From a bacterium (GTDB lineage: Bacteria; Krumholzibacteriota; Krumholzibacteriia; LZORAL124-64-63): DNA of 64,000 nucleotides. Each line of letters starts with the position of its first letter. Position 1 is the first letter of the stretch. Made by a program: the position numbers and the translations under genes. Where the stretch lies: NCBI GenBank assembly GCA_014730255.1, contig WJIQ01000136.1, forward strand, positions 1 through 64,000, given 5' to 3'. The notes beneath the pieces were generated by a model, which had not been told where the DNA came from, ran no database searches, and saw nothing but the letters and a program-made list of their open reading frames with translations. Shown here piece after piece: positions 1 to 64,000 of this stretch.

Positions 1-168
1 GCGGTCGGTCGCCGCGAGCCGCAGCCGCACCAGCCAGGGCGCGAACGCGAGCGTGGCCAGCAGCAGGCGCACCGTCGCCACCCACCACGGATCCAGGCCG
101 GGCAGGAAACGCTTGATCAGGCCGAAGGAGAAGGCCCAGAGTAGAGAGGCGAGCACGAGCCAGAACAT
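1..168 (-). CDS. EamA/DMT-family transporter, N-terminal fragment (gene continues beyond window start)
   Basis: Reverse complement of 1-168 translates MFWLVLASLLWAFSFGLIKRFLPGLDPWWVATVRLLLATLAFAPWLVRLRL..., a typical first TM segment and signature of drug/metabolite (EamA) transporters; ATG near 166-168; absent from ORF track because truncated. Confidence 0.4.
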   Translation of the reverse strand, partial: MFWLVLASLLWAFSFGLIKRFLPGLDPWWVATVRLLLATLAFAPWLVRLRLAATDR

Positions 169-256
169 GGACGCCAATATCGGCGGGTCATGGTCGGTGA
201 ACAAGGACGGCGTGGGCGGGGTACCGTCGCGTCACCCCGAGCTGCGAGGGACGGTC

Positions 257-1105
257 ATGGCTTCCACGGGACAGAAGATCGCCACCGGCTGCGGCATCGG
301 TTGCCTGCTGCTGGTGCTCGTCGTCGGCGGGGTCGGCACCTGCAGCTACCTCGGCATCAAGAAGGTGGTCGACGAGGCCGAGTCCATCGACGTGGTCTAC
401 GACGACCTGACGACGCGCTTCGGCCCGCCCGGGGAGTACACGCCCGCGGCCGACGGGCGGATCGGTACGGTGCAGATGGAGCTGTTCCTCTCCGTGCGCG
501 ACACGCTGCTCGCGCGCGGCGCCGAGGCCGAACGCATCCTCGCCACCCTCGACGGGGCCGAGGGCCGGCCCACCGGACCGATCGCGAAGATCCGCGCCGG
601 CATGGACTTCATCCCCGCGATGATCCGCTTCGTCGCCGCCCACAGCGGGACCCTCATGGACCAGGGCATGGGCCTGGGCGAGTACGCCTACCTGTACACG
701 CTGAGCTACTACGTGCTGCTCGACCGCGATCCGGGAGCCGGTCCCGACTTCGAGCTCGAGGGCGACCCGGGCGAGGCCGAGGGCCAGGTCCGCTGGGAAT
801 TCGACACCGAGGGCGGCACCCCGCAGCAGGACCGTGCCCGCACCAACCGCGAGGCCGTCAACCGGCTCATGCGCCGGATCCTGACCAACCAGCGCGACGC
901 CGCCGAGCTGGCCGGCGAGGATCCCGACTGGATCGCCGCCCTGGACCGGGAGATCACGAGCCTCGAGATCGACCCGGAGCGCCTGCCCTGGCAGGACGGC
1001 CTGCCCGACCGGCTCGCCACCTCCCTGGCGCCCTACCGCTCGCGCCTGGAGGCCACCTGGTCGCCGTATCTGAATGCGCTGGAGCTGGACGCCCTCCGCC
1101 GATGA
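257..1105 (+). CDS. hypothetical membrane-anchored protein (N-terminal TM helix, acidic soluble domain)
   Basis: ORF 53..1105; start moved to MASTGQK (in-frame Met 69) to avoid overlap with divergent transporter gene; TM segment GCGIGCLLLVLVVGGVG; no recognisable family. Confidence 0.45.
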   Translation: MASTGQKIATGCGIGCLLLVLVVGGVGTCSYLGIKKVVDEAESIDVVYDDLTTRFGPPGEYTPAADGRIGTVQMELFLSVRDTLLARGAEAERILATLDGAEGRPTGPIAKIRAGMDFIPAMIRFVAAHSGTLMDQGMGLGEYAYLYTLSYYVLLDRDPGAGPDFELEGDPGEAEGQVRWEFDTEGGTPQQDRARTNREAVNRLMRRILTNQRDAAELAGEDPDWIAALDREITSLEIDPERLPWQDGLPDRLATSLAPYRSRLEATWSPYLNALELDALRR

Positions 1106-1202
1106 TCCCCCGACACGAGGAGGGCCGCCCGCAGGCGGCCCTCCATCGTTCCGGCGATCCGGGCGGCGGGCACCGGCAGCGCCCGCCGATCCAGCCCCGG
1201 CG

Positions 1203-4200
1203 CTACTTCACCAGGACGAGCGTCCGGACCGAGGCCCGGCCGTCGGCGATCAGGCGCGCGTAGTACGTGCCCGAGGCCACCTGACGGCCCGCATCGTCCC
1301 GTCCCTGCCAGCGCACCTCGTGCGCGCCGGCTGCACGGTGATCGTCGACCAGCGTGCGCACCAGCCGGCCCTGCACGTCGTACAGCTTGAGCTGCGCGTG
1401 CCCGGCCGCCGGCAGGCTGAACTTCAGCGTGGTCGCCGGGTTGAACGGGTTCGGCGCGGCATGGTCCAGGCCGAACGCGAGCGGCAGATCCTCCGCCGCG
1501 GTCACGTCCTGCACCACGTTCAGCACCACCGGCAGCACCATGGTCGACTGCTCGGCGTCGTTGCTGCTGAGCGTCAGCTCGGCCAGGTACTCCTGGAACG
1601 ACAGCTCGGTCGCGTCGAACATGACCGACACCTCGGCCATCTCGTCCGGGCCGACCGTGCCGGCGAGCGGCGAATAGTCCAGCCACGGCACCAGCGAGCC
1701 GGCGCTGACCAGGATCGCCATGCCGTCCTCGACGTAGTCGCTGTTGTAGACGATCTGCAGGCCGTCGCTGGCGTCGGCGTTCTCGATGCCGATCGTGCAC
1801 TCGTTGCCGTAGGAGAGCGAGTTGTACTGGAAGACGATCACGCCGCTCTCGTACAGCATCACCTGGAAGGTGAACGAACCGTCCGAAAAGTAGTGCGGCA
1901 CGCCGTCCCACTGCACGATGTAGCGCGCGTTCGCCTCGTCGTGATAGCGATAGATGTCGCCGCCCTGGCTCGGGTTCAGGTCGTCCCAGAAGGGTGCGAC
2001 CATCAGATCCGGCGAGCCGGTGCTCGGCATGGGGTCGTTGGTGTACGGATCGGCCGACGTGCTCTCGAAGGTGATGAAGCCGTTGGTGCAGATGCTCACC
2101 TGCGAGTACATGTCGCCGTAGTAGGGAAAGCTGAAGCCCAGGTCGAACGGGCCGTAGGTCGCGTCGTCGTTGTTGCCGACGGTCTGGCCGAGGCCGCTGA
2201 TGTCGAACCAGTCGTACTCCGGGCCGCCGGGCTCGTTGCTGTCGACCCAGACGTAGCCGAACTGATCCGGACCGCCCGCGCCGGTCACCGGCGACTGGCC
2301 CGGACGCGGGTCGTCCTCGCCCTTGCGCAGGTCGATGGGATCGTGCGGGGTGACCGCCTGGCGCGGCACGCCGCCCAGCTCCTCGGCGGCCAGGCGCCAG
2401 GACAGCGGATCGGCACCGAGGTTGGCGACGGTCAGGATCCGGGAGGACTGCTCGCCGGCGAGCAGGGTCTCGTCGAAGGCCATGGGGCTGACCTCGGCGT
2501 GCGCCCCGAGCGGCAGCAGGTAGAGGTCGAGCGTCGTCGGCCCCTGCAGGTCGACCGGCTCGATCACGCGGCCCACCAGCTCGAGCTCGGCCTGCACGTC
2601 GTAGGTCAGGCCCACCGGCAGGTCGATCGAGTAGGCGCCGTCGGCACCGCTGGTCACCGGATCGACCGGCACGTCCAGGGCCTCGACGACCGCGCCGGCG
2701 GCCAGCGAGCCGTCCGGGCGGTACACGCGGCCCGAGAGCGCGACCACCGGCGCCGGGTCGAACTGGAAGGTCTCGACCGCGGTCTCGTCCTCGACGATCT
2801 GGACGGTATAGCTGCCCTCGAGATAGCCGAAGCGCGTCACCACGAGCTCGACCGCGCCCTGCGGCAGGGTCAGGTCGAAGCGCCCGTCGGCGTCGGTCAC
2901 GTCGGACTGGTAGCCGTCGACCACGCTGACCTGCGCGCCCTCGACCGGCTGGCCGGTATCGCTGTCGACGATGGTGCCCTCGAGGTAGCCGATGCCGCTC
3001 ATCACCGCGAGCACGGCGTCATAGGCGTCGAGGAAGCCGTGGCCGTAGGTGTTGTCCTCGCCCACGGTGCCCAGGTCCTGGGCGGTCTCCATGAGCACCT
3101 GCTTGATGGTGATCACGTCGAGGTTGGGGTTGGCCGAGCGCATGAGCGCGACCACGCCGGCCACGTGCGGGCCGGCCATGGAGGTGCCGCTCTTGTAGCC
3201 GTAGCCGCTGCCCGGCACCGCGCTGTAGACGTCGCTGCCCGGAGCGGAGATCTCGGGCTTGACGCGGTTCTCCTCCGGGCCGCAGTTCGGGCCGGCCGGG
3301 CCGCGGCTGGAGAATCCGCTGATGGTGAACGGCGGGGTCGTGATGGTCGAGCCCACCGAGAAGCAGTTGTACAGGGTGGTCGCGCGATCGGCGGGCGAGC
3401 GCAGGCTCGTCGAGCCGGGGCCCTCGTTGCCGGCCGACCAGGTGAGGACCACGCCGGCCGCCTCGCAGGCGTCGATGGCGTCCCACCAGCGGCTGTCGCA
3501 GTCGACGTAGCCGGAGAAGTTCTCGTTCACGCCCCAGGAGTTCTGCACGACGTCGGGCACGTCGTCGGTGGTCAGGGGGTTGCCGTCGGGATCGGCGAAC
3601 CACTGCAGGGAGTTCAGGATGTCGCTGTCGAAGCCGGGGTTCGCCCCCTGGTCGATGGCATTCGAGGCGATCCACTGCGCACCGGGCGCCACGCCGATGG
3701 TGTCGTCGGCGGCGATGCCGCACATGGTGCCCACGGTGTGGGTGCCGTGGCTGTTGAAGTCGTCGGGGAAGGTGCTGCCGCCGTAGACCACGTCCAGCCA
3801 GGCCTCGCTGGCCGGGGCGAACAGCCCGCGCCAGCGGCCGGCCAGAGCCGGGTGGTTACCGTCGACGCCGGTGTCGAGCGAGCCGATCAGGGCGCCGTCG
3901 CCGCGGATGCCGAGCTCGTCCCAGACGCGGCGAGCGTTGATGTTCACCACGCCGGGCGTGATGCCGATGCCGGTGGTCGTCGATGCGTACTCCTCGACCG
4001 GCTTGATCAGCTCGGGCACCATCTCGGGCTCGATGGCCTCGACGTCGTCACGCTGCGCCAGCTCGTAGATCACGTCCTTGGTGGCGACGACGAACACGCC
4101 GTTGACCAGCCAGTAGGACGTGTACCCGAGCACCTGGCCGCTCGCCCGCGGCGATTCGAGGTCGGCCAGCAGGTCGGCCTGCGTCATGCGGGCGCGGTCC

Positions 4201-4439
4201 TGCAGCTCGTTGATCACGCGCGCGTGGCGGACCGGGAGCGTGGCCTTCTGGGTGTGCAGCGACAGATCGAGTGCCTCGACGTCCACGCGATCGCGCATGA
4301 AGACCATCGCGCGGATCGGATCGTCGCCGTCGGCGCGATCGAGCTGATCGGCCAGACCGGGCGCGATCTCCCCGGCGGTCGCGAGGCCGGAGAGGCAGAG
4401 CAGGGCGAGGACCGGCAAGAGGAACTTGCGCAACGACAT
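1203..4439 (-). CDS. secreted subtilisin-like serine peptidase (S8) with carboxypeptidase-regulatory-like beta-sandwich domains and C-terminal FlgD-Ig/T9SS-type sorting domain
   Basis: ORF 1203..4535; start at MSLRKFLLPVLALLCLSGLATA signal peptide; S8 motifs HGTHTVG and GTSMAGPHVAG; C-terminus PNPFNPATTLKFSLPAAGHAQLKLYDVQGRLVRTLVD...GTYYARL...LVLVK. Confidence 0.9.
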   Translation of the reverse strand: MSLRKFLLPVLALLCLSGLATAGEIAPGLADQLDRADGDDPIRAMVFMRDRVDVEALDLSLHTQKATLPVRHARVINELQDRARMTQADLLADLESPRASGQVLGYTSYWLVNGVFVVATKDVIYELAQRDDVEAIEPEMVPELIKPVEEYASTTTGIGITPGVVNINARRVWDELGIRGDGALIGSLDTGVDGNHPALAGRWRGLFAPASEAWLDVVYGGSTFPDDFNSHGTHTVGTMCGIAADDTIGVAPGAQWIASNAIDQGANPGFDSDILNSLQWFADPDGNPLTTDDVPDVVQNSWGVNENFSGYVDCDSRWWDAIDACEAAGVVLTWSAGNEGPGSTSLRSPADRATTLYNCFSVGSTITTPPFTISGFSSRGPAGPNCGPEENRVKPEISAPGSDVYSAVPGSGYGYKSGTSMAGPHVAGVVALMRSANPNLDVITIKQVLMETAQDLGTVGEDNTYGHGFLDAYDAVLAVMSGIGYLEGTIVDSDTGQPVEGAQVSVVDGYQSDVTDADGRFDLTLPQGAVELVVTRFGYLEGSYTVQIVEDETAVETFQFDPAPVVALSGRVYRPDGSLAAGAVVEALDVPVDPVTSGADGAYSIDLPVGLTYDVQAELELVGRVIEPVDLQGPTTLDLYLLPLGAHAEVSPMAFDETLLAGEQSSRILTVANLGADPLSWRLAAEELGGVPRQAVTPHDPIDLRKGEDDPRPGQSPVTGAGGPDQFGYVWVDSNEPGGPEYDWFDISGLGQTVGNNDDATYGPFDLGFSFPYYGDMYSQVSICTNGFITFESTSADPYTNDPMPSTGSPDLMVAPFWDDLNPSQGGDIYRYHDEANARYIVQWDGVPHYFSDGSFTFQVMLYESGVIVFQYNSLSYGNECTIGIENADASDGLQIVYNSDYVEDGMAILVSAGSLVPWLDYSPLAGTVGPDEMAEVSVMFDATELSFQEYLAELTLSSNDAEQSTMVLPVVLNVVQDVTAAEDLPLAFGLDHAAPNPFNPATTLKFSLPAAGHAQLKLYDVQGRLVRTLVDDHRAAGAHEVRWQGRDDAGRQVASGTYYARLIADGRASVRTLVLVK

Positions 4440-4598
4440 GATCGAATTCCCTTCTGCAGTGTGGTTGGCGGCAGGACGGCCGAGCCGGCGGGACCCCCGG
4501 GCCGCCGCCGGCAATGTTTTCGCATCGAGTCTCATTTTATCACAGATGAACGTATCCGCCCAGCGATTCTGTCGAACAATCAGGAACAGGAGCCATTA

Positions 4599-6593
4599 TC
4601 AACGCACGAGCGCCAGGCGCGCCGTCCGCCGCTCGCCGGCGATCTCGAGCACCGCGAGGTAGACGCCGGCCGCGGCCTCGCGCCCCGCGCGGTTCCGGCC
4701 GTCCCAGCCGACCGTCCGCTCGCCCGCCGGGATCTCCCGGTCCAGCAGCGACCGCACCAGCCGCCCACGCGCGTCGTAGAGCACGAGGCGGGCATGCCCG
4801 GCGGTCGGGCTGCTCAGGTGCAGCGTGGTGCGCGGATTGAAGGGGTTGGGCCGGGCCGCGAGCGTGAGCGCGGGGCTGGCCGGCGGCGTGGCGGTCAGCT
4901 GGTCGAGGTAGGCGTTGCACAGGATCCAGTCCTGCGGATCGAACTGGCAGATGCCCACCCCGGGCGGACCGGTCAGGACGTAGTGCTGCACGCGCCGGTC
5001 GTTCTCGACGACGACCTCCTCGAAACCGAGGGCGTGGTGCAGGCGCAGCCGGATCGGCATCTCGAAGACGGGCTCGTCCTGGGTCTGCTCGATGCGGACG
5101 TGGATGGTGGACCGCTCCGGACCGCTGGCGACCTCGTAGCCGAACAGGTACTCCGGATGCCCCGACCCGTAGATCCACTGCTGGAAGAAGGTCGCCAGGT
5201 CGCGTCCGGAGACGTCCTCCATGGCCGCCTGCAGGTCCTCGGTCGTGGCCGTCCCGTAGGCGAACCGCTCGCGGTAGAGCGCCAGTCCGGCGAAGAAGTC
5301 CTCGTCGCCCAGCACCCCGCGCAGCATGTGCACGACCCAGCTCGCCTTGTCGTAGCTCAGGTCCAGATCGAAGATCGAGCCGAAATCGTCGGGGTCCTCG
5401 ACGTAGATCGTGCCGCCGCCGAGGTACTCGTTTTCGAGCATCTCCTCGCGGTAGGCCGCGAACCCCTCGGTCTGCTCGCGCCAGTAGGCCTCCGACCAGG
5501 TCGCGAACCCCTCGTTCAGCCAGATGTGATGGAAATCGGCGCAGGTCACCAGGTCGCCCCACCACTGGTGGGCGAGCTCGTGGGCGATCAGCCCCTCGCC
5601 GTGGAAGTAGTAGATCATGCTCGAGCAGGTCTGGTGCTCCATGCCCCCGCCCCAGGTGAAGTGCGCGTGGCCGTACTTCTCCGCCAGGAACGGATACTCG
5701 CCGAACGCCCCGCGGAAGACGGTGATCATCTCGGGCACGCGGCCGTAGCCCTCGCGCGCCTCCTCCTCGTAGTCCGGGACGACGTGGTTCTCGACCGGCA
5801 TCGTGGTGCCGTCGAGCGCGGTGTAGGTGTCGGTGAACACGCTGTAGGGGTAGGCGGTGATCGAGACGAGGTACGTGGCGATGGGATAACGCGAGCGCCA
5901 GTGGTAGGTGGCGCGGCCGCCGTCGCGGTTCTCGGCGGCGAGCACGCCGTTGCTGGCGACCACGTACGGCTCGTCGATGGTCACGCGCACGTCCACCGAG
6001 TCGGCCTTGTCGACGTTGAGGTCCTTGCACGGCCACCACGTGCGCGCGCCGTAGGGTTCGCTCAGCGACCAGACGAGCTTCCGGCCGTCGGCCCACGACC
6101 AGCCGAACGCGTTGCCGGCCCCGGACGGATCGCCGTGGTAATCGACGGCCACGGTGACCGTCTCGCCGGGCTCGTAGAGGCGGTCGAGGTCGATGGTCAG
6201 GCGATCGTCCGCGTGAGTGAAGGTCACGGGAGCGGCGTCGACGCGGACCGCGTCGGTGGTCAGCAGCGAGGTCAGGTCGAGCACCAGGGTATCGGTCGCC
6301 TCGTCCACGACGATCGCCGTGGTCTCGACCGTCCCGTCGAGCGTCTCGCCGGCGACGTCGACGTCGAGGTCCAGGTCGTAGTGCGTCACGTCGAAGAGCA
6401 GCTGCACCGGGTCGGGATCGCCGACCGCCCTGTCCGCGGCCTGCCGCTCGAGCGCGGCGATGCGACGCTCGGCCTCCCACTGGCGCCACGGGTGCGGTCC
6501 CTCGGGCACCTCCCCCGGCCGGGGCTGGAGCGGCGGGCCGGCGAGGGTGGTCGCGGCCATGGTCAGCAGCACGAGGCCGAGGAACGAGCGCAT
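4599..6593 (-). CDS. secreted M1-family aminopeptidase (gluzincin) with C-terminal FlgD-Ig/T9SS-type sorting domain
   Basis: ORF 4599..6695; start at MRSFLGLVLLTMAATTLA signal peptide; GAMEH and HELAHQWWG-x18-NEGFA zinc-binding motifs; C-terminus RPNPFNPRTTLHLSSPTAGHARLVLYDARGRLVRSLLD...ALVR. Confidence 0.9.
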   Translation of the reverse strand: MRSFLGLVLLTMAATTLAGPPLQPRPGEVPEGPHPWRQWEAERRIAALERQAADRAVGDPDPVQLLFDVTHYDLDLDVDVAGETLDGTVETTAIVVDEATDTLVLDLTSLLTTDAVRVDAAPVTFTHADDRLTIDLDRLYEPGETVTVAVDYHGDPSGAGNAFGWSWADGRKLVWSLSEPYGARTWWPCKDLNVDKADSVDVRVTIDEPYVVASNGVLAAENRDGGRATYHWRSRYPIATYLVSITAYPYSVFTDTYTALDGTTMPVENHVVPDYEEEAREGYGRVPEMITVFRGAFGEYPFLAEKYGHAHFTWGGGMEHQTCSSMIYYFHGEGLIAHELAHQWWGDLVTCADFHHIWLNEGFATWSEAYWREQTEGFAAYREEMLENEYLGGGTIYVEDPDDFGSIFDLDLSYDKASWVVHMLRGVLGDEDFFAGLALYRERFAYGTATTEDLQAAMEDVSGRDLATFFQQWIYGSGHPEYLFGYEVASGPERSTIHVRIEQTQDEPVFEMPIRLRLHHALGFEEVVVENDRRVQHYVLTGPPGVGICQFDPQDWILCNAYLDQLTATPPASPALTLAARPNPFNPRTTLHLSSPTAGHARLVLYDARGRLVRSLLDREIPAGERTVGWDGRNRAGREAAAGVYLAVLEIAGERRTARLALVR

Positions 6594-6691
6594 GGGCGTG
6601 GACTCCCGGATCGCGAGGCAGGGTGGCGGGACGAGCGCTTCGTCCCTGAACATACGTACCCATCCGTCAAAAGATCCAAGCGAATTCGGAT

Positions 6692-7564
6692 TCACCCCGA
6701 CATCAGCCCACGCAGCAACGGGTTGGGGAACTGGCGGGTCATGGTGATCGCGACGAAGGTCTCGTGCAGACCCGGCAACCGGTCGATCTCCACGAGCCGA
6801 CCGGCCTCGAGCTCGTCGCCGACCACGATCGACGGGACCACCGCGAGTCCGACGTCCTCCAGCGCGAGCACGCGCAGCATCGCCATGTCGTCGACCTCGG
6901 CCGCGATGTGCGGCGTGACGCCGAGCCGGTCGGCCAGCGCATCGAAGCCGAGGCGGATGCTGCTCTCCAGCGCCGGGACGACCAGCGGCTCCCGGCCGAG
7001 GATCGTGCGCAGGTCGTCCCCGCGGCGCGCCCGCCGCGGATGGCCGACCAGGCTGACCGGCTGGTCGGCGATGGTGTGCACGACCCAGGGCGTGGCGCCG
7101 TCCCGCGCGGGCGCCGCGTTGGCCAGCAGCACGTCGATGCGGTGCGACTCGAGCTGGCGCAGCAGGTCGGTCAGCGAGCCCGAGCGCATTACCAGCTCGA
7201 CGTCGTCGCGCCCGAGCAGCGGCGCGAGGAACTGGCGCTGGAAGTTGCGGGACAGGGTCGCCAGGGATCCGACGCGCAGGATCTGACGCGCGCGCTCGCC
7301 CCGCGCACCGAGCGTGCCGAGCAGCTCGTCGCCGAGGGCGAAGATCGCGTCCGCGTGATCGAGGGTCAGGCGCCCGGCCTCGGTCAGCAGGAGCTGCTTG
7401 CCGCGACGCTCGAACAGCGCATGGCCGAGGGACTCCTCGAGCCGGCGGATCTGGACCGAGACGGCCGAGGCCGAGACGTGCAGCTCGGCCGCCGCACGCG
7501 TGAGATTGCCGGCATGCGCGACCGCCCAGAAGTAGCGCAGGTGGTGATAGTTGAGATGCGCCAT
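6692..7564 (-). CDS. LysR-family transcriptional regulator (NhaR/CcpC-like), divergent from icd
   Basis: C-terminal 290 aa of ORF 6692..9037: MAHLNYHHLRYFWAVAHAGNLTRAAAELHVSASAVSVQIRRLE (LysR HTH) plus substrate-binding domain; upstream 490 aa of that ORF is antisense to icd and rejected. Confidence 0.85.
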   Translation of the reverse strand: MAHLNYHHLRYFWAVAHAGNLTRAAAELHVSASAVSVQIRRLEESLGHALFERRGKQLLLTEAGRLTLDHADAIFALGDELLGTLGARGERARQILRVGSLATLSRNFQRQFLAPLLGRDDVELVMRSGSLTDLLRQLESHRIDVLLANAAPARDGATPWVVHTIADQPVSLVGHPRRARRGDDLRTILGREPLVVPALESSIRLGFDALADRLGVTPHIAAEVDDMAMLRVLALEDVGLAVVPSIVVGDELEAGRLVEIDRLPGLHETFVAITMTRQFPNPLLRGLMSG

Positions 7565-7569
7565 GACTT

Positions 7570-7612
7570 CATTCTGTTTCATGAAACAATTTGTTTCAAT
7601 CATTGAATTATC
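7570..7612. promoter_or_regulatory. interlocking palindromes in LysR/icd divergent intergenic region (candidate LysR box)
   Basis: AT-rich island ctgTTTCATGAAACAATTTGTTTCAATCATTGAAtt containing TGTTTCA|TGAAACA (14-bp perfect palindrome), GAAACAA-T-TTGTTTC and TTCAAT-C-ATTGAA; followed by RBS aaaggag before icd ATG at 7691. Confidence 0.5.
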
Positions 7613-7690
7613 TGTATTCGAGAACGGCGCGATATTGACGCCGTCCAGCCGCGCCCGACCACCTCGCGACGCCCGAAAGGAGCCCCGCTC

Positions 7691-9133
7691 ATGCCCACGA
7701 CCCGCATCACCGTCGCCGCCGGCGACGGCATCGGCCCGGAGATCATGGAATCGACCCTGCGCATCCTCGACGCCGCCGGTGCCGACCTCGCCTACGACCA
7801 CGTCGAGGTCGGCGAGAAGGTCTACGAGCAGGGGCACACCTCGGGCATCGCCCCCGAATCCTGGGACACCATCCGGCGCAACCGCGTGCTGCTGAAGGCG
7901 CCGATCACCACGCCGCTCGGCGGCGGCTACAAGAGCCTGAACGTCACGCTGCGCAAGTCGCTCAACCTCTTCGCCAACGTGCGGCCGACCAAGTCGTACG
8001 CGCCGTACGTCTCCTCGCCGCACCCGGGCATGAATCTCGTCGTCGTGCGCGAGAACGAGGAGGACCTCTACGCCGGCATCGAGCACCAGCAGACCCAGGA
8101 GGTCACGCAGGTCCTGAAGCTCATCACCCGGCCGGGCTGCGAGCGCATCGTCCGCTACGCCTTCGAGTACGCGCGGGCGTACGGCCGCCGCCGGGTGACC
8201 TGCATGACCAAGGACAACATCATGAAGATCACCGACGGGCTCTTCCACCGGGTCTTCGAGGAGGTGGCCGCCGACTATCCGGACCTCGAGAGCGACCATC
8301 AGATCATCGACATCGGCGCGGCGCGCCTGGCCGCCCAGCCCGAGCAGTTCGACGTCATCGTCACGACCAACCTCTACGGGGACATCCTCTCGGACATCGC
8401 CGCGCAGATCGCCGGTTCGGTGGGCCTGGCCGGCTCGGCGAACATCGGCGAGACGATGGCCATGTTCGAGGCGGTGCACGGCTCGGCGCCCGACATCGCC
8501 GGCAAGGACGTCGCCAACCCGTCCGGGCTGCTGCTCGCGGCCACGCAGCTGCTGGTGCACATCGGCCAGGCCGAGATCGCCGAGTCGATCAAGAACGCCT
8601 GGCTCTGCACCCTGGAGAGCGGCCTGCACACGCCGGACATCTACCGACCGCAGCTCAGCGAGCGCGAGGTCGGCACCCGCGCGTTCACCGACGCGGTGAT
8701 CGAGCACCTCGGCCGGGAGCCGCGTCAGCTGACACCGGTGCACTACCGCGAGGGCGGGATCTCGGTGCAGGTGGCCGAGGCGCCACGGCGCGCGAAGCAG
8801 CTGCGTGGGGTCGACGTGTTCCTGGACTGGGATGCCGACGGTCGCGACCCCGACGAGCTCGGACGCGGCCTCGAGGCCGCCATCGGCGCCGCGTGGCGTC
8901 TGAAGATGATCACCAACCGGGGCGTGAAGGTGTACCCAGAGGGCCTGCCCGAGACCTTCCGCACCGACCACTGGCGCTGCCGGTTCGTGCCCGCCGAGGG
9001 CGACACCGTCCCCTTCGGCGCCGTGCTCGACCTGCAACGCGACGTCGACCGCGCCGGGTTCGAGGTGATCAAGACCGAGAACCTGTACCTCTTCGACGGG
9101 GAGGCGGGGTACTCGCTCGGCCAGGGCGAGTAG
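7691..9133 (+). CDS. icd: isocitrate dehydrogenase, IDH/IPMDH family, long form with ~130-aa C-terminal extension (Thermus-type)
   Basis: 480 aa; N-terminal ITVAAGDGIGPEIM, DIIDIGAARL and NLYGDILSDIAAQIAGSVG motifs of beta-decarboxylating dehydrogenases; strong RBS. Confidence 0.75.
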   Translation: MPTTRITVAAGDGIGPEIMESTLRILDAAGADLAYDHVEVGEKVYEQGHTSGIAPESWDTIRRNRVLLKAPITTPLGGGYKSLNVTLRKSLNLFANVRPTKSYAPYVSSPHPGMNLVVVRENEEDLYAGIEHQQTQEVTQVLKLITRPGCERIVRYAFEYARAYGRRRVTCMTKDNIMKITDGLFHRVFEEVAADYPDLESDHQIIDIGAARLAAQPEQFDVIVTTNLYGDILSDIAAQIAGSVGLAGSANIGETMAMFEAVHGSAPDIAGKDVANPSGLLLAATQLLVHIGQAEIAESIKNAWLCTLESGLHTPDIYRPQLSEREVGTRAFTDAVIEHLGREPRQLTPVHYREGGISVQVAEAPRRAKQLRGVDVFLDWDADGRDPDELGRGLEAAIGAAWRLKMITNRGVKVYPEGLPETFRTDHWRCRFVPAEGDTVPFGAVLDLQRDVDRAGFEVIKTENLYLFDGEAGYSLGQGE

Positions 9134-9175
9134 ACTCCGTCACGGACCTCGGATGCGTCGCCGGCGCCGGGACCG

Positions 9176-9475
9176 TCAATGCTGGAGCCAGCGCGCGTCC
9201 GAGGTCAAGCAGACCCCGCCGACGCGCTCGAGCAGGGGGCGCAATGCATCCGTGACGGCCTCCAGCTGCTCGGGAGGGCAGGTCGTCAGGATGTAGTGGT
9301 TGTTGGAGACGCCGGTGATGTCGTCTCCCCGCCGGTCGCCGCGCTCGCCCGAGCCGGACACGCTGCGGATCAGCGTGTAGCCCAGGATGCCCAGATCGGC
9401 CAGCAGCTCGACCACCTTCTCGGAGTGCAGGGCGTCGATGACGATCTCGATGCGGCAGACCGGCTTCATGGTCAC
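9176..9475 (-). CDS. PII-like signal-transduction protein (SbtB-like)
   Basis: 99 aa; pattern KPVCRIEIVIDALHSEKVVELLADLGILGYTLIRSVSGSGERGDRRGD...ILTT resembles the PII-fold partner of SbtA transporters; 4-bp overlap with upstream permease gene. Confidence 0.6.
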   Translation of the reverse strand: MTMKPVCRIEIVIDALHSEKVVELLADLGILGYTLIRSVSGSGERGDRRGDDITGVSNNHYILTTCPPEQLEAVTDALRPLLERVGGVCLTSDARWLQH

Positions 9476-10452
9476 CTCCAGAGCGCGAGGATCACCGCGT
9501 AGTAGAGCGGGATCCCCAGGGCGATGTTGAACGGGAAGGTGAGCGTCAGGGCCATGGGCAGGTAGAGGCTCGGATTGGCCCGCGGCAGGGCCACGCGCAC
9601 CGCCGCCGGCACGGCGATGTAGCTCGCGCTCGCACAGAGCACGGTCAGCAGCAGGGCATCCCCGACGGACAGGCCCAGCAGCGACGAGACGCCGATGGCC
9701 AGCGCCGCGTTGACCAGGGGGGCGAGCAGCGCGAACGAGCCGAGGAACACCCCCGAGGCCTTGAGCGCGTCGAGCCGCCTGGCCGCGATGATGCCCATGT
9801 CCAGCAGGAACAGGCAGAGCACGCCGCGGAACGGCTCGTAGGCGAACGGCTTGACCATCGCCCAGCCTTCGTCGCCGGTCACCACGCCCACGAGCAGGCT
9901 GCCGATCAACAGGAAGACCGGCCCGTTGAGGAACGCCTCGCGCAGCAGGGGACCGAGCGCCCGGTTCGTGGCCGCCTCGCCGTCGGCCGTGTCCTGGAAG
10001 CGGCGCGCCAGCAGCACGCCCACCAGGATGGCCGGCGACTCCATCAGCGCCATGGCGGCCACCATGTGGCCGCCGTAGCTCACACCCTGGTCGTCGAGGA
10101 AGGCCGAGGCGGTGATGAACGTCACCGCGCTGATGGAGCCGTAGGTGGCGGCGATGGCCGCCGCGTCCTCGGTGCCGAGCCGCGCGCGCAGGATCGCGAA
10201 CGCCGCGATGGGCACGAGCGCGCTCGCGACCACGCCGGCGGCCAGCGGCAGGAGCGTGGCGACCGTGAACCCGCTGCGCGACAGCTCCACTCCGCCGTGC
10301 ATGCCGATGGCGAACAGCAGGTACAGCGACATGCCGCGGGTGATCGGCTGCGGGATGTCGAGGTCCGACCGCACGAGCGCGGCCACCATGCCGAGCAGGA
10401 ACAGCAGGATCGGGGGCGTGAGCAGACTGCCGAGGATCAGTGACGCGTCCAA
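9472..10452 (-). CDS. SbtA-family Na+-dependent bicarbonate-type transporter permease (short-loop form)
   Basis: 326 aa, about 10 TM; N-terminal DIPQPITRGMSLYLLFAIGMHGG and C-terminal LPRANPSLYLPMALTLTFPFNIALGIPLYY match the internally repeated SbtA family fold as recalled. Confidence 0.6.
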   Translation of the reverse strand: MDASLILGSLLTPPILLFLLGMVAALVRSDLDIPQPITRGMSLYLLFAIGMHGGVELSRSGFTVATLLPLAAGVVASALVPIAAFAILRARLGTEDAAAIAATYGSISAVTFITASAFLDDQGVSYGGHMVAAMALMESPAILVGVLLARRFQDTADGEAATNRALGPLLREAFLNGPVFLLIGSLLVGVVTGDEGWAMVKPFAYEPFRGVLCLFLLDMGIIAARRLDALKASGVFLGSFALLAPLVNAALAIGVSSLLGLSVGDALLLTVLCASASYIAVPAAVRVALPRANPSLYLPMALTLTFPFNIALGIPLYYAVILALWR

Positions 10453-10504
10453 GCGCGAGCCTCCTTGCTGGAGGAGGCGATGCTACGGCCGCCGCTGCGG
10501 AGCG

Positions 10505-11212
10505 TCAAGCGATCCGACGCCGCGCGGGCGCCGCGCCCGTCGTCGTCACCGGCTCGCGCCGGTAGACCGCGAAGAAGTGCGGGACCGGCGGATCCTGCGT
10601 GTCGTCGTGGGCCAGGAACGACCGCTCGACGAGCCCGGCCTCGGTCACGAACCGACCGATCTCGCGGCGATCGAGCGGCACGGGGAACGCGTCCTCCTTC
10701 TCGCCGGCCTCGCGGCCACGGCACGAGACGAGCACCACGCCGCCGGGCGCGACGAGGTCCGCGATCGCGGGCAGCGACCGCTCACGTGCCTCGTCCACCA
10801 GGATCTGGATCGTGTTGCACTCGAAGACCAGGTCGAACCCCTGCCGCCAGTCCGCCGGCGGGTCGAAGAGGTCGCCCTCCACGTAACGGACCGAGCTGTC
10901 GGGGTAGCGCTCGCGGCACATCCCGACCGCGGCGGCCGAGATGTCGAAGGCGGTCACGTGGTACCCGTGGCGCGCGAGCACCTCGGCATCGTCACCGAGG
11001 CCGCAGCCGACGACCGCGGCGCGCCGCCCGCCCACCGGCGCATGGGATTCGAGCCAGGCGACCAGGTGCGGGTTGGGCGCGAGGTCGGCCCAGTAGACGC
11101 GGTGGATGTCGCCGTCGGCCCGGGCGTAGAACTCGTCGAACCAGCCGTTCGGATCGCCCGCGGCGGCATAGCGGGCGGCGAGGTCGCGGGTGGCCTGCTT
11201 GGGGTCGGTCAT
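10505..11212 (-). CDS. class I SAM-dependent methyltransferase (TPMT-like)
   Basis: 235 aa; motif I VVGCGLGDDAEVLARHG, DISAAAV, motif post-I YVEGDLFDPP. Confidence 0.75.
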   Translation of the reverse strand: MTDPKQATRDLAARYAAAGDPNGWFDEFYARADGDIHRVYWADLAPNPHLVAWLESHAPVGGRRAAVVGCGLGDDAEVLARHGYHVTAFDISAAAVGMCRERYPDSSVRYVEGDLFDPPADWRQGFDLVFECNTIQILVDEARERSLPAIADLVAPGGVVLVSCRGREAGEKEDAFPVPLDRREIGRFVTEAGLVERSFLAHDDTQDPPVPHFFAVYRREPVTTTGAAPARRRIA

Positions 11213-11320
11213 GCGAGGTCGTCCCGTCCTGCCAGTGGATTATTTTCATCCTGTTTCACGGGAAAAGGATCGCATCGAGCGACGGAATCGGCAACGACGT
11301 GCGACGATGAGGCACGGCGA

Positions 11321-14300
11321 TCAGGCCCGGGGCGACTGCTGGACCGGGTGGGTGGCCGCCGGCTGCCGCAGGTCCTCGCCGTCGTCGGCGTGCTGGCGGA
11401 GGTCCTCGATGTGCCGCCGGCGCTTCTCGGCCTCCTCGAGGAAGATGCCCGTCAGGCGGGGGCAGTACCGGGTGCCGGCGAAGGCCTGGATCTCGGCCAG
11501 CGCGTCGTTGAGCGGCACGGCCGGGCGCCAGGGCCGCCGCTGCAGCAGCGCCCGCAGGCTGTCCGTCAGGGCGATCAGGCGCGAGCCGAGGGGGATCGCC
11601 TCGCCCGCCAGGCCCTCCGGGTAGCCGCTGCCGTCGTAGTTCTCGTGATGGTGCAGGATGATCTCGCGCACCTTCGGCGGCGGCTTGATGGGCGCCAGCG
11701 TCACCAGGCTCGCCTGGACGTGGCGCTCGAGCTGGATGCGCTCGGCGTCGGTCAGGGCGTCGGGCTTGTTCAGGAGATGCGGCGGGACCGTGGAGAGCCC
11801 GACGTCGTAGTAGCGCAGCGCGAACGCGAGATGCCGCAGGTCGGCCCCGGGCAGGCCCAGCCGGCGGGCGCTCGCCAGGCAGATCTCGTGGCAGACGCTG
11901 GCCACGTCGGTGCGCGGCAGGATACCGACGCGCGTGGTCGCCCGCAGCGACGACTGGATGGCCGCGAAGTCGCGCAGGGAGCTCTCCTGGCTCTCGTAGC
12001 GCTGCAGCAGGTGCACCAGGCGGGGCGCCATCGACTCGAGCAGCAGGCGGTCGTCCGGCCCGAACGACTGCCCGTCGTGCCGGTCGCGGACCGCCACCAC
12101 GCCGACCACCTCGCCCTCGAACGGCAGCGGCACGCAGAGCACCGGCCCACCCCCGGAGAGCAGCACATCGCCGCTCTCGGGCGTCTCGAGGCGGGTCTCA
12201 CCGTCGGCCCAGGTCCGGCCGGCGAGGCCGACCCCGCGACCGAGCCGCAGGTCCTGCAGCTGCCCGGCCGGCAGCCCGGCGGCGGCGACCACCTCGAGAT
12301 GCTCCCGCGGCTGGTCGACGCGCATGAGCACCGCCGCGTGCACGCCCAGGTTCTCGCTCACCCAGTGCAGCAGGCGCTGCAGCGACAGTCGGGGATCGTG
12401 GAACACGGGGCTGATGGACGCCGGCGCCGATGGCAGCACCACGTGCGGGCGCCGCGGCAGGATTACCGTCAGCCTCGCCCCGCCGCCGGGCATGTTCTCG
12501 GCCCAGATGCGGCCGTCGTGCCAGCTGGTGATGTCGCGGCAGATGCTCAGGCCGACCCCCTGGCCGCCGACCTCCCGGGTGCTCGACCCGTCGACCTGGT
12601 AGAACTGCTCGAAGATGGTGTGGAGCTTGTCCTCGGGGATGCCGATGCCGGTGTCCTGCACCTCGATGCGGACGGCGGTGCCCTGCTCGAAGATGCGTGC
12701 CGACACCGCGCCGCCGGGGGGCGTGAACTTGAACGCGTTGTCCAGGAGGTGCTCGAGGAGCTGCTGGCAGAGCACCGGATCGGCCTCCAGCGACATCCGG
12801 GACGCCGGGCAATCGAGCTGGAAGTCGAGATCGCGCTGCTCGGCCTTCTGGCGCCAATCCTCGGCCAGCCGGCGCGTGAGCGCGGCGAGGTCGCACTCGG
12901 CCCGGTCGACCCGCGCCGACTGATCCTCCATGCGCTCGAGATCGAGCAGGTTCTCGATGATCTCGCGGAACTGCTGGCCCTGTTCGTGGATCACCGCGAG
13001 GAACTCGCCACGGACGTCGGGCGACATGCTCTCGCCCCGGTCGCGCAGCATCTCGCTGTAGCCGATGATCGAGGTCAGCGGGGTGCGCAGCTCGTGGCTC
13101 ACGTTGGCGATGAAGTTGCTGCGCAGGTCGCCCAGCGATTGCAGCCGGTCGTTGGCCACGGCCAGCTCGTCGCGGCAGGCGGCGAGCCGCTCGCGGACCT
13201 CGTTGCCCTCGAGCACGGCGGCGAGCTGGCGGGCCAGCAGCTCGACGTAGCGGATGTGCAGCAGGTCGGGGCCGCTGTCCTCGCCCGGCTCGCTCAGCTT
13301 GAAGAACCCGTGCAGCGCTCCGGCGGGATCGGTGATCGGCACGATCAGGTGCTGGCCGGGCGGCCACTGCCCGTCGTCCGCCGCCGCGCCGGCCGGTTGC
13401 GCGGACACCGGCGGCACCAGGTAGCTGTTGGAGACCCGGAACCGCGGATGGACCATCTGCTCGTAGGTCGCGCGATCGAGCGTCGCCTGCGCGCCGGTTC
13501 CCGGGACCTCGAACTCGCCGTCGATGGCGGTCGCACGGGCGACGAAGGCGTCACGCGTGTCGGTCCAGTGATAGAGGTCGGCGCGGCGGAACGAGAAGAG
13601 GGTCCCGACGAGCTCGACCGCGCCGCGCATCAGGTCCTGACGTCCCCGCAGGCTCTGCAGCTCGACCGCGCTGGCCACCAGGTGCTCGAGCAGGCGCGCG
13701 CGCCGGCTCGCGCCCTGCGTGATCTCGAGGGCCTGCTCGCCCCGCAGGCGCGCCTGGGCCAGGTCTTCCTGGGCGACGCCGAGATCGGCGCGCAGGACGT
13801 CCCGCTCGGCCGTGAGCGTGGCCGTGCGCTCGGCGGCCTGGTCGCGCTCGCCGATCAGTCCGCGCATGAGTTCGTGGACGAGCAAGACCACCAGCAGCAC
13901 GTGCAGGAGCAGGTGGCACGCCGCCGCCGGCAGGTTCCGTGCGAGCAGGGGCCGCGTGAACTCGCCGCCGATCAAGCCGAGGAACACCGCCGCCGCCGCG
14001 GGCGCGGCCAGCAGCACGAGCGCGGTGCGCCGCCGCGTGTTGGCGGCGAGGATGCCCGCGGCCGCCACGAGCAGCTGCGCGAGAAGCGTCAGGTCGAGCA
14101 GGGAGAAGGCCGCCGACAGGAGCGGCCGCGGCTCGACCTGCCAGCCCTCGACGAACACCCGCAGCAGGGCCGTCGGCGCCAGCACCAGGCCGGCGAAGCG
14201 GATCTGCCGCCAGGCCTCGCCGCGGTCCTCGCGGCGGGCGACGTGCCCGAGCACGGCCATCAACGCCCCGCAGACCCCGATCGCCGCCAGGTAGACCGTC

Positions 14301-14368
14301 GCCAGCCGCCAGTCCAGGAGCGGCAACTCGGCGAAGGTGAAGACCGGCATGCTGGCGATCAGGTCCAT
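11321..14368 (-). CDS. membrane sensor histidine kinase fused to GAF and C-terminal HD-GYP domain (HD motif replaced by YD)
   Basis: In-frame start MDLIASMPVFTF within ORF 11321..14932 (upstream part overlaps the REC gene in another frame); about 5 TM, coiled coil, GAF, HisKA SNFIANVSHELRTPLTS, HATPase DTGIGIP...GQGVGLSI, second GAF, HD-GYP block HHHENYDGSGYPEGL with LRYYDVG in place of LLHDIGK. Confidence 0.8.
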   Translation of the reverse strand: MDLIASMPVFTFAELPLLDWRLATVYLAAIGVCGALMAVLGHVARREDRGEAWRQIRFAGLVLAPTALLRVFVEGWQVEPRPLLSAAFSLLDLTLLAQLLVAAAGILAANTRRRTALVLLAAPAAAAVFLGLIGGEFTRPLLARNLPAAACHLLLHVLLVVLLVHELMRGLIGERDQAAERTATLTAERDVLRADLGVAQEDLAQARLRGEQALEITQGASRRARLLEHLVASAVELQSLRGRQDLMRGAVELVGTLFSFRRADLYHWTDTRDAFVARATAIDGEFEVPGTGAQATLDRATYEQMVHPRFRVSNSYLVPPVSAQPAGAAADDGQWPPGQHLIVPITDPAGALHGFFKLSEPGEDSGPDLLHIRYVELLARQLAAVLEGNEVRERLAACRDELAVANDRLQSLGDLRSNFIANVSHELRTPLTSIIGYSEMLRDRGESMSPDVRGEFLAVIHEQGQQFREIIENLLDLERMEDQSARVDRAECDLAALTRRLAEDWRQKAEQRDLDFQLDCPASRMSLEADPVLCQQLLEHLLDNAFKFTPPGGAVSARIFEQGTAVRIEVQDTGIGIPEDKLHTIFEQFYQVDGSSTREVGGQGVGLSICRDITSWHDGRIWAENMPGGGARLTVILPRRPHVVLPSAPASISPVFHDPRLSLQRLLHWVSENLGVHAAVLMRVDQPREHLEVVAAAGLPAGQLQDLRLGRGVGLAGRTWADGETRLETPESGDVLLSGGGPVLCVPLPFEGEVVGVVAVRDRHDGQSFGPDDRLLLESMAPRLVHLLQRYESQESSLRDFAAIQSSLRATTRVGILPRTDVASVCHEICLASARRLGLPGADLRHLAFALRYYDVGLSTVPPHLLNKPDALTDAERIQLERHVQASLVTLAPIKPPPKVREIILHHHENYDGSGYPEGLAGEAIPLGSRLIALTDSLRALLQRRPWRPAVPLNDALAEIQAFAGTRYCPRLTGIFLEEAEKRRRHIEDLRQHADDGEDLRQPAATHPVQQSPRA

Positions 14369-14373
14369 CGGTC

Positions 14374-14757
14374 CTATCCGGTTCGGGTGCGTTCGTCCAG
14401 CAGGTTGCGGAGGTGCTCGACCAGCCGCGCGATGGTGAAGGGCTTCCTCATGTAGAGATCGGCACCGGCCTCGTTCATGGCCTCGCGCACGGCCTGATCG
14501 GTGCGCGCGGACAGCGCGATGATCACGGTGTCGGCGAAGCTGCGGTTGCGGCGCAGCAGGCGCGTGGTCTGCACCCCGTCGAGCCGGGGCATCATGATGT
14601 CCATGATCACGACGTCGGGGCGGAAGGCGTGCACGCGGTTCATGGCGTCCATGCCGTCGGTCGCCACGGCGACCTCGTAGCCCTCGTCGCGCAGCGTGTG
14701 CTCCAGGAGCGTCGCCACGGGCGCCTCGTCGTCGACGATCAGGATGCGCTGGTTCAC
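14374..14757 (-). CDS. stand-alone response-regulator receiver (CheY-like)
   Basis: 127 aa, ILIVDDE...VVIMDIMMP...IIALSA...KPF; GTG start; 5 bp upstream of kinase start. Confidence 0.85.
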   Translation of the reverse strand: MNQRILIVDDEAPVATLLEHTLRDEGYEVAVATDGMDAMNRVHAFRPDVVIMDIMMPRLDGVQTTRLLRRNRSFADTVIIALSARTDQAVREAMNEAGADLYMRKPFTIARLVEHLRNLLDERTRTG

Positions 14758-14763
14758 GTCCCG

Positions 14764-17157
14764 TTACCTCCCGCTCGGGCTCTCGATGGGGCGAGATTCG
14801 TTCTCGATGGGCACCAGGCCCTCGTCCCGCAGGACGGCGACGAACGCCGCGACGACGTCGCCGTCGAACTGGGTACCGACGTTGCGGCGCAGCTCGTCGA
14901 CCGCCGTGGCCACCGGCACGCCGTCGCGCCACGGCCGCGAGTGGATCATGGCGAAGAAGGCGTCGACCACCGCGATGATGCGCGATCCGATGGGGATGGC
15001 GGCGCCGCGACGACCATCGGGGTAGCCGAGCCCGTCGACGCGCTCGTGGTGGTGGCGGATGATCATCTGCAGCTCCGGCACGTCGACGAGCGGGCCGAGC
15101 ATCTCGAGGCCGCGCTCGGGGTGTCCGCCGACGTGGTCGCGCTCGTCGGTGTCCAGCTCGTCGGGCTTGTGCAGGACCTCGGGGTCGAGGATCAGCATGC
15201 CGGCGTCGTGCAGGGCGCCGGCGTACTGCAGCAGGCGGATCTCGTAGGACGACAGACCCAGGCGCCGGCCGGTGCGCGCCAGCAGGCGCATGGCCAGCGG
15301 ATCGGTGGTCGGCACGCCGACGCGCCGCAATCCGCTCAGCGCCGACACGGCCTCGATCACGCGATCCTGGCGCTCACGGTCGCCGCCTGCGTCGCGCAGG
15401 GCGGTCCAGGCGTTGCCCAGCACGTCGGTCAGCACCACCAGCAGGGCCAGATCGTCGTCGCCGAACACGCCGCCGCCATGCCGGCGAGCGACGAGCACGA
15501 TGCCGTCGCCGCTCGTCTCGCCCAGCTTCAGCGGTGCGAGCATCGCCGAACCGGGCCCCTCGACGCCGCCGCTGGCCATCTCGCGCAGGGAAGCCGGCAT
15601 GCGGGCCAGGCGGGGCCCGTCGACCAGGGTCCGGTGGATGCCGTCGCCGCCGTTGGCGATCAGATCGAGCGCCTCCCGTCCCAGCCCCATGGACGCCACG
15701 CCGCGCCGGCGGTCGCCATGACCGTCGGGCAGCAGCAGGGCCACGCCGCGCGCGGCCGCCAGCTCGGCGATCAGGCGCAGGCTCAGCGACGCCATCCGCT
15801 GGCGACGGCCCGGGTCGATGTCGCCGAGGGCCTCGCCCGGGACGAGCTCGCGGTGATGCTGCTCCTTGGGCAGGAGCACGGTGAAGGTGGTGCCCCGGCC
15901 GACGCGGCTGGAAACGTCCAGGTGGCCGCCGTGCAGGTTGGTGATCTCCTTGACGATGCTCAGGCCGAGCCCCACGCCCTCGATCTCGCGCGCCGAGCGC
16001 GTGCGGTAGAAGCTCTGGAAGATGGCCCGCATCTCGCGCGGCGGGATCCCCTCGCCATTGTCGGTCACCGCCAGGCGCACCATGGCCGTGTCCTCGCGCG
16101 CGGCGACGACCACGCGGCCGCCGGCGGGCGTGAACTTGATCGCATTGCCGACCAGGTTGACCAGGACCTGGCGCACGAGGTCGTCGTCGCCCTCGATGGC
16201 CGGCAGGTCGGTCGGGATCCGCGCCACCAGGTGCAGGTTGCGGGCGCTCGCCTGCGGGGCCATGGTCCGCACGATCTCGTCGACCAGCGGCCCGACGGCC
16301 ACGGCCGCCGACTCCGCCAGCGCCTGTCCTCGACCGCGACGCGTCGAGTCGAGCAGGCGGTCGACCAGGCGCAGGAGGCGGTCGGCCTCGCCGCGGATCA
16401 CCGCGAGGAACTCGCTGCCGTACGTGAAGGTCGGGTCGTCGGCCCGCTGCTCGAGGACCTCGGCATAGGCGGTGATCGAGGTCAGCGGGGTCTTGAGCTC
16501 ATGGGCCGTCACGGCTGCCAGGCGGGTCCGCAGCTCGCCGAGGCGCGAGAGCGTCTCGCATTCCGAGCGCAGGGCGCCGTTCTCGGTCGCGACGTCGACG
16601 AGCCGGCGACGCTGGCCCAGCAGGGGCGCCAGCAGGGCCGCCAGCTGCTCGAGCTCGGCGCCGAGGGCATCGATCGCGGACGGCTCGGCCGGTGGACGGC
16701 TCAGGCCGAGCAGCAGCACGAGTCCAGCCTGGCCGGCGCAGTCGACCGAGACCGCCAGCCAGCCGGCGGTGCGGTCGGCGTCGCCGGGCGGGACGGCGGC
16801 CGGATCGACGGGCGCCACGCCGGCGTCGCCGAGCAACGCGCCCGCGGCGGCGTCGCATCGCTGCCAAAGCTCCTCGTCGACCGGGGAATCGGACCAGGTG
16901 AACTCGTCGGTCGAGGCGCCCCAGACGACCCCGCGATCGGCCGTGCCGGGATCGGGCGGGACGCTGCCGATCGCCCCGCGCGGGCTCAGGAGGACCCAGG
17001 CGACGTCGTCGACGTCACGCCAGCACCGTACGACCTCCTCGCAGAGCACGCGCCAGGCCGCGCCATCCTGCCAGCGTCCCTCGAGACGGCGGCCGGCCGT
17101 GGCCAGCACCCCGTGCGTCCGCGTCGTCGAAGGTGGGCTGTCCGGGCCGTCTCGCAT
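14764..17157 (-). CDS. cytoplasmic histidine kinase-GAF-HD-GYP fusion protein (canonical HD-GYP)
   Basis: 797 aa; HisKA AVTAHELKTPLTS, HATPase NLVGNAIKF...DNGEGIP...GVGLGLSIV, GAF, HD-GYP YAGALHDAGM and IIRHHHERVDGLGYPDG; paralog of 11321..14368. Confidence 0.85.
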   Translation of the reverse strand: MRDGPDSPPSTTRTHGVLATAGRRLEGRWQDGAAWRVLCEEVVRCWRDVDDVAWVLLSPRGAIGSVPPDPGTADRGVVWGASTDEFTWSDSPVDEELWQRCDAAAGALLGDAGVAPVDPAAVPPGDADRTAGWLAVSVDCAGQAGLVLLLGLSRPPAEPSAIDALGAELEQLAALLAPLLGQRRRLVDVATENGALRSECETLSRLGELRTRLAAVTAHELKTPLTSITAYAEVLEQRADDPTFTYGSEFLAVIRGEADRLLRLVDRLLDSTRRGRGQALAESAAVAVGPLVDEIVRTMAPQASARNLHLVARIPTDLPAIEGDDDLVRQVLVNLVGNAIKFTPAGGRVVVAAREDTAMVRLAVTDNGEGIPPREMRAIFQSFYRTRSAREIEGVGLGLSIVKEITNLHGGHLDVSSRVGRGTTFTVLLPKEQHHRELVPGEALGDIDPGRRQRMASLSLRLIAELAAARGVALLLPDGHGDRRRGVASMGLGREALDLIANGGDGIHRTLVDGPRLARMPASLREMASGGVEGPGSAMLAPLKLGETSGDGIVLVARRHGGGVFGDDDLALLVVLTDVLGNAWTALRDAGGDRERQDRVIEAVSALSGLRRVGVPTTDPLAMRLLARTGRRLGLSSYEIRLLQYAGALHDAGMLILDPEVLHKPDELDTDERDHVGGHPERGLEMLGPLVDVPELQMIIRHHHERVDGLGYPDGRRGAAIPIGSRIIAVVDAFFAMIHSRPWRDGVPVATAVDELRRNVGTQFDGDVVAAFVAVLRDEGLVPIENESRPIESPSGR

Positions 17158-17170
17158 GGTGTCGCGTCCC

Positions 17171-18160
17171 TCAGGTGTCCTGGCTCTGCCCCGGATCGTC
17201 CAGGGAGATCATCTCCGTGCTCGCGTCCGGAGCCCGACGCTCCTTGACCACGACGGAGCCGGGTTGCTGCTTGCCGTGGCGCTTGAGCTCGGCCAGTGCG
17301 TCGCTGACCGCCACGGGGTGGTTGTAGCGGCGGGGAACGTCGGTGATCAGCGCGACGGTCAGCGTGATCAGCGGCGCGTGGACGCGCTCGCCCGTGCGGG
17401 TCGAGATCTCGAGGTAGCCGCGGGCGAGGTCCTCGGGGTCGTGCAGACCCTCGCTGTCGCGCTCGAAGGCCTCGACGATCGCCCCGGCGATGGCGTCCGC
17501 CTGCCCCGAGTCGCAGAGCACCAGGAAGTCGTCGCCACCGACGTGGCCGATGAAGTCGTCGGGGCTGCCGATGCCGTCGACCACGTTGCCGATGGTGTCG
17601 GCGACCAGCTCGATGGCGAGGTCGCCGCGGGCGTAGCCGTAGTGGTCGTTGAAGCGCTTGAAGCGATCGATGTCCAGGTACATGGCGGCGAACGGCCCGC
17701 CCTCGCGCAGCCGGCGCGCCATCTCGCGCTCGATGGCGTGGTTGCCCGGCAAGCCGGTCAGCGGGTTGGCCTCGCGCTGGGCCTGGACGGTCTCGAGCAT
17801 GTTCGCCACGCGAGCGAGCAGTTCCTCCTGATCGAAGGGCTTGCTGACGTAGTCGTTCGCGCCGCCACGGAAGCCGCGCACGCGCGCCACGCTCTCGCCG
17901 CGGGCGGTCAGCATGATCACGGGTAGCCGCTGCAGGCCCCGGAGCTGGCGGATGTGCTCGAGGACGGCGAACCCGTCCAGGTGCGGCATCATGACGTCCA
18001 GCAGGACCAGGTCGGGGCGCTCGGCCACGACCTGACTGATCGCTTCCTGGCCGTTGCTGGCCGTGACCACCCGATATCCGGCCTCGTCGAGCAGGAACTC
18101 CAGGATCCGCCGGATATGCTGATCATCATCTGCGATCAGGATTTTTGCGGGTTCGTGCAT
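17171..18160 (-). CDS. response regulator with GGDEF-type diguanylate cyclase domain (signature GGDDF)
   Basis: Start at MHEPAKILIADDD within ORF 17171..18286; REC domain; GGDEF domain ...NDHYGYARGD...IGHVGGDDFLVL. Confidence 0.85.
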   Translation of the reverse strand: MHEPAKILIADDDQHIRRILEFLLDEAGYRVVTASNGQEAISQVVAERPDLVLLDVMMPHLDGFAVLEHIRQLRGLQRLPVIMLTARGESVARVRGFRGGANDYVSKPFDQEELLARVANMLETVQAQREANPLTGLPGNHAIEREMARRLREGGPFAAMYLDIDRFKRFNDHYGYARGDLAIELVADTIGNVVDGIGSPDDFIGHVGGDDFLVLCDSGQADAIAGAIVEAFERDSEGLHDPEDLARGYLEISTRTGERVHAPLITLTVALITDVPRRYNHPVAVSDALAELKRHGKQQPGSVVVKERRAPDASTEMISLDDPGQSQDT

Positions 18161-18355
18161 CGTCACCGCCCCGTCCCGGAGTGCATAATGGCATGCATCG
18201 ACCGCTCTCGGCGGCCTGAGGCGGAGCCACGCAAGTGGCGTGCCATCACCGGGTACGGGCGGTCGCTCCAGCACCTTCCGTGCCACGGCGGGTGGTCGCG
18301 GGCGACCACGAAGCCGTCCGCGGGACCGCGATCAACGTCCGGGAATCCCGGGAGA

Positions 18356-19366
18356 TCAGCGCCAGGAAGCGAGCGGCGCGCGCGCGAAGCTGTCCAGATC
18401 GAGGCCGTCGTGGCGGCCGGCGGCGATGTGGCAGTGGCCGGTGTAGGCGATCATCGCCGCGTTGTCGGTGCAGTAGACGGGCTGCGGAGGCACGAAATGC
18501 AGACCACGCCGACGACTCTCGTGCTCGACCGCACCGCGCAGGCCGCGATTGGCCGCGACCCCGCCCGCGAGGTACACCGCCGGGACCCCGTGCTGCTCGG
18601 CGGCCTGGAACAGGCGCTGGCAGAGCACGTCGATGATCGCGTCCTGGACCCCACGCGCGATGTCGGCGACGTCCTGGTCGGCCAGGGGTCGCGGCAAGGC
18701 CTCGACGGCCAGACGCACCGCCGTCTTCAGGCCGCTGAAGCTGAACACCAGCCGCGGATCGCGGGCCAGCGGCCGGGGCAGGTCGAAGCGGTCGGGGCGT
18801 CCCTCGCGCGCGAGCCGATCGATGTGCGGGCCGCCCGGGTACGGCAGCCCGAGCAGCTTGGCCGCCTTGTCGAACGCCTCGCCGGCGGCGTCGTCGAGCG
18901 TGGCACCCAGGCGCTCGTAGCGGCCGACCTCGCACACCAGCACCAGCTCGGTGTGCCCACCGGAGACCACCAGGCACACCGCCGGCAGCACCAGCGGCTC
19001 GGACAGCGCGTTGGCCAGGATGTGCCCCTCGAGGTGATGCACGCCGGCCAGCGGACGGTCGGCCGCCCGCGCGATCGCCTTGGCCGTGCTCAGGCCGACC
19101 AGCAGGGCACCGATCAGACCCGGACCGGCGGTCACCGCGACGCCATCGAGATCGCGCGGCCGCAGCCCCTGGCGATCCATGAGGTGCTCGACCAGGGGTA
19201 GCAGGTTGACCGTGTGGGCCCGGCTGGCGAGCTCGGGAACGACCCCGCCGAACTGGTCGTGCAGGTCGACCTGGCTGGACAGCAGGTTCTCGGCGACGCC
19301 GATCTCGCTGTCGTACAGGGCCACCGACGTGTCGTCGCAGCTGGTCTCGATGCCGAGGATCTTCAT
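18356..19366 (-). CDS. tsaD: tRNA N6-adenosine threonylcarbamoyltransferase
   Basis: Start MKILGIETSCDDTSVAL (Kae1/TsaD N-terminus); GVHHLEGHI and SGGHT motifs. Confidence 0.9.
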   Translation of the reverse strand: MKILGIETSCDDTSVALYDSEIGVAENLLSSQVDLHDQFGGVVPELASRAHTVNLLPLVEHLMDRQGLRPRDLDGVAVTAGPGLIGALLVGLSTAKAIARAADRPLAGVHHLEGHILANALSEPLVLPAVCLVVSGGHTELVLVCEVGRYERLGATLDDAAGEAFDKAAKLLGLPYPGGPHIDRLAREGRPDRFDLPRPLARDPRLVFSFSGLKTAVRLAVEALPRPLADQDVADIARGVQDAIIDVLCQRLFQAAEQHGVPAVYLAGGVAANRGLRGAVEHESRRRGLHFVPPQPVYCTDNAAMIAYTGHCHIAAGRHDGLDLDSFARAPLASWR

Positions 19367-19631
19367 GGCGGCCAAGGTACGTCGTGGTCGCGCCCGCGGC
19401 AATGGCCGACCGCCGCGGCGTCGCCTGTCCTCCGGTTGCGTCGTGATGGACGCTCAGGGACACTCGCGACCGAACGCCGGCAGCTCCGCGACCACCGCAA
19501 CCCAAAGCCCCACGGTCGGTTGCATCAGCGAGCGAGGACCGGCCCGGTTCCTGCATCGGCCTCCACCGACGAGGCGACGCGGCTCGCCGGAGCCGCCGGT
19601 TCCAGGCACGGACAACGCGAGGACGACGACC

Positions 19632-20309
19632 ATGAAGACCTTGACCGCCCTGTGGACGACCCTGCTGCTCGTGGCCGTGGCCACGACCGCCACCGGTGCC
19701 GGCGACGGCCTGCGCAACGCCGCCGAGCGCCGCGACGATCGCCAGGACCTGCGCCAGGACCGACACCAGCTGCGCGACGACCTGCGCGACGTGGCGCATC
19801 TCGAGCGTCTCATCGATCGCCACGCCCGAGCCGTCGCCACCGGCGACCAGCTGGCGCTCGCGGCCATCGATCGTGAGGTCGCCGCGATGCTGAATGCCGA
19901 GATCGGCGAGGCCAGGCGCGAGACCCGCGACGCCGGGCGGGAGCTGCGGCAGGGACGCCGCGAGGTCCGTTCGGACCGGCGGGAGATCCGTGACAATGCC
20001 CACACCGGCGCGTCCGCGCGCGAGCGCCGTGACGACCGGCACGATCTGCGCGACGACCGGCGCGACCGGCGCGATGACCGGCGCGACCGGGCGCGCGAGC
20101 AGGATCATCTCGAGAACTACCTCGCGATCCGCGACGACTGGGCCGCCCTGGACCGGACCGGTGACGCGGCGCGCAAGACCGACCTGCTGCGTGATCTGCT
20201 GGAGATCGCCCGCGCGGAGCTGCGCGGCGACCGCGTCGAGCTGCGGGAGGATCGCCGCGAGCTGCGCGAAGACCGGCGGGAGACCCGCGAGGACCGGCGC
20301 CAGCGCTGA
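19632..20309 (+). CDS. secreted low-complexity R/D/E-rich repeat protein (hypothetical)
   Basis: Start MKTLTALWTTLLLVAVATTATGA signal peptide inside ORF 19080..20309; body is alternating-charge helical repeats (RDDRRDRRDDRRDR; ELREDRR x3). Confidence 0.5.
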   Translation: MKTLTALWTTLLLVAVATTATGAGDGLRNAAERRDDRQDLRQDRHQLRDDLRDVAHLERLIDRHARAVATGDQLALAAIDREVAAMLNAEIGEARRETRDAGRELRQGRREVRSDRREIRDNAHTGASARERRDDRHDLRDDRRDRRDDRRDRAREQDHLENYLAIRDDWAALDRTGDAARKTDLLRDLLEIARAELRGDRVELREDRRELREDRRETREDRRQR

Positions 20310-20310
20310 G
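20248..20310 (+). repeat. three imperfect tandem 21-bp repeats encoding ELREDRR heptads at the 3' end of the R/D/E-rich gene
   Basis: gagctgcgggaggatcgccgc / gagctgcgcgaagaccggcgg / gagacccgcgaggaccggcgc. Confidence 0.5.
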
Positions 20311-20370
20311 CGAGGCCCATCGGCGACCCGGTGGCGCGCCTCGCCTCCGCGCGGCGCGTCACCAGGCTCG

Positions 20371-21921
20371 TCACGCGTCCAGCTCGGCCAGCACCAGCGC
20401 CGCCCCGTCGGCGATCTCGCGCACCAGGGCGCCCCGGCGCCCCAGGGACTCCGCCGCCGCCTCGCCCGCCAGTCCGTGCACCCAGCAGGCCAGCGTCGCC
20501 GCGTCCAGCGCCGACGCCCCCTGGGCCAGGAAGCTACCGATCATGCCGGTCAGGACGTCGCCGGTCCCCCCGCGCGCGAGCGTGTCGTCGCCGCTGGGGT
20601 TGACCACGACCGTGCCGTCGGGTGCGGCGACCAGGGTCGGCGACCCCTTGAGCACCAGGACGGCCTGCCAGCGCGCGGCCAGCTCGGCCGTCAGCTCGAA
20701 GCGCCGCTGGAGCACCTCGTCGGCCGTGGATCCGAGCAGGCGCGCCAGCTCGCCGGCATGGGGCGTGAGCACGACCTCGCCGGTGGCGAAGCGCGGGGTC
20801 TGCCCGAGCCTGGCGAAGGCCCCGAGCCCGTCGGCGTCGATCACCAGCGGCAGCTCGCACCGCTCGCAGAACCGGCAGACCCAGCCGTCGGTCTCGCGGT
20901 CGTTGCCCAGGCCCGGCCCGATGGCCACGGCATCCTTCTTCCAGAGCAGGTCGTCCATGTCCTGGACCATGATCCCGGCCAGGGTGCCCGACGCGGTGGT
21001 CGGCGACGTGCGCACGATCGCCTCCGGCAGCGCCACCCGCAGGGGCGTCTCCAGACCCTCCGGCACCAGCATGGTCAACAGGCCGAGACCGGTGCGCAGG
21101 GCGCCGAGGCCGCCGAGCTGCGCCGCGCCCGCATAGGCCCGCGAGCCGGCGATCAGCAGCAGGCAGCCGGCCTGGTACTTGTGCATGTCGCTGGGCCGCG
21201 CCGGCAGCAGGTCGCGGTAGTCGGCCACCGTCGGCACGATCCACGGCGGGGCATGCCGATCGATCACCTCGCGCGGGAAGCCGATGTCGACCACCTCGAT
21301 CCGGCCGGCATGGTCGCGGCCGGGCGGCAGCATGAGGCCGACCTTGGGCAGCCCCATGGTGATGGTCGCGTCGGCGACGATGGCGGCCGGGTCGGCCGAT
21401 CCGTCGTCGCCCGAGACGCCGGACGGCATGTCGACGGCGATCAACGGCGCGTCGAGCGCATTCATCGCCTCGAGCAGCGCCGGGTAAGGATCCCGCAAGG
21501 GAGGAGCGATGCCGGTGCCGAGGACCGCGTCGATCGCCAGGCCGCAGCCGGCGCCCAGCTCGGCCACCTGCGCGGCCCACCGGTCGCGATCGCCGGCGAC
21601 CAGGTGCACCTCGTCGGGCAGCCGATCGTGATTGGCCCGGGCGTCGTCCGAGAGATCCTCCGGCCCGGCCAGGCGGAGCACGCGCACCGGCCAGCCCGCC
21701 TCGGCCAGGACGCGCGCCATCACCAGCCCGTCGCCCCCGTTGTTGCCCTTGCCACAGACGATCAGCACCGGCGCGCGGTCGTCGAGCCAGCCGCCGGCAT
21801 CCAGCGCATCGCACGCGGCGCGTCCGGCGCGTTCCATGAGTTCGAGTCCGGGCGTGCCGGCCGCGATCGTGTCGCGGTCGATCGCCCCCATCTGGCGGGA
21901 CGTGACCAGGCGCAGGCTCAC
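20371..21921 (-). CDS. nnr: bifunctional NAD(P)H-hydrate epimerase / ADP-dependent NAD(P)HX dehydratase
   Basis: 517 aa from GTG (VSLRLVTSRQ) preceded by GGAGG; YjeF-N CGKGNNGGDG and YjeF-C GDVLTG / HG motifs; rest of 848-aa ORF is a read-through artefact. Confidence 0.85.
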   Translation of the reverse strand: MSLRLVTSRQMGAIDRDTIAAGTPGLELMERAGRAACDALDAGGWLDDRAPVLIVCGKGNNGGDGLVMARVLAEAGWPVRVLRLAGPEDLSDDARANHDRLPDEVHLVAGDRDRWAAQVAELGAGCGLAIDAVLGTGIAPPLRDPYPALLEAMNALDAPLIAVDMPSGVSGDDGSADPAAIVADATITMGLPKVGLMLPPGRDHAGRIEVVDIGFPREVIDRHAPPWIVPTVADYRDLLPARPSDMHKYQAGCLLLIAGSRAYAGAAQLGGLGALRTGLGLLTMLVPEGLETPLRVALPEAIVRTSPTTASGTLAGIMVQDMDDLLWKKDAVAIGPGLGNDRETDGWVCRFCERCELPLVIDADGLGAFARLGQTPRFATGEVVLTPHAGELARLLGSTADEVLQRRFELTAELAARWQAVLVLKGSPTLVAAPDGTVVVNPSGDDTLARGGTGDVLTGMIGSFLAQGASALDAATLACWVHGLAGEAAAESLGRRGALVREIADGAALVLAELDA

Positions 21922-22655
21922 CGCGCACCTCCATTCAGCTCGTCGAGCACGTCGAGCAGTTGCGAGAGATCGTCGACGATGAACTCGGCGGTCTCGGCGT
22001 GCGGCACCTCGGCCGCGATGGCCGCCGGGTCCTTGTAGGGCGGCGACGCGTCCCCGTACCGGGCCCAGACCGTGTGGATGCCCAGATCGCGCGCGCCGGT
22101 GATGTCGCGCGACGGCCAGTCGCCGATCATCACCGCCTCGTCCGGGGAGACCGCGAGCTGCTCGAGCGCCATGCGGAACGGCGCCGGGTCGGGCTTGCGC
22201 GCGCCGGTGTCGTCGTGGGTGAAGACGTGGTCGAAGTGATGATGCAGGCCGAGCCGGCAGATGCGCAGCCAGACCTCGAACCGCGGCGCGTCGCTGACCA
22301 CGGCCATGCCGTAGCCGTCGCGCAGCAGCCGGTTCAGCACCATGGTCGCGTGCGGGTAGAGCACCAGGCTGCCGTCGCGCGCGCGTCGATAGGCGACCAC
22401 CGCGGCGGCGAGCATGCGGAAGTCGACGCCGCCGAGCTCCTGCTTCAGGAACCTGTCGAAGACCCGCTGGTACTCGATGCCCTCGTCCTGATAGATGCCG
22501 TAGATGCGCCGGTGGGCCTCGCGGGCGCTCAGCGGCAGGCCGCAGTCGATCATCGCGTCGATCGCCGCGAGGATCGCCTCGTCCTTGGCCCTCATGAAGT
22601 CGGTCAGCGTGTTGTCGAGATCGAAGATGACGGCCTTGATGGTGCGTTGGCCCAT
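21918..22655 (-). CDS. HAD-superfamily hydrolase (subfamily IA-like)
   Basis: Start MGQRTIKAVIFDLDNTL (DxDxT) with AAGGAG RBS; GDWPSRDITGARDLG motif IV; 4-bp overlap with nnr start. Confidence 0.8.
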   Translation of the reverse strand: MGQRTIKAVIFDLDNTLTDFMRAKDEAILAAIDAMIDCGLPLSAREAHRRIYGIYQDEGIEYQRVFDRFLKQELGGVDFRMLAAAVVAYRRARDGSLVLYPHATMVLNRLLRDGYGMAVVSDAPRFEVWLRICRLGLHHHFDHVFTHDDTGARKPDPAPFRMALEQLAVSPDEAVMIGDWPSRDITGARDLGIHTVWARYGDASPPYKDPAAIAAEVPHAETAEFIVDDLSQLLDVLDELNGGAR

Positions 22656-22730
22656 GCGGTCTCCTTGCTTGCCGGCACGGTCGACCTCGCATACTAATGG
22701 ACGACCGCCCCCGGCGTACAGGAGGAAGCC

Positions 22731-23522
22731 GTGCCCCCGCCACCGGAAACGCCGCAGCGCCCCACGCTCTGGGAGGCCTGGTCTGCCTGGCAGCTGATGG
22801 TCTACGCCCTGCTCCTGCTCGGCGCCAACGTGTTCTGGCAGGCGGTCGTCTTCCAGCTGACCGGCACGGTGTTCCTGCCCGTGGCCGTGGCGGGTCTGCT
22901 GGCCATCGTGCTGCCATTGACCGGGGCGGCCTGGTGGCACGGCCAGTCCCTCGGCGCGGCGTTCGACCTGCGGCTCGACGCCGGCGTGGTCATCATCGGG
23001 ATCGGCGCCGGCCTGCTCGCCTGGCTGCCGGCGAGCACGCTGGCCGGCCTGTCGTCCGAGCTGCGGCCACCGGACGATTCGTACTTCGAGTTCCTGCGCG
23101 AACACCTGCCCACCGACCTGCCCGGGACGCTGGTCGCCTTCGGCGCGGCGGGCGTGGTCGCGCCCTTCGCCGAGGAGCTGCTGTTCCGCGGTCTGCTCTA
23201 CCGCACCGCGCGCACGCGCTGGGGTCCGGTCGGCGCGGCCTTCCTGACGTCGCTCTTCTTCGGCATCGTCCACTGGGAGCCGTGGAGCCTGTTCGGGTTG
23301 ATCGCGGTCGGGCTGGTGATGTGCGCGCTCTACGAGCGGACGGGGTCGCTCGTGGCCCCGATGCTGGCCCATGCCGTCCACAACGTGATCTCGCTGGCGC
23401 TGATGCTGAAGTGGCGCGACGAGCTGGGCGCGGGCGACGCGGCCGGTCCGACCGCGTGGCTCGTGTCCGCAGCCTGCACGGCGGCGCTCGTCTGGCTGCT
23501 GCGGCGCCCTCGCGCACGCTGA
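22731..23522 (+). CDS. CPBP-family intramembrane glutamic endopeptidase (CAAX protease-like)
   Basis: EELLFRG, FGIVHW and HAVHN motifs; multi-TM; GTG start after GGAGGA. Confidence 0.8.
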   Translation: MPPPPETPQRPTLWEAWSAWQLMVYALLLLGANVFWQAVVFQLTGTVFLPVAVAGLLAIVLPLTGAAWWHGQSLGAAFDLRLDAGVVIIGIGAGLLAWLPASTLAGLSSELRPPDDSYFEFLREHLPTDLPGTLVAFGAAGVVAPFAEELLFRGLLYRTARTRWGPVGAAFLTSLFFGIVHWEPWSLFGLIAVGLVMCALYERTGSLVAPMLAHAVHNVISLALMLKWRDELGAGDAAGPTAWLVSAACTAALVWLLRRPRAR

Positions 23523-23550
23523 CGCCGTGCCGCCCGGCGAACGCTCCAGG

Positions 23551-23724
23551 CTAGTCGCCGACCCGTCCGAGGCTGATGTCCCCGTTGTCGATGCGAATCG
23601 TGTGCCCGCATCCGGGGTTGTGGCAGACCCAGGCCTTGTAGCGGATCGCGGCGCCGTCGCGCCCGTAGTCGCTGAGGGGCAGCATGAGCCCCTGGTTGCA
23701 TTTCAAGCAGGGAGGGTATTCCAT
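23551..23724 (-). CDS. small Cys4 zinc-ribbon protein (57 aa), hypothetical
   Basis: MEYPPCLKCNQG...AWVCHNPGCGH; start after GAGG RBS; longer 89-aa ORF-track version has a Gly/Pro-rich junk N-terminus. Confidence 0.4.
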   Translation of the reverse strand: MEYPPCLKCNQGLMLPLSDYGRDGAAIRYKAWVCHNPGCGHTIRIDNGDISLGRVGD

Positions 23725-23889
23725 CCTCACGCCTTTCCCGGTGGCCGGCGGCGGCCACCGCGCGGGCGCCGGGCGCCCGCCGCTTCCTCCACCCGGGGTC
23801 CCCGGACCCCGATCCGTCACCTCCCGGCGACATCCGACAGGGTAGGCGCACCCGATCCGACTCTCAACCGGATCGGGCGGTCACGCCCT

Positions 23890-24537
23890 CTACCCGCCCG
23901 AGCGCGCGTCCCGGACCATCGCCATGAGGCCCTCCTCCATCGCGCTTGCGGTGGCCTCCGGGCCGGTCAGCTTGAAGAACACGCTGCCCCGCGGCCCCTC
24001 GAGCACGACGCCGACGAGCCGGTATCCCGGCTTCGCCTCGCCGCCGTCACCGCCCATCGGACGCATCCCGCCGGCCTTGTACGAGCCGTCGAGCGCGACG
24101 GAGTGGCCGGTCATGCCGCCGACGTCGAACCGGTCGCGGACCGGCTCGGTGCCGTCCTCGATCTGACCGATCCAGCGCTGGAGGTTGGCCTCGACACCCC
24201 CGCCCGAGGCGGGCCCGAAGTAGAACACGTTGACCTCGGCCGCCTCCTCGTCGCCCGCGACCGGCGCGAGCCGGAACTGCGCCTGGCGCATGCCCTCCGG
24301 CCCGAGGTCCTCCCAGGACGCCGGGGGAGCGAAGGTGACGCCGGCGATGGTCATCTCGTCGGCGGTCGCGGTCGTCGGCGAGCCGGTCTGCCCGTTCTGG
24401 TCGTCGCTGGCGTCAGCTGCGGCCTCCCCGGATCCGGCCGCCTCGGACTCGCCGCCGCTGCAGGCGGCGACCAGCACGAGGCCGAGCGCGAGGACCAGGG
24501 AGGCGAGCAACCTCGCCGAAAAGTGTCGCGTTTCCAT
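23890..24537 (-). CDS. lipoprotein, hypothetical (last gene of MacA/FtsX operon)
   Basis: Signal peptide with lipobox LVAAC; acidic low-complexity linker then ~150-aa globular domain. Confidence 0.6.
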   Translation of the reverse strand: METRHFSARLLASLVLALGLVLVAACSGGESEAAGSGEAAADASDDQNGQTGSPTTATADEMTIAGVTFAPPASWEDLGPEGMRQAQFRLAPVAGDEEAAEVNVFYFGPASGGGVEANLQRWIGQIEDGTEPVRDRFDVGGMTGHSVALDGSYKAGGMRPMGGDGGEAKPGYRLVGVVLEGPRGSVFFKLTGPEATASAMEEGLMAMVRDARSGG

Positions 24538-24586
24538 GGCGGGACACGCTACTGCGGGAGGCCGACGGCGGCAAGCGCGACCGGGA

Positions 24587-25828
24587 TCACTCCGAACGCA
24601 GCGCCTCGACGGGATCGAGCCCCGCCGCCCGGTTGGCCGGGTAGACGCCGCAGACCACGCCGATGCCCGCCGAGACCACCACGGCGACGAGCGTCGTCAG
24701 CGGGTCGACGCGGAACGGGAAGGCGAGCACCTGCGTCATGGCGTAGGAGAGCACGTACCCCAGCACGATGCCCACGACCCCGCCCACGAGCGTCAACGAC
24801 CCCGCCTCGAGCAGCACCTGCAGGAGCACGTCCCGGCGTCGCGCCCCGAGCGCCATGCGCACGCCGATCTCCTTGGTGCGCTCGGTCACCGAGATCAGCA
24901 TGATGTTCATCACGCCGATGCCGCCGACCAGGAGCCCGATCGACGCGAGCACCGTCAGGACGATCGCGATGGCGCCGGTGATGCCGTCGACCATCTCGCC
25001 GTAGGTCTCGCTGGTGTTGATGTCGAAGTCGTCCGGTTCGCTCGGACGCAGCCGTCGGCCGGCGCGCAGGGCCCCGGTCAGGTCCGAGCGCACCTCCTCG
25101 AGCGAGTAGCCCGGCGCGACCGTGGCGGCGATGGAGCGGTCCTCCATGCCACGGTCCAGGAAGTCCTTCTCGTAGGTGGTCCACGGGACCACCACGTAGT
25201 TCTCGCCGAGCGAGCCCATGATGCTCTTGCGCTCGGCCATGGTGCCGATGATCCGGTACGGCCGGCCGCGGATGTTCAGCGTGCGACCGATGGGATCGAG
25301 GATGGGGAACAGGTCGCTGGCGGGGCCGTAGCCGAGCACGCAGACACGTTCGCGTGCCTGCAGCTCCTGACGGTTGAAGAACCGCCCCTCACCCACGTCG
25401 TAGCTGTACATGTAGGGGAAGTTCTCGCTCGCACCGAAGACCTGGACCGCGCCGGTGCGCTCCTTGTCGTACTTGAGCACCGTCGCGGTGTGGTTCTGGA
25501 CCATGTAGTCGACGCGCTCGACGCCCTCGACGTCGGCCACGAGCGGCAGCAGCTCCGGGTCGAGCTGGCGGCGGCGCAGCTTGGCGTCGACGTCCTCGCC
25601 GCCGAGGCCGGTGTAGCGCGCGACGTACAGGTACGGTCGGCTCGCCGAGACGATGTCCTGCCGGATCCGGTCGCTGAGGCCGCTGACGATGGTCACGATC
25701 GCCAGCAGCGTCGCCACGCCGATCGCCACGCCCAGGATCAGCAGCCAGCTGCGCAGACGGTGGCCACGGACGGTGTGCATCGCCTGTCGCAGGGCCTCGC
25801 GCGGGGAGACGTGCCCGCCTTCACTCAT
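24587..25828 (-). CDS. ABC-transporter permease, FtsX/MacB family (MacB periplasmic domain + FtsX 4-TM)
   Basis: 413 aa; N-terminal TM, large periplasmic domain, C-terminal FtsX block IGVMNIMLISVTERTKEIGVRMALGA; ATGA overlap with upstream permease. Confidence 0.85.
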   Translation of the reverse strand: MSEGGHVSPREALRQAMHTVRGHRLRSWLLILGVAIGVATLLAIVTIVSGLSDRIRQDIVSASRPYLYVARYTGLGGEDVDAKLRRRQLDPELLPLVADVEGVERVDYMVQNHTATVLKYDKERTGAVQVFGASENFPYMYSYDVGEGRFFNRQELQARERVCVLGYGPASDLFPILDPIGRTLNIRGRPYRIIGTMAERKSIMGSLGENYVVVPWTTYEKDFLDRGMEDRSIAATVAPGYSLEEVRSDLTGALRAGRRLRPSEPDDFDINTSETYGEMVDGITGAIAIVLTVLASIGLLVGGIGVMNIMLISVTERTKEIGVRMALGARRRDVLLQVLLEAGSLTLVGGVVGIVLGYVLSYAMTQVLAFPFRVDPLTTLVAVVVSAGIGVVCGVYPANRAAGLDPVEALRSE

Positions 25829-27056
25829 GACGCAGGGCCTCCACGGGATCGAGTCCAGCCGCCTTCCAGGCCGGCCAGGCGCCGAAGAACGCCCCGATGA
25901 GGAACGTCGTGCCCAGACCGAGGGCCACGCTCCACAGCGGGACGGCGAAGTTCAGGTCGCTGACCGCGCAGATCACCCAGGTGATCCCCGCGCCGGCCAG
26001 CACGCCGATCACGCCGCCGGTCAGCGACAGGGTGATCGCCTCGACCAGGAATTGCCAGGCGATGTTCCAGCGCGAGGCGCCCACCGCCTTGCGGACACCC
26101 ACCTCGCGCGTGCGCTCGGTGACCGAGACCAGCATCACGTTCATCAGCACGATGCCGCCGATCACCAGGCTGATCGCCACCAGGGGCACCATGGCGGCGT
26201 AGATGGCGCCGGCGACGCCCTTCCAGATCTGCAACAGCTGCTCGCTGGTGGCCAGGCCGAAGTCGTTGTCCTCGAGCGGGCGCAGGCGATGACGGATGCG
26301 CATGTGGAAGGTCGCCTCGTCCATGGCCTCCTCGAACCGCTCGAGGTCGCGCACGGCCACCTTGATGTCGATGGACTGGCGCGAGCCGAAGACCTTCTGC
26401 CAGGCGGTGATGGGCACGATCACGAACAGGTTGCGGTTGCCCCCCAGGACGGTGCCCAGGTCCTCGACGACCCCGACCACGGTGAAGTGACGCCCCCTCA
26501 GCCGGAACTCCTTGCCGATGGGATCGAGCGAGCGCGGGAACAGCTCGCGCGCGATGTCCCAGCCCAGGACCGCCACCTCGCGGCTGGCCGAGACGTCGGC
26601 CGGCGTCAGGTGACGGCCGAGCGCCAGGGGCAGGTCCTCGATGACCGCGTACTCGGCGGTCTTGCCCCGCACCTCGCAGCCGCGGTAGCTCGCACTGCCG
26701 GCCCGCAGGTCGGCGGTGGACTCGACGTGGGCGCCGACCGCGCGCGCGAGCTCCAGGCGCGGCGCGAGCCAGTCGCGGTCGGCGAGGGTCAGGTCGGGGT
26801 TGTTGAGCGACTCGAGGAAGAGGTCGAAGTCGGTGATGATCTCCCAGGGGTTGACCCGCATGATGGTGAAGACGTCGGTGCCCTCGTCGAGGACCTTCTG
26901 CCGCGCGTACTGGTCGGCGCCGTAGATCAGGCTGACGACCGCGATCACGCTCATGGTCCCGACGATGTTCCCGAGCAGGGTCAGGAACGTGCGCAGCTTG
27001 TGGCTGCGCAGGTTCTCCAGCGCGATGCGCACGCCGGTGACGCTCAGTCCCGGCAT
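25821..27056 (-). CDS. ABC-transporter permease, FtsX/MacB family (paralog)
   Basis: 411 aa from MPGLSVTGVRIALENLRSHKLRT; C-terminal LVIGGIVLMNVMLVSVTERTREVGVRKAVGA; real C-terminal part of ORF 25821..28331. Confidence 0.85.
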   Translation of the reverse strand: MPGLSVTGVRIALENLRSHKLRTFLTLLGNIVGTMSVIAVVSLIYGADQYARQKVLDEGTDVFTIMRVNPWEIITDFDLFLESLNNPDLTLADRDWLAPRLELARAVGAHVESTADLRAGSASYRGCEVRGKTAEYAVIEDLPLALGRHLTPADVSASREVAVLGWDIARELFPRSLDPIGKEFRLRGRHFTVVGVVEDLGTVLGGNRNLFVIVPITAWQKVFGSRQSIDIKVAVRDLERFEEAMDEATFHMRIRHRLRPLEDNDFGLATSEQLLQIWKGVAGAIYAAMVPLVAISLVIGGIVLMNVMLVSVTERTREVGVRKAVGASRWNIAWQFLVEAITLSLTGGVIGVLAGAGITWVICAVSDLNFAVPLWSVALGLGTTFLIGAFFGAWPAWKAAGLDPVEALRHE

Positions 27057-27058
27057 GA

Positions 27059-28339
27059 TCAGTCGTCGTCTCGATCGGGGGCGCGTTCGCGCACCGGCTC
27101 GCCGTCCTTCAGCTCGCGCAGCACGCGGAACGGGCCGCTGACCACCGACATGCCGTCCTCCAGGCCGGAGACGACCTCGAAGTGCTCCTCGCCGGCGATG
27201 CCCAGCTCGACGGGCACGAACTTCGCGAACCCGTCGCGGACGACGAACACGCCCTCGCGTTCCTCGCGCTCGACGTCCTCGGGCTCGGCCTCGGCGGAGA
27301 AGCCGAGGTCGGCGAGCGCCTCCTCGCGGTCCCGGGCCTGGCCACCGTCGAGGTCGGCGATCGCGTCCTCGGCGAGCGGCCAGTCGCGGGCAGTGACCGC
27401 ACCGAGCGGCACGGCGATCGCGCCCGTGCGCTCGGCGACGGTGATGCTGGCCTTGGCGGTCAGGCCGGGCCGGACGATGTCCGGCGCGCGGTCGAGCAGG
27501 ACCTTGACCTCGAAGTCGACGGCCTGCTGGGTGCCGCCCGAACGGATCGGGCTGTTGCCGATCTCGGAGACGCGGCCGGGGAACTCGTCGTCCGGGAAGG
27601 CGTCGATCTCGATGGTGGCCGGCTGGCCGAGGCGCACCTTCACGGCCTCGGTCTCGTCGACCTCGACGACGGCCTCGAGGGTGCCCATGTCCGCGATGGA
27701 GAGCAGCACCGTGCCCGGGTTGTTCAGCGTGCCCATGATGGCGTTCTCGCCCTCCTCGACGTTCAGGCGCGTGACGAGGCCGGTCATGGGCGCGGAGATC
27801 GTCACCTTGCCCAGATCGTGGCGGGCCTTGGCGAGATTCGCCTCGGTCTGCTCGAGACGGTGACGCGCGGACTCGACCCGCGCCTCCTCGACCCGCAGGC
27901 TGGTGCGCGCGGCGATCAGCTGCTCCTCGCTCGACAGCCCCTCGCGGTAGAGCTCGGCCTGCCGCTGATGGTCCTGGCGCGCCTTCTCGAGCGACGCCTC
28001 GGCCAGGCGCAGGTCCGCGCGGCCGGTGCGCACGCCCGCCTCCAGGGCGGCCACCGCCGCCCGGTACTCGGTGGGATCGATCTCCAGCAGCAGGTCGCCC
28101 CTCTCGACGGTCTGCCCCTCCTCGACGGCGAGGTGGGTGATGGTCCCGATCACGTTGGCCGAGACGTCGACCTGGCGCTGGGGCTGGATCGTGCCGGAGG
28201 CCGAGACGATGGCCTCGAGGTCGAGCCGCTCGACCTCGGCGACGTCGACGCGGGTCCTCGTGTCGCGCCGTGTGATGCTGACCACGACCAGCACGACGAT
28301 CACCACCAGCACGAGGGCGATGGGCAACCACTTCTTCAC
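27059..28339 (-). CDS. HlyD/MacA-family periplasmic adaptor (membrane fusion protein)
   Basis: 426 aa; N-terminal TM anchor, coiled-coil hairpin, lipoyl and beta-barrel domains (APMTGLVT..., GQPATIEIDAFPD). Confidence 0.85.
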   Translation of the reverse strand: MKKWLPIALVLVVIVVLVVVSITRRDTRTRVDVAEVERLDLEAIVSASGTIQPQRQVDVSANVIGTITHLAVEEGQTVERGDLLLEIDPTEYRAAVAALEAGVRTGRADLRLAEASLEKARQDHQRQAELYREGLSSEEQLIAARTSLRVEEARVESARHRLEQTEANLAKARHDLGKVTISAPMTGLVTRLNVEEGENAIMGTLNNPGTVLLSIADMGTLEAVVEVDETEAVKVRLGQPATIEIDAFPDDEFPGRVSEIGNSPIRSGGTQQAVDFEVKVLLDRAPDIVRPGLTAKASITVAERTGAIAVPLGAVTARDWPLAEDAIADLDGGQARDREEALADLGFSAEAEPEDVEREEREGVFVVRDGFAKFVPVELGIAGEEHFEVVSGLEDGMSVVSGPFRVLRELKDGEPVRERAPDRDDD

Positions 28340-28355
28340 GTCACACCTCCGGCGC

Positions 28356-29114
28356 CTAGGCGCCCGACACGGCCTGTCCGACCAGGGTGAACCCCACGAG
28401 GATGGCCGACAGCAGCAGGTAGGTCGCCACGACCACCGTGGTCGCGCGACCGAACGTCATGCGGTGGGCGATGGCCATGCCGATCGCCACGACCCCGATC
28501 ATCCACCAGACGAACGGGTCGCCGAACATGCTGGCCAGCACGTAGGTCACCGAGCCGGGGTCCGGGTCCGGGAGCAGCGAGGCCACCGTCAGTCCGGCCG
28601 CATGGACCGAGCCGGTGGCCAGCAGGATCACCCAGGAGATGATCGGTTTCAGTCCGTAGGCGATCAGCCCGGCCCAGAACACGACCCCGACCGACTGGCC
28701 CAGGCGCCCCTCCCCCTCGGAGAGCTTGAGGAACATGTGCGTGATCAGCGCGAAGACCAGACCGCCGAGGATCGTCACGCCGAAGCCGGCGCCGAGTCCG
28801 GAGAGGATCCGCAGCCAGATCGGCGGGTCGCGGAACAGCTCGAGCTGCTCCTCGAGCATCTCCACCTGGCCGGCGGGTGCGTTCTCGAGCTGCATCTCCG
28901 TCTGCGCGGGCATCAGGAGGTGCGCGTTGAGGGCGGTGTACAGGAACATGACCACGAATACCAGCAACGCGGGCGCCCACCACATCGGACGCTCCGCCGT
29001 GGCGGTCATCGCCCGCACCGGGGCGACGATCACGTCGCTGATGCGTTCGCCCAGGGTCGGCGATCCGGCCGGCGACGTCGGGGTGGACTCGGTGGCGGGA
29101 TCGAACTCATTCAT
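28356..29114 (-). CDS. Yip1-like 5-TM membrane protein, hypothetical
   Basis: 252 aa; cytoplasmic N-terminus then five predicted TM helices; family assignment tentative. Confidence 0.5.
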   Translation of the reverse strand: MNEFDPATESTPTSPAGSPTLGERISDVIVAPVRAMTATAERPMWWAPALLVFVVMFLYTALNAHLLMPAQTEMQLENAPAGQVEMLEEQLELFRDPPIWLRILSGLGAGFGVTILGGLVFALITHMFLKLSEGEGRLGQSVGVVFWAGLIAYGLKPIISWVILLATGSVHAAGLTVASLLPDPDPGSVTYVLASMFGDPFVWWMIGVVAIGMAIAHRMTFGRATTVVVATYLLLSAILVGFTLVGQAVSGA

Positions 29115-30156
29115 CGCGGGTCTCCTCGGAGCGGGTGGACGGCCGGTGACGGACGAGGTCGTTCAGGCGCGCCTGGAGTTCACGGCCGGTACCCGCCAGG
29201 CGTGACGAGGATTCGCGGGCGGACAGTGCGGCTCGCCCGCGGTCGCGATCCTCGTGCGAGGCGAGGAACTCGCGGGCGAACCGTCCGTCCTCGATCTCGT
29301 CGAGGATCTCGGCCATGCGCGCGCGCACGGTGCCGTCGATCAGGCGCGGTCCGCGCGTCAGGCCGCCGTAGGCCGCGGTCGGGCTGATCCGCGCTCGCAT
29401 GCCGTCGACACCGTACCGGTGGACGAGGTCGGTGATCAACTCGAGTTCGTGCACGCACTCGAAGTAGGCGTTGGTCGCGTCGTAGCCGCGATCGGTGAGC
29501 GTGTCGAACGCCGCCTGCAGCAGCTCGATCACGCCGCCGCACAGGACCGCCTGCTCGCCGAACTGATCGGACACGCACTCTTCCCTGAACGTGGTCGGCC
29601 AGCCGCCGCCGCGCAGGCAGCCGACCGCCCGGGCGTACGCGGCGCAGAGGGGCCAGGTTTCCGGCGGCGACTCGGGCGTGACCGCGAGCAGGCCCGGCGC
29701 CCCGCCGCCGGCCTCGTACGCCGAGCGCAGCATGTCCCCCTGGCTCTTGGGCGCGACGAGGAAGCAGCCCCGGTCCCCGGGATCGATCTGGTCGAACGCC
29801 ACGGCGAATCCGTGCGCGAAGCCCAGCATCGCGCCCGCTCCCAGATGGGGGCCGACCTCCGCGGCGAACACCGTGGCCATCGCCTCGTCCGGCAGCATGA
29901 GCATGACGACATCGGATGCGGCCGTCGCCGCGGCGACCGTTCGGACCTCCAGGCCCGCCCTGGCGGCCACCTCCCGGCGCGGGGAGCCCTCGCGGAGCCC
30001 CACGATGACGGCGATGCCGCTGTCGCGCAGATTCAGCGCGTGGGCACGGCCCATGGTGCCGTATCCGATCATCGCGACCGTCTGCGCGTGAAGTGGCGCG
30101 AGGCTGACCGCCCGTTCCTCGAGCGGCCGGCGTGGGTCCGGTGGCCAGGTGATCAT
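29107..30156 (-). CDS. ilvC: ketol-acid reductoisomerase
   Basis: Start MITWPPDP within ORF 29107..30234; Rossmann VAMIGYGTMGRAHALNLRDSG; C-terminal IlvC helical domain. Confidence 0.85.
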   Translation of the reverse strand: MITWPPDPRRPLEERAVSLAPLHAQTVAMIGYGTMGRAHALNLRDSGIAVIVGLREGSPRREVAARAGLEVRTVAAATAASDVVMLMLPDEAMATVFAAEVGPHLGAGAMLGFAHGFAVAFDQIDPGDRGCFLVAPKSQGDMLRSAYEAGGGAPGLLAVTPESPPETWPLCAAYARAVGCLRGGGWPTTFREECVSDQFGEQAVLCGGVIELLQAAFDTLTDRGYDATNAYFECVHELELITDLVHRYGVDGMRARISPTAAYGGLTRGPRLIDGTVRARMAEILDEIEDGRFAREFLASHEDRDRGRAALSARESSSRLAGTGRELQARLNDLVRHRPSTRSEETRDE

Positions 30157-30305
30157 GGCGGGCACCTCCGGTTCCGGCCGGACGCGCACTCGCCCGGCAC
30201 CGCGCACGTTAGGGCGCCGCGGGTGCCTTGACAAGAACCATGCGACCGCCTAGATTGCCGCTCTGCCCAGAACCGGGCGGCGGGACGAGTCCGCCCCGAT
30301 CGGGT

Positions 30306-30382
30306 GGCGCCTTAGCTCAGTTGGTTAGAGCAGCGGAATCATAATCCGCGTGTCCGGGGTTCGAATCCCTGAGGCGCCACCA
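30306..30382 (+). tRNA. tRNA with CAU anticodon (probably tRNA-Ile2/lysidine, alternatively elongator tRNA-Met)
   Basis: GGCGCCT-TA-GCTC-AGTTGGTTA-GAGC-A-GCGGA-AUCAUAA-TCCGC-GTGTC-CGGGG-TTCGAAT-CCCTG-AGGCGCC-A-CCA cloverleaf; immediately upstream of tilS. Confidence 0.85.
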
Positions 30383-30392
30383 GCCATTCCTC

Positions 30393-30416
30393 CAGCCGCC
30401 GCGGCGGCTTTTTTTG
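30393..30416 (+). terminator. intrinsic terminator after tRNA
   Basis: GC hairpin agccgccgcggcggct followed by TTTTTTT. Confidence 0.6.
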
Positions 30417-30490
30417 TGCCCCCGAGAGACGCGCGATCCCGGGGAGGCAGGCGATCCGGAAAGGCACGCGACCATGAGGGCCGGCCGATC

Positions 30491-31897
30491 ATGACGCCCA
30501 CGTTCGCGAGCGACGTCGCCGCGGAGCTCGAACGGCTCCACGCCGCGGTGGTGGCCGCGTACGGCGAGCCCGCCGATCGCAGCGGCGTGGTGATCGCGCT
30601 CTCGGGCGGACCCGACTCGGTCGCGCTGCTCGATGTCGCCCGACGCTGGGCCGCGGACACCGGGCGTCGGATCGTCGCCGCGCACTTCGACCACCAGCTC
30701 CGGGGCACGGGTGCCGACGCCGACGAGGCTTTCTGCCGCCAGCTCTGCGCCGACCTCGGTGTCGAGCTGGACGTCGAACGCGGCGACGTCCGTGGCCTCG
30801 CGCGTCAGCGTGGCCGTGGTCTCGAGGACGCCGGGCGTCAGCTTCGCGACGCCTTCCTCGAGCGGGTGCGCCGGCAGCGGACGCTGGCCGCCGTGGCCAC
30901 CGGCCACCATCGCGACGACCAGGTCGAGACCGTCCTGCTGCGCGTGTTCCGCGGCACGGGGCTGGACGGCCTGCGGGGCATCCGACCCTGGCAGGGCCGC
31001 CGCATCCATCCGCTGCTCGCATGGCCGCGCCCGGCCATCCTCGATCACCTCGTCGCCCACGGGTACACCTGGCGCGAGGACGCCACGAACCGGGACGGCA
31101 GCAACCGGCGAGGTCGCGTGCGCCACGAGCTGATGCCGCTGGTGCGGGACATCTTCGGTCCCGGCAGCGGCGAGGCCATCGCCCGCCTGGCCGACCTCGC
31201 CGAGACCGACCTGGCCTACCTCGACGAACGCACCGAGGCGGCCTGGGAAGCGGTCCTGACCGAGGCGCCCGAGGGGCTGTGCGCCCCGGCCCTGTCCACG
31301 CGGGCGATGGCCGCCCTGCCGGCGGCCATCGCCGGTCGCGTGCTGCGTCGCTGGCTCGCCCCCCACGTGCCGGAGGACCTGGCGCAGGTCCACGTCGAGG
31401 CGATCCTGCGCTGGCTCGGGGCCGGCCAGTCGGGCAGTGGCCTCGATCTACCCGGCCCGGTGCGCATCGAGCGGGTCTTCGACGCCATCGGGCTCGCGGC
31501 CGACGCGCCCCTGGCCGCGGCGGTCGAGGACTGGCGCGTGACGGTCGCCCCTCTGCCGGAGATCCCCGACCCGGTCCCCGGCCCCCGTCGCGAGGTCGAC
31601 GGCTGGCGGATGGTGTGCGCGGCCGAGGCCCTGTCCGGGTCGCTCCGCCTCAGACACCCCCGGCAGGGTGATCGCCTGGAACCCTTCGGGCTCGGCGGGA
31701 GTAAAAAGGTCAGCGATCTTTGCCGGGAGCAGCGCATCCCGGCGGCCACCCGCTCGCAGCTGCTCGTCGTCGAGGACGCCACCGGGCCGCTCTGGATCCC
31801 CGGGGTGGCCCAGGACGAGCGGACGCGCGTGTTGCCGACCACCCGACAGGCCGTTACCATCTTCGTGAACCGGCGGCACCGCGAATCGGGCCGCTGA
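30491..31897 (+). CDS. tilS: tRNA(Ile)-lysidine synthetase
   Basis: Start MTPTFASDV within ORF 30350..31897; PP-loop ALSGGPDSVALL; TilS substrate-binding C-terminal domain. Confidence 0.85.
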   Translation: MTPTFASDVAAELERLHAAVVAAYGEPADRSGVVIALSGGPDSVALLDVARRWAADTGRRIVAAHFDHQLRGTGADADEAFCRQLCADLGVELDVERGDVRGLARQRGRGLEDAGRQLRDAFLERVRRQRTLAAVATGHHRDDQVETVLLRVFRGTGLDGLRGIRPWQGRRIHPLLAWPRPAILDHLVAHGYTWREDATNRDGSNRRGRVRHELMPLVRDIFGPGSGEAIARLADLAETDLAYLDERTEAAWEAVLTEAPEGLCAPALSTRAMAALPAAIAGRVLRRWLAPHVPEDLAQVHVEAILRWLGAGQSGSGLDLPGPVRIERVFDAIGLAADAPLAAAVEDWRVTVAPLPEIPDPVPGPRREVDGWRMVCAAEALSGSLRLRHPRQGDRLEPFGLGGSKKVSDLCREQRIPAATRSQLLVVEDATGPLWIPGVAQDERTRVLPTTRQAVTIFVNRRHRESGR

Positions 31898-31965
31898 GTT
31901 CGTGTCCAGACGGTCCGTTCGCCGCCGGCGGGGCCGTCTGACCCTGGCATCTCGAAAGGACCTCG

Positions 31966-34118
<2,153 letters not shown>

Positions 34119-34122
<4 letters not shown>

Positions 34123-35045
34123 GCGGCAACCGGGACGATCGCGCCAGGCGCCGCTCGCCGTACCCGATCTCCGGCTGGGACCTGGGCCGGCTGAGGCTGC
34201 ACGCCCCGGCCCGGCCCCTGGTCATGGGCATCCTCAACGTGACCCCCGACAGCTTCTATCCGGGCTCGCGCCGGCCCGAACCGGACGCGGCCGTCGACCA
34301 GGCGCTGGCCATGATCGCCGCGGGCGCCGAGCTGCTCGACATGGGCGCCGAGAGCACGCGCCCCGGGGCCGAGCCGGTGCCCGATGCGCAGGAGCAGGAC
34401 CGCCTGCTCCCCGTGCTCGAGGGTCTGCGCGGCCAGACGGACGTGCCGCTGAGCGTGGACACCCGGCGGGCGTCCACGGCCGGGCTGGCGATCGAGGCGG
34501 GCGCCGACGTGATCAACGACATCGGCGCCGGCCGCGATCCCGGGATGCTGCCGCTGCTCGGCCGCTCGCGGGCCGGCGTGGTCCTGATGCACATGCAGGG
34601 CGAGCCTGACTCCATGCAGCGCGATCCCCGGTACGACGACCCCGTGGCCGAGGTCCGCGACTGGCTCGAGGACCGGGTCACCGCGGCGGTGGCCGCGGGC
34701 GTCGACGAGAACCGCGTGCTGGTCGACCCGGGCCTGGGCTTCGGCAAGCTGCTGCCGCACAACCTCGCCCTGCTCGCCGACCTGCGTCGCGTGGCCGCGG
34801 GGCGCCGGCTGCTGGTGGGCGCCTCGCGCAAGAGCTTCGTCGGCGCGATCACCGGCGCCGGCGTCGATGATCGGCTACCCGGCAGCCTGGCCGCCCTGGC
34901 GGCCGCCCACGCCGCCGGAGCGATGGTCGTGCGCGTGCACGACGTGGCCGCCTCGGTCCAGTTCCTCGACGTGCTGGCGGCGATCGCCGAGGCCGGCGAC
35001 GACGAGGCGGACGAGTCCGTCGTTGAGCAGCCACCGGGCCCGTGA
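34119..35045 (+). CDS. folP: dihydropteroate synthase
   Basis: GILNVTPDSFYPGS, DMGAESTRPGA and VLMHMQG pterin-binding motifs; ATGA overlap with ftsH stop. Confidence 0.9.
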
Positions 35046-35138
35046 TACCGTCTCGACGTCGCGCGCGTATGGGGTGACCCCCGCGACGGCACGCCACCTC
35101 GATCCGGCACGACCCTCGACCAGCGGCGGGAAGCCTCC

Positions 35139-35933
35139 ATGTGGGAAGCCATCTCCCAGAGCCCCATCATCGACGTCCTCGACGTCATCATCGTCGCCTG
35201 GCTGCTCTACCGGCTGCTGCGCCTGGTGCGCAACACGCGGGCGGTGCAGATGGTGGCCGGCCTGGCCATCCTGCTCGTCCTGAGCTTCGTGGCCAGCAGC
35301 CTCGGCATGATCGTCGTCGGCCGGATCATCACCTCGCTGCAGACGGTCTGGGTGGTGGCCTTCATCATCCTCTTCCAGCCGGAGCTGCGCTCAGCCCTGG
35401 CCAACCTGGGCATGCAGCAGCGGCTGAGCTTCCTGCAGGGCAAGGCCGACGAGCTGCCCGCCGAGACCGAGATTCTCAAGGCGGTCGAACGGCTCAGCCG
35501 GCGCGGCCTCGGTGCGCTGATCGTGCTCGAGCGCGAGGTCGGCCTCGACCGCTGGGTCAAGACGGGCACCGAGCTGAACGCCTCCATCAACGCCGCGCTC
35601 CTGGAGACCATCTTCACCGTGCCGGCGCCGCTGCACGACGGCGCGGTCATCATCCGCGACGACAAGATCGCCGCGGCCGGCTGCACCCTGCCGCCGACCG
35701 AGAGCGAGCGCATCGGCTACGTGCTCGGCCTGCGCCATCGCGCGGCCATCGGCCTGAGCGAGATGTCCGACGCGATCGTGATCGTGGTCAGCGAGGAGAC
35801 CCGGGCCATCTCCCTCGTTCATGGCGGCGAGATCAAGCGCGGCCTGAGCCTCGAGGACCTGCGCACCGAGATCGGTCGCGTCCTCTACGCCGGCGAGCAG
35901 CGCAAGCCCGCCGCCGAGCCCGCCAAGACCTGA
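35139..35933 (+). CDS. cdaA: diadenylate cyclase (c-di-AMP synthase), membrane-anchored CdaA type
   Basis: Three N-terminal TM; DAC domain DGAVIIRDDKIAAAGCTLP and LGLRHRAAIGLSEMSDAIVIVVSEETRAISL. Confidence 0.85.
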   Translation: MWEAISQSPIIDVLDVIIVAWLLYRLLRLVRNTRAVQMVAGLAILLVLSFVASSLGMIVVGRIITSLQTVWVVAFIILFQPELRSALANLGMQQRLSFLQGKADELPAETEILKAVERLSRRGLGALIVLEREVGLDRWVKTGTELNASINAALLETIFTVPAPLHDGAVIIRDDKIAAAGCTLPPTESERIGYVLGLRHRAAIGLSEMSDAIVIVVSEETRAISLVHGGEIKRGLSLEDLRTEIGRVLYAGEQRKPAAEPAKT

Positions 35934-36199
35934 CCCGGCAGGAGGGTCGCCGGCTGGCGGCGTGGCGACCGGACCGGCCGGCGACCCTTCCGGCCCCCGG
36001 TCGCGACCTCCCATTCCGCGACCGGGGACCGTCCGCGACGTCGCAAGCCCCCGGCCCGTCCAAGCCGCAGATGAAGATCGGCCGGAATGCGCCACGGATC
36101 CCCTGATCGAGCCGTGCCCGGACCGCCACCCCGACCACGCCGACCGAGACGCACCGTCGCGTCGCGGCGACACGTCGGGCCGTCGTGACAACGGGCGGA

Positions 36200-38230
36200 T
36201 CAGCTGGCGAGGGAGGTCAGGAGCGAGGATCGCGCGGGCTCGCGCGAGAGGGCCTTGACGAAGATCTCGACCAGGTCCGGATCCAGAGAGCGGCCAGCCT
36301 CCTGCTGCAGGGCGGCGACCGCCTGGTCGGCGTCGTCCCGGTGCATGACCAGGGCGAAGTGCTGGGCGATGGCCACCAGCCGGGCGACCAGGGGGATGTC
36401 GCGGCCGGACATACCGAGCGGGAAGCCCCGTCCGTCGAACCGCTCGTGGTGATGCCGGACGGCGTCGCGGACCGCGCTGGGCGCATCGAGCTCGGCCATG
36501 CGCTGGTCGCCGACGTCCGGGTGCGCGCGGAACGCCTCCCAGACCTCGCCGGTCAGCTGGTCGCTGGCCAGATCGTCCACGTCGTTCTGGTCCTGCCCCA
36601 CGTTGCGGACCAGGGCGCCGAGGACGAGATCGCGTTCCTGATCGGGCGGCAGCCCCAGCTCGCGGGCCAGCAGCCGCACCGCGCGGGCGGTCTCCTGGGT
36701 GACCGCGTGCGCCTCGGTCTCGGCCTCGCCGACCAGGAGCGACTCGAGCAGGCCGAGGCTCATGTTCGCCCGCTGCTGCCCGTCCCGCAGGCGCAGCAAC
36801 GCCTCGGCGGTGATCTCGACCAGCTCGTGGATCTCCTCGCCGGGCTCGTTCGGCGGCCCGTGCCAGTCGAGCCCCAGGGCGACCACACCGAGCGTCTGCT
36901 CTTCCTGCCGCAGGACGGCGAGCCAGCCGAGCTCGCGTTCCAGCAGCTCGTCGCGGACCGCGGCGAAGCTCGCCGGCATGTTCTCGATCTCGACCGGACG
37001 CTCGAGGGTACGGAAGAACGTCTCGATGCGCTCTCCCGACAGATCGACCGGTTGATCGCTGCGCCGCGCGGCGCCGGCGGCGAACGCCGGCAGCCCTGAC
37101 GCGCCGGGATCGACGAACAGCAGGCTGGTGACCTCGGCCGCCGCGCGCAGGCGCGAGATGAAGACCTGCCAGAAATGGGGCAGGTCCTGCGCGTCCTGGA
37201 GCCCGCGCGCCAGCTCGAGCTTGACCGCGAGCAACGTCTCGCGGTCCCGGCTCACCGTCGCGGCGGCCTCGCGCGCCGCCGCATCGGCGGCGGCCACATC
37301 CTCGGCGTCGGGCACCTGATCCATCAGGCGCTGCAGCATCTCCAGCGCGAAGACCTCGGGCAGCAGGTAGTCGTGATCGTCGCCCGCACGCTTGAGGAAC
37401 ACGACGCCGGCCAGGTCCTCGTGGCGCAGGAGCGGCATCAGGAGATCCGGACGCAGGTCCTCCAGGAGCTGCGACTCCTCGTCCCAGAGCCGGCCGTTCT
37501 CGATGTCGAGCATCGTCAGGGGTCGGCGGATCTCAAGGAGCGTCTCGGCGATGCCGCCGCGCTGTGGCACCCGCCACGCCCCGTCCGGCGAGACGAAGTG
37601 CTCCCCTTCGGCCAGGCAGCAGATCGTCTCGCCAGCGAGGTCGTGCGCGTCGAGCATCACCCCGAGCGCCTCGCCGAAGGCGGCATGATTGCCGCCCTCG
37701 GCCACGGCGCTCAGGACGTCGTCGAGCGAGACGTAGACCGCGGTCACCAGGTCGGCGGTCCGTCGTTCCTTGTCCGAGGAGAGGTTGGCGTCGTCGACCT
37801 CGTAGTCGTCGAGGAGGTCGTCGAGCGCCGCCTCCCCGCCGGCGTGTTTCTTCGCGCTCGAGCCACCGGAGGCCCCGACCGCGCTCCCGAACACCACCCG
37901 GGCCTCGTTGAGTGAATCCAGGCAGCGTAGCGGCAGGTCGCCGAACTTCTGGGCCAGGAACCTCTGCATCACCGGTCCGACGCCGACGAAGACGACCTCG
38001 CCGCCGCGACCGGTCAGGTCCTTCTGCAGATCGGCCAGCACGCCGGCGCCGCGACCGCCCAGGCTGTCCAGATCGGAGCAGTCCAGCAGCAGTCGCAGCT
38101 TTTCGCGCTCGAGGCACTTCTTGGCGAGATCCAGCAGTTTCTGACGATCACCGCGGCCGAACGCCCCGTGCACCCGGATCCCGAAGACGTCCGTCCCCGG
38201 GAGCTCCAGCGGTTCGAAGCGGATGGGCAC
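36200..38230 (-). CDS. STAS domain - GAF - degenerate HD-GYP domain signalling protein
   Basis: 676 aa; N-terminal STAS-like (VHGAFGRGDRQKLLDLAKKCL...LLLDCSDLDSL); GAF regions; C-terminal HHHERFDGRGFPLG but LLHDIGK position reads LVRNVGQ and upstream His is Glu. Confidence 0.75.
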   Translation of the reverse strand: MPIRFEPLELPGTDVFGIRVHGAFGRGDRQKLLDLAKKCLEREKLRLLLDCSDLDSLGGRGAGVLADLQKDLTGRGGEVVFVGVGPVMQRFLAQKFGDLPLRCLDSLNEARVVFGSAVGASGGSSAKKHAGGEAALDDLLDDYEVDDANLSSDKERRTADLVTAVYVSLDDVLSAVAEGGNHAAFGEALGVMLDAHDLAGETICCLAEGEHFVSPDGAWRVPQRGGIAETLLEIRRPLTMLDIENGRLWDEESQLLEDLRPDLLMPLLRHEDLAGVVFLKRAGDDHDYLLPEVFALEMLQRLMDQVPDAEDVAAADAAAREAAATVSRDRETLLAVKLELARGLQDAQDLPHFWQVFISRLRAAAEVTSLLFVDPGASGLPAFAAGAARRSDQPVDLSGERIETFFRTLERPVEIENMPASFAAVRDELLERELGWLAVLRQEEQTLGVVALGLDWHGPPNEPGEEIHELVEITAEALLRLRDGQQRANMSLGLLESLLVGEAETEAHAVTQETARAVRLLARELGLPPDQERDLVLGALVRNVGQDQNDVDDLASDQLTGEVWEAFRAHPDVGDQRMAELDAPSAVRDAVRHHHERFDGRGFPLGMSGRDIPLVARLVAIAQHFALVMHRDDADQAVAALQQEAGRSLDPDLVEIFVKALSREPARSSLLTSLAS

Positions 38231-38245
38231 GTCGACGACTCCCGA

Positions 38246-38464
38246 TCAGACCATCGTCTCGGCCAGCCACTTGTCCAGGACGCTGCGGAGGAAGCGCCAC
38301 TCGCTGCCGACCTTCTTGGCCGGGATCTTCCCCTCCTTGGCCAGCCGGCAGACGGTCTTGACGTGCATCTTGAGGTAATCGGCCGCCTCGACGGACGTCA
38401 TCACCTGGTTGGTCGACTCCTCGGCGCCGATGTAGATGCTGGGACGGTCCTTCTGGTCGAGCAT
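38246..38464 (-). CDS. small helix-turn-helix DNA-binding protein (excisionase/MerR-like HTH_17 family)
   Basis: 72 aa; MTSVEAADYLKMHVKTVCRLAKEGKIPAKKVGSEWRF; 13 bp upstream of the STAS-GAF-HD-GYP gene. Confidence 0.6.
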   Translation of the reverse strand: MLDQKDRPSIYIGAEESTNQVMTSVEAADYLKMHVKTVCRLAKEGKIPAKKVGSEWRFLRSVLDKWLAETMV

Positions 38465-38699
38465 GACCTGAACTCCCGGATCGTGCTTGCAAAGCAGTCA
38501 CAGTGCCACCTGTGTAGACCCTCTGGCAGCAACTCCCGTGCCGCGGGGCGGCACGCCCGGGGCGCTCCCTGAACACGAGGATACGACCATTCGAGGCGGT
38601 CCTAGGAACGCGAACGGCCCCTCGCGGCCCGCCGGGGCATTGCAATAAGCAAGCGGGAAGAATGAGGAACCGGGCGAGATGTCGAGGCGCGCTGGAACG

Positions 38700-39503
38700 T
38701 CAGGCGCCGAGCGCAGAGAGCAGGTCCCGCGTCCGGTAGGGGGGGGCCCAGATGCCGGGACGGGCGGAGCCCGCCGGTCGTGCGCCCTGGACCACGACCA
38801 GCGGTGGCGCGTCGTCCGGCAGCAGCCGGCACAGCTGGCGGTGGTGGCGCGTCGGCGCCGCGTCGTCGCAGACCACGAGATCGGGACGGGCGGCCCGCAG
38901 ACGCTCGACGAGGCTGGGCGCGTCGGCCGGCGAGACCACGCGCGCGCCGGCCTGCTCCAGCCGACGGGTCAGCGCCGCGCGGCGGACCTCGCCGGCCACG
39001 AGCAGCCAGACCTCGCGCAGGGCCCGGGTCGGGGGGTCCTTCCCGGGTGGCGTCGGCCCGGCCGTCGGTGGCGTGGTCGAGGGCGCCTCCGGTCCGCCCC
39101 AGAGCCCATCGGCGACGCGGCGGACGCGGGCCCACAGCGGCGCCACGTCCTCGGCCGGCGCGCGGTCCCAGGCGCGTGCCATGTCCTCGGTCGCGGTCAT
39201 GAGTTCCTCGAGCTGGGCCTGGATCCGGGGATCGCCGATCGGGTCGGGAAGCGCGCCCAGCGTCGCGGCCAGGTCCTCGAGGGCCGCCGCGGCCGCCGTG
39301 GCGCCCCGGTCGGCATGCTGGCCGAGCGCGGCGGCGAGCAGACGCAGCGCCAGGGCGGACCGGCCGGCCGGCCCCAGAGGGCCGGGCTCCCGCGGCACGT
39401 CGGCGCCGCGCCCGGGGGCATCGACGAAGCGGCGGAGCCGCTTGCGCAACTCCGCCACCAGGTCCGCCAGACTTGCCTCGGACAGCGTCATCGGGTCGAT
39501 CAA
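38700..39503 (-). CDS. hypothetical protein with C-terminal pseudo-receiver domain
   Basis: 267 aa; helical N-terminus; C-terminal VWLLVAGE...PDLVVCDDAAP...LVVVQG resembles REC fold lacking the N-terminal acidic pair; 4-bp overlap with upstream gene. Confidence 0.5.
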   Translation of the reverse strand: MIDPMTLSEASLADLVAELRKRLRRFVDAPGRGADVPREPGPLGPAGRSALALRLLAAALGQHADRGATAAAAALEDLAATLGALPDPIGDPRIQAQLEELMTATEDMARAWDRAPAEDVAPLWARVRRVADGLWGGPEAPSTTPPTAGPTPPGKDPPTRALREVWLLVAGEVRRAALTRRLEQAGARVVSPADAPSLVERLRAARPDLVVCDDAAPTRHHRQLCRLLPDDAPPLVVVQGARPAGSARPGIWAPPYRTRDLLSALGA

Positions 39504-41434
39504 CCGATCCTCTCGGCTCCGAACTCGGCGAGGTCGTAGATCGTCTCCTCGCCCTCGGCGCCTGCGGCGGGCGGTAGCGGGACCGCATCGAATTCCGCCA
39601 GATCATAGATCTTTTCGTCCTCCGAGGAAACCCCCTCGGTGAGGACCTCGCCGGCGAGCGGGGACGCCGGCACGGACTCCGGCATGGACACCGACATGGG
39701 CTCCGGCGCGGTCGTGAGCGACTCCTCGAGCCCCGGCACCGCCGCCTGCTGGAAGTCGCCGCCCGCGGCCGAATCGGCATCGAAGATCGATCCGCCCGAG
39801 CGGGCGAACGGATCGGCGACCAGCCCGGCGTCGGTCGCCGCCTCCGAACCAAAGGGATCGTACTGCTCGACCGCCAGGCTCGCGCCCGGCGCGGCCGTGG
39901 CGTCACCGGTGCCACCGGTATCCAGGCCGGTGAGGTCACCCATGACGTTCAGCAGCTGATCGATGCGCGCCGACTGAACGTTGAAGGTCTGGGCCAGCTT
40001 GACCAGGCCGGAGGCCGACTCGCCCGCCACCGGGGCGACCTCGCGCAGGGACGCGGCGAGGTCGGTCGACTCATCGTCCTCGAGCACCGTCGGATCCAGC
40101 TCGGCCAGGCGTCCGCGCACGGTCTCGATGACCCGCTCGCGCGGGTCCCCGTCCTCGCCCGACACGGACGCGTCGGTGCTCTTGCGCAGCGCGGTGGTGA
40201 GCTCCTCGAGATCCTGCGTCAGGGGCAGCAGACGCTCGCCCTTGGTGCCGAGTCGCGCCACCTCCATGGCGATCTGGAAGGCGAGACGGCTCGCCCGTTC
40301 GACGAGGGTCACGATCGAGGCGCCACCCTCGCCCTCGCCCTCGGCGGCGCGGGTAGGCAGGTTGGCCAGCTCGCTCTGCACGGCGACCAGCGCCTGGCGC
40401 AGCCGATCGCGCTGGCGAGACCGCGGATCGTCCTCGGACAGCTGCTCGGTGAGCTTGCCGAGATGGCGGGCCACGCGCTCGGCGGCCGCGCCCTGATGAT
40501 GGAGCGTCTCGAGGGTCGTGGCGTTCCAGGTCCGGGCGTCGCGCAGCCCGGTCACGAGATCGGGGCCCTGCGCCTCGAGCGCCGAGCTCTGATCCCTGGC
40601 CATCGAGCGGGCCTCCTCGGCCTCCTTCAGGAGTCGCTGGCACTGGTCGGCGAGGCTGCCGACCGGCGGGCTCTCCCAGTCGGCGGCCAGGTCGGCCAGG
40701 TTCCCCTCGGACATCGCCTTCTCGAGGCGGTGCATCTCGCCCTCGAGACCGACGTAGCGCGTGAGCTTGGCCTGCTGCAGGTTGAAGTGGCCGAGCAGGC
40801 CGCTGGTGACCGCCGCCAGCTCCGGATCGTGCTGCAGCTCGTCGCGCTGCCACGTCTCGGGCTTCTCGGGGTCGAGGCCGCGGATGGCGCCCAGGATGGC
40901 CGCGTCCTCCTCGGCCTGCACCAGCAGGTGGCGGACCCGCCGCTCCACCGCCAGCGCGGCCAGGAACCCGGCGAACAGCATGACCACCGCCGAGAGCCAG
41001 AAGGCGTTGACCGGATAGCTCCGGAAGTCGCCGATCGTCATCGGATCGCGGAATCCGGAGAAGTCGAGCAGGGCCTCGGGAGTGATCCCGGCCGCGGTGA
41101 TCAGCCCCGAGCCGAGGGTCAGGCCGCCGAGCAGGACGAGCAGGAAGCTCAGGAAGGCGCCCCCGCGGACCCGTGAGCCCGGCGAGCGGCGCTTGCGGGC
41201 GCGGCCCTTGCGACCCTTGCCCGCGGTCTTCTCCTTCGCGTCCGTCGGCGTGGTCGTCCCGGCGTCCGGCTGGTCCTCGAGATCGGGGTCGTCCAGGGCC
41301 AGGTCCAGATCGTCCTCCGCGGCCGCCGGGTCGTCCTCGGGGAAATCGGACAGCAGGTCCGCGTCCCACTCGCCGGCCGAAGCGTCGGCGTCCTTCGCAC
41401 CGTCGTCGAGATCCAGATAGTCGCGCTCACTCAT
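39500..41434 (-). CDS. membrane coiled-coil signalling protein with MCP-like segment and tandem C-terminal IYDLAEF motifs
   Basis: Start MSERDYLDLDDG within ORF 39500..41677; acidic N-terminus, two TM helices, long coiled coils, segment ASRLAFQIAMEVARLGTKGER resembling the MCP signalling-domain core, C-terminus ...EDEKIYDLAEFDAVP...EETIYDLAEFGAERIG. Confidence 0.6.
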   Translation of the reverse strand: MSERDYLDLDDGAKDADASAGEWDADLLSDFPEDDPAAAEDDLDLALDDPDLEDQPDAGTTTPTDAKEKTAGKGRKGRARKRRSPGSRVRGGAFLSFLLVLLGGLTLGSGLITAAGITPEALLDFSGFRDPMTIGDFRSYPVNAFWLSAVVMLFAGFLAALAVERRVRHLLVQAEEDAAILGAIRGLDPEKPETWQRDELQHDPELAAVTSGLLGHFNLQQAKLTRYVGLEGEMHRLEKAMSEGNLADLAADWESPPVGSLADQCQRLLKEAEEARSMARDQSSALEAQGPDLVTGLRDARTWNATTLETLHHQGAAAERVARHLGKLTEQLSEDDPRSRQRDRLRQALVAVQSELANLPTRAAEGEGEGGASIVTLVERASRLAFQIAMEVARLGTKGERLLPLTQDLEELTTALRKSTDASVSGEDGDPRERVIETVRGRLAELDPTVLEDDESTDLAASLREVAPVAGESASGLVKLAQTFNVQSARIDQLLNVMGDLTGLDTGGTGDATAAPGASLAVEQYDPFGSEAATDAGLVADPFARSGGSIFDADSAAGGDFQQAAVPGLEESLTTAPEPMSVSMPESVPASPLAGEVLTEGVSSEDEKIYDLAEFDAVPLPPAAGAEGEETIYDLAEFGAERIG

Positions 41435-41688
41435 CCTCGATACCTCTCCAGGGCAAGAATCCGGATGCCTCTTCCCGAGGGGTATCGGCCGCCGCTCGAC
41501 GAACCGTAGCAAGAATTGACAGGCGCGGCGGCCAGGCGGTCGGCCCCTGACCACCCGCCGGCCAGCGCGTCGGCGGAGCCGTCCGGCGACCCGCCGCATG
41601 ACTGGCCAGAACCGGCGCGAATCCGGGATTTCGGCGCGCGGGCACGCCGCGTGCTTGGTGGGCGGCGACCCTGTCAAGGAGGACCGAC

Positions 41689-42306
41689 ATGCCGGCCACG
41701 ACGACCCGCCCCCCGGCCGAACCCCGATACCGCGGCCTCTTCCCCTCCTGGGACGGCGCCCGTCCCCTGGGCTGGTACTTCGCCGAGCAGATGCTCGAGG
41801 CCCGCGCCGAATCCGACTTCCCGACCAACGCGGCGGGACACGACGAGGACGTCAACCTCTACATGATCGCCCTCCTGCGCGCCTGGGTCGATCGGGACTC
41901 CGTCGCCGGCATCCTGCCGGGCGTCGATCCGCTCGTGCAGCCGCTGCCGCGGACCTGGAGTCGCCGGCGGCGTGCCGAGCACTGGCGCCGTCAGGCCGAT
42001 CACCGGCTGCTGGCCCTGGGCCTGTTCGACCGCGGGGACCTCGCACGGCGACGGAAGGTGGGGTACCGGTTCACCGCCGCCGAGATGCACGCGCGCGACG
42101 TGACGGTCATGGTTCGCGGCTATGCGACGGCCGCCACGCTGGTGGCCGACCGCCCCGACCTGCGCGGTCTCGCCACGGTGTGGCGCAAGCTCGCCGACCA
42201 CGGCCCCGACTACGTCCACGTCCTGCAGACGCTCGCGCGGCGACGGTTCGGCCTGGGCGCCCGCCTGGGCGACGACGAGCTCGAACGCCTGCTCGCCAGC
42301 GCCTGA
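41689..42306 (+). CDS. hypothetical protein
   Basis: 205-aa ORF with normal codon bias; no recognisable motif. Confidence 0.45.
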   Translation: MPATTTRPPAEPRYRGLFPSWDGARPLGWYFAEQMLEARAESDFPTNAAGHDEDVNLYMIALLRAWVDRDSVAGILPGVDPLVQPLPRTWSRRRRAEHWRRQADHRLLALGLFDRGDLARRRKVGYRFTAAEMHARDVTVMVRGYATAATLVADRPDLRGLATVWRKLADHGPDYVHVLQTLARRRFGLGARLGDDELERLLASA

Positions 42307-42316
42307 GGCGCGCGGC

Positions 42317-43192
42317 TCAGTCCCTGGCCCGGATGAAGTCGATGATGTCCTGGTCGAGGCTCGCCGACCCGTGCGCGGCGAGCACGTCGTGGCCGCCCTC
42401 GGGGAAGATCTGGAAGCGGCAGCGCGGGTGTCGGGCCCGCTTCTGAAGGATCCGCAGGGCCTCCGGCGAGACGCGGTCGTCGTCGTCGCACATGACGCCG
42501 AACATGGGCACGTCCACCCGCGGGATCAGATCCTGCGCCGCCTGCATGCCCTCCAGGACATCCACGCGCAACCCCATGCGGCGTCGGACCTGGGGCACGC
42601 GCAGCAGGCCGAGCGACCGCAGCAGCCGGATCTTCAGATCCACCCGCGGGACGATCGCCGGCGCGATCAGCACCAGCCCGGCGACGCGCTCGCGACTGGC
42701 AAGGTGCAGCGCCAGCGCCGCGCCGAACCCGCTGCCCAGCACGTAGACGTCCCGGCAGGAATCGGCGAGCAGCCGGTGCCCGTGCCTGACCTGCTGCAGC
42801 GTCGCCCGCCAGCGGGCCTCCGGACCGCCCGTGACGCCGTGACCGTAGTCGGCGAGCAGCAGCCCGTGGACCGTCAGCCCCGCCTCGTGCATCACGCGCG
42901 CCAGCGGCACCATGTGCGCCGGCGTCTGATCGGTGCCGTGGACGAGCAGGACGCCGGGCTGGCCCTCCTGCCCGACCTTCAGGAAGGTGCGCTTGTGCTT
43001 GGCGACGCCAAGCTCGGCCTCGGCCAGCGTGCGCAGGCGCTCGTGCGTCCTGAGGGTCATGATCCGCGCGCGCGGATCGGCGTGCTCGTGGAACTGGTTG
43101 CGGGCGAGGTCCCAGGCCGTCAGCGACATGGCCTGGACGCGGGCTCGGCGTTGCTCGTTGCGGGGCGGGCTGGCCTGCGGTTGGCTGCTCAT
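42317..43192 (-). CDS. alpha/beta-fold hydrolase (esterase/lipase-like)
   Basis: Start MSSQPQ (AGAGGA RBS) within ORF 42317..43216; nucleophile elbow LGSGFG, LLVHGTD oxyanion region, catalytic His near C-terminus (GGHDV). Confidence 0.75.
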   Translation of the reverse strand: MSSQPQASPPRNEQRRARVQAMSLTAWDLARNQFHEHADPRARIMTLRTHERLRTLAEAELGVAKHKRTFLKVGQEGQPGVLLVHGTDQTPAHMVPLARVMHEAGLTVHGLLLADYGHGVTGGPEARWRATLQQVRHGHRLLADSCRDVYVLGSGFGAALALHLASRERVAGLVLIAPAIVPRVDLKIRLLRSLGLLRVPQVRRRMGLRVDVLEGMQAAQDLIPRVDVPMFGVMCDDDDRVSPEALRILQKRARHPRCRFQIFPEGGHDVLAAHGSASLDQDIIDFIRARD

Positions 43193-43199
43193 GATCCTC

Positions 43200-43985
43200 T
43201 CAGAGCTGGTCGGCACGCGCGATCACGCGATCGGGACGCTGATCGACCGGCAGTTCGTCCAGGACGCTGGCGTCGGGGTACTTGCCGCTGAGCACGAGGA
43301 CGGTGGCCATGCCCAGGCGCCGGGCGCCGGCGAGGTCGGTGAAGGGGTCATCGCTGATAAATAGCGCCTCGGCCGCGGATCCGCCAAGGGAATCGAGGGC
43401 GGCCCGATAGACCGCGGGTTCGGGCTTGCCCGCCGTGACGACCGGCGCGCCCGGCACCGCCGTGGTCAGCGCGGCGGCCAAGGAGCCGGGACCGAGCCGC
43501 GCCCGGCCCGCCTCGTCGAGCCAGAAACGGTTGCGGTGCAGGCACATCAGCGCGGCGCCACGCTTCAGCCAGCGCAGGGCCCGGTCGAGGTCGCCGAGCT
43601 CCAGGTCCGGGCCCACGCCGAGGACGACCGCGTCGCAATCGGGGGCGTCGGGCGCGACCGGACGGAGCCCCTGGTCGCCCAGCCACCCGACGAGGCCGCC
43701 GTGGCCGAGCCAGCCGATGTCGCGCCAGCCACGCTCCCGCAGCATCGCCGCCCCGGTCCCGAGGGCGCCGACGAGATGCTCGGCCGAGACGGCGAACCCG
43801 GCCCGCGCCAGCGCCGCGACCAGGTCGTCCGGCGTGTGGGTGGTGTTGTTGCTGACCAGGCGCCAGCGGATCCCTCGCGCGTCGAGATCCCTCAGCCACG
43901 CGACCGCGCCGGGCACCGGCTCGTAGCGCTTGTCGACCACCAGCACGCCCTCGATGTCGATGAGGTAGATGGAACGCCCGGTCAT
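43200..43985 (-). CDS. HAD-superfamily subfamily IIA hydrolase (NagD-like sugar phosphatase family)
   Basis: 261 aa; YLIDIEGVL (DxE/DG), VSNNTT, GKP, ISDD motifs. Confidence 0.8.
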   Translation of the reverse strand: MTGRSIYLIDIEGVLVVDKRYEPVPGAVAWLRDLDARGIRWRLVSNNTTHTPDDLVAALARAGFAVSAEHLVGALGTGAAMLRERGWRDIGWLGHGGLVGWLGDQGLRPVAPDAPDCDAVVLGVGPDLELGDLDRALRWLKRGAALMCLHRNRFWLDEAGRARLGPGSLAAALTTAVPGAPVVTAGKPEPAVYRAALDSLGGSAAEALFISDDPFTDLAGARRLGMATVLVLSGKYPDASVLDELPVDQRPDRVIARADQL

Positions 43986-45154
43986 GGCCGGCTCCTGGTC
44001 GGGGCGGCCGCGACCGTCGCCAGCAGATCGTCGTACCGCGGAGCGAGGCGCGGCCAGCAGAAAGGATCGACGTCACGCGCGAGCGAGCAGACGTGGCCGG
44101 CCTCATCGCCGGTGACGAGTGCGGCGAGCAGGTCGACGAGGTCGGCGGTCGTCTCCCAGAAGTGCGGCCCGCGGCACAGCGGCCCGTAGAGATGCGGATA
44201 GACCTGCCGGCGCGGCAGCACCGGATAGCAGCCGGCGTGGATGGCCTCGGCGACCGCGATGCCGAAGTACTCCTGCTCGGCGCAGCTGACGACGATGTCG
44301 GCGCGGTCGAGCCAGCGATCGTAGTCGGCACGGGACGCCGCGAAGCCCGCGTGCAGGCACCGCTCGCCGAGCCTCGCGACCAGGGGGGCGAAGACGTCGC
44401 GGTGGTGACGGTCGTCGCCCAGCAGGACCACGTCGAGGTCCAGACCGCGGTCCAGCAGCGCGCCGATGGCCGTGGCGAACTGGTCGGGCCGCTTGTCGAA
44501 CTCCCAGCGGTGGTTCCAGAGGATCAGGGGTCGCTCCCCGCGCGGCCACGTCGGTCCGGCGTCCGGATCGCAGGGGCTGCCGCGCCAGACCGGTTCGGCC
44601 GGCGGGGCGTGCGGGTGCCGCGCCAGGCCGACCGGCAGGACGTCGCACTTCGGGGCCAGGCGGTCGCGCATGCGCGGCAGCACGGCCTCGGGCATGCGGC
44701 CGAGGTATTCCGGCAGCGCGTCCAGGAACAGGTCGCGGTGGTACGCGGAATTGAAGACGACCCGGTCGGCCGCCAGGCAGCTGGCGATGTTCGTGTATCC
44801 GAAATGGAAGTCGAATTCCTCGTGCGGCGACAGCGGATAGGTGAGCTGGTTCTCGTGCATGTAGAGCACCAGCGGCTCGCGGTCCAGCGGGGGCGGCAAC
44901 AGGCCGCGCAATCCCGCGAGGTCGAGCAGGCTGGTGGCGACGATCAGGTCGCAGGGCTCGGCGTGACCGGCGAGCTGGTCGGCGAACCAGGCCGCCCCGC
45001 CGCGCATGCGCCACTTCCAGAACCGTGGCGGCAGGGTGAACGACCGGATGCGGTGTCGCGTGTGGCGCGCCAGCCCCTCCCGGAAGGCGCGGTGCGAACC
45101 ACCGTCGAAGGACTCGATGAAGACGATGTCGAGCGTCGCGGCGGGGCCTGTCAT
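43982..45154 (-). CDS. DUF3524 + GT1 glycosyltransferase, homolog of eukaryotic GTDC1/QTMAN (queuosine-tRNA mannosyltransferase)
   Basis: 390-aa C-terminal part of ORF 43982..48850 (start MTGPAATLDIVFIESFDGGSH); blocks IESFDGGSH, MHENQLTYP, FDFHFGYTNIASCLAADRVVFNS, APKCDVLP, WNHRWEFDKRPDQF, EYFGIAVAEAIHAGCYPVLP match human GTDC1 as recalled; ATGA overlap with downstream HAD-IIA. Confidence 0.7.
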   Translation of the reverse strand: MTGPAATLDIVFIESFDGGSHRAFREGLARHTRHRIRSFTLPPRFWKWRMRGGAAWFADQLAGHAEPCDLIVATSLLDLAGLRGLLPPPLDREPLVLYMHENQLTYPLSPHEEFDFHFGYTNIASCLAADRVVFNSAYHRDLFLDALPEYLGRMPEAVLPRMRDRLAPKCDVLPVGLARHPHAPPAEPVWRGSPCDPDAGPTWPRGERPLILWNHRWEFDKRPDQFATAIGALLDRGLDLDVVLLGDDRHHRDVFAPLVARLGERCLHAGFAASRADYDRWLDRADIVVSCAEQEYFGIAVAEAIHAGCYPVLPRRQVYPHLYGPLCRGPHFWETTADLVDLLAALVTGDEAGHVCSLARDVDPFCWPRLAPRYDDLLATVAAAPTRSRP

Positions 45155-45277
45155 GGGGCTCGCTCTCGGTGCGGCGCGATGCGCGGTCGGGGTGCAGGGA
45201 CCATCGACGGTCGCTCCCAGTCTACCGCTCGCCCCCGCCACCGGCGACCGTGAATTCCGGGGGCATTGCCTCGCCCA

Positions 45278-45306
45278 TCCGATTACGTTATAATCACGTA
45301 ATCTGA
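45278..45306 (+). promoter_or_regulatory. palindromic operator centred on a TATAAT box upstream of the S8/beta-helix peptidase gene
   Basis: GATTACGT-TATAATC-ACGTAATC: perfect 8-bp inverted repeats flanking a -10-like hexamer, in a local AT-rich island 60 bp upstream of ATG 45368. Confidence 0.5.
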
Positions 45307-45367
45307 TTTTTGCTAAGCGCGGCCGACCGGGCCGCTCCACGTCGTGCCACCTGGCCGGAGGCTGCTC

Positions 45368-48300
45368 ATGAAGAACGTCGTCCTCGTCTGCCTCGCCGCG
45401 CTGCTGACCCTCGCGTCGGCCGCCTCGGCGCTCGAATTCGAAAACTCCAGCGTGGTCGGACACGTGCAGGACCGCGTCCTCGTGGTCCTCGAACCCGGCC
45501 TGAAGCTGGCCGTCGACAAGGCGTCCGGGACTCCCGAGACCGGCCGCGCCGATCTCGATGCCCTGAGCGCGCGGTACGACGCGGTCGACATCAGTCCCCT
45601 GTACGGCAACATGGCCGCGATGTTCGACAAGGCGTCCACGCGCGTGGAGATGGAGCGGTGGTACGCGGTCGACTTCGCCCGCGACGTCGACCTCGAGCAG
45701 GTGATCGTCGACTACGGCAAGCTGGCCGGCGTGACCGAGGTGCGCGCCATCGAGATCTGCAAGAACTACGGGACGGCCTACTTCCCCGACGACCTGACCA
45801 ACCAGTGGTACCTGCGCAACCCGTCGCTCGGCGGCGGCGACGTGCGCGCCCTCGGCGGCTGGGCCGAGGCGGCCGGCGACAGCAACGTGATCATCGCCGT
45901 GGCCGACTCGGGCGTCGACTGGAATCACCCCGATCTCGGCGGACCGCACCCCGATCGCGTCAACGGCGCGATCTGGACCAACTGGGACGAGTACTACGGC
46001 ACCCCGGGCGTCGACGACGACGCCAACGGGTACATCGACGACATCCGCGGCTGGGACTGGGTGACCGGCGTCAACGGCGAGGGCGATCAGGACGATCAGA
46101 TCCCGGACAACGATCCCAGCGACTTCGAGAGCCACGGCACCAACTGCGCCGGCACCATCTCCCCGCTGACCGACAACGGGATCGGCGTGGCGGCGACCGC
46201 GCGCGGCTGCAAGATGATGGCCCTGCGCATCGGCTACCTGCCCGCGGGCGCGGACATCGGCGTCGTGCGCATGGACTGGGCCTCGCAGGCGTTCTTCTAT
46301 GCCGCGGCCAACGGCGCGAAGATCTTCAATGCCTCCTGGGGCAGCTCGAGCCTCCTGAGCTTCGGCGTGCGCGAGTTCCTCGACTCCGGCGGTCTGATCT
46401 TCACCGCCGCGGGCAACGACGACAGCCAGGACGCCTCCTACCTGAACGGCTACCCGGACGGCACCGGCTCGGAGACGCGGATCCTCGGCGTCGCTGCCAC
46501 CGGGACCGGCGACGGCAAGGCCAGCTTCTCCAATTACGGCGAGTGGGTCGACCTCTGCGCCCCCGGCACCAACATCTACACCACCGCCTACTCGAGCAAC
46601 ACCGGCGAGAGCACGTACTCGGCGGTCCAGGGCACGAGCTTCGCCTCGCCGCTGGCCGCCGGCTGCGCGGCGCTCATCTGGTCGGCCAACCCCGGTCTCA
46701 CGGCGGCCCAGGTCTCGCAGACCCTGCGCTTCAGCTGCGACGACATCGACGACGTGAACCCCGCCTACGCGGGTCTCCTGGGCCACGGCCGCATCAACCT
46801 GACCCGCGCCCTCGGCGACAGCGAGCAGCTGGTGCCGCAGGAGTACGCCGACATCCGTGACGCCATGAGCTGCGCCTCGCCCGGCGACATGATCAAGGTG
46901 CTCGGCTCGGCCACCCTGCCCAACATCACGATCATCGGTCGCGAGCTCGAGGTCAGCGGCGGCTGGGACGCGAGCTACACCACCCGTGACGTCGAGAACA
47001 ACCCGACGGTCATCGACGCCAACGCCGCCGGCCCCGCGCTCGAGTTCTTCGGCGACGTGACGGCCTCGACGGTGGTCGACGGCTTCGCGCTCGAGGGCGG
47101 TGGCGGCCGCACCTTCAGCGACATCCCCTACCCCGGCCGGTACGGCGGTGGCGTGCTCGTCTCGGGCCAGTCGCCGACCTTGCGCAACCTGACCATCACC
47201 GGCGCGGCGGTCGGCTCGTCCAGCCAGCTCGGCTGCGGCGGCGGCATCATGCTGCACGACAGCGAGTCGGTGCTCGAGGACATCACGATCACCGGCAACA
47301 CGGCGACGCTCGGCGCCGGCGTGTTCGTCTACCAGGGCAGCCCGGCCCTGACCCGCGTCGTGATCGATGCCAACACCCTGATCACCGACGACTTCGCCAA
47401 CGAGGCGCTCGGCGGTGGCCTGCACGTCCTCGACGCGGACGTGACGCTGACCGACGTGACGGTCACCAACCATCTCGACGCCATTCGCGGTGGCGGCATC
47501 TACGCGGCCCAGATCACCGACCCCGCGTCGGTGACCATGACCGGTGGCGAGGTCAGCGGCAACACGGCGAAGTCCAGCGGCGGTGGCGTCTATGCCGCCG
47601 GCGCCGGTCTGCTCGACCTGACCGACGTCGCGATCGCGGGCAACGGCCCCGGCACCGGGGCGACGTTCATGTCCGGCGGCGGCGTCTACGTCACTGGCCC
47701 GACCGTGGTCATGAGCGGCGTCTCCATCCAGGACAACACCGCCCAGGCCGGCGGCGGCATGCAGCTCGACCAGAGCCCCGCCATCGACCTGTCGGCCACG
47801 CTCCTGACCGGCAACGAGTCGCTGATCTTCGGCGGCACCATCTACCTGACGAGCAACGCGGGCGCGACGATGACCAACCTCACCATCGCCGACAACGCGA
47901 GCACGGGCGGCGGTGCGGGCATCAACTCCAGCGGGACGCCCCTGGACGTCGCCAACACCATCGTGGCCTTCAACACCGGCGGGACGACCATCGCCAACGG
48001 CATCAACATCACCGGTGCGTCGGCGATCCTCGCCTGCAACGACGTCTTCGGCAACGATGGCGCCGACTACGGCGGCGTCGACGATCCCACCGGCACCGAC
48101 GGCAACATCTCGGTCGACCCGCTGTTCTGCGACGTGGCCGAGGGCGACTACCGCGTGGCCGAGGACGGCCCCTGCGCCCCCGACCAGAGCGGTGGCTGCG
48201 GCCTGATCGGCGCCCTGGAGGCCGCTTGCGGCACCAGCACGCCGGTCGAGGATCCGCAGGTGCCGGCCGCGTTCGCCGTCGAGCCCAACTTCCCCAACCC

Positions 48301-48544
48301 GTTCAATCCGGTCACCACGATCCGCTTCGCCATCCCGACCGCCGCCCGCACCACCGTCACGGTGTTCGACGTGCGCGGCCGCGTGGTGAAGACCCTCGTG
48401 GACGCCGAGCTGCCCGCCGCCACCCACGCGATCCAGTGGCGCGGCCAGGACGATCGCGGACGCGCGGCCTCCGCCGGCATCTACTTCTACAAGGTGACCA
48501 GCGGCGAGCACACCGCGGTCGGGCGCATGGCGCTCATCAAGTAG
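45368..48544 (+). CDS. secreted S8 subtilisin-like peptidase with right-handed beta-helix region and C-terminal FlgD-Ig/T9SS-type sorting domain
   Basis: Start MKNVVLVCLAALLTLASAASA (GGAGG RBS); catalytic VADSGVD / HGTNCAG / GTSFASPLAAG; long G/T/N-rich parallel-beta-helix-like repeats; C-terminus FPNPFNPVTTIRFAIP...VFDVRGRVVKTLVD...GIYFYKV...MALIK. Confidence 0.9.
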   Translation: MKNVVLVCLAALLTLASAASALEFENSSVVGHVQDRVLVVLEPGLKLAVDKASGTPETGRADLDALSARYDAVDISPLYGNMAAMFDKASTRVEMERWYAVDFARDVDLEQVIVDYGKLAGVTEVRAIEICKNYGTAYFPDDLTNQWYLRNPSLGGGDVRALGGWAEAAGDSNVIIAVADSGVDWNHPDLGGPHPDRVNGAIWTNWDEYYGTPGVDDDANGYIDDIRGWDWVTGVNGEGDQDDQIPDNDPSDFESHGTNCAGTISPLTDNGIGVAATARGCKMMALRIGYLPAGADIGVVRMDWASQAFFYAAANGAKIFNASWGSSSLLSFGVREFLDSGGLIFTAAGNDDSQDASYLNGYPDGTGSETRILGVAATGTGDGKASFSNYGEWVDLCAPGTNIYTTAYSSNTGESTYSAVQGTSFASPLAAGCAALIWSANPGLTAAQVSQTLRFSCDDIDDVNPAYAGLLGHGRINLTRALGDSEQLVPQEYADIRDAMSCASPGDMIKVLGSATLPNITIIGRELEVSGGWDASYTTRDVENNPTVIDANAAGPALEFFGDVTASTVVDGFALEGGGGRTFSDIPYPGRYGGGVLVSGQSPTLRNLTITGAAVGSSSQLGCGGGIMLHDSESVLEDITITGNTATLGAGVFVYQGSPALTRVVIDANTLITDDFANEALGGGLHVLDADVTLTDVTVTNHLDAIRGGGIYAAQITDPASVTMTGGEVSGNTAKSSGGGVYAAGAGLLDLTDVAIAGNGPGTGATFMSGGGVYVTGPTVVMSGVSIQDNTAQAGGGMQLDQSPAIDLSATLLTGNESLIFGGTIYLTSNAGATMTNLTIADNASTGGGAGINSSGTPLDVANTIVAFNTGGTTIANGINITGASAILACNDVFGNDGADYGGVDDPTGTDGNISVDPLFCDVAEGDYRVAEDGPCAPDQSGGCGLIGALEAACGTSTPVEDPQVPAAFAVEPNFPNPFNPVTTIRFAIPTAARTTVTVFDVRGRVVKTLVDAELPAATHAIQWRGQDDRGRAASAGIYFYKVTSGEHTAVGRMALIK

Positions 48545-48728
48545 TAGCGGCGGGGTCAGGGACGGACATGCGGGGGCCGCCCGCCGGGTACATCGTGGGG
48601 AGACCGGACCACCACGAGACGGCCGGAATCTGCTATCATCAAGGGGGGCCGGAACTGGGCCATACGATGTCACCGCGCGCCACCAACGGTTGCCGCCCCC
48701 TGGCCGCGAGGTGCCCTGGAGATCCACG

Positions 48729-50072
48729 ATGCCGACCCACCGACCTTCGCGATCCGCCCGTCCACTCGCCCGCCGTGCCGCGCTCGCCGTGAGCTGCCTC
48801 GCGCTGGCCGTCCTCGGCGCGTCGGCCGGCGCGGACACGATCGAGACCATCAGCTTCGAGAGCCGTTCGCTGGACGAGGTACGCTGGATCCAGGTGGTCC
48901 TGCCGGACGGCTACGATCCAGAGCGACCCGGCGGCTACCCGGTCTACTACTTCCTGCACGGCGCGGGGTCGGATCACACGTCCTACGGCATCGTGCGGGA
49001 CGTCCTGAACGGCGAGATCGCGACCGGTCACGTGGAGCCGGCCATCCTGGTCAAGCCGGACGACAGCGGCTGCCCCTGGGGGCAGTTCACCGGGTGCAAC
49101 TGGACCAACTCGCCGGACCTGCAGGGAATGCACGAGGACTATGTCGTCGAGGACGTGATCACCGAGATCGAGAGCCGCTACCACACCGCGCCGGGTGCCG
49201 CCGGCCGGGTGATCCTGGGCCACTCGATGGGCGGCTTCGGGGCGATGCACATCGCCCTGCGCCATCCGGACGTCTTCGCCGGCGTGGCCTCGCACAGCGG
49301 CTACCTGTCCTTCGCCGGGCTCGCGGAGCTGCACGTGCCCCGCATCATCGCCGAGCACGGCGGTAGCGGCCCCTGGCAGTGGACGCCGGACGCGGGGATG
49401 ATCAGCGCGCTGTGGTTCCTGATGGCCGGGGCCTTCTCGCCCGATCCGAATGCGTCCCCGTTGCCGGTCGATTTCCCGCTCTCGCCGGCCGGGACCGTCC
49501 GCCCCTTCGTCTTCGCGCGCTGGTTCGATCACGATCCGGTCACCCTGGCGCAGGCCCTCTCGCCGCAGGATGCACCGGCGATCTACTTCGATTGCGGAAC
49601 CAGCGACGAGTTCGATTTCCACCCGCTGAACGAGGCCTTCGCGGTGGCCCTGGACGACCGGGAGATCCCCCACACCTGGCGATCCTTCGACGGCGCCCAC
49701 GGCGACCGGCTGGCGGAGCGCCTGGTGACGTCGCTACGGTTCCTGGACACGGCCATGCTCCACGAGGCGGTCGCCAGTCCGGAGCCCGTGGCTCCATCGA
49801 CGCTCACCCTCCAGGCGGCGCCGAGCCCGTTCAATCCGCGGACGACCATCCGGTTCGAGATGCCCGTCGCCGGACATGCCGGGATCGTCGTCTACGATCT
49901 GCGGGGTTCGCCGGTCGAGGTCCTCGTGGATGACGTGATGCCGCCGGGACCACACGCGGTGGACTGGGACGGCACCGACACGAACGGACGTGCGGTTCCG
50001 TCGGGGCACTACCTCGTGCGGCTCGAGACCGCGGACGGGATGGCCATGAGGAAGGTGGCCCTGATCCGCTGA
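48729..50072 (+). CDS. secreted esterase (putative esterase / enterochelin-esterase-like alpha/beta hydrolase) with C-terminal FlgD-Ig/T9SS-type sorting domain
   Basis: Start MPTHRPSRSARPLARRAALAVSCLALAVLGASAGA; GHSMGG nucleophile elbow; C-terminus APSPFNPRTTIRFEMPVAGHAGIVVYDLRGSPVEVLVD...HYLVRL...VALIR. Confidence 0.8.
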   Translation: MPTHRPSRSARPLARRAALAVSCLALAVLGASAGADTIETISFESRSLDEVRWIQVVLPDGYDPERPGGYPVYYFLHGAGSDHTSYGIVRDVLNGEIATGHVEPAILVKPDDSGCPWGQFTGCNWTNSPDLQGMHEDYVVEDVITEIESRYHTAPGAAGRVILGHSMGGFGAMHIALRHPDVFAGVASHSGYLSFAGLAELHVPRIIAEHGGSGPWQWTPDAGMISALWFLMAGAFSPDPNASPLPVDFPLSPAGTVRPFVFARWFDHDPVTLAQALSPQDAPAIYFDCGTSDEFDFHPLNEAFAVALDDREIPHTWRSFDGAHGDRLAERLVTSLRFLDTAMLHEAVASPEPVAPSTLTLQAAPSPFNPRTTIRFEMPVAGHAGIVVYDLRGSPVEVLVDDVMPPGPHAVDWDGTDTNGRAVPSGHYLVRLETADGMAMRKVALIR

Positions 50073-50103
50073 CGCGGTCCGCCGGTCGGCCAGGGCCCGC
50101 CGG

Positions 50104-53100
50104 TCACTTGACGAGGGTCATCCGCCCCATCTCCACGACGCCCCCCGCCACCAGCCGGTAGACGTACGTCCCCGACGGCAGCGAGCGCCCGCGCCCGTCG
50201 ACCCCGTCGAAGGCGACGCGGTGATGGCCCGCGTCCAGCGCTCCGTCGACCAGCGTGCGCACGAGCCGTCCGCGCACGTCATGGACGGTCAGGCGAGCGT
50301 GACCGGCGCGCGGCAGGCTGAAGGCCAGCGTCGTGCGCGGGTTGAACGGGTTCGGCGACGCCGCGGCCAGCGTGACCACCCCGGGCACGTCCGCCTCGCT
50401 CGCGGTGTCGACCAGCAGGCTGACCGGCACCACCACGGGCGCGCCGCCACTGGAGTAGACCACGATCTCGGCGGTGTAGGTGCCCGTCCCGAGCCCGGTC
50501 GCATCGAACGCGACCGTGACCTCGCTGGTCTCGCCGGCCGGCGTCTGGCCGGCCTCCAAGGCGAGGTCCAGCCACCCGATGTCGGCCTGGATCGTGAACG
50601 CGCCGTCGCTGACGTCGCTCACCAGCACGTCCTGGGCGTCGACCACCCGGACGCGGCACTGATCGCTGGCCGGCCCGGTGACCTCCCAGGCGAAGCTGCC
50701 GAGCGCGGCGTCGAGGTCGCTGGCCACCGTCTGCCAGCCGTCGCCGCGGTCGAGCTGCAGATCGATCCCGGTCACGCCGCCGTCAGCCGTCCAGAGGAAG
50801 GTGCGCGGCTCGCCGATGGACCAGACCTCGCCACCATTGGGTGCGACCACGGTGACGGTGCGATCGCGGTCGAGGCCGCCATCGGCCGACTTGCCCGGGC
50901 GGGATTCGCGCACCGCGAGCTGCCAGTGCAGTTCGGAGCCCGCCGCGCCCGTGCTGCTGATCGCGAGCACGCGCTCGGTCGACGCGCCCGGTGCGACCGT
51001 CACCGCCAGGCTGCCCGGCGAGACGTCGAGGCTCGCGGCCGCTGCCGGCGGCGTCGGCACGAAGGCGATCGCCCGGCCCGCCGTCAGCGTGCGCGCCCCA
51101 CTGGCGTAGCGGTTGTAGTAGGTGTAGGTCAGACCGTCCTGACCGTCCTGGATGCCGACCGTGGCGTAGCCGCGGGTGTAGTCGTTGTTGGCGACCTGGT
51201 CGTACTGGTAGACGATCAGGCCGTCGCCCGTCGCGGTCTGGTGCACGGCGGGATCGTGCAGGATCAGCTGGCAGTTCTGCTGGCCGTTGTGCCGGTTACG
51301 CATGCGGCTCCACTGCACGACGTACACGCCGTCCTCGACGTCGTGATGATGATAGACGCGGCCGCTGCCGTACTGCCACAGATCGTCCCAGAACACGGCC
51401 AGCAGCACGTCCGGCGAGCCGGCCGCCGGCAGGGCCCAGTTGCGCCAGTGCACGAGGTAGGTGTGCCCGAGCGAGACCCAGCCGTTGGAGCAGATCGAGA
51501 TGCGGTCGTAGTCGCGGCCGCGGTAGCGGAAGGTGAACGGCAGGTCCACCGTGCGCGTGTCGTCCTCCTCGTAGGCATAGTCGTCGAGGCCGACGCTGGT
51601 CCCCGGTCCACCGTGGGAGGGGTCGATCTCGCGCCAGGCGTAGACCGGCGCGTCGGGCGAGGGGTCCTGGTCGTCCCAGGCCAGGTAGCCCATGGTGCCC
51701 GGACCGAGGGGGCTGTCGTCGTTCGCGCCGGCGGTGGTCAGGCTCAGCTCCAGGACCTGCCGGGTGCCGTTCGCCGTGGTGACGGTCACGGTGCAGGCGG
51801 CGAGGTGGCCGCCCCACGCGGCCTCGGCCACGGCCAGGGGCCACGATGCCGAGGCGAGCGCGCCCGGCGCCACGTCGCCGAGATCGACCGTCACCGGCCC
51901 GGCCGGCAGCAGGAACGGGCTGGTGCTCGCGAACTCGGCCACCGCGCCGACCGCGCCGCTCGAGCCGTCGTTGCGCAGCTGCACCGCGAGATCGACCGTC
52001 TGTCCGGCCTGACCCGACCAGGCGCTCGAGACGAGCCGGAACGCCGGCGCCGCGATGGGCAGGCGCGCCTGCGAGGTCCACGCGCCGTCGCCCCCCTGGG
52101 CGATCACGTCGAGACGGACGTCGCGGCCGTCGGGCAGGTCGCCCGGCAGGGTCAGCGTCCAGGCCGCCGCGGTCACGGTCGCGCCGGGGCCGATGGTCCC
52201 GACCGCGACGGGCGCGCCGGCGACCGCGACACCGTCGGTGCGCGCAGCGACGTCCACGGTCACCCCGGCCACCGCCGTCTCGCCCAGGTTGGTGATCTGC
52301 AGCGAGAGCTCGCCGCTCTCGCCCGGGTCGGGCATGCCGTCCTGGCCGTCGCTCCAGAGCCAACCGCTCGCCGTGCAGTAGGCATCGACCGCGCCGACCT
52401 GCAGCTCGCCGCGGTGAGGCATGAGGTCATCGCCGGTCACGGTGATCGCCAGCGGACCGGGCGCGAGGTCGGTCGGTACGGACAGGCGGACCTGACCGGC
52501 CTGGTCGGTCCAGCCGGTCGTCTGCACCATGCCCTCGCGCCACACGGTGACCCGGGTGTCCGCGAGGGGCGATCCGCTCCGGCGGACGCTCACCGGCACC
52601 GTGTCCGCACCGGGCGGCAGCAGGGCCGGATAGTCGACGCTCGGCGCGACGGGCAGGGCCTGGCGCATCTCCGTCGCCGGATCGCCCATCAGGTTGTTCC
52701 AGGTCGACCAGATGGCGACGATGTCCGGCTCCGGCTCCTGGTACTGGCGGTACAGCTCGATCTTGCCGCGCGTGTGGGCATAGCCGAGGGTGCGGTCCGG
52801 CTCGTTCAGCGCACCCTCCCAGGCGCCGTGGAAGTAGCAGTTGTTGTAGCGCGTGTGCGTGCCGATGGTCGCGGTGCCGACCGCTCCGATGGCGCCGCCG
52901 TCCGGGTTGCGCAGCATGGCCTCGCTGTAGGTGTGCGGGCTCTCGAAGCTGCCCGAGGCGCAGGTGGGCATGATGGCGAACGGCAGCTCGCCCTGGTTGC
53001 TCAGGTTGTCGATGTACGTGGTGCTGAAGCCGCTGCAGCCGAGGTAGCCGCGGTAGGCGTAGACCGAGGCGCCGGCGTTCAGCTTCTCGAAGATCCGGCT

Positions 53101-54096
53101 CGCGAACGGTGCGCTCCAGATGGTGTCGACCTGGGTGTACGCGAGATCGAGCAGCTGCTGCTTGAGCCACTGGTTGACGTAGATCGTGGTGTCGCCGGAC
53201 GACGAGGGATCGCCGACGAGCACCCCGCGCGTGAACCAGCCGGGGTCGCCGAACGTGTCGGGCGCACGCTCGTAGCCGAGGATCTTGGCCACGATGCCCT
53301 CCAGCTCGCCGATCGAGCGGGCGCTGAGGCGTCCGATGTGCACGTCCGAGAGCACGTCGTCGCCGTCGAGCCGGGTGTACTCGTGGTCGCCCTCGCCGTA
53401 GTAGCCGGAGATGGACTCGCGCCAGGTGGCCACGCTCACCCCGCCGGTGGCGTCACCGACGAGGACGACGTGCGCGAGCGGCGCCTCGGCCGTGTCGTAG
53501 ACCTGCTGGATGTGGCTCTTGATCTGCGTGTTGGTGCCGCCGATCGCGGCCGTGGAGACCACCTCGACGGCGTAGCCCTGCCGGCGGCGCCACTCGGCCA
53601 GGGGCGCGATCGCCTCCTGCGTGCCCGCGGCCGAGGAGCAGATCATCAGGTACGTGCCGGGAACCTCGTCGTACTCCGCGCGGACGGCCGCGCCGCCGAG
53701 GGCCACGCTCGCGAGCATGTTGCCGAACGAGCGGGCGATGGTCGTCCGCGCCGGCGGCGCGGTGGCGGCCGGCGTGAAGGCCAGGTCGACCGTGCGCGCG
53801 GCGGGGCCATCACCATCGATGGTGACCGGCGCGACCTGCATCCCGTGCATGATCGCGGGCTCGCCCAGGGCGACGCCCGATGCCTCGCCGGCCAGATGCG
53901 CGGACATGCCCGGCGGGATCGCGACCAGCCCCTGCCACGAGGCGCCGTCTCCGGGCATGGTGACGTCGAGGCGCACGCCGACGTCGGTCCCGGTGGCCAC
54001 CGCCGGTTGCGGCGCCCGCGCGAGCGAGGTCACGGGGACGGTGGCGAGAACGGCGAGCAGGGTGGCGAGGAGCGGGAGCGGGGCACGGCGGCGCAT
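50104..54096 (-). CDS. secreted gingipain-like cysteine peptidase (C25 family) with Ig-like domains and C-terminal FlgD-Ig/T9SS-type sorting domain
   Basis: Start MRRRAPLPLLATLLAVLATVPVTSLA (AGGAGG RBS) within ORF 50104..54177; C25 catalytic region HVVLVGDATGGVS...YRGYLGCSGF...MPTCASGSFESPH; C-terminus SPNPFNPRTTLAFSLPRAGHARLTVHDVRGRLVRTLVD...GTYVYRL...MTLVK. Confidence 0.85.
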   Translation of the reverse strand: MRRRAPLPLLATLLAVLATVPVTSLARAPQPAVATGTDVGVRLDVTMPGDGASWQGLVAIPPGMSAHLAGEASGVALGEPAIMHGMQVAPVTIDGDGPAARTVDLAFTPAATAPPARTTIARSFGNMLASVALGGAAVRAEYDEVPGTYLMICSSAAGTQEAIAPLAEWRRRQGYAVEVVSTAAIGGTNTQIKSHIQQVYDTAEAPLAHVVLVGDATGGVSVATWRESISGYYGEGDHEYTRLDGDDVLSDVHIGRLSARSIGELEGIVAKILGYERAPDTFGDPGWFTRGVLVGDPSSSGDTTIYVNQWLKQQLLDLAYTQVDTIWSAPFASRIFEKLNAGASVYAYRGYLGCSGFSTTYIDNLSNQGELPFAIMPTCASGSFESPHTYSEAMLRNPDGGAIGAVGTATIGTHTRYNNCYFHGAWEGALNEPDRTLGYAHTRGKIELYRQYQEPEPDIVAIWSTWNNLMGDPATEMRQALPVAPSVDYPALLPPGADTVPVSVRRSGSPLADTRVTVWREGMVQTTGWTDQAGQVRLSVPTDLAPGPLAITVTGDDLMPHRGELQVGAVDAYCTASGWLWSDGQDGMPDPGESGELSLQITNLGETAVAGVTVDVAARTDGVAVAGAPVAVGTIGPGATVTAAAWTLTLPGDLPDGRDVRLDVIAQGGDGAWTSQARLPIAAPAFRLVSSAWSGQAGQTVDLAVQLRNDGSSGAVGAVAEFASTSPFLLPAGPVTVDLGDVAPGALASASWPLAVAEAAWGGHLAACTVTVTTANGTRQVLELSLTTAGANDDSPLGPGTMGYLAWDDQDPSPDAPVYAWREIDPSHGGPGTSVGLDDYAYEEDDTRTVDLPFTFRYRGRDYDRISICSNGWVSLGHTYLVHWRNWALPAAGSPDVLLAVFWDDLWQYGSGRVYHHHDVEDGVYVVQWSRMRNRHNGQQNCQLILHDPAVHQTATGDGLIVYQYDQVANNDYTRGYATVGIQDGQDGLTYTYYNRYASGARTLTAGRAIAFVPTPPAAAASLDVSPGSLAVTVAPGASTERVLAISSTGAAGSELHWQLAVRESRPGKSADGGLDRDRTVTVVAPNGGEVWSIGEPRTFLWTADGGVTGIDLQLDRGDGWQTVASDLDAALGSFAWEVTGPASDQCRVRVVDAQDVLVSDVSDGAFTIQADIGWLDLALEAGQTPAGETSEVTVAFDATGLGTGTYTAEIVVYSSGGAPVVVPVSLLVDTASEADVPGVVTLAAASPNPFNPRTTLAFSLPRAGHARLTVHDVRGRLVRTLVDGALDAGHHRVAFDGVDGRGRSLPSGTYVYRLVAGGVVEMGRMTLVK

Positions 54097-54235
54097 GGAT
54101 TCCTCCTGGCGGGGTGTGGCGGTGTGTAAGGGTTCATTGTACCGCATCATGGGCTGGGACAGGAGATGAAGTTCCACGCGAAGAGCCCGCCGGCCTTCTG
54201 GCCGGCGGGCTAGCGTCGACGGCCCCGGCCGGCCG

Positions 54236-57142
54236 TCAGCGGCCGTCGCCCGCGGCGACGAAGGCGGCCCAGACCGCAGGATGCGCCACGGGCACGCCGC
54301 CCGACGTGACCGCCGGCGAGGTCGCCAGGGAACGCCGGGTCGCGGTCAGGGCGGCCGCCCGCGAGGCGTGCGGATCGCCGACCAGGCGGGCGTGGTAGTC
54401 ACCCATGAACCGGGCCGCGCCCTCGCCCCCCACGTCCCACAGGGCGGCGACCACGCTGCGGGCTCCGGCGTAGAGGAAGCCGTGGACGAAGCCCACGAGC
54501 CCCTCCCCGTCGATCGACTCGCCGAGCGCCGACGAGCACGCCGAGAGCACCACCTGCTCGCACGGCAGATCCAGGGCGAAGATCTCGGCCACGTCCACGA
54601 AGCCGTCGTCGCCGTCGGTCGGCGCCAGGACGAGGCCGGAGTAGCGCGGACGGTCCTCGTTGAACACGCCGTGCGTGATCAGATGCACCGATCGCCAGGC
54701 GCCCCCGCGCGGCTCGGTCGCCAGCTTCCCGGCGGTCGCCGCCGCGCCCGCCCACCAGCGCGCCTGGCGCCCGTAGAGCGCGACCAGGCGATCCTGCTCC
54801 GCCCGCGCCGCGGGCACGGGCTCCAGCGCGTCGGCCCCGGCCACTCGCACGAAGACGCTGGCGCGGGCGGGATCGGGCATGGCCGGGTCGGCGAGCATCA
54901 GCAGCGGCGAGGCGTCGCGAGGCACCGGCTCGAGCGCCCGCAGGCGCGCCAGCGCGCTGGCCGACGGGGTGCGCACGACCTCGGTCGCCACCGCGAGCCA
55001 GGGCAGTTCGTGGTAGCGGCCATCCGACGTGTCGTCCAGCGGCAGGGCGGCCAGCGGCACGTAGTGCAGCGCGCCGTCGGGCACGACGATCAAGCGCTCG
55101 ACGTCCTCGAGGACGGGCCCGAGAGGGTCGAGGATCGCCTGCGCCAGCGCCCGCGCCGGATCCGCGTACCAGGCCGCAGCCGCGCCGGTCAGGGAAGGGT
55201 CGTGGAGCAACGGTCGCAGATCGGCCACCAGCCGCTCGATCTCCGCGCGGGCGGGCAACCGGTGGAACTCGAAGCGATCGTCGGCGATGAGCCAGACGTG
55301 CGACTGGCGCTCGCCGAGCTGGTACTCGAGCAGCGCCTCCCCCGGTGCGAGCACCTCGTCACGCAGAGTTACGAGGTCGATGGGCGCGGGGTAGCGCAGC
55401 TCGGCGTAGCGCGGGTCGGCCCGGCGCAGTTCGGCCTCGAGGACGGTGAGCCGGGACTCCAGACGCCGGATCTCCGCGGCGAGGGCGTCGGCGCTGTCCG
55501 GCGCGGCCTGGCGGCGCTCCTCCAGGCTGGCGATGCCCGCGAGCACGGCCTCTTCCCGCTCCCGGAACGACCGGTCGGCGCGCACGCGCAGATCCACCTC
55601 CGCCTCGGCCAGCAGGTCGAGCAGCGAGCGCGCACGGCCACGCTGGGCGATCTCCCACGCCCGCTCGCCGTGCCCACGGTCGGGGTCCCGCTCGTGACGC
55701 TCGTGGAGGACGGCCACCAGGGCGTCGAACGAGCGGCCGACCTGGCTGAAGTACCCGCGCTGGACCTCGGCCGACCCGCCGCTGCGGCGGCGGACCTGCT
55801 CCACGATGGCGATGGCCTCCTCGAGCAGGCGCTCGGCCCCGGCCAGGTCGCCGCGGCGGCGCGCCACCTCGGCCAGGCCCGACCGCGCCCATTCCTGGAC
55901 GTCGAAGTAGGCCAGCGGATCGGCCCGCGCGATCGCCTCGCGCAGGAGCGGTCCGGCCTCGTCGAGCCGGCCCTCGTCCAGGAGCGCGTACCCCTTGACC
56001 TCCAGGGCCTTGGCCGCGTCCATCGGCAGGCCGTATTCCTCGGCGTGCGCCAGGGCCCGGTCGAGGTCGTCGAGCCCGGTGGCGATGTCGCCGACGGCGC
56101 ACCGGCTCAACCCCAGCGCCAGCAGGATCGTGCTCTCGGTGCGCCGGTCGCCGGTCGCGCGGACCATCGCCAGCGCCTCCCCGTAGCGCGGCACCGCCTC
56201 GTCGTGGCGGCCCTGGAAGGCGAGGATCGAGGCCAGGTTGGTCAGGTACCAGCCGCGGCGGCGCGGGTCCGCGGTCAGGTCGGACGCCTCGCGGTACTGG
56301 GCGCGGGCGGCCTCGAGGTCGCCGATGAGGTAGAGGATGCCGGCCTGATCGCCGAGGCAGCCGGCCAGCACGCCCTGCCGTCCCGACTCGCGGGCCAGAC
56401 GCTCGGCGTGCTCGAGCCGGACCATGGCGCGGGTCAGCTCGCCGCGCATGGCGTGGGTGGTGCCGATGAAATGCAGCGCCTGGGCGCGACCGGCGGTGTC
56501 GTCCGCCTCGGTGTACAGCGCATAGGCACGCTCGCGCAGATCGAGCGCCGCGTCCAGGTCCATGCTCAGGCGAGCGACCACCGAACGGGCCAGCGTGGCG
56601 CTCGCCCGCCAGAGCACCGGCGCGAGCGGCGAGTCGGCGACGGCGTCCAGGTGGTCGGCCGCCGCGGCGACCTCGCGGGTCCGCAGCAGCACGCGCCCCA
56701 GGTCCAGGCGGCAACGCAGGGCGGTCAGCGGCTGGTCGAGCCGCTCGGCCAGCGGCAACGCCTCCTCCAGGAGCTCGCGCGCGGCGTCGGCCCGGTGAGC
56801 GGCCAGCTCGAGCGCGGCGCGGCGTTCCAGGGTCAGCAGCCGCATCGCCTCGTCGCCAGCTGCCACGGCCTCCTCGCCCAGCTCGACGTAGCGGGCCAGC
56901 GCGCCGTCCGGATCGGTGTCCTCGAGCTCGCGCAGCACGGCCAGATCGCCGCTGACCCAGCGCCAGCGCGGGGCCGCGTCCGCCGGAGCGGGCGCGGGCC
57001 GGTCGCCGGCAACCAGGGCGAGCCAGGCCCGCTCGCCGGGTCCGGGGTCGTTGGTCGGCGCAGCGCTGGCTGCGACCGCGAGCAGGGCGACGAGCGTCGC
57101 GGCCCACGCCAGGGGCGACATACCGGCGGGATGGCTTATCAT
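54236..57142 (-). CDS. TPR-repeat + CHAT-domain protein with signal peptide
   Basis: 968 aa; signal peptide, multiple TPR-like helical repeats, C-terminal CHAT (caspase-like) domain with HLITHGVF and LSACSSALG His/Cys dyad. Confidence 0.8.
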   Translation of the reverse strand: MISHPAGMSPLAWAATLVALLAVAASAAPTNDPGPGERAWLALVAGDRPAPAPADAAPRWRWVSGDLAVLRELEDTDPDGALARYVELGEEAVAAGDEAMRLLTLERRAALELAAHRADAARELLEEALPLAERLDQPLTALRCRLDLGRVLLRTREVAAAADHLDAVADSPLAPVLWRASATLARSVVARLSMDLDAALDLRERAYALYTEADDTAGRAQALHFIGTTHAMRGELTRAMVRLEHAERLARESGRQGVLAGCLGDQAGILYLIGDLEAARAQYREASDLTADPRRRGWYLTNLASILAFQGRHDEAVPRYGEALAMVRATGDRRTESTILLALGLSRCAVGDIATGLDDLDRALAHAEEYGLPMDAAKALEVKGYALLDEGRLDEAGPLLREAIARADPLAYFDVQEWARSGLAEVARRRGDLAGAERLLEEAIAIVEQVRRRSGGSAEVQRGYFSQVGRSFDALVAVLHERHERDPDRGHGERAWEIAQRGRARSLLDLLAEAEVDLRVRADRSFREREEAVLAGIASLEERRQAAPDSADALAAEIRRLESRLTVLEAELRRADPRYAELRYPAPIDLVTLRDEVLAPGEALLEYQLGERQSHVWLIADDRFEFHRLPARAEIERLVADLRPLLHDPSLTGAAAAWYADPARALAQAILDPLGPVLEDVERLIVVPDGALHYVPLAALPLDDTSDGRYHELPWLAVATEVVRTPSASALARLRALEPVPRDASPLLMLADPAMPDPARASVFVRVAGADALEPVPAARAEQDRLVALYGRQARWWAGAAATAGKLATEPRGGAWRSVHLITHGVFNEDRPRYSGLVLAPTDGDDGFVDVAEIFALDLPCEQVVLSACSSALGESIDGEGLVGFVHGFLYAGARSVVAALWDVGGEGAARFMGDYHARLVGDPHASRAAALTATRRSLATSPAVTSGGVPVAHPAVWAAFVAAGDGR

Positions 57143-57237
57143 GACGACCGGTGGACCTCCGGTTCGAGTACGATGGGAACCGACCGGACACAGTATGCGC
57201 CACCGTCGGGCGCATCACCACTTCCACGGAGCGCGAC

Positions 57238-57879
57238 GTGACCGACCCCCGCTCGCTCGAATCACCTGCGGAGTCGCTGGACGAGATCCGCGTCCGGGCG
57301 CTCGCCGGCGATCCGCGGGCGGAGACCGAGCTCTTCGCGCAGCTGCGCGTAAGATTCCTCTCCCTGGCGAAACGACGTGTGCAGCCGGACCACGCCGAGG
57401 ACGTGGTCCAGGAAGCGCTCGGGGTGGTCCTGCGGAAGTACCGCGACCTCGATCCCGACCGGGGCATCCTCGTCTGGAGTCTGACCGTGCTGCGCAACGT
57501 CATCGGCAATCACTACCAGGCCCGTCGTCGCGACACCGAGCAGACCACCCAGGTGGACGACTGGCACGCGGTGCCCGAGGCCTCGCTCGCCGACGACCCC
57601 GCCGATCCGCTGCTGGCCGAGGAGACGGCGCGGCGCCTCGAGGCGGCCATCGCCGAGCTGGCCCGCACCTCGCCGCGCTGCGGGCTGATCTTCGGCAAGC
57701 TGCTGGCCAGCCTCGAGGTGGGCGGCGGGCCCCGCGAGGTCAGCAGCCGGGCGCTCGCCATGGTCCAGCAGGAGCAGCCCGACCTCGCCCGCAACTCGTT
57801 CTACGTCGCGCTGCACCGCTGCCGCGCGCAGCTGCGGGCCCTGCTCGCCCGCGCCGACGGAAAGGCCGCTCATGCCTGA
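57238..57879 (+). CDS. ECF-family RNA polymerase sigma factor
   Basis: GTG start after GGAG within ORF 57151..57879 (ORF-track start would abut the divergent CHAT gene); sigma-70 region 2 (HAEDVVQEALGVVLRKY) and region 4 HTH. Confidence 0.7.
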   Translation: MTDPRSLESPAESLDEIRVRALAGDPRAETELFAQLRVRFLSLAKRRVQPDHAEDVVQEALGVVLRKYRDLDPDRGILVWSLTVLRNVIGNHYQARRRDTEQTTQVDDWHAVPEASLADDPADPLLAEETARRLEAAIAELARTSPRCGLIFGKLLASLEVGGGPREVSSRALAMVQQEQPDLARNSFYVALHRCRAQLRALLARADGKAAHA

Positions 57880-58627
57880 TCGCGACCGGGACCTGCTGGC
57901 CGCCTACGAGCTGAACCTCCTCACGCCCGAGGAGCGCGCACGGTTCGAGGCGGCGCTGGCCGACGACCCCGATCTCCTCGAGGACCTCTACGCCGCGGCA
58001 CCGGACACCGAGGCGCTGCTCGCCGATCCCGGCCGCTTCGCCGCCGCGGCCCGTCGAGCGCAGGCCGGCAGCGAGGCCGCGCGTCCACCGGGCTGGCGTC
58101 GGGTCGTCGAGCGGCTGCGCCCCCGCGTGCTCGCGCCGGTCGCCGTCGCCGCCGTGCTGGCGGTGATCGTGCTCTGGCCAGGCGGGCAGGACCTGCACGA
58201 GCTGGCCTCCGTCGAGCCCCTGCCGACGGTGCAGGTCTCGTTGCGGGCCGCCGCCCCGCAGGCCGATCGGCATTTCGAACGCGCCATGGTCCGCTACGCC
58301 GCCGGGTCCTGGTCGGACGCCGCGCGCGGGTTCGCCGGGGCGCTGGCCGCCGGCGGCCGGGACTGGCCGCGCCACGACCAGGCGCAGCTCTACCTCGGCA
58401 GCAGCCGCCTCCTCGACGGCGACGTCGCCGGGTCGCGGCCCCCGCTGGAGGCGGCATCCGGCTCGCCGCTGGCGCCGGTGCGCGACCGGGCGCAGTGGCT
58501 GCTCGCCCAGGGCCACCTCCTGGACGGCGACGCGCCGCGCGCCCGCGCGGTCCTGGCCGAGCTCGCGACGAGCCCCGTGTACGGCGATCGCGCCACCGAC
58601 CTGCTCGACGCCCTGCCGACCCCGTGA
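57872..58627 (+). CDS. anti-sigma factor (single TM, periplasmic helical-repeat domain)
   Basis: ATGA overlap with sigma stop; N-terminal LLAAYELNLLTPEERARFEAAL motif typical of anti-sigma N-domains; TM VAVAAVLAVIVLW. Confidence 0.65.
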   Translation: MPDRDRDLLAAYELNLLTPEERARFEAALADDPDLLEDLYAAAPDTEALLADPGRFAAAARRAQAGSEAARPPGWRRVVERLRPRVLAPVAVAAVLAVIVLWPGGQDLHELASVEPLPTVQVSLRAAAPQADRHFERAMVRYAAGSWSDAARGFAGALAAGGRDWPRHDQAQLYLGSSRLLDGDVAGSRPPLEAASGSPLAPVRDRAQWLLAQGHLLDGDAPRARAVLAELATSPVYGDRATDLLDALPTP

Positions 58628-58712
58628 GCGCTCGCGCCCGTTGATCTCTCGGACGACCGCTGATAGGATGGTGAGGCTCGCCTTCGGTCGACATCAGCCC
58701 GGGAGCCCCGCC

Positions 58713-59366
58713 ATGCGCATCGCCCACGCCCTCGCCAGCGTCCTCCTGATCGCCGTGCTCGCCTCGCCAGCGATGGCGCAGCAGATCGGCGGTGAGATCG
58801 GTAACCTCAACGATCCGGTCGGATCGGTCCCGAACATCCTCGTCGGCGACCAGTCCCTCGCCTACCTCGTGTTCCCGGGCGAGCAGGTCTCCTGCCCGGA
58901 CGACGGGTTCCGCCTCGACGCGGTCCGCATCTGGCTCGAGTTCTCCGAGGACCAGGTCCCCGTCTGCCTCAGCGTGTCGGGCGGCCTGCTCGACGCCGTG
59001 CCCGAGGGCGACGGCTTCGTGCCGGGCGACCCGATCTACCTGTCCGAGCCGCGGCTGATCGCCATCAACGATCCGGGCCTGCAGGTGATCGAGGTCTTCA
59101 CCGACGAGGTCGCCTCGTGCGAGATCCTCGAGGACGCCTACTTCCTGACCCTGCAGTTCATCGGCCCGGCCGAGGCCAGCCTCGGCGTCGACGACGAGCC
59201 CGCCCCCGGCATCGAGTTCATCGACAGCGGCCAGGGCTACGTCGACCTCAACGGGTTCGACCGTCCATCGGGCGGCAAGATCATCATCTGGGGCGACATC
59301 ATCTGCTGCATCACGACGCCGACCGAGCGCAGCTCCTGGCACCAGATCAAGCAGCTCTTTCGCTAG
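58713..59366 (+). CDS. secreted hypothetical protein (signal peptide; conserved Cys pairs)
   Basis: Start [22 protein letters not shown] within ORF 58641..59366; no family recognised. Confidence 0.45.
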
Positions 59367-59484
59367 CGGCTCGACGAACGGCCGGCCCCGCCCGGGCCGG
59401 CCGCCGTCGGCACGGCGCCCGGTCTGGCGACCGGCGACCGCCGCGTGTAGCATGGACCGCCACACGCGCACGAAAGGACCCGCG

Positions 59485-59880
59485 ATGCCCAGCCAGCCCA
59501 GCCGCGAGCTCGAGACCTTCGAGAACCCATCGCCCGACCGGGACTACGAGATCGCCTTCGACTGCCCCGAGTTCACCTGTCTGTGCCCGCTGACCGGCCA
59601 GCCCGACTTCGCGCACTTCCACATCACCTACGTCCCGGACCGGCAGTGCGTGGAGCTGAAGTCGCTCAAGCTGTACCTCTGGAGCTACCGCGACCAGGGC
59701 GCCTTCCACGAGAAGGTCACCAACCAGATCCTGGACGATCTGGTGGCGGCCACGCGGCCGCGCATGATGGAGGTGCGTGGGGAGTGGTTCGTGCGCGGCG
59801 GCATCACCACCGAGGTGCGGTGCACCTACATCGACCCCGCCTGGGGCCGTGATCGCGACGGGTCCGGCAGCGTGTCCTGA
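59485..59880 (+). CDS. queF: NADPH-dependent 7-cyano-7-deazaguanine (preQ0) reductase, type I
   Basis: Start [15 protein letters not shown] (AAAGGA RBS) within ORF 59452..59880; catalytic CPEFTCLCP cysteine and QueF motif [12 protein letters not shown]. Confidence 0.85.
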
Positions 59881-59892
59881 TCCGCCCCGCGG

Positions 59893-60636
59893 TCAGGATC
59901 CAGGCTCCGTTGCCGGCGATCGGGTGCAACCTGGCAGCACGATCTCGGCGGTGGTCCCGACGCCCGTCGTCGACGCGATCCTCACCTCGCCGGCGTGATC
60001 CTCGACCACCAGGGCGACGACGCACAGGCCGAGGCCGGCCCCCCGGCGCTCGCTTCCGGTCCGCGTGGTGAAGAAGGGCTCGAACAGCCGGTCGCGGTCG
60101 GCCGGGTCGATCCCCGGCCCCGTGTCGGCGATGGTCAGTCGCACCATACCGGGTTCGCCCGTCGCCGCATCCTGACCGCCCGCCGTGCCCACCCTGATCT
60201 CACCGCCCCCGACGCCGGTGACCGCCTCGATCGCGTTCCGCAGCAGGTTGCACACCGCCTGCTGCAGGGGCGCCGCCGCGCCCATGACCACCGCGGGTGC
60301 GGCCGACCGATCGATCCTCAGGTCCACGCCGGCGGGCCAGGGCTCGAGCGAGCGAATGGCCGCGTCGACGACCTGCTCGACGTCCAGCGGTTCGTGCTCC
60401 TGCTCGTTGCGACCGCTCAGCGTCAGCAGCTGGAGGTTGACGGCCGCCATGCGCCCGGCGACCCGCCGCATGCTCTGGACCATGGGCACGGCCGGATGGT
60501 CGGCGGGCAGATCCTCGAGGATCAGGTCGGGGTACCCGACCAGGGGCGCCAGGAGATTGTTGAAATCGTGGGCCACCTGTCCGGTGACCCGGTAGACGAG
60601 GTCGCGGCGGTCGTCCGGCGCCCGGAAACCCGTCAT
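59893..60636 (-). CDS. orphan cytoplasmic histidine kinase core (HisKA + HATPase only)
   Basis: 247-aa C-terminal part of ORF 59893..61587; H-box VAHDFNNLLAPLVGY; N/G boxes LLRNAIEA, DTGPGI, GAGLGL; 4-bp overlap with upstream radical SAM gene. Confidence 0.75.
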   Translation of the reverse strand: MTGFRAPDDRRDLVYRVTGQVAHDFNNLLAPLVGYPDLILEDLPADHPAVPMVQSMRRVAGRMAAVNLQLLTLSGRNEQEHEPLDVEQVVDAAIRSLEPWPAGVDLRIDRSAAPAVVMGAAAPLQQAVCNLLRNAIEAVTGVGGGEIRVGTAGGQDAATGEPGMVRLTIADTGPGIDPADRDRLFEPFFTTRTGSERRGAGLGLCVVALVVEDHAGEVRIASTTGVGTTAEIVLPGCTRSPATEPGS

Positions 60637-61646
60637 GACGTCGTCCTTTCCTCGCCGGCCAGGACCAGCGGCAACCGGCGACCGCAGCCCGGGCAGTGCG
60701 GCGTCGCGAGGTCGCAGCGGGCCCCGCCGCGGCGACGCTCGATCACGAGCTCGCCGCAGTCGGGGCACCGAGTGTCCGACCACCGTGTCGGCCCGAGATT
60801 GCCGACGTAGACGTGGTGGATGCGCTCGGCGCAGGTCCGCGCCGCACGCTCCAGGGTCTCGGCCGGCGTCGGCGGAGCGTCGAGGCGCCAGGCCGGATGG
60901 TACGCCGACAGGTGCAGGGGAATGTCGGGCGAGAGGTCGGCCACGCGATCGCGCAGCCGCTCGATCTGCACGGGCGCGTCGTTGTGGCCCGGGATCACGA
61001 GATTGGTGATCTCGAGGTGGATGCCCGCGCGGTGGAGCGCCTCGATCGTCGCGAGCACCGGCTGCAGATGGCCCTTGCAGACGTCGCGGTAGAAGTCCTC
61101 GTCCAGGCTCTTGAGGTCGATGTTCGCCGCATCGATCAGCGGGATCAGCTCGGCCAGCGGCTCCGGATTCAGGTAGCCGTTGCTGACGATGACGTTGACC
61201 AGCTCCGCCTCGCGCACGAGCCGCGCGGTATCGCGCACGTACTCGAACCACACCAGGGGTTCGCTGTAGGTGTAGGCCACCCCGACCGAGCCCTCGCGCC
61301 GGGCGAGGTCGACGACGTCGGCGGGCGACAGCTCGGCCATGCTGGTGGCCTGGCCCTGGCTGAGCTGCCAGTTCTGGCAGAACGCGCAGTGCAGGTTGCA
61401 GCCGGCCGCGGCCACCGAGAGGATCGGCGCCCCGGGCAGGAAGTGGTAGAGCGGCTTCTTCTCGATGGGATCCATCCCGCACGCGGACAGGCGGCCGTAA
61501 TTGAAGGCCACCATGCGGCCGTCGCGATGGCCGCGCGTCCCGCAGGGGCCGTCCCGCCCCTCGGCCAGGACGCACGCCGTCGGGCACAGGTGGCAGGCGA
61601 CCTTGCCGTCCTCGCGGAGCTGCCAGTGAGCGGCCGTCGTGCTCAT
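60633..61646 (-). CDS. AmmeMemoRadiSam-system-type radical SAM enzyme (PFL-activase-like)
   Basis: 337 aa; CNLHCAFCQNW radical-SAM cysteine triad; N- and C-terminal Cys pairs (CHLCPTAC; CPDCG...CPGCG); overall layout of the AmmeMemoSam_rS family. Confidence 0.7.
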   Translation of the reverse strand: MSTTAAHWQLREDGKVACHLCPTACVLAEGRDGPCGTRGHRDGRMVAFNYGRLSACGMDPIEKKPLYHFLPGAPILSVAAAGCNLHCAFCQNWQLSQGQATSMAELSPADVVDLARREGSVGVAYTYSEPLVWFEYVRDTARLVREAELVNVIVSNGYLNPEPLAELIPLIDAANIDLKSLDEDFYRDVCKGHLQPVLATIEALHRAGIHLEITNLVIPGHNDAPVQIERLRDRVADLSPDIPLHLSAYHPAWRLDAPPTPAETLERAARTCAERIHHVYVGNLGPTRWSDTRCPDCGELVIERRRGGARCDLATPHCPGCGRRLPLVLAGEERTTS

Positions 61647-62767
61647 GACTCGCCTCCCAGCTCGGCCAGCGCCCAGGTGGCCACCGACCGCACCTCGGCG
61701 TCGGGATCCTGCTCGGCGACCCGCGCGATCAGCGGGCGCAGGTCACGGCGGCCGGTGTTGGCCGCGACGACCAGGGCGTTGCGCCGCAGCCCTTCCGGAT
61801 GCTGGCGCCACAGCGGGGTCCGTCGGAATCGCCGGCGGAACTCCCCCGCGTCCATGACCATCAGGTCGGCCAGGGTCAGCTCGGCATGGGCGCCGAGCGG
61901 CCCATACGCCGGATCGGGCGGCGGCCGCCGATCCGCCTGGCGCGCCGCCCGCGCGTTCCACGGGCAGACCTCCTGGCAGACGTCGCAGCCGAACAGACGC
62001 GCCCCCTGGTCGGCACGCTCGTCCGACGGCGCGCGTCCCTGCCACTCGATCGTCCAGGTGCTCAGGCAGCGGCCGGCGTCGACCTCGCGCGCGGCGACGA
62101 TCGCCCCGGTGGGGCAGGCGTCGAGGCAGCGGGTGCAGGACCCGCAGCGGTCGGTGCCCGGGCGCGGGTCCGCCGGCCGCTCGGCCACCTGGTACAGCGG
62201 TCGCGGCACGGCCGTCCAGTCGTCAACGTCGAGGTTCGTGGGCGCGACCGCAAGGAACAGCCCCGATCCCAGCGCCTCGTGGATGAGGCAGGTGTTGCGA
62301 CCGACGAAGCCGAGACCGGCCGCCTCCGCCCAGTCCCGTTCGAGGTAGGGGCCGGTATCGACGGCCGGGAACGCCCGCAGCTCCGGCCACTCCGCGCGCA
62401 GGTCGCCGAGCAGGGCCTTGACCGCACGCAGCAGGACGTCGTGATAGTCGCGACCGCGCGCGTACCGGGACACCGTGGCCAGCCAGTCCGCGCGTTCCTC
62501 GGCCGGCCAGCCGTCGGTGTAGCGCTGGCCGAAGACGAGGAGCGAGCGGGCCTCCGGGTTGCGCCGCCGCGGATCGGCGCGTTCCTCCCGCGTGCGCTCG
62601 AGGTAGTCGAGCCCGCCGTGCCGACGCCGATCCAGCCACCGCCGCCAGGCCTCGGCGTGGGGGGCCTGGCCGATCAGGGGCACGATGCCGACGAGGTCGA
62701 GCCGCCGCTCCGGTGCCCGCCGTCGGACGACGGCGACCAGGGCCGGGGCGGTGGCCACGGGGCTCAT
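61643..62767 (-). CDS. queG: epoxyqueuosine reductase
   Basis: 374 aa; double 4Fe-4S motifs CGSCTRCLDACP and CDVCQEVCPWN; C-terminal HEAT-like domain; ATGA overlaps on both sides. Confidence 0.85.
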   Translation of the reverse strand: MSPVATAPALVAVVRRRAPERRLDLVGIVPLIGQAPHAEAWRRWLDRRRHGGLDYLERTREERADPRRRNPEARSLLVFGQRYTDGWPAEERADWLATVSRYARGRDYHDVLLRAVKALLGDLRAEWPELRAFPAVDTGPYLERDWAEAAGLGFVGRNTCLIHEALGSGLFLAVAPTNLDVDDWTAVPRPLYQVAERPADPRPGTDRCGSCTRCLDACPTGAIVAAREVDAGRCLSTWTIEWQGRAPSDERADQGARLFGCDVCQEVCPWNARAARQADRRPPPDPAYGPLGAHAELTLADLMVMDAGEFRRRFRRTPLWRQHPEGLRRNALVVAANTGRRDLRPLIARVAEQDPDAEVRSVATWALAELGGES

Positions 62768-63714
62768 GGCGCCCCCAGCCTCTCGCGAGCCGCCGCGTAC
62801 TCGCGCTGCAGCCGCGCAACCAGCTCGGCGACCGGCGGCGCGTCGTCGATCAGGCCGGAGACCTGGCCGATCTCGAGCTCGCCGTCCTCGAGATCTCCCT
62901 CGAGCATGCCGCGCCGGGCCCGGCCGGTGCCGAGCAGCTCGGCCAGCTCCTCGCCGCTCGCCCCGCGCGCCTCGAGTTCGGCGACCTCATCGAAGAACCG
63001 GTTGCGGAGCATGCGCACCGGCACGTGCCGCTTCATCATCAGCATCGTGTCGCCGAAGCCGGCCGCCATCACCCGCTGCTTGTAGGCGTCGTGCCCGCTC
63101 GACTCGGCCGAGATGGCGAACCGCGATCCGATCTGCACGGCGTCCGCCCCGAGCGCCATGGCGGCCAGCCACTGCGCGCCCGTGGCGATGCCGCCGGCGG
63201 CGATCACCGGCACCGAGACCGCCGCCCGGCACTGCGGCATGAGCACCATGGTGGTCAGCTCCTCGCGACCATTGTGACCGCCGGCCTCGAAGCCCTCGCA
63301 GATCACGGCGTCGCAACCGGCGTCCTCGCACTTGCGTGCGAGGGCGGGGTTGGCCACCACGTGCATCACCGTGCAGCCGGCCTCCTTCAGTGGGCCGATC
63401 GCCCGGCGCGGCGAGCCGGCGCTGGTCACCACGATCCGGATCCCCTCCTCGAGGGTGATCTCGAGGACGTCGCGACTGTGCCCGTAGAGCAGCGGGATGT
63501 TCACGCCGAAGGGTCGGTCGGTCAGGTCGCGACACTTGCGCACCTGCTCCCGGAACAGATCGGGGCGCATGCTGCCGGAGCCGATCAGTCCGAGGCCGCC
63601 GGCGTTGCTCACCGCGGCGGCGAGCTTCGCTCCGCTCATGTACACCATCCCCCCCTGGACGAGGGGCAGATCGATCCCCAGCAGGCGGCACACGCGATTG
63701 GTCGACCAGTCCAT
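62764..63714 (-). CDS. FMN-dependent nitronate monooxygenase / FabK-like enoyl reductase family oxidoreductase
   Basis: 316 aa; GIDLPLVQGGMVYMSGAKLAAAVSNAGGLG, VIAAGGIATG TIM-barrel FMN motifs. Confidence 0.8.
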   Translation of the reverse strand: MDWSTNRVCRLLGIDLPLVQGGMVYMSGAKLAAAVSNAGGLGLIGSGSMRPDLFREQVRKCRDLTDRPFGVNIPLLYGHSRDVLEITLEEGIRIVVTSAGSPRRAIGPLKEAGCTVMHVVANPALARKCEDAGCDAVICEGFEAGGHNGREELTTMVLMPQCRAAVSVPVIAAGGIATGAQWLAAMALGADAVQIGSRFAISAESSGHDAYKQRVMAAGFGDTMLMMKRHVPVRMLRNRFFDEVAELEARGASGEELAELLGTGRARRGMLEGDLEDGELEIGQVSGLIDDAPPVAELVARLQREYAAARERLGAP

Positions 63715-63897
63715 CGAACACGAACCTCACCGGACGGTGTGACGAGCCCGGGCCGTCTCCGGGCGTTCCGCGTACCTCGCGACCGTACCATGTCCCCGGT
63801 CCGGTGGCACGCGCCGATCGTACGCCAAACTCCGCCGGCGCCGCTTTCTAGAGTAGTTCTGTCGCAAATAAATCAAGAACTTCCCGCAATTCGGGCT

Positions 63898-63927
63898 TTG
63901 AAGTCAACGCCTGTTAGCGTCTATGTT
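63898..63927 (+). promoter_or_regulatory. candidate sigma70-type promoter (TTGAAG-18-TATGTT)
   Basis: AT-richer intergenic stretch; hexamers with 18-bp spacing about 45 bp upstream of the GGAGG-ATG at 63971. Confidence 0.3.
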
Positions 63928-63970
63928 TGGGCACGTCCGGCCCCGCTTTCCAGATTACTTGGAGGTTCTC

Positions 63971-64000
63971 ATGAAGGGTCTCATCTGCCTCGCCGGCTGC
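63971..64000 (+). CDS. 5' end of a gene (MKGLICLAGC..., possible lipoprotein lipobox LAGC), continues beyond window
   Basis: GGAGG 5 nt upstream of ATG; only 10 codons visible. Confidence 0.3.
   Translation, partial: MKGLICLAGC

Follow-up and report, generated by a model that had tools for sequence, protein, structure and literature searches.

Five hydrolase genes in the stretch of DNA that we analyzed (the window, 64 kb) end in one shared C-terminal domain (CTD) of about 83 amino acids. Profile matches, a predicted fold and comparison with known systems together suggest that this tail is probably a sorting domain of the T9SS type A family, in a longer, FlgD-Ig-like subtype.

A sequence-only reading of the window had proposed that such a domain terminates five of about 50 genes. 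Translation and a six-frame motif scan confirmed that exactly five open reading frames (ORFs) end in it (Table 1), while a GC3-based gene call put the total at ~47–48 rather than ~50. Sites of the NPFNP type occurred exactly five times in the 64 kb, once per gene, each with a stop codon 81–82 codons downstream. The consensus originally written for the domain described a genuine module in wording that was too strict; departures from it were AARTT for AGHA in S8b, PSPFNP and RGSPV in the esterase, and QGRLV in S8a. Read from the starts for which signal peptides had been claimed, all five proteins showed the basic n-region and hydrophobic h-region of such peptides (Kyte-Doolittle 11-mer values of 2.4–3.0, a heuristic measure). 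Catalytic motifs were intact in S8a and S8b (D/H/S), M1 (HELAH and NEGF) and the esterase (GHSMGG), the C25 protein being outside this motif check.

Table 1. Hydrolase genes of the window that share the C-terminal domain, with the position of the domain in each.
Feature	Position	Strand	Length or residues	Domain order
S8a (S8 subtilase)	1203..4439	-	1078 aa	signal peptide, Peptidase_S8, two CarboxypepD_reg, NIDO-like module, Ig-like domain, CTD
CTD of S8a	1206..1454	-	aa 996-1078	
M1 aminopeptidase	4599..6593	-	664 aa	signal peptide, M1_N, M1 catalytic domain (HELAH...NEGF), CTD
CTD of M1	4602..4850	-	aa 582-664	
S8b (S8 subtilase)	45368..48544	+	1058 aa	signal peptide, S8_N propeptide, S8, right-handed beta-helix, CTD
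CTD of S8b	48290..48541	+	aa 975-1058	
Esterase (PF00756)	48729..50072	+	447 aa	signal peptide, GHSMGG nucleophile, CTD
CTD of esterase	49833..50069	+	aa 369-447	
C25 (gingipain-family) cysteine peptidase	50104..54096	-	1330 aa	signal peptide, full-length C25 domain, Ig-like domains, NIDO-like module, CTD
CTD of C25	50107..50358	-	aa 1247-1330	

The C25 protein was identical to MBD3220725.1 except at the start codon. The deposited NCBI model (1357 aa) begins 27 codons farther upstream, where the signal peptide would be buried, and the start at 54096 chosen in the sequence-only reading is the more plausible of the two. Pfam PF01364 (C25, gingipain-type) matched the protein over its full length (191.9 bits, profile positions 1–374 of 374). 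Its orthologs are named "C25 family cysteine peptidase", those compared being 56–64% identical, and its NIDO-like and Ig modules are held in common with the S8 cargo protein.

The CTDs shared 38–55% protein identity with that of S8a, and mean DNA column identity across all five was 73%. These values rule out a recent duplication or an assembly repeat, and the protein identities mark the CTDs as old, diverged paralogous modules. We interpret the tail as an ancient and mobile module that has become joined to catalytic domains of unrelated kinds.

All five tails exceeded the gathering score of 27 for FlgD_ig (PF13860), as had been anticipated, with 42.1 bits for S8a, 34.9 for C25, 34.0 for M1, 33.4 for S8b and 27.8 for the esterase. 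The expected match to TIGR04183 (Por_Secre_tail, cut-off 23) was found in two of the five, S8b (32.7 bits) and S8a (24.3), with C25 (19.3), M1 (17.9) and the esterase (16.1) just below the cut-off. No tail passed PF18962 (GA 27), the sole listed match being S8b at 24.6 bits, and a precomputed PF18962 match was present in about half of the close homologues among the matches listed. The CTD part of the PorU model NF033707 matched three of the five. When a profile of the five tails was compared with the PDB, FlgD came first (7eh9, E = 1e-7), followed by the PorU CTD (6za2, E = 0.02) and gingipain CTDs. The model for full-length FlgD (NF005176) gave 21–31 bits against a cut-off of 230, with the Ig part alone covered. 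Krumholzibacteria homologues are named by NCBI either "T9SS type A sorting domain-containing protein" or "FlgD immunoglobulin-like domain containing protein", and the tail family as a whole comprises ~459,000 cluster representatives. Signals of the PEP-CTERM, LPXTG and myxosortase types were rejected: the tail folds as a beta-sandwich and lacks a transmembrane helix, while the lone such match was weak and internal.

An AlphaFold (AF2) model of the S8a CTD (pLDDT 95.7) had six long strands and short N-terminal bridges, predicting a compact Ig-like beta-sandwich of ~7 strands that can be superposed on solved CTDs. Foldseek placed PorU at the top (6za2, TMq 0.73), then PorZ (5m11, 0.68), mirolase (8qb1, 0.61) and the NucA CTD in the SprA complex (8glk_D, 0.56). 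These T9SS CTDs and FlgD (3osv) fitted the model about equally well, and Fn3-like domains of C5a peptidase and Vpr were also found. Many large proteins contain the same core fold, including the PNPF(T/S)P strand, as 5–23 tandem repeats in their interior, a position at which no terminal signal is possible, so that the fold alone is not diagnostic of secretion. Such repeats, the Fn3-like matches, the position of FlgD Ig domains as nearest sequence relatives in the PDB and the fact that no profile but FlgD_ig was above threshold for every one of the five tails would suit a different explanation, in which the tail is a mere structural or binding Ig-like module (for substrate, cell wall or stability) and export occurs otherwise, for example by a T2SS or in vesicles.

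The position of the tail in related genomes bears on this explanation. A genome scan with the five-sequence alignment found 80 related loci, and ~20 kb around each was taken (1.1 Mb in total). A passive module needs no exact ending at the stop codon, yet 146 of 149 tail copies in these loci ended within 5 aa of it (151 of 154 with the window's five), and two more did so within ~11 aa. The PNPF motif stood at a constant 83–84 aa from the C-terminus, and the tails closed on the consensus [RK]-K-M-V-L-[LV]-K-COOH; neither the constant length nor the conserved end would be needed for a structural role. A lysine or arginine occupied position -6 in 135 of 151 related tails and position -1 in 140 of 151. 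In the window, four tails had R, R, K and R at -6, S8a had T at -6 and R at -7, and the final residue was K or R in all five. A C-terminal motif of type A CTDs has been described (PMC11285876), as has a near-invariant lysine that is important for their function (PMC10994853), and in its sequence the terminal consensus of the tail resembles this lysine motif. The tail was, moreover, always the last domain, on unrelated catalytic domains.

The genome scan showed that the carriers of the tail are FCB-type phyla. The same subtype was present in Rhodothermota, Cytophagia, Ignavibacteriales and Fibrobacteraceae, groups in which a T9SS is established or reported (PMC11285876, PMC11611037), Rhodothermaceae being listed among T9SS-bearing taxa (PMC11611037). 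Homologous C-terminal tails occurred in cultured Rhodothermus, Salinibacter, Hymenobacter and Runella, with T9SS type A annotation in the first two. That of Rhodothermus marinus pRHOM17201 (WP_155816011.1) aligned over its full length without gaps at 36% identity, with the WDG...G insert and a KKIVLVK-COOH end, and Salinibacter ruber pSR61 (WP_148278312.1), of the same tail subtype, is annotated "T9SS type A sorting domain-containing protein". The Rhodothermota tails differ from those of the window in their first strand (PNPV or PNPI, not PNPFNP.TT) and in their passengers, which are propeller and Ig proteins.

Closest to the window among named relatives were Krumholzibacteriia. One Candidatus Krumholzibacteriia MAG (L014) has the same pair of M1-CTD and S8-CTD genes as the window, and the CTD of its S8a ortholog was 84% identical. 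Candidatus Krumholzibacteriia MAGs also keep the gene order sigma70, anti-sigma, CHAT-TPR, C25-CTD, S8-CTD and QTMAN_N glycosyltransferase, with the S8b ortholog adjoining the C25 gene in L081–L084; unlike the window, these relatives have no esterase-CTD gene between C25 and S8. Two ORFs of the window encode an Nnr/YjeF-like protein and a QTMAN-type glycosyltransferase.

For comparison with known systems we took the type A CTDs of RgpB, PorU and PorZ (P. gingivalis), mirolase (T. forsythia), and NucA and RemZ (F. johnsoniae). Like these, the tail sits at the very C-terminal end of proteins that are mostly hydrolytic and probably exported by Sec, and it is predicted to form an Ig-like beta-sandwich of ~7 strands. 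It also has in common with them a YD..GR.V strand-loop, a G.Y strand and a C-terminal basic residue followed by hydrophobics and then K/R (PMC11285876, PMC10994853). It differs in being longer (~83 aa vs ~65–75 aa), in having, between the GR.V and G.Y strands, an additional FlgD-like hairpin ("H.V.WDG.D..G"), and in its host, a Krumholzibacteria-like bacterium whose T9SS machinery is putative. The Ig-like domain of FlgD (PF13860, from the flagellar hook-cap protein) was the best sequence and profile match and has a similar fold (3osv). Unlike FlgD, however, the window proteins have neither its N-terminal or Tudor-like part nor a flagellar context, and they are presumably secreted hydrolases that carry the domain terminally, with added strands at its N-terminal (PNPFNP) and C-terminal (LVK-COOH) sides. 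The tail also has the type A terminal basic residue, and its homologues in cultured bacteria that possess a T9SS bear annotation as T9SS signals; together with its fixed end and length and its fusion to unrelated catalytic domains, this makes a purely structural module unlikely. The T9SS-type sorting signal put forward in the sequence-only reading was supported by the profile matches, the fold match, the strict C-terminal position, the K/R-x-x-x-x-K/R-COOH ending, the spread across the FCB group and the NCBI names of homologues, and none of its testable parts was contradicted.

Scans of all called ORFs against Pfam and NCBIfam found none of SprA/Sov, PorV, PorU, PorK/L/M/N or PorP among the ~47 genes of the window, and there were no T9SS core genes among 19 neighboring ORFs examined in related loci. 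Ten neighboring ORFs of ~360–425 aa in those loci encoded pentapeptide-repeat, radical-SAM, glycosyltransferase, transposase and similar proteins and no PorV, and the 1.1 Mb contained no SprA-sized ORF devoid of the CTD. Among four C25 homologues in related loci the best PorU score was 72 bits against a cut-off of 420. In the literature searched we found nothing specific that ties Krumholzibacteriota or FlgD_ig tails to T9SS, and most reviews still treat T9SS as Bacteroidota-specific. All of this counts against the T9SS reading and would fit a true sorting signal that Krumholzibacteriota read with non-canonical machinery, be it a translocon that has diverged or been reduced or some outer-membrane pathway unrelated to T9SS. 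We regard this as distinctly improbable: the DNA in view amounts to 64 kb of the genome and ~20 kb per related locus, so the absence of core genes there means little, and the subtype is shared with the groups named above in which T9SS is established or reported.

That the C25 protein is the PorU-like sortase of the lineage, trimming the tails of neighboring cargo and not itself cargo, is very unlikely, for although PorU is a C25-fold peptidase with a CTD of its own, and the C25 protein matches NF033707 (PorU) and NF052324 (PorU2) and has its gene next to those of CTD cargo in a cluster that is conserved, those matches reach 63.4 bits vs a cut-off of 420 and, for the N-terminal PorU2 model, 29.3 bits vs 450, whereas the gingipain-type Pfam C25 model is matched end to end at 192 bits, relatives have many paralogues per genome with the gingipain propeptide (PF08126), and the protein shares its NIDO-like and Ig modules with an S8 cargo protein.

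With the tails as sorting domains of the T9SS type A family, export would proceed in three steps. The signal-peptide-like N-termini suggest that a Sec signal peptide would first take each hydrolase to the periplasm. After folding, the seven-stranded beta-sandwich tail would be recognized by an outer-membrane T9SS translocon of the SprA/Sov-PorV type; because the window, which is the part of the genome searched, contains no T9SS core genes, this route is proposed by homology. Once translocated, the enzyme would lose its tail and be placed on a surface glycolipid by a putative PorU-type sortase, or would be released. The five genes would in this way supply four extracytoplasmic peptidases and one esterase for polymer feeding by a Krumholzibacteria-like bacterium.

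That T9SS-type signals abound far beyond Bacteroidota can already be gathered from recent reviews and from the annotation in NCBI and Pfam, and the five hydrolases therefore add an example and not a concept; as the tail comes from a very large known family of sorting domains, the finding is real but ordinary. There is a slim chance that Krumholzibacteriota, and perhaps other non-Bacteroidota FCB candidate phyla, export a large set of hydrolases bearing this FlgD-Ig-type tail through a translocon that does without some or all canonical T9SS core parts. If so, the tail family would either be older than the Bacteroidota T9SS or have no dependence on it, and the conserved neighboring C25 peptidase could be the processing enzyme. 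For the organism itself, four peptidases and one esterase can be annotated as probable outer-membrane-exported enzymes of an uncultured Krumholzibacteria-like bacterium, at least one of which, the C25 peptidase, was deposited merely as a "hypothetical protein". This set suggests a protein-degrading, surface-feeding lifestyle, and the tail can be used to mark the secretome of the Krumholzibacteria-like lineage across whole genomes at little cost.

Translation of each of the five hydrolase genes picked out in the sequence-only reading (two S8 peptidases, S8a and S8b, an M1 aminopeptidase, an esterase and a C25 peptidase) confirmed that all of them end in the domain described there, a C-terminal domain of about 83 aa (the tail), although its consensus is slightly looser than had been written. 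Long spurious ORFs are common in the window because of its G+C content of about 71%, and genes were located by third-position G+C, which gave a total of about 47-48 rather than the roughly 50 first estimated. A six-frame scan for the NPFNP motif (PF.P.T) found exactly five sites in the window, all inside the five genes and, in 5/5, 81-82 codons ahead of the stop codon. At the proposed start codons, all five N-termini were directly seen to be signal-peptide-like, as had been suggested, with a basic n-region and a strongly hydrophobic h-region. Catalytic motifs were intact in S8a and S8b (D/H/S), M1 (GGMEH, HELAH and NEGF) and the esterase (GHSMGG). Alignment of the five tails showed 20 invariant columns, with 38-55% identity to the first copy (S8a) and a mean DNA column identity of 73%. 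These values indicate that the tails are old, diverged modules, and they rule out recent duplication or an assembly artefact as their origin.

Protein architectures were assigned from Pfam and NCBIfam profile matches. Beyond the tail, S8a and C25 have in common a NIDO-like module spanning roughly 250 aa (28% identity over 450 aa, with a PF06119 match in S8a) as well as the Ig-like domain directly ahead of the tail, so that a larger C-terminal cassette was shuffled between them. At 100% identity, the C25 protein matches NCBI MBD3220725.1, deposited as 'hypothetical protein GF314_05745 [bacterium]' and located on a 77.9-kb contig. That 1357-aa model uses a GTG start lying 27 codons ahead of the ATG that precedes the signal peptide, and is probably too long at its N-terminus.

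Positions and predicted content of the features discussed, in order along the window
Feature	Position	Strand	Content
S8a peptidase	1203-4439	-	Peptidase_S8, two CarboxypepD_reg domains, NIDO-like module, tail
Shared cassette in S8a	about 1485-2280	-	aa ~720-985
M1 aminopeptidase	4599-6593	-	M1 N-terminal and catalytic domains, tail
HD_5 fusion genes	11321-18286	-	
Small secreted protein	19650-20309	+	Signal peptide MKTLTALWTTLLLVAVATTATGAG; no family match
HD_5 fusion genes	36200-38230	-	
QTMAN_N-type glycosyltransferase	43982-~45150	-	tRNA-queuosine mannosyltransferase homologue, from the syntenic gene in related loci L081/L083
S8b peptidase	45368-48544	+	S8 propeptide, S8, right-handed beta-helix, tail
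Esterase	48729-50072	+	PF00756 esterase, tail
C25 peptidase	50104-54096	-	Full-length gingipain-family C25 domain (192 bits), Ig-like domains, NIDO-like module, tail
Shared cassette in C25	about 50380-51700	-	aa ~800-1240
Upstream extension of MBD3220725.1	54096-54177		
CHAT-TPR protein	54236-57142	-	Adjoins C25 gene
Sigma-70 factor	57151-57879	+	ECF-type
Anti-sigma-like protein	57872-58627	+	TPR; overlaps sigma-70 gene
Secreted protein	58641-59366	+	No family match
QueF	59452-59880	+	
AmmeMemoRadiSam radical SAM enzyme	60633-61646		Adjacent to queuosine-related gene
QueG	61643-62767	-	

All five tails exceeded the gathering score of Pfam FlgD_ig (27.8-42.1 bits). Against TIGR04183, the T9SS type A sorting domain (cut-off 23), S8b (32.7) and S8a (24.3) passed and C25 (19.3), M1 (17.9) and the esterase (16.1) fell slightly under, and the CTD segment of the PorU model NF033707 aligned to 3/5 tails. 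When the PDB was searched with a five-tail profile, FlgD Ig domains ranked first (7eh9, E=1e-7), followed by the CTDs of PorU (6za2, E=0.02) and gingipains (5hfs, E=0.11). The AlphaFold2 model of the tail, made from 58 homologous tails, was an all-beta sandwich of very high confidence (pLDDT 95.7, pTM 0.86), which Foldseek matched in the PDB to Fn3-like domains of C5a peptidase and to FlgD and, among T9SS CTDs, to PorU (the highest, TMq 0.73), PorZ (TMq 0.68), mirolase and the NucA CTD bound in the SprA translocon. Domain identity and fold are shown here; by sequence and modelled fold, the tail is placed between the FlgD_ig and type A CTD families. It has the 'YD..GR.V' strand-loop, 'G.Y' strand and basic/hydrophobic C-terminus of type A CTDs together with a hairpin of FlgD type, 'H.V.WDG.D..G'; this insert adds about 10-15 residues relative to gingipain CTDs (lengths from reading of the RgpB CTD and PMC11285876).

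The tail family is enormous: a full HMMER scan of 1.84 billion cluster representatives gave 458,705 proteins at E<=1e-3, or 313,757 when the threshold was E<=1e-10. Its top-scoring members (P0241-P0390) are very large proteins with 5-23 internal tandem copies of the FlgD-Ig core; a PNPF(T/S)P strand stood ahead of 119/963 internal copies, and these proteins mostly lacked a terminal copy, the last domain being C-terminal in 27/150. A sorting function can therefore be read from neither the fold nor the PNPF motif by itself, and one rival reading makes the tail a passive Ig-like module for binding or stabilisation. The pattern P[NS]PFNP[RAV]TT, run against 185,579 species genomes, gave at least 600 stretches, 595 of them confirmed, and six-frame ORFs of the best 80 loci were scanned with an HMM built for the tail. 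In these 80 loci 146/149 copies had their end at most 5 residues from the stop codon, and for another two the distance was within about 11. Among 151 terminal copies 143 carried the PNPF motif, and in 122 of these the strand lay 83-84 residues from the C-terminus; K/R was found at position -6 in 135/151 and as the last residue in 140/151, with the C-terminal consensus T-[RK]-K-M-V-L-[LV]-K-COOH. This basic end has a parallel in type A CTDs, where a lysine close to the C-terminus is nearly invariant and functionally important (PMC10994853), and another in their essential 'motif C-t.' (PMC11285876). The strict terminal position and the terminal motif, both observed directly, argue against the passive module, which we consider unlikely. 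Two to four tailed genes within 20 kb were carried by 46/80 loci, and extra tail copies in the related loci came to 0.62 per 10 kb, compared with 0.78 per 10 kb for the window, so the tail density of the window is typical for these lineages.

The best 80 loci, from a scan with at least 600 stretches, belong to an FCB-type assemblage: Krumholzibacteriota (unplaced under Bacteria in the NCBI taxonomy), Eisenbacteria, Latescibacterota, KSB1, Zixibacteria, Gemmatimonadetes, Fibrobacteraceae, Ignavibacteriales, Calditrichia, Cloacimonadota, Fidelibacterota/Marinimicrobia and Bacteroidota/Cytophagia. NCBI names tail homologues either 'FlgD immunoglobulin-like domain containing protein' or 'T9SS type A sorting domain-containing protein'. 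In tblastn searches of plasmids, Rhodothermus marinus WP_155816011.1 carried the tail at its C-terminus, aligned without gaps from end to end at 36% identity and finishing in KKIVLVK. Salinibacter ruber also had it, with the annotation T9SS type A sorting domain, as did Hymenobacter, Adhaeribacter and Runella. T9SS occurs in Rhodothermaceae and Cytophagia (PMC11611037), and reviews list other FCB phyla, including the experimentally studied Fibrobacter succinogenes (PMC11285876); the range observed directly includes T9SS-bearing cultured bacteria. Several loci labelled 'uncultured Fibrobacteraceae' (L007, L008, L031 and others) had 63-71% G+C and Krumholzibacteria-like gene content, L007 mirrored locus L015, and one locus was labelled Gammaproteobacteria. 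Taxonomic labels of the binned MAGs behind such loci may be unreliable.

No T9SS core component was encoded in the 64-kb window, whose other genes comprise housekeeping genes (icd, ilvC, tilS, ftsH, folP, cdaA, tsaD, queF, queG and a fabK-like gene), a MacB/HlyD ABC exporter, histidine kinase/HD-GYP signalling proteins, the CHAT-TPR protein, the ECF-type sigma factor and several unknowns. PorV, PorU and SprA were absent from 19 neighbour ORFs in Krumholzibacteria and Eisenbacteria loci, and 1.1 Mb of related loci held no large ORF without a CTD. With no core gene in the window or the inspected neighbours, the T9SS link in this organism is by homology only. We regard a non-canonical export route for the tail in Krumholzibacteriota as rather improbable, and the tail being a true signal read by non-canonical machinery as quite improbable. 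That the C25 protein is a PorU-like sortase is highly improbable, as it is not a PorU equivalog (63 bits against a cut-off of 420) and has a gingipain-like architecture. The tail is likely a T9SS type A-family sorting domain, of an FlgD-Ig-like subtype, that takes the hydrolases across the outer membrane. The enzymes would be Sec-exported and then folded in the periplasm, and recognition of the tail by SprA/PorV-type machinery would lead to crossing of the outer membrane, after which the tail would be cleaved off and the enzyme surface-anchored or released.

The nearest named relatives of the C25 protein were from Candidatus Krumholzibacteriia/Krumholzibacteria MAGs (56-64% identity), and Ca. 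Krumholzibacteriia ABC2.80 (L014) kept the M1-tail and S8-tail pair, its S8 tail being 84% identical. Relatives carrying P0124 and P0136 kept the order sigma-70 factor, anti-sigma-like protein, secreted DUF protein, CHAT-TPR protein, C25-tail, S8-tail, QTMAN_N glycosyltransferase and hydrolase_4, with a HAD between the last two in P0124 loci only. In the Krumholzibacteria loci L081-L084, C25 and S8 are direct convergent neighbours, and the esterase-tail gene that separates S8b from C25 in the window is absent there; judging from gene order, this gene is a lineage-specific insertion of further tailed cargo. The module from the CHAT-TPR gene to the secreted protein (54236-59366) has the same order in L081-L084, and may regulate the adjoining peptidase genes. 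Three queuosine-related genes, encoding the QTMAN_N-type glycosyltransferase, QueF and QueG, occur in the one 64-kb window. Many fusions of histidine kinase, GAF or STAS to HD-GYP-type HD_5 lie alongside a response regulator-GGDEF protein, a gene content that suggests an elaborate cyclic-di-GMP network. The small secreted protein consists almost wholly of R/D/E-rich repeats (RDDRRDRRDD...).

The tail family is already known, being curated (PF13860, TIGR04183, PF18962) and huge, and public databases already contain the proteins with their Pfam matches. Novelty is confined to annotating the five proteins specifically, one of which had been deposited as a 'hypothetical protein', and to a further example of clustered T9SS-type cargo from a candidate phylum.

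Follow-up and report, generated by a model that had tools for sequence, protein, structure and literature searches.

Histidine kinases with attached HD-GYP-like domains and a probable diguanylate cyclase in a conserved Krumholzibacteriota operon

What does an HD-GYP domain do when it is fused behind a complete histidine-kinase core? The question is raised by an operon in the analyzed window (64,000 nt of contig WJIQ01000136.1), where such a fusion occurs twice, next to a receiver protein with a GGDDF motif. The architecture was called unusual in the preliminary description, and this assessment stands for the sources covered: the fusion is absent from the searched text of the Galperin & Chou HD-GYP survey, whose architecture table is an image outside the search, and our literature searches gave no described case. 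We also found no literature description of kinases with an attached sensor-like HD-GYP domain and a probable cyclase in one operon.

Layout and conservation of the operon

The window contains four minus-strand ORFs, g1 (17171..18160), g2 (14764..17157), g3 (14374..14757) and g4 (11321..14368), separated by 13 nt (g1-g2), 6 nt (g2-g3) and 5 nt (g3-g4). Their start codons are backed by the ortholog lengths at locus L001 (329/329, 797/797, 127/128 and 1015/1012 aa for g1-g4, window/L001). Coordinates and Pfam concur with the gene order and domain architectures given initially, including HisKA and HATPase_c kinase cores and a C-terminal HD_5 domain in both g2 and g4. The quoted motifs are found as well: GGDDF in g1, ALHDAGM and HHHERVDGLGYP in g2, RYYDVGL and HHHENYDGSGYP in g4.

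By synteny, the operon belongs to a conserved five-gene module, fixed across the Krumholzibacteriota phylum. The order tsaD, REC-GGDDF, HK-HD-GYP, REC, HK-HD-GYP, REC, priA recurs in this phylum, and six loci of Krumholzibacteriota type share the module in synteny. Eisenbacteria and two unclassified lineages have it in reduced or variant form. The REC-GGDDF gene adjoins an HK-HD-GYP gene in 8 of the 10 loci compared. The fifth gene, a second single-domain REC (g5), is missing from this window. The two kinase genes had been described as paralogs in tandem; at ~33% identity their split is an ancient one, within the five-gene module.

The REC-GGDDF protein

g1 (329 aa) consists of a REC domain (aa 7-118), a coiled coil and a GGDEF-fold domain. 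Pfam assigns Response_reg (113 bits) and GGDEF (54.7 bits, covering profile positions 5-106 only). The best Foldseek matches of its AF2 model (pLDDT 89.4) are WspR (3bre, E = 5e-25), DgcR (6zxm, E = 4e-23) and PleD. PleD is also the best match in the PDB and in NCBIfam, where DgcR matches partially. The identity to the L001 ortholog is 65%. While g1 shares the predicted fold and the REC-coiled coil-GGDEF layout of WspR and DgcR, these carry GGEEF/GGDEF and an RxxD I-site. g1 instead has GGDDF, the motif LTGLPGN and an insertion of roughly 25 residues past the GGDDF motif, and no conserved RxxD was found in its sequence or in the subfamily alignment.

The GGDDF motif (17525..17539, aa 208-212, context GHVGGDDF) had been taken as a possible sign of catalytic impairment. 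It is kept in 119 of the 120 closest homologs, and GGDD[FY] is present in 144/148 best representatives of 50%-identity clusters. Members of the subfamily are also fused to HD-GYP and, often, to EAL domains (EAL-CBS-GGDDF, REC-GGDDF-EAL). The nucleotide- and metal-binding residues D163, D165, K168, N171, D172, D180, GGDDF, K293 and K297 are invariant in the subfamily, and N171, D172, G179 and D180 are invariant in the homolog alignment (A2). The segment FNDHYGYARGD (17621..17653) holds the equivalents of the guanine-recognizing PleD residues N335 and D344. It also carries Asp at the Hypr specificity position, where Hypr enzymes have Ser. This position is Ser348 in PMC8835794.

Activity of a GGDDF domain is documented for one chimeric enzyme, GSU1937 of Geobacter sulfurreducens, which produces c-di-GMP and cGAMP in vivo, while its GADDF mutant produces none (PMC8835794). 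Like g1, this Hypr enzyme belongs to a conserved family and has no attached phosphodiesterase domain. It differs in its membrane N-terminus and in the Hypr Ser, which directs it to cGAMP; g1 is REC-regulated and has Asp at that position. Given the near-invariance and the active GSU1937, GGDDF is to be seen as the signature of a large GGDEF subfamily, not as a mark of decay. g1 is probably a c-di-GMP cyclase.

Kinases and their HD-GYP-like domains

A pattern search of six operons indicates that the kinase H, G1, F and G2 motifs and H-E-x-x-T are intact, with some misses, as are the D-D-D-T/S-K residues of the receivers. In g4, the N-box Asn-Ala (LLDNAFKF) was read by eye from the sequence, where the search pattern gave no match. 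g3 is a single-domain receiver of 127 aa with a GTG start (Response_reg, 101 bits) and an intact D-D-D-S-K set. At 79% identity to its L001 ortholog, it is the most conserved of the operon genes.

The cytoplasmic kinase g2 (797 aa) comprises a GAF-fold domain (aa ~45-163), HisKA (210-275), HATPase_c (323-432), a weak GAF domain (460-583) and an HD-GYP-like domain (about 600-780), as assigned from Pfam, AF2 and Foldseek. Pfam detects HisKA, HATPase_c and HD_5 (97.5 bits). The central GAF_3 match is sub-threshold (17.8 bits vs 27) and is supported by precomputed GAF matches in the orthologs P0028-P0037. The N-terminal GAF-fold domain is invisible to Pfam and is modeled by AF2 with a pLDDT of 88; its Foldseek matches are all GAF domains. 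Full-length g2 orthologs share 45-66% identity and an identical Pfam set.

In g4 (1015 aa), four hydrophobic segments (aa 21-173, from hydropathy) precede a coiled coil and probable GAF domain (~230-400), HisKA (416-482), HATPase_c (530-640), a GAF domain (662-785) and a YD-GYP domain (about 800-975). Pfam matches are HisKA, HATPase_c, GAF_2/GAF_3/GAF and HD_5 (115.5 bits). The N-terminal GAF domain is detected weakly by Pfam in the L084 ortholog and also in the L089 homolog. g4 is 61% identical to its L001 ortholog overall.

The HD-GYP-like domain of g2 aligns to the characterized HD-GYP protein PmGH (4mcw) with E = 1e-14, and its best PDB match is 5z7c. The HD dyad is present in ALHDAGM (15196..15216), where PmGH K225 is replaced by Met, as in 58/58 g2-type sequences. 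In PTTDP (15298..15312), Thr618 takes the place of the metal ligand H189, according to HMMER alignments to 4mcw and 4r8z and a MAFFT residue table; orthologs have Ala, Thr or Val. HHHERVDGLGYP (15019..15054) holds the H276, H277, E278 and GYP counterparts. In g4, the preliminary observation that YD replaces the HD dyad proves real: RYYDVGL (11795..11815) also has Leu for the conserved Lys, and Y-D occurs in every g4-type sequence examined (six operon copies, P0054, P0055 and the 20 fragments P0241-P0260). The GYP-containing motif of g4 is HHHENYDGSGYP (11618..11653).

Comparison with PmGH brings out what is kept and what is lost. Both types retain D222, H250, H276, H277, E278, D305, R314 and an Arg at 317. 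The GYP loop is strict in g4-type and present in most g2-type sequences; a g2 subgroup of ~600 aa has GHP instead. D183, E185, H189, K225 and D308 are absent from both paralogs and all orthologs examined, with positions 183-189 mapped from residue spacing and a single gapped alignment with PA4781 rather than from a structure. The replacements are D183R, E185G, H189A/T/V, K225M and D308F in g2-type sequences. In g4-type sequences all five positions are changed, with V/L at 189, L/M at 225 and R/A/N at 308, and H221Y is added. Of 85 further HD-GYP domains, 89% have His at the H189 position, 82% have Lys at K225 and 86% have Asp/Glu at D308.

In PmGH, Ala substitution of D183, E185, H189, K225 or D308 abolishes or markedly reduces phosphodiesterase activity, with H189A, H221A, K225A, D183A and D308A leaving essentially no hydrolysis. 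The supposedly canonical HD-GYP domain of g2 has thus lost the same five counterparts as g4, and the proposed direct wiring of a phosphorelay to c-di-GMP hydrolysis becomes doubtful for both proteins. Loss of H189 alone is no proof of inactivity, because counterparts of E185 and H189 are missing from Xanthomonas RpfG too, and a close Lysobacter relative is reported in the searched text of Galperin & Chou to hydrolyze c-di-GMP robustly despite the missing His. The PmGH complex with c-di-GMP was obtained with the G-site iron as sole metal. RxY[K/R] is the c-di-GMP-type motif and RxxQ/N the cGAMP-type; the RxxR of g2 and g4 matches the former.

The HD-GYP-like domains are conserved as well as the kinase cores or better: 73% each in g2, and 81% vs 69% against L001 in g4, where the domain is the most conserved part against closer relatives. 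This points to working domains, most likely c-di-GMP sensors rather than enzymes.

A putative feedback circuit and its alternatives

Our preferred reading, to which we assign a probability of roughly 45%, is a two-kinase, PleD/DivK-like circuit whose kinases sense the c-di-GMP made by the cyclase. We infer that the HisKA-type kinases g2, with its GAF-fold sensor, and g4, anchored in the membrane, would phosphorylate the neighboring receivers, namely the WspR/DgcR-like g1 and the single-domain g3, to which relatives add g5. Once phosphorylated, g1 would start to synthesize c-di-GMP. In the GAF-HD-GYP modules at the kinase C-termini, one side of the metal center, the H-site with its supporting residues, appears to be lost; G-site ligands and c-di-GMP contacts are retained, so that the modules most likely bind c-di-GMP. 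g4 would presumably not turn it over, and g2 would do so slowly at best. Through this binding, the amount of product would act on the kinase/phosphatase balance, a feedback that may stand in for the I-site control that the cyclase lacks. To our knowledge, there is no established route by which a domain behind the CA domain controls the DHp helix, which counts against this sensor feedback.

It is possible, though doubtful, that only g4 is inactive and g2 is a working RpfG-like binuclear phosphodiesterase, so that the kinases activate the cyclase and degrade its product in a futile cycle or pulse. g2 keeps six of the eight PmGH ligands (H221, D222, H250, H276, H277, D305), a set identical to that of RpfG, and the Lysobacter enzyme discussed above is active without the His. 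Moreover, the His of HD is kept by the g2-type branch only (g4-type Tyr, L087 kinase Arg), suggesting selection for something this His does. Against this stand the losses of K225, typically Lys elsewhere, D308 and D183; replacing any one of the three by Ala abolishes PmGH activity. Both domains could also be docking modules that tether the GGDDF regulator or another partner to the kinase. The conserved GYP loop, the GYP-dependent RpfG-GGDEF complexes discussed in Bellini et al., the regulatory role of the inactive PA2572 and the frequent adjacency to REC-GGDDF genes agree with such a role. We consider it improbable: a pure docking surface would not need the buried G-site ligands D222, H250, H276 and H277 or the base-contacting R314 and R317, the ~600-aa subgroup lacks GYP, and Ryan 2006, one of the RpfG papers, was later retracted.

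Other alternatives concern the nucleotide. g1 may be a GTP- or c-di-GMP-binding regulator or adaptor in a module that senses a nucleotide made elsewhere. Altered GGDEF domains fused to EAL, such as CC3396, are commonly GTP sensors, and the GGDDF subfamily is frequently EAL-fused. The motif also falls outside the active-site definition [G/A/S]G[D/E]E[F/Y], and PA3258 (GGDDF-EAL) lacks cyclase activity. The invariant nucleotide- and metal-binding residues, the active GSU1937 with its inactive GADDF mutant and the WspR- and DgcR-like fold and layout make this rather unlikely. Very unlikely is the use of cGAMP or another dinucleotide by a matched, insulated pair of variant cyclase and variant HD-GYP domains. 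The two variants do co-occur and are conserved jointly, the one GGDDF enzyme of known activity is a cGAMP synthase of the Hypr type, and cGAMP-specific HD-GYP domains exist, with 5z7c as the best match of g2; yet g1 has Asp instead of the Hypr Ser, and both HD-GYP-like domains have RxxR, not RxxQ/N.

The preferred feedback circuit resembles that of Caulobacter crescentus, where the two kinases PleC and DivJ act on the single-domain receiver DivK and the receiver-GGDEF cyclase PleD, the best match of g1, and c-di-GMP feeds back on the kinase CckA. Here, a single operon encodes all components, the cyclase has one REC domain instead of two, GGDDF instead of GGEEF and no I-site, and the presumed c-di-GMP reader is a fused HD-GYP-like domain instead of the CA domain. 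In SgmT of Myxococcus xanthus, a C-terminal degenerate GGDEF domain (I-site) is reportedly the receptor, whereas g2 and g4 would use an HD-GYP-type domain. SgmT (PMC3509222) and the Xanthomonas protein RavS (PMC6707612) each combine histidine kinase and c-di-GMP receptor in one protein; RavS reads c-di-GMP through its own PAS/kinase region. Our literature search gave no histidine kinase described as using an HD-GYP-type domain for this purpose.

PmGH of Persephonella marina shares the GAF-HD-GYP order with the C-terminal halves of g2 and g4, as well as HHExxDGxGYP, D305 and RxxK/R. It is a stand-alone enzyme with a trinuclear iron center, while the module of g2 and g4 follows a complete kinase core. 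The Xanthomonas RpfC/RpfG system also links a kinase to an HD-GYP domain without E185 and H189 counterparts, on a response regulator controlled by REC phosphorylation; g2 and g4 have no attached REC. A replaced HD dyad is known from the regulatory proteins PA2572 of P. aeruginosa (YN-GYP), which is inactive, and DvhD of Desulfovibrio vulgaris, predicted to be inactive. Their substitutions differ from that of g4 (YN versus YD), their partner domains are REC or Cache-PAS rather than a kinase, and DvhD has been proposed as a c-di-GMP receptor.

Domain architecture of the operon

The operon comprises four minus-strand ORFs, located exactly where the preliminary description had placed them, and every motif quoted there is found in the proteins. 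The first gene, g1 (17171..18160), encodes a 329-aa response regulator with Pfam Response_reg and GGDEF domains. It is followed by g2 (14764..17157), a 797-aa cytoplasmic histidine kinase that matches HisKA, HATPase_c and HD_5, with GAF_3 below threshold; g3 (14374..14757), a 127-aa single receiver (Response_reg) with a GTG start; and g4 (11321..14368), a 1015-aa membrane kinase with HisKA, HATPase_c, GAF and HD_5 matches. The Pfam annotation bears out the kinase cores and HD-GYP-type domains that had been proposed for both kinases. The genes are separated by 13, 6 and 5 nt, and the start codons chosen fit the lengths and N-termini of the orthologs. The G+C content of the window is ~72%. Promoter and terminator scans of its minus strand gave nothing usable, and the only hints of operon boundaries are a 195-nt gap upstream of g1 and a 108-nt gap downstream of g4.

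Residues 1 to ~195 of g2 have no Pfam match. The predicted fold of this region (pLDDT 88) is a GAF-type domain from which a long helix leads into the kinase, and Foldseek matches the AF2 model to the GAF domains of PDE6, Nlh2 and phytochromes at E ~2e-5. A central GAF domain scores 47 bits in g4 (GAF_2); in g2 it falls below the Pfam cutoff, while the g2 orthologs do score for GAF. Four hydrophobic segments of g4 lie within residues 21-173. This protein probably also carries a GAF domain ahead of the kinase, since Pfam finds one there in the g4 ortholog of the related locus L084 (weakly) and in the homolog of L089.

The kinases and receivers of the operon look functional as judged by their motifs. 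HisKA and HATPase_c exceed the Pfam cutoff in g2 and g4. The kinase boxes read AHELKTP, NLVGNAIKF, DNGEGI, IFQSFYR and GVGLGLS in g2, and SHELRTP, LLDNAFKF, DTGIGI, IFEQFYQ and GQGVGLS in g4. A pattern search located the H, G1, F, G2 and H-E-x-x-T motifs in both proteins and most orthologs; it missed the N box of g4 (LLDNAFKF, Asn-Ala), which was identified by eye. The H, N, G1, F and G2 box residues of g2 are invariant across its orthologs (alignment A1). The phosphorylation-site residues read D-D-D-T-K in g1 and D-D-D-S-K in g3, and every receiver has D-D-D-T/S-K. The best conserved gene of the operon is g3, with 79% identity to the L001 locus. A further HisKA/HATPase core is encoded at 59899..60603 (minus strand) and is 24-28% identical to the g2 and g4 orthologs of L001.

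In the PmGH family, named after the one-component Persephonella marina enzyme (PDB 4mcw), a GAF domain directly precedes HD-GYP. The kinases match this family only in part: the order recurs in both, but as the C-terminal half of each kinase and with an incomplete metal site. The RpfG family has a REC domain N-terminal to HD-GYP, whereas g2 and g4 have no REC and the HD-GYP-like domain follows HisKA-HATPase-GAF. The running text of the survey by Galperin & Chou, as distinct from its architecture table (Table 3), lists REC, GAF, PAS, GGDEF, GGDEF-EAL, DUF3391, DUF3369, Cache, PBPb, CHASE2 and MASE as HD-GYP partners; a kinase core is not among the partners named in that text. Full-text literature searches returned kinase-EAL fusions and kinase and HD-GYP pairs encoded as separate genes, and no description of a kinase-HD-GYP fusion.

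HD-GYP-like domains of the two kinases

The Pfam profile of the HD-GYP domain (PS51832 / IPR037522), HD_5, scores 97.5 bits in g2 and 115.5 bits in g4 (cutoff 27.2), and both matches begin at profile position 21-23. We mapped the domains onto PmGH and PA4781 (4r8z) using HMMER alignments together with 70 sequences aligned in MAFFT, with residue roles taken from Bellini et al. 2013 and the survey text of Galperin & Chou. In PmGH numbering, where the mapping of positions 183-189 relies on spacing and one gapped alignment, D183 is R in the g2-type and variable in the g4-type orthologs (I in the window), E185 is G in the g2-type and variable in the g4-type (P in the window), and H189 is A/T/V and V/L, respectively. 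K225 is M in 58/58 g2-type sequences and L/M in the g4-type (L in the window); D308 is F in 49/58 and R/A/N/S (R in the window). Both types keep D222, H250, H276, H277, E278, GYP, D305, R314 and R at 317. The HD dyad (H221-D222) is invariant in g2. Its replacement by YD in g4, pointed out from the sequence at the outset, extends to every g4-type sequence examined, including 20 metagenomic fragments. The g2 domain had been described as canonical; this does not hold, as the counterparts of H189, D183, K225 and D308 are replaced, with R, M and F at 183, 225 and 308.

The ligands common to bi- and trinuclear HD-GYP domains are H189, H221, D222, H250, H276, H277 and D305 (Bellini 2013). This set is incomplete in both types: H189 is replaced in each and H221 also in g4, and the other ligands are present. 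The HHExh(D/N)GxGYP motif is found as HHHERVDGLGYP in g2 and HHHENYDGSGYP in g4; in a g2 subgroup of ~600 aa, GHP replaces GYP. None of the supporting catalytic residues D183, K225 and D308 is retained in either protein. The c-di-GMP contact residues (K235, Y285, R314 and K/R317) are K, Y, R and R in both, and the KPG context of K235 reads KPD. In PmGH, hydrolysis is all but lost when H189, H221, D183, K225 or D308 is changed to Ala; the H-site side of the metal cluster includes E185 and H189, and the c-di-GMP complex was solved with the G-site iron alone (Bellini 2013). The residue states mapped on PmGH therefore indicate that the kinase-fused domains have lost the H-site and scaffolding and kept the G-site and nucleotide-contact residues.

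As a background we used 85 ordinary HD-GYP domains from a protein search with the GAF-HD-GYP part of g4; this search yielded mostly fragments on short contigs and served for this comparison rather than for a count of architectures. Here H189 is His in 89%, H221 His in 92%, K225 Lys in 82% and D308 Asp/Glu in 86%, so the joint loss of these residues is a family trait and not noise. The domains are not in decay. Within g4, conservation relative to the closer relatives is highest in the YD-GYP domain (81% to L001, against 69% for the kinase core), and in g2 the HD-GYP-like domain is conserved equally with the kinase core. The single kinase of locus L087 has RD where HD is expected. An extra His preceding HHE (HHHE) was considered as a compensating ligand and ruled out, as His occupies this position in 71/85 of the ordinary domains.

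The window encodes a third HD-GYP-like domain in a 676-aa protein with STAS and weak GAF matches (36200..38230, minus strand). RN (LVRNVGQ) takes the place of the HD dyad in this domain and GFP (HHHERFDGRGFP) that of GYP, making it another degenerate domain of this genome on a different scaffold. About 270 nt away and convergent with it lies a gene for a CdaA-type diadenylate cyclase (CdaA_N and DAC domain; 35139..35933, plus strand), which gives the organism c-di-AMP signalling as well.

The GGDDF response regulator and a proposed circuit

The GGDEF match of g1 (54.7 bits, cutoff 23.8) covers profile positions 5-106 of 161. The AF2 model (pLDDT 89.4) matches WspR, DgcR and PleD in Foldseek, with a target-normalised TM of ~0.72 against GGDEF-only chains. 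The domain contains the sequences LTGLPGN, FNDHYGYARGD and GHVGGDDF, the last with Asp at the fourth motif position, outside the [G/A/S]G[D/E]E[F/Y] definition quoted in PMC8835794. Among the 120 closest homologs of g1, 119 have [VI]GGDDF and 116 LTGLPGN. Searched exhaustively, 1.84 billion cluster representatives yielded 417 clusters at E <= 1e-30, and GGDD[FY] is present in 144 of the best 148 of these. GGDDF thus reads as a family signature. The GTP-binding and metal residues D163/D165, K168, N171, D180, K293 and K297 are invariant in an alignment of 44 family members, in which no RxxD I-site is conserved. Aligned by eye, we take them to correspond to PleD D327, K332, N335, D344, K442 and R446.

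GGDDF domains of this type also occur in REC-GGDDF-REC-HD-GYP, REC-GGDDF-EAL, EAL-CBS-GGDDF and kinase-REC-REC-GGDDF proteins of Peptococcaceae, Anaeromyxobacteraceae and others, and the fusions with EAL, HD-GYP and the like tie the domain to c-di-GMP metabolism. The only source of experimental GGDDF data that we found is PMC8835794. It reports GSU1937 as the first known active GGDDF enzyme, assayed as a chimera in E. coli, with a dead GADDF mutant, and no cyclase activity for the GGDDF-EAL protein PA3258. The preliminary suggestion that GGDDF marks catalytic impairment is not supported, given the near-invariance of the motif in the subfamily and the activity of GSU1937; a fair wording is that activity is unproven. 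One family member, P0458 (713 aa), has REC-GGDDF fused to a RibD-like deaminase/reductase (dCMP_cyt_deam_1 and RibD_C). The pairing with this riboflavin-pathway enzyme, whose substrate is GTP-derived, is odd, and a gene-calling fusion is also possible.

In Caulobacter, two kinases together with DivK and PleD form a system in which c-di-GMP acts back on a kinase, and the layout of the operon parallels this arrangement. We propose that g2 and g4 act as kinase/phosphatases for g1 and g3, and for g5, a second single-domain receiver, where it is present. In the manner of WspR, DgcR and PleD, phosphorylated g1 would dimerise through its coiled coil and produce c-di-GMP. Binding of this c-di-GMP by the GAF-HD-GYP tails would shift kinase output, providing the product feedback missing from a cyclase without an I-site. 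SgmT and RavS, kinases that are c-di-GMP receptors, parallel the role proposed for g2 and g4, and regulation by HD-GYP variants that do not hydrolyse has precedents in DvhD and PA2572. We give the complete chain a probability of about 45%.

It is unlikely, though conceivable, that g2 is instead a working RpfG-like phosphodiesterase. The replaced catalytic residues speak against this, and some residual hydrolysis may persist, because Xanthomonas RpfG likewise has no E185 and H189 counterparts (Bellini 2013) and a close Lysobacter relative of it is reported to be active in the survey text of Galperin & Chou. Somewhat less probable still is that g1 serves as a nucleotide-binding adaptor with no cyclase activity, which recalls the inactive PA3258 and would fit with sensing by the tails; the invariant PleD-like residues and the active GSU1937 are in keeping with a cyclase. 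We consider it improbable that the tails serve to dock the GGDDF protein, given that both keep the c-di-GMP contact residues, and very improbable that the ligand is another dinucleotide. The base-specifying position of g1 is an Asp (D180), invariant in the family, and not the Hypr Ser (GacA Ser348), and c-di-GMP is therefore the expected product.

If the tails do sense c-di-GMP, the activating kinase would directly measure the product of its target cyclase. A wider and rather doubtful extension is a phylum-wide class of kinases in which a half-dismantled HD-GYP serves as a built-in c-di-GMP receptor with one G-site metal and, together with the GGDDF cyclase, forms a self-contained c-di-GMP homeostat or oscillator. 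Receptors for c-di-GMP are hard to predict, and HD-GYP is the least understood c-di-GMP domain. Reception by the kinase-fused domains would establish a new receptor class and a direct link from second messenger to phosphorelay, as well as a natural experiment that separates the half of the metal centre needed for binding from the half needed for catalysis. The GH[IV]GGDDF subfamily is a conserved group found in several phyla and comprising at least 417 clusters at 50% identity. Its activity has been tested once, in a chimera, and under current motif rules its members would be mislabelled as degenerate. Because the proteins are rich in soluble domains and could be expressed heterologously, these claims can be put to the test although the organisms are uncultured.

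Each part falls within a known superfamily. The operon is a variant rather than a new class of system, because the HD-GYP-like domains lack part of the metal-ligand and catalytic residues and g1 departs from the strict motif. On sequence grounds, it is a conserved and undescribed way to join two-component and c-di-GMP signalling.

Gene order and taxonomic spread

The closest full-length relatives of g2 (45-66% identity) have an identical domain set. They derive from metagenome bins that carry no organism names other than Candidatus Krumholzibacteriia/-ota. Across deep branches of this group, context look-ups revealed a fixed order of Rce1-like, HAD, yjeF, tsaD, REC-GGDDF, HK-HD-GYP, REC, HK-GAF-HD-GYP, REC and priA. 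It is seen at L001/L002, L003, L084, L085, where the locus stops at the fifth gene, and L004, from the dolphin-mouth MAG DOLZORAL124, where priA was not identified. If the kinases do form a phylum-wide receptor class, their housekeeping setting (tsaD ... priA) would hint at a core function in these uncultured bacteria, possibly one tied to the cell cycle. With only ~33% identity across 600 residues, g2 and g4 stem from an old and fixed duplication and not from a recent tandem event.

The window retains tsaD, yjeF and HAD upstream. Downstream of g4, where relatives have g5 and priA, it has a SAM-methyltransferase gene (10505..11212, minus strand). Neither g5 nor priA, nor a third ortholog of the operon receivers, is found in the 64 kb, which leaves the conserved module interrupted here in this genome.

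Outside Krumholzibacteriota, the core persists in other arrangements. These include an Eisenbacteria bin with tsaD, REC-GGDDF, REC and priA and no kinase, which L088 resembles; an unclassified bin with tsaD, REC-GGDDF, a single HK-GAF-HD-GYP and REC, with priA further on; and a JGI contig with tsaD, REC-GGDDF and two HK-GAF-HD-GYP genes. In these lineages, the priA-adjacent receiver is by identity of the g5 type (50-59% identity) and not the g3 type (34-46%). A genome-collection scan with the g2 alignment was dominated by generic kinases, with L004 the only true relative among the matches listed. Taxonomic breadth is thus drawn from protein searches plus look-ups of eight genomic contexts, a sample and not a census. 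Two candidates were discarded: L041 (Pelomonas), where the span of the match suggested a fusion, encodes a PAS-kinase and, downstream, a distinct gene, and L072 (Negativicutes) consists of separate ORFs.

Several neighbouring genes deserve mention. At L084, gene calling joins yjeF and tsaD in a single fusion gene of 895 aa (YjeF_N, Carb_kinase and TsaD; 3200..5887, plus strand) directly 5' of the operon. L089 encodes a 287-aa stand-alone kinase-like protein (6952..7815, plus strand) between REC-GGDDF and the first HK-GAF-HD-GYP, with HATPase_c as its only Pfam match and an H-box-like HEIKKP. In the window, an opposite-strand gene (19632..20309, plus strand) is inserted between tsaD and yjeF, a position where the syntenic loci L001, L003 and L085 have no such gene. 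Its 225-aa product has a signal-peptide-like N-terminus followed by mostly charged RDDRRD / RELRED repeats. Finally, a gene for an SbtA-type Na+/bicarbonate transporter (9176..10452, minus strand) overlaps a small P-II-like gene by 4 nt, and the two look like an SbtA/SbtB-type pair.

Follow-up and report, generated by a model that had tools for sequence, protein, structure and literature searches.

High-abundance chemoreceptors end in the pentapeptide NWETF, a C-terminal tether that provides a docking site for CheR and CheB. The anti-anti-sigma factor PhyR joins a sigma-like helical domain to a receiver, and PA2572 is a degenerate HD-GYP protein with YN-GYP. Degenerate HD-GYP proteins such as NosR (HG-GTP) are believed to work by contacting other proteins and not by hydrolysis (PMC12570481). 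In chemosensory systems of the Wsp/ACF class, an MCP (WspA) works with a CheA-receiver hybrid (WspE) and a c-di-GMP output protein (WspR) (PMC8846402). Here we describe a locus from a 64,000-nucleotide stretch of DNA (the window) that is kept across the Krumholzibacteriota, an uncultured candidate phylum. Like Wsp, it combines a membrane MCP-type protein with an adjoining CheA-receiver hybrid gene and a c-di-GMP-family output domain, and its basal relatives carry an extra, canonical REC-GAF-HD-GYP protein next to the module. Unlike Wsp, it has no CheW, CheR or CheB; its CheA-like protein has neither the P1 histidine nor the kinase motifs, or is reduced to 200-350 aa, or is missing; its output is a degenerate HD-GYP domain and not GGDEF; and an HTH_17 gene and a STAS domain have been added. 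We estimate at about 60% the probability that this is a chemosensory-type module in reduced form, descended from an MCP plus a CheA-receiver hybrid, that serves as a kinase-independent scaffold or adaptor, most likely without phosphotransfer. An earlier note on this DNA had proposed a receptor/adaptor module rather than an enzyme, which we uphold, and had found the combination of proteins unrecognisable; the relatives reveal it as a reduced MCP and CheA-receiver chemosensory pair.

The module comprises four minus-strand open reading frames, all of which the earlier note had called correctly, and is flanked by a divergent gene:

39500..41434, minus strand: membrane protein of 644 aa, MCP-derived (profile homology, AF2 model, hydropathy)
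38700..39503, minus strand: 267-aa protein, five-helix N-terminal domain and pseudo-receiver (aa ~160-267; AF2, Foldseek, hhalign)
38246..38464, minus strand: 72-aa HTH_17 (excisionase-type) DNA-binding protein (Pfam HTH_17, 3e-14)
36200..38230, minus strand: 676-aa STAS-GAF-GAF-degenerate HD-GYP protein (STAS ~37952-38185, HD-GYP ~36272-36703; Pfam, NCBIfam)
41689..42306, plus strand: 205-aa protein of no assigned family, divergent from the membrane gene, with homologues at the same divergent position

The domains proposed in the earlier note (MCP-like core, pseudo-receiver, excisionase-type HTH, STAS-GAF-degenerate HD-GYP) all stand, with the qualification that GAF_2 and Response_reg score under their Pfam thresholds and that the membrane protein has no Pfam match. 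The 205-aa protein returned no matches in Pfam, NCBIfam or the PDB. Its homologues hold their divergent position in most loci with an MCP-like gene, sister lineage included (E 1e-12), and the two genes are almost always co-inherited.

The membrane protein begins with an acidic N-terminus (net -22 over residues 1-60) and two transmembrane helices. A long helical hairpin in the cytoplasm follows, then a disordered linker that includes an invariant DPF, and finally the tandem motif at the C-terminus:

40940..41164, minus strand: two transmembrane segments, aa 91-115 and 141-165 (AF2 helices, Kyte-Doolittle peaks)
40196..40306, minus strand: invariant hairpin-tip block LVERASRLAFQIAMEVARLGTKGERLLPLTQDLEELT, aa 377-413 (alignment, AF2 model, profile alignment)
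39575..39619, minus strand: C-terminal motif copy 1, DEKIYDLAEFDAVPL, aa 606-620
39506..39550, minus strand: C-terminal motif copy 2, EETIYDLAEFGAERI, aa 629-643, one residue short of the C-terminus

The two Kyte-Doolittle peaks lie near residues 103 and 154, and a cluster of +10 charge ahead of TM1 predicts an N-in, C-in topology. The loop between the segments is short (~25 aa), and a periplasmic ligand-binding (sensor) domain is absent. No Pfam domain was found in any of the 60 homologue clusters, and the window protein itself matched neither MCPsignal nor any other Pfam family. Its family profile (A1) matched only designed coiled coils in the PDB, and Foldseek matches to the model were uninformative. 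However, A1 aligns with the profile of a sister family (A4) from the transmembrane region to the tail (hhalign probability 99.6%, E 7e-25), and the top 12 PDB matches of A4 are all MCP signalling domains (2ch7, Tsr, Aer; E 5.5e-10 to 4e-5). MCPsignal was found in 7 of 8 sister proteins, as the top Pfam match in 6. Across 45 sequences, F386, I388-L395, E400-L402, P404, L409 and E410 of the tip block are invariant, and the AF2 helix is interrupted within it, at 396-398. The block aligns with LAINAALQVSRLGESG of the sister family (hhalign) and falls on the tip sequence ALNAAVEAARAGEQGRGF of E. coli Tsr, in a weak alignment with a probability of 7.7%. By this profile evidence, the membrane protein is a highly diverged descendant of an MCP signalling hairpin that retains its invariant tip. 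The MCP-like core recognised by the earlier note is thereby borne out, with descent resting on transitive homology (A1 to A4 to MCP structures) and not on a direct Pfam match.

The C-terminal repeat, noted earlier as a duplicated IYDLAEF tail, is genuine: at least two copies of [ED][ED][KR][VI][YHF]DL[SA]EF[GD]A occur in 51 of 54 homologues (25-100% identical), far above chance expectation. Copies are 20-28 aa apart, and the last ends 5-6 residues from the C-terminus in 49/51. They number two in the window protein and up to four in relatives, span 12-15 aa around [VI][YHF]DL[SA]EF[GD]A, and follow the disordered linker; in the AF2 model the tail forms short helices at 612-615 and 635-638 and is otherwise disordered. 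Even a diverged membrane protein missed by the family HMMs (in locus L082) has a C-terminal IVDLRSLGAVEF. Together with DPF and an N-terminal WDxDLLxDFP, the tails make up a set of short acidic/aromatic motifs in this protein. Like the NWETF tether, they are short aromatic/acidic motifs at the very end of an MCP-type protein, to which a long flexible linker joins them; unlike it, they have another sequence, are longer and repeated in tandem, and have no CheR or CheB genes nearby. It is plausible that they are docking tags.

The 267-aa protein, which has 10 homologue clusters, was described earlier as having a receiver-like fold without the acidic pair, and both fold and residues agree. Its C-terminal domain is modelled by AF2 as (beta-alpha)5-like and matches receiver domains in Foldseek (TM 0.6-0.7), though Response_reg reaches only 0.0028, under the Pfam threshold. 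This receiver has lost the acidic pair as well as the Thr/Ser and Lys residues; D213/D214 are retained. As in PhyR, the model places a helical domain before a receiver fold, and PhyR chains are the top Foldseek matches (E 5e-5 to 1e-3). Unlike PhyR, there is no sequence sign of a sigma-like domain, whole-length TM is only ~0.3 with 14-18% identity, and the receiver is homologous to that of the CheA-like proteins; we take the model-based resemblance as a lead only.

The CheA-like proteins of basal relatives are 630-730 aa long and carry CheW and REC domains. For example, one (in locus L090) matches CheW at 6e-9 and Response_reg at 1e-7, another (in locus L082) matches CheA_Halo at 3e-7, and a long form aligns collinearly with E. 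coli CheA over P4-P5 (hhalign, 255 columns). The receiver of the 267-aa protein matches these long forms with a probability of 98.4% (E 9e-15) over the receiver part only; no relation to them was found for its N-terminal domain. The P1 histidine position is not His in any of the 8 aligned long forms (Met in most, by consensus) and is Arg in the separate L082 protein, and the N-box of the L010 long form is degenerate (HLLEDVCVNFG versus HLVRNSLDHG). Across the loci the protein is full length, reduced to 200-350 aa or absent, and the long forms are basal on the CdaA tree. These comparisons indicate that the pseudo-receiver is a remnant of the receiver of a CheA-receiver hybrid, full length in basal relatives, and that the hybrid is shortened or lost in the others. 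This middle gene is absent in 8 loci and hence dispensable, which disqualifies its product as the conserved partner of the tip or tails.

The 676-aa protein matches HD_5 (5e-20) and STAS (27.8 bits against a gathering score of 22.6), whereas GAF_2 scores 23 bits against 28.6; the L010 relative has two GAF domains above threshold. It has 44 full-length homologue clusters, and in the searches run this architecture occurred only in this phylum. Three HD-GYP metal ligands are lost phylum-wide: the first His, the His of HD and the last Asp. The His of HD is Arg in 61/62 proteins, its Asp is kept in 52/62, and the Lys of HDxGK is replaced by L, M or Q. In the window, RN stands in place of HD, a state confined to its clade (R-D is the phylum-wide state), and HHHERFDGRGFP is kept. 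These substitutions had been noticed earlier; only the Glu reported at the first-His position fails, as the alignment shows another residue there. The domain is degenerate yet under selection, with ligands lost and HHE..G.G[FY]P invariant (60/60 proteins). Its best NCBIfam match is NosR (1.4e-25, far below that model's cut-off). It shares with NosR and PA2572 an HD_5 domain with a replaced HD dyad and differs in its input (STAS and two GAF domains, not a receiver), in its R-D or R-N substitution and in its strictly conserved GYP block. The phospho-serine of the STAS domain is Ala in 18/60 proteins, so classical partner switching cannot be general.

The locus was initially taken for a four-gene operon with 4-bp or short gaps. 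The stop codon of the membrane gene (TGA) and the TTG start of the 267-aa gene do overlap, by 4 nt (GGTTGA); a Shine-Dalgarno sequence, GAGAGGA, lies 5' of the TTG. The gap between the HTH and STAS genes measures 15 nt (not 13, as given before). However, 235 bp separate the 267-aa and HTH genes, and this gap contains two candidate regulatory elements:

38528..38542, minus strand: predicted sigma-54-type -24/-12 element GGCACGGGAGTTGCT, 64-78 nt before the start codon of the HTH gene
38640..38652, minus strand: farther upstream, the dyad TTGC-N5-GCAA (family consensus TGCGGATTGCA), candidate binding site for an activator or for the HTH protein

The first is the sole match to GGCAYN5TTGCW in the window (0.15 expected); nine related loci have exactly one match each, in the same place, and in 76 of 84 non-redundant loci it precedes the HTH start by 50-89 nt, compared with 1/56 regions upstream of the MCP-like gene. 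TGC-N5-GCA occurs in 56/76 loci, in helical phase with the -24 element (109-112, 120, 129-132 and 140-142 nt away), and in 0/76 coding controls; matches upstream of the MCP-like gene are scattered and unrelated. No enhancer-binding protein was found within the 64-kb window. Since the conserved promoter-like element and its upstream dyad sit in this gap, the locus is probably two transcription units rather than one operon, with the HTH_17 and STAS-GAF-GAF-HD-GYP genes downstream of the predicted promoter. The HTH_17 gene is the most conserved of the module: it is encoded by 189 species genomes, its product shows 72-90% identity across 80 genomes and shares 78-79% with its sister-lineage counterpart, against 26-31% for the other module proteins.

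The earlier note had named loss of the neighbourhood in relatives as grounds for abandoning its reading; the neighbourhood is conserved, and in almost all loci of sufficient extent the STAS gene comes after the HTH gene. One clade has lost the 205-aa, MCP-like and middle genes, and its STAS protein lacks the HD-GYP region, a joint loss that represents a single evolutionary event. The HAD-abhydrolase ... cdaA-folP-ftsH block is syntenic phylum-wide, housekeeping genes included, so that adjacency by itself is no proof of functional coupling. The module is indeed convergent with cdaA, as reported earlier, but cdaA belongs to this block and in basal lineages is separated from the module by another gene, so no c-di-AMP link is indicated.

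It is conceivable, though we consider it unlikely, that inherited synteny alone keeps these genes together and that the HTH/STAS pair has no functional relation to the membrane protein or the 267-aa protein, nor these two to each other. The phylum-wide gene order, the differing promoter signatures of the two units and the clade in which the HTH gene persists with a short form of the STAS gene but without the MCP-like gene would all fit. Yet in that clade the MCP-like gene has disappeared together with the HD-GYP part of a gene that does not adjoin it, the genes within each unit overlap or nearly abut, an HTH_17 domain is fused to GAF-HD-GYP-GGDEF in one protein (P0046), and all components come from signalling families that cooperate elsewhere (MCP, CheA-REC, REC-HD-GYP).

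It seems very improbable that the membrane protein is a coiled-coil scaffold with a structural or positional task (for example, at the pole or the divisome), whose tails bind some cytoskeletal or envelope protein unconnected with the HTH/STAS genes and whose MCP likeness is functionally meaningless. The absent sensor domain, long coiled coils, short acidic/aromatic motifs and coiled-coil-only PDB matches suit such a protein, but the invariant block coincides exactly with the turn of the hairpin, aligned to the MCP tip through the sister family, and the CheA-derived gene, when present, is always immediately downstream. We likewise give little credence to a working Wsp-like (ACF) phosphorelay that draws CheA, CheW, CheR and CheB functions from elsewhere in the genome and has an active or conditionally active c-di-GMP phosphodiesterase. 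The CheA-like hybrid and canonical REC-GAF-HD-GYP of basal relatives, the phospho-accepting Asp position kept in the 267-aa receiver and the frequently kept Asp of HD speak for it; against it stand the missing P1 histidine and degenerate N-box, the other lost receiver residues, the replaced metal ligands, and the lack of CheW, CheR and CheB at the locus.

In the scaffold/adaptor module that we favour, the membrane protein would form a dimeric scaffold whose tip and tethered C-terminal motifs recruit cytoplasmic partners, the tandem tails serving as functional analogues of the NWETF tether. The STAS-GAF-HD-GYP protein would be the likeliest partner; its GAF domains and its dead HD-GYP domain may bind a small ligand, such as c-di-GMP, without hydrolysing it. 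Its recruitment or release could then govern whether the co-transcribed HTH_17 protein, the output of the module, is active or available. The locus is probably a pared-down relic of a chemotaxis-type pathway, kept through the phylum though every enzyme domain in it appears to be catalytically dead.

The module comprises four minus-strand genes in a window of about 72% G+C. Their positions, those of their neighbors, and the domain matches of their products are as follows.

31966-35933 (+): ftsH, folP and cdaA, convergent with the module genes
36200-38230 (-): 676-aa STAS-GAF-GAF-HD-GYP protein; HD_5 at E 5e-20, STAS at 27.8 bits (gathering score 22.6), GAF_2 below threshold
38246-38464 (-): 72-aa HTH protein; HTH_17 at 3e-14 (Pfam)
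38700-39503 (-): 267-aa product of the middle gene; Response_reg at 0.0028, below threshold
39500-41434 (-): 644-aa MCP-like membrane protein; no match in Pfam or NCBIfam
41689-42306 (+): 205-aa protein, its gene divergent from the MCP-like gene

The earlier note described the four genes as separated by short gaps. This description holds for two of the junctions: the TTG start of the 267-aa gene shares 4 nt with the TGA of the membrane-protein gene, with a Shine-Dalgarno sequence directly upstream, and the HTH gene lies 15 nt from the 676-aa gene. It fails for the third, as 235 bp separate the 267-aa and HTH genes. An Rfam scan of this gap and the rest of the locus for an RNA element gave sub-threshold miRNA noise only, a sigma-70 promoter and terminator scan gave nothing meaningful, and an exact-sequence contig look-up with the 676-aa protein returned no record.

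Two segments of the membrane protein are hydrophobic, centered near residues 103 and 154, with about 25 residues between the helices. Its N-terminus carries a net charge of -22, and a +10 cluster lies ahead of the first hydrophobic segment. The cluster implies that both termini are inside (N-in, C-in); a periplasmic sensor domain is lacking. Apart from its tails, the protein has two more short, conserved acidic-aromatic motifs: W(D/N)xDLLxDFPxDDP, N-terminal at residues 20-40 (~41315-41375), and an invariant DPF within LVADPFA, in a disordered linker at residues 526-545 (~39800-39860). Homologs form 60 clusters (26-100% identical), none with a Pfam domain, and an exhaustive profile search among 1.84 billion representative proteins returned only 139 matches. 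MCPsignal (PF00015) had no match in the window protein at E<=0.1, the window-family profile matched only designed coiled coils in the PDB, and Foldseek searches of the model against the PDB yielded generic helical proteins (e.g. ABC transporters), none at E<=0.001, which we judged uninformative. Direct alignment of the window family with E. coli Tsr using hhalign placed tip on tip, but weakly (probability 7.7%). We took this alignment as a lead only; the significant link to MCPs runs through a sister family.

The sister family (270-560 aa), which emerged from the exhaustive search, has the same two-TM N-terminus and the same tandem tail, and its core reads EEANRLAINAALQVSRLGESG.ELV.VTEE.R.LS. 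When its profile (A4) was compared with the PDB, the top 12 matches were all MCP signaling domains, led by TM1143 (5.5e-10) and followed by Tsr and Aer. MCPsignal is the top Pfam match in six of eight sister proteins and is present in seven, with scores of 13-29 bits that are all below the gathering score of 34.6. The profile of the window family (A1) aligns with A4 all the way from the TM region through the tail, at an hhalign probability of 99.6% (E 7e-25). An AF2 model of the window protein contains helices at 359-395 and 399-424, and the turn between them (396-398) falls inside block 386-410, the invariant block of the family (F386, I388-L395, E400-L402 and P404). The protein is predicted to form an antiparallel hairpin with its most conserved block at the turn, and the profile alignments indicate that this hairpin is homologous to solved MCP signaling domains, transitively via the sister family. 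The short stretch first noticed as resembling an MCP core is thus a true, very remote homolog, as judged from the matches of A4 to the PDB, the alignment of A1 with A4, and the invariant block on the AF2 turn.

The membrane protein ends in two 15-mer copies of a tail motif, DEKIYDLAEFDAVPL and EETIYDLAEFGAERI. Of 54 aligned homologs, 51 carry two or more copies of [ED][ED][KR][VI][YHF]DL[SA]EF[GD]A[VQ]x[LIV], some of them four, at intervals of 20-28 residues, and the last copy ends 5-6 residues before the C-terminus in 49 of the 51. The duplicated motif picked out by eye is therefore real and highly regular. AF2 leaves the tail disordered except for two short helices that coincide with the motifs, and the membrane protein of L082, a related locus, still ends ...IVDLRSLGAVEFDD though it was missed by the family HMMs. 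The NWETF tether of chemoreceptors occupies the same position; the module tails differ in that their sequence is unrelated, they are tandem, and no CheR or CheB gene is nearby, in this locus or in the related ones. No other tail-bearing protein was found in the 64-kb window.

In the 676-aa protein, HD_5 (PF13487) scores 72.3 bits against a gathering score of 27.2. The His of the HD dyad is Arg in 61 of 62 long STAS-GAF-HD-GYP proteins; the Asp is kept in 52 of these 62 and is Asn in nine, which make up the window's clade, where the dyad reads RN. The Lys of HDxGK is replaced by Leu, Met or Gln, the first His is lost, and Gln or Glu stands in place of the last Asp, accompanied by a 6-aa deletion. 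The third His and the HH are kept: both the third His and the block HHE..G.G[FY]P (HHHERFDGRGFP in the window) are found in 60/60 complete sequences. An incomplete set of metal ligands alongside a retained GYP block is what the earlier note had described, and on this pattern of substitution the HD-GYP domain appears to be dead, yet under selection. For degenerate HD-GYPs, interaction is the proposed mode of action (PMC12570481). STAS does not figure in the main text of a review of c-di-GMP sensory domains (PMC8846402). As to the other domains proposed for this protein, STAS stands on its above-threshold score; GAF falls below threshold in the window protein, and two GAF domains exceed it in the relative from L010. 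The STAS Ser is present in the window (DLDSLGG), and across the family the position is Ser in 32, Thr in 8, Ala in 18 and Asn in 2 (n=60). Because Ala occupies it in 18/60, phosphorylation-based partner switching is not universal. The TIGR00377 score of the protein is below the cut-off, and the locus showed neither an RsbW-type kinase nor a PP2C phosphatase.

Basal Krumholzibacteriota also encode a live paralog, REC-GAF-HD-GYP, which has all canonical catalytic residues and lies directly after the degenerate STAS-GAF-HD-GYP gene (L010 10537-12132, L082 12411-14285; also L034, L067, L091, L085 and L092). The window's clade has lost it at this position. Separately, two ENA metagenome proteins (P0046 and P0047) combine HTH_17/MerR, GAF, canonical HD-GYP and GGDEF in single chains. 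On a Rosetta-stone reading, these fusions hint that HTH_17 and GAF-HD-GYP work together.

The middle gene is real, with 10 homolog clusters that are 43-53% identical. AF2 models its 267-aa product as a five-helix N-terminal domain followed by a (beta-alpha)5-like C-terminal domain (residues 164-266), and Foldseek matches this receiver part to CheY4, YycF and the pseudo-receivers of FrzS and CikA at target-normalized TM scores of 0.6-0.7. Response_reg (PF00072) scores 18.2, below its gathering score of 30.2. The acidic pair is missing from beta1 (VWLLVAG), the Asp position is kept in beta3 (CDDAAP), and the Thr/Ser of beta4 (VVVQG) and the Lys of beta5 (WAPPY) are missing too, so the label of pseudo-receiver proved apt and extends to more residues than the acidic pair for which it was given. 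Sister and basal lineages encode a protein of 630-730 aa at the same position. These long forms match Response_reg in L010 (6e-10) and L090 (1e-7), the CheW domain in L090 (6e-9; 36.1 bits, above the gathering score of 23.5), HATPase_c in L010 and L090 (E 0.0077-0.07, below threshold) and the NCBIfam model CheA_Halo in L082 (3e-7). Aligned with E. coli CheA by hhalign, they are collinear over P4-P5 (255 columns, E 1e-4, probability 56%). The P5 CheW-like domain occurs only in basal relatives, and neither it nor HATPase_c is present in the window's 267-aa protein. The receiver part of the 267-aa protein aligns with the long-form receiver (hhalign probability 98.4%, E 9e-15), and on this alignment we regard the two as homologous. 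Profile comparison thus establishes the ancestry of both the membrane protein and the receiver part of the middle protein.

Two other readings were considered for the 267-aa protein. Descent of its N-terminal helical domain from a decayed CheA P1/Hpt domain is unsupported (hhalign probability 2.5%), and a PhyR-like architecture gave top Foldseek matches at TM ~0.3 only, a lead and no more. The CheA-like long forms themselves appear to be pseudo-kinases, because the expected P1 His position holds Met or Arg and the N-box is replaced in L010. Specifically, the P1 motif of the long forms, KRAVMATRLLAGSA, has Met (8-sequence consensus), a separate L082 protein, TRATRALRGKAS, has Arg (both placed by eye), and in the hhalign alignment the N-box HLVRNSLDHG of E. 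coli CheA lies opposite HLLEDVCVNFG of the L010 long form.

For a survey of related loci, the HTH protein served as anchor and matched 189 species genomes. Among the best 80 of these 189, it is 72-90% identical, and almost all are Krumholzibacteriota, with some records otherwise labeled. In the sister lineage it is 78-79% identical, versus 26-31% for the other module proteins. Record titles such as 'uncultured Fibrobacteraceae', 'Gemmatimonas sp.', 'Fibrobacter sp.' and 'Latescibacterota' (L014, L017, L019, L020 and many others) sit on a Krumholzibacteriota-type block and are probably taxonomic mislabels. An HMM scan found the STAS gene after the HTH gene in nearly every locus long enough. The neighborhood, whose conservation the earlier note had proposed to check, has a syntenic order throughout the phylum: HAD-abhydrolase-[205-aa gene, MCP-like, middle gene]-HTH-STAS-(REC-HD-GYP)-cdaA-folP-ftsH. 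Since this order is phylum-wide, the position next to cdaA carries no specific information, and being neighbors is not in itself proof that the module genes function jointly. A functional link to cdaA or c-di-AMP was accordingly set aside, the adjacency being part of this synteny and interrupted in basal lineages.

Within this conserved frame the loci fall into classes. In class A (8 loci), the MCP-like gene directly precedes the HTH gene and there is no middle gene. In class B/C, the middle gene encodes ~200 aa (helical part only), ~267 aa (the window clade) or ~346 aa. Class D combines a CheA-like middle gene of 630-730 aa with the extra canonical REC-GAF-HD-GYP gene after the STAS gene. In class E (16 loci), the 205-aa, MCP-like and middle genes are absent and the STAS protein is short, with no HD-GYP. 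A neighbor-joining tree of CdaA places the CheA-long loci as basal and class E as a single clade; the arrangement in the window is therefore a derived and reduced one. That class E lost two non-adjacent stretches together is suggestive, but this joint loss counts as one event and has little statistical weight.

The divergent 205-aa protein has no match in Pfam, NCBIfam or the PDB. Members of its family (205-300 aa; 41689-42306 (+) in the window, L003 5966-6583, L010 2235-3038, L082 4305-5105) share a conserved motif around DEDVNVY...ADH.LL.LGLF, and their genes are divergent from the MCP-like gene in most loci; one clade has lost both together. Some loci (L001, L013) have the tails without this gene. 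In L082, a complete MAG chromosome, a carbon-nitrogen hydrolase-like ORF (5090-5938 (+)) lies between the gene of this family and the diverged membrane gene. Two unrelated loci have a transposase-like ORF of 370-400 aa with a Cys-rich motif, CPDPNCRFH...CLACG, in place of the middle gene between the MCP-like and HTH genes (L005 4533-5639 (-), L078 8520-9722 (+)), which suggests insertion-sequence activity at this junction.

Alignment of the gap upstream of the HTH gene in six loci revealed an invariant GGCAY-N5-TTGCW. In the window, GGCACGGGAGTTGCT at 38528-38542 (-) is its sole match in 64 kb (0.15 expected), and each of nine related loci has one match only. Of 84 non-redundant loci, 76 have this -24/-12 element 50-89 nt ahead of the HTH start; among control regions upstream of the MCP-like gene, 1/56 has it. 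With GG at -24, GC at -12, canonical spacing and conserved position, the element has the signature of a sigma-54-type promoter, which probably splits the locus into two units. Further upstream, a dyad, TGC-N5-GCA (consensus TGCGGATTGCA; window 38640-38652 (-), with the corresponding position in L001-L092), is present in 56/76 loci and in 0/76 coding controls. Its distance to the -24 element is 109-112, 120, 129-132 or 140-142 nt, that is, in steps of one helical turn. Such phasing points to a face-of-helix constraint of the kind typical for activator sites, and is consistent with an enhancer-binding-protein site or with an operator fixed to one helix face. No enhancer-binding protein or GAFTGA signature was found in the 64-kb window. 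The idea that the same dyad or sigma-54 element governs both units was dropped, as neither was found upstream of the MCP-like gene.

The degeneracy of the enzyme domains, the phylum-wide conservation of the locus and the promoter signature are direct observations. While the ancestry and anatomy of the module are solid, its mechanism is not, and what we infer of it is as follows. The membrane protein may be a scaffold, whose tip and tethered tails would recruit partners. As the module can dispense with the middle gene, and L001 and L013 have tails but no 205-aa gene, the candidates for a constant partner are the STAS-GAF-HD-GYP and HTH proteins; and because the scaffold-less clade also lacks the HD-GYP part, the HD-GYP region is pointed to as the partner. 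The dead HD-GYP and GAF domains may sense a nucleotide, and the HTH_17 protein could be the output, with the HTH_17-GAF-HD-GYP-GGDEF fusion as a precedent for the pairing. Combined, these steps would have turned a chemosensory array into a kinase-free device, in which the tip and tandem [VI]YDLxEF tags would hold the STAS-GAF-dead-HD-GYP protein, as a non-hydrolyzing cyclic-dinucleotide receptor, at the membrane, and its retention or release would gate the HTH_17 transcription factor. We give this reading a probability of roughly one in four.

Among known systems, the ACF-class chemosensory pathways, Wsp for example, come nearest; their core set is MCP, CheA, CheW, CheR, CheB and a receiver output (PMC8846402). 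By comparison, four of these six defining components are missing or dead in the module, which has an MCP derivative and a CheA remnant only. We found no description of the module in literature on the phylum, or in literature combining HD-GYP, STAS and chemosensory terms.

If the kinase-free reading is true, the module would represent an undescribed output logic for MCP-type receptors, maintained phylum-wide. The CheA kinase is what defines a chemosensory pathway. In this phylum the receptor tip has stayed invariant as the kinase decayed, from a pseudo-kinase to a 200-350-aa stub to nothing, and the downstream HD-GYP is likewise dead but strongly conserved. The loci offer a natural series of reduction intermediates for how signaling enzymes turn into pseudo-enzymes. 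The sigma-54-type promoter, phased dyad and near-invariant small HTH protein also give an uncultured phylum a concrete regulatory unit that can be tested. Should the parts still be signaling, receptor-type hairpins and HD-GYP domains would be workable as pure binding modules, and the tandem tails would be a tethering motif new to chemoreceptors.
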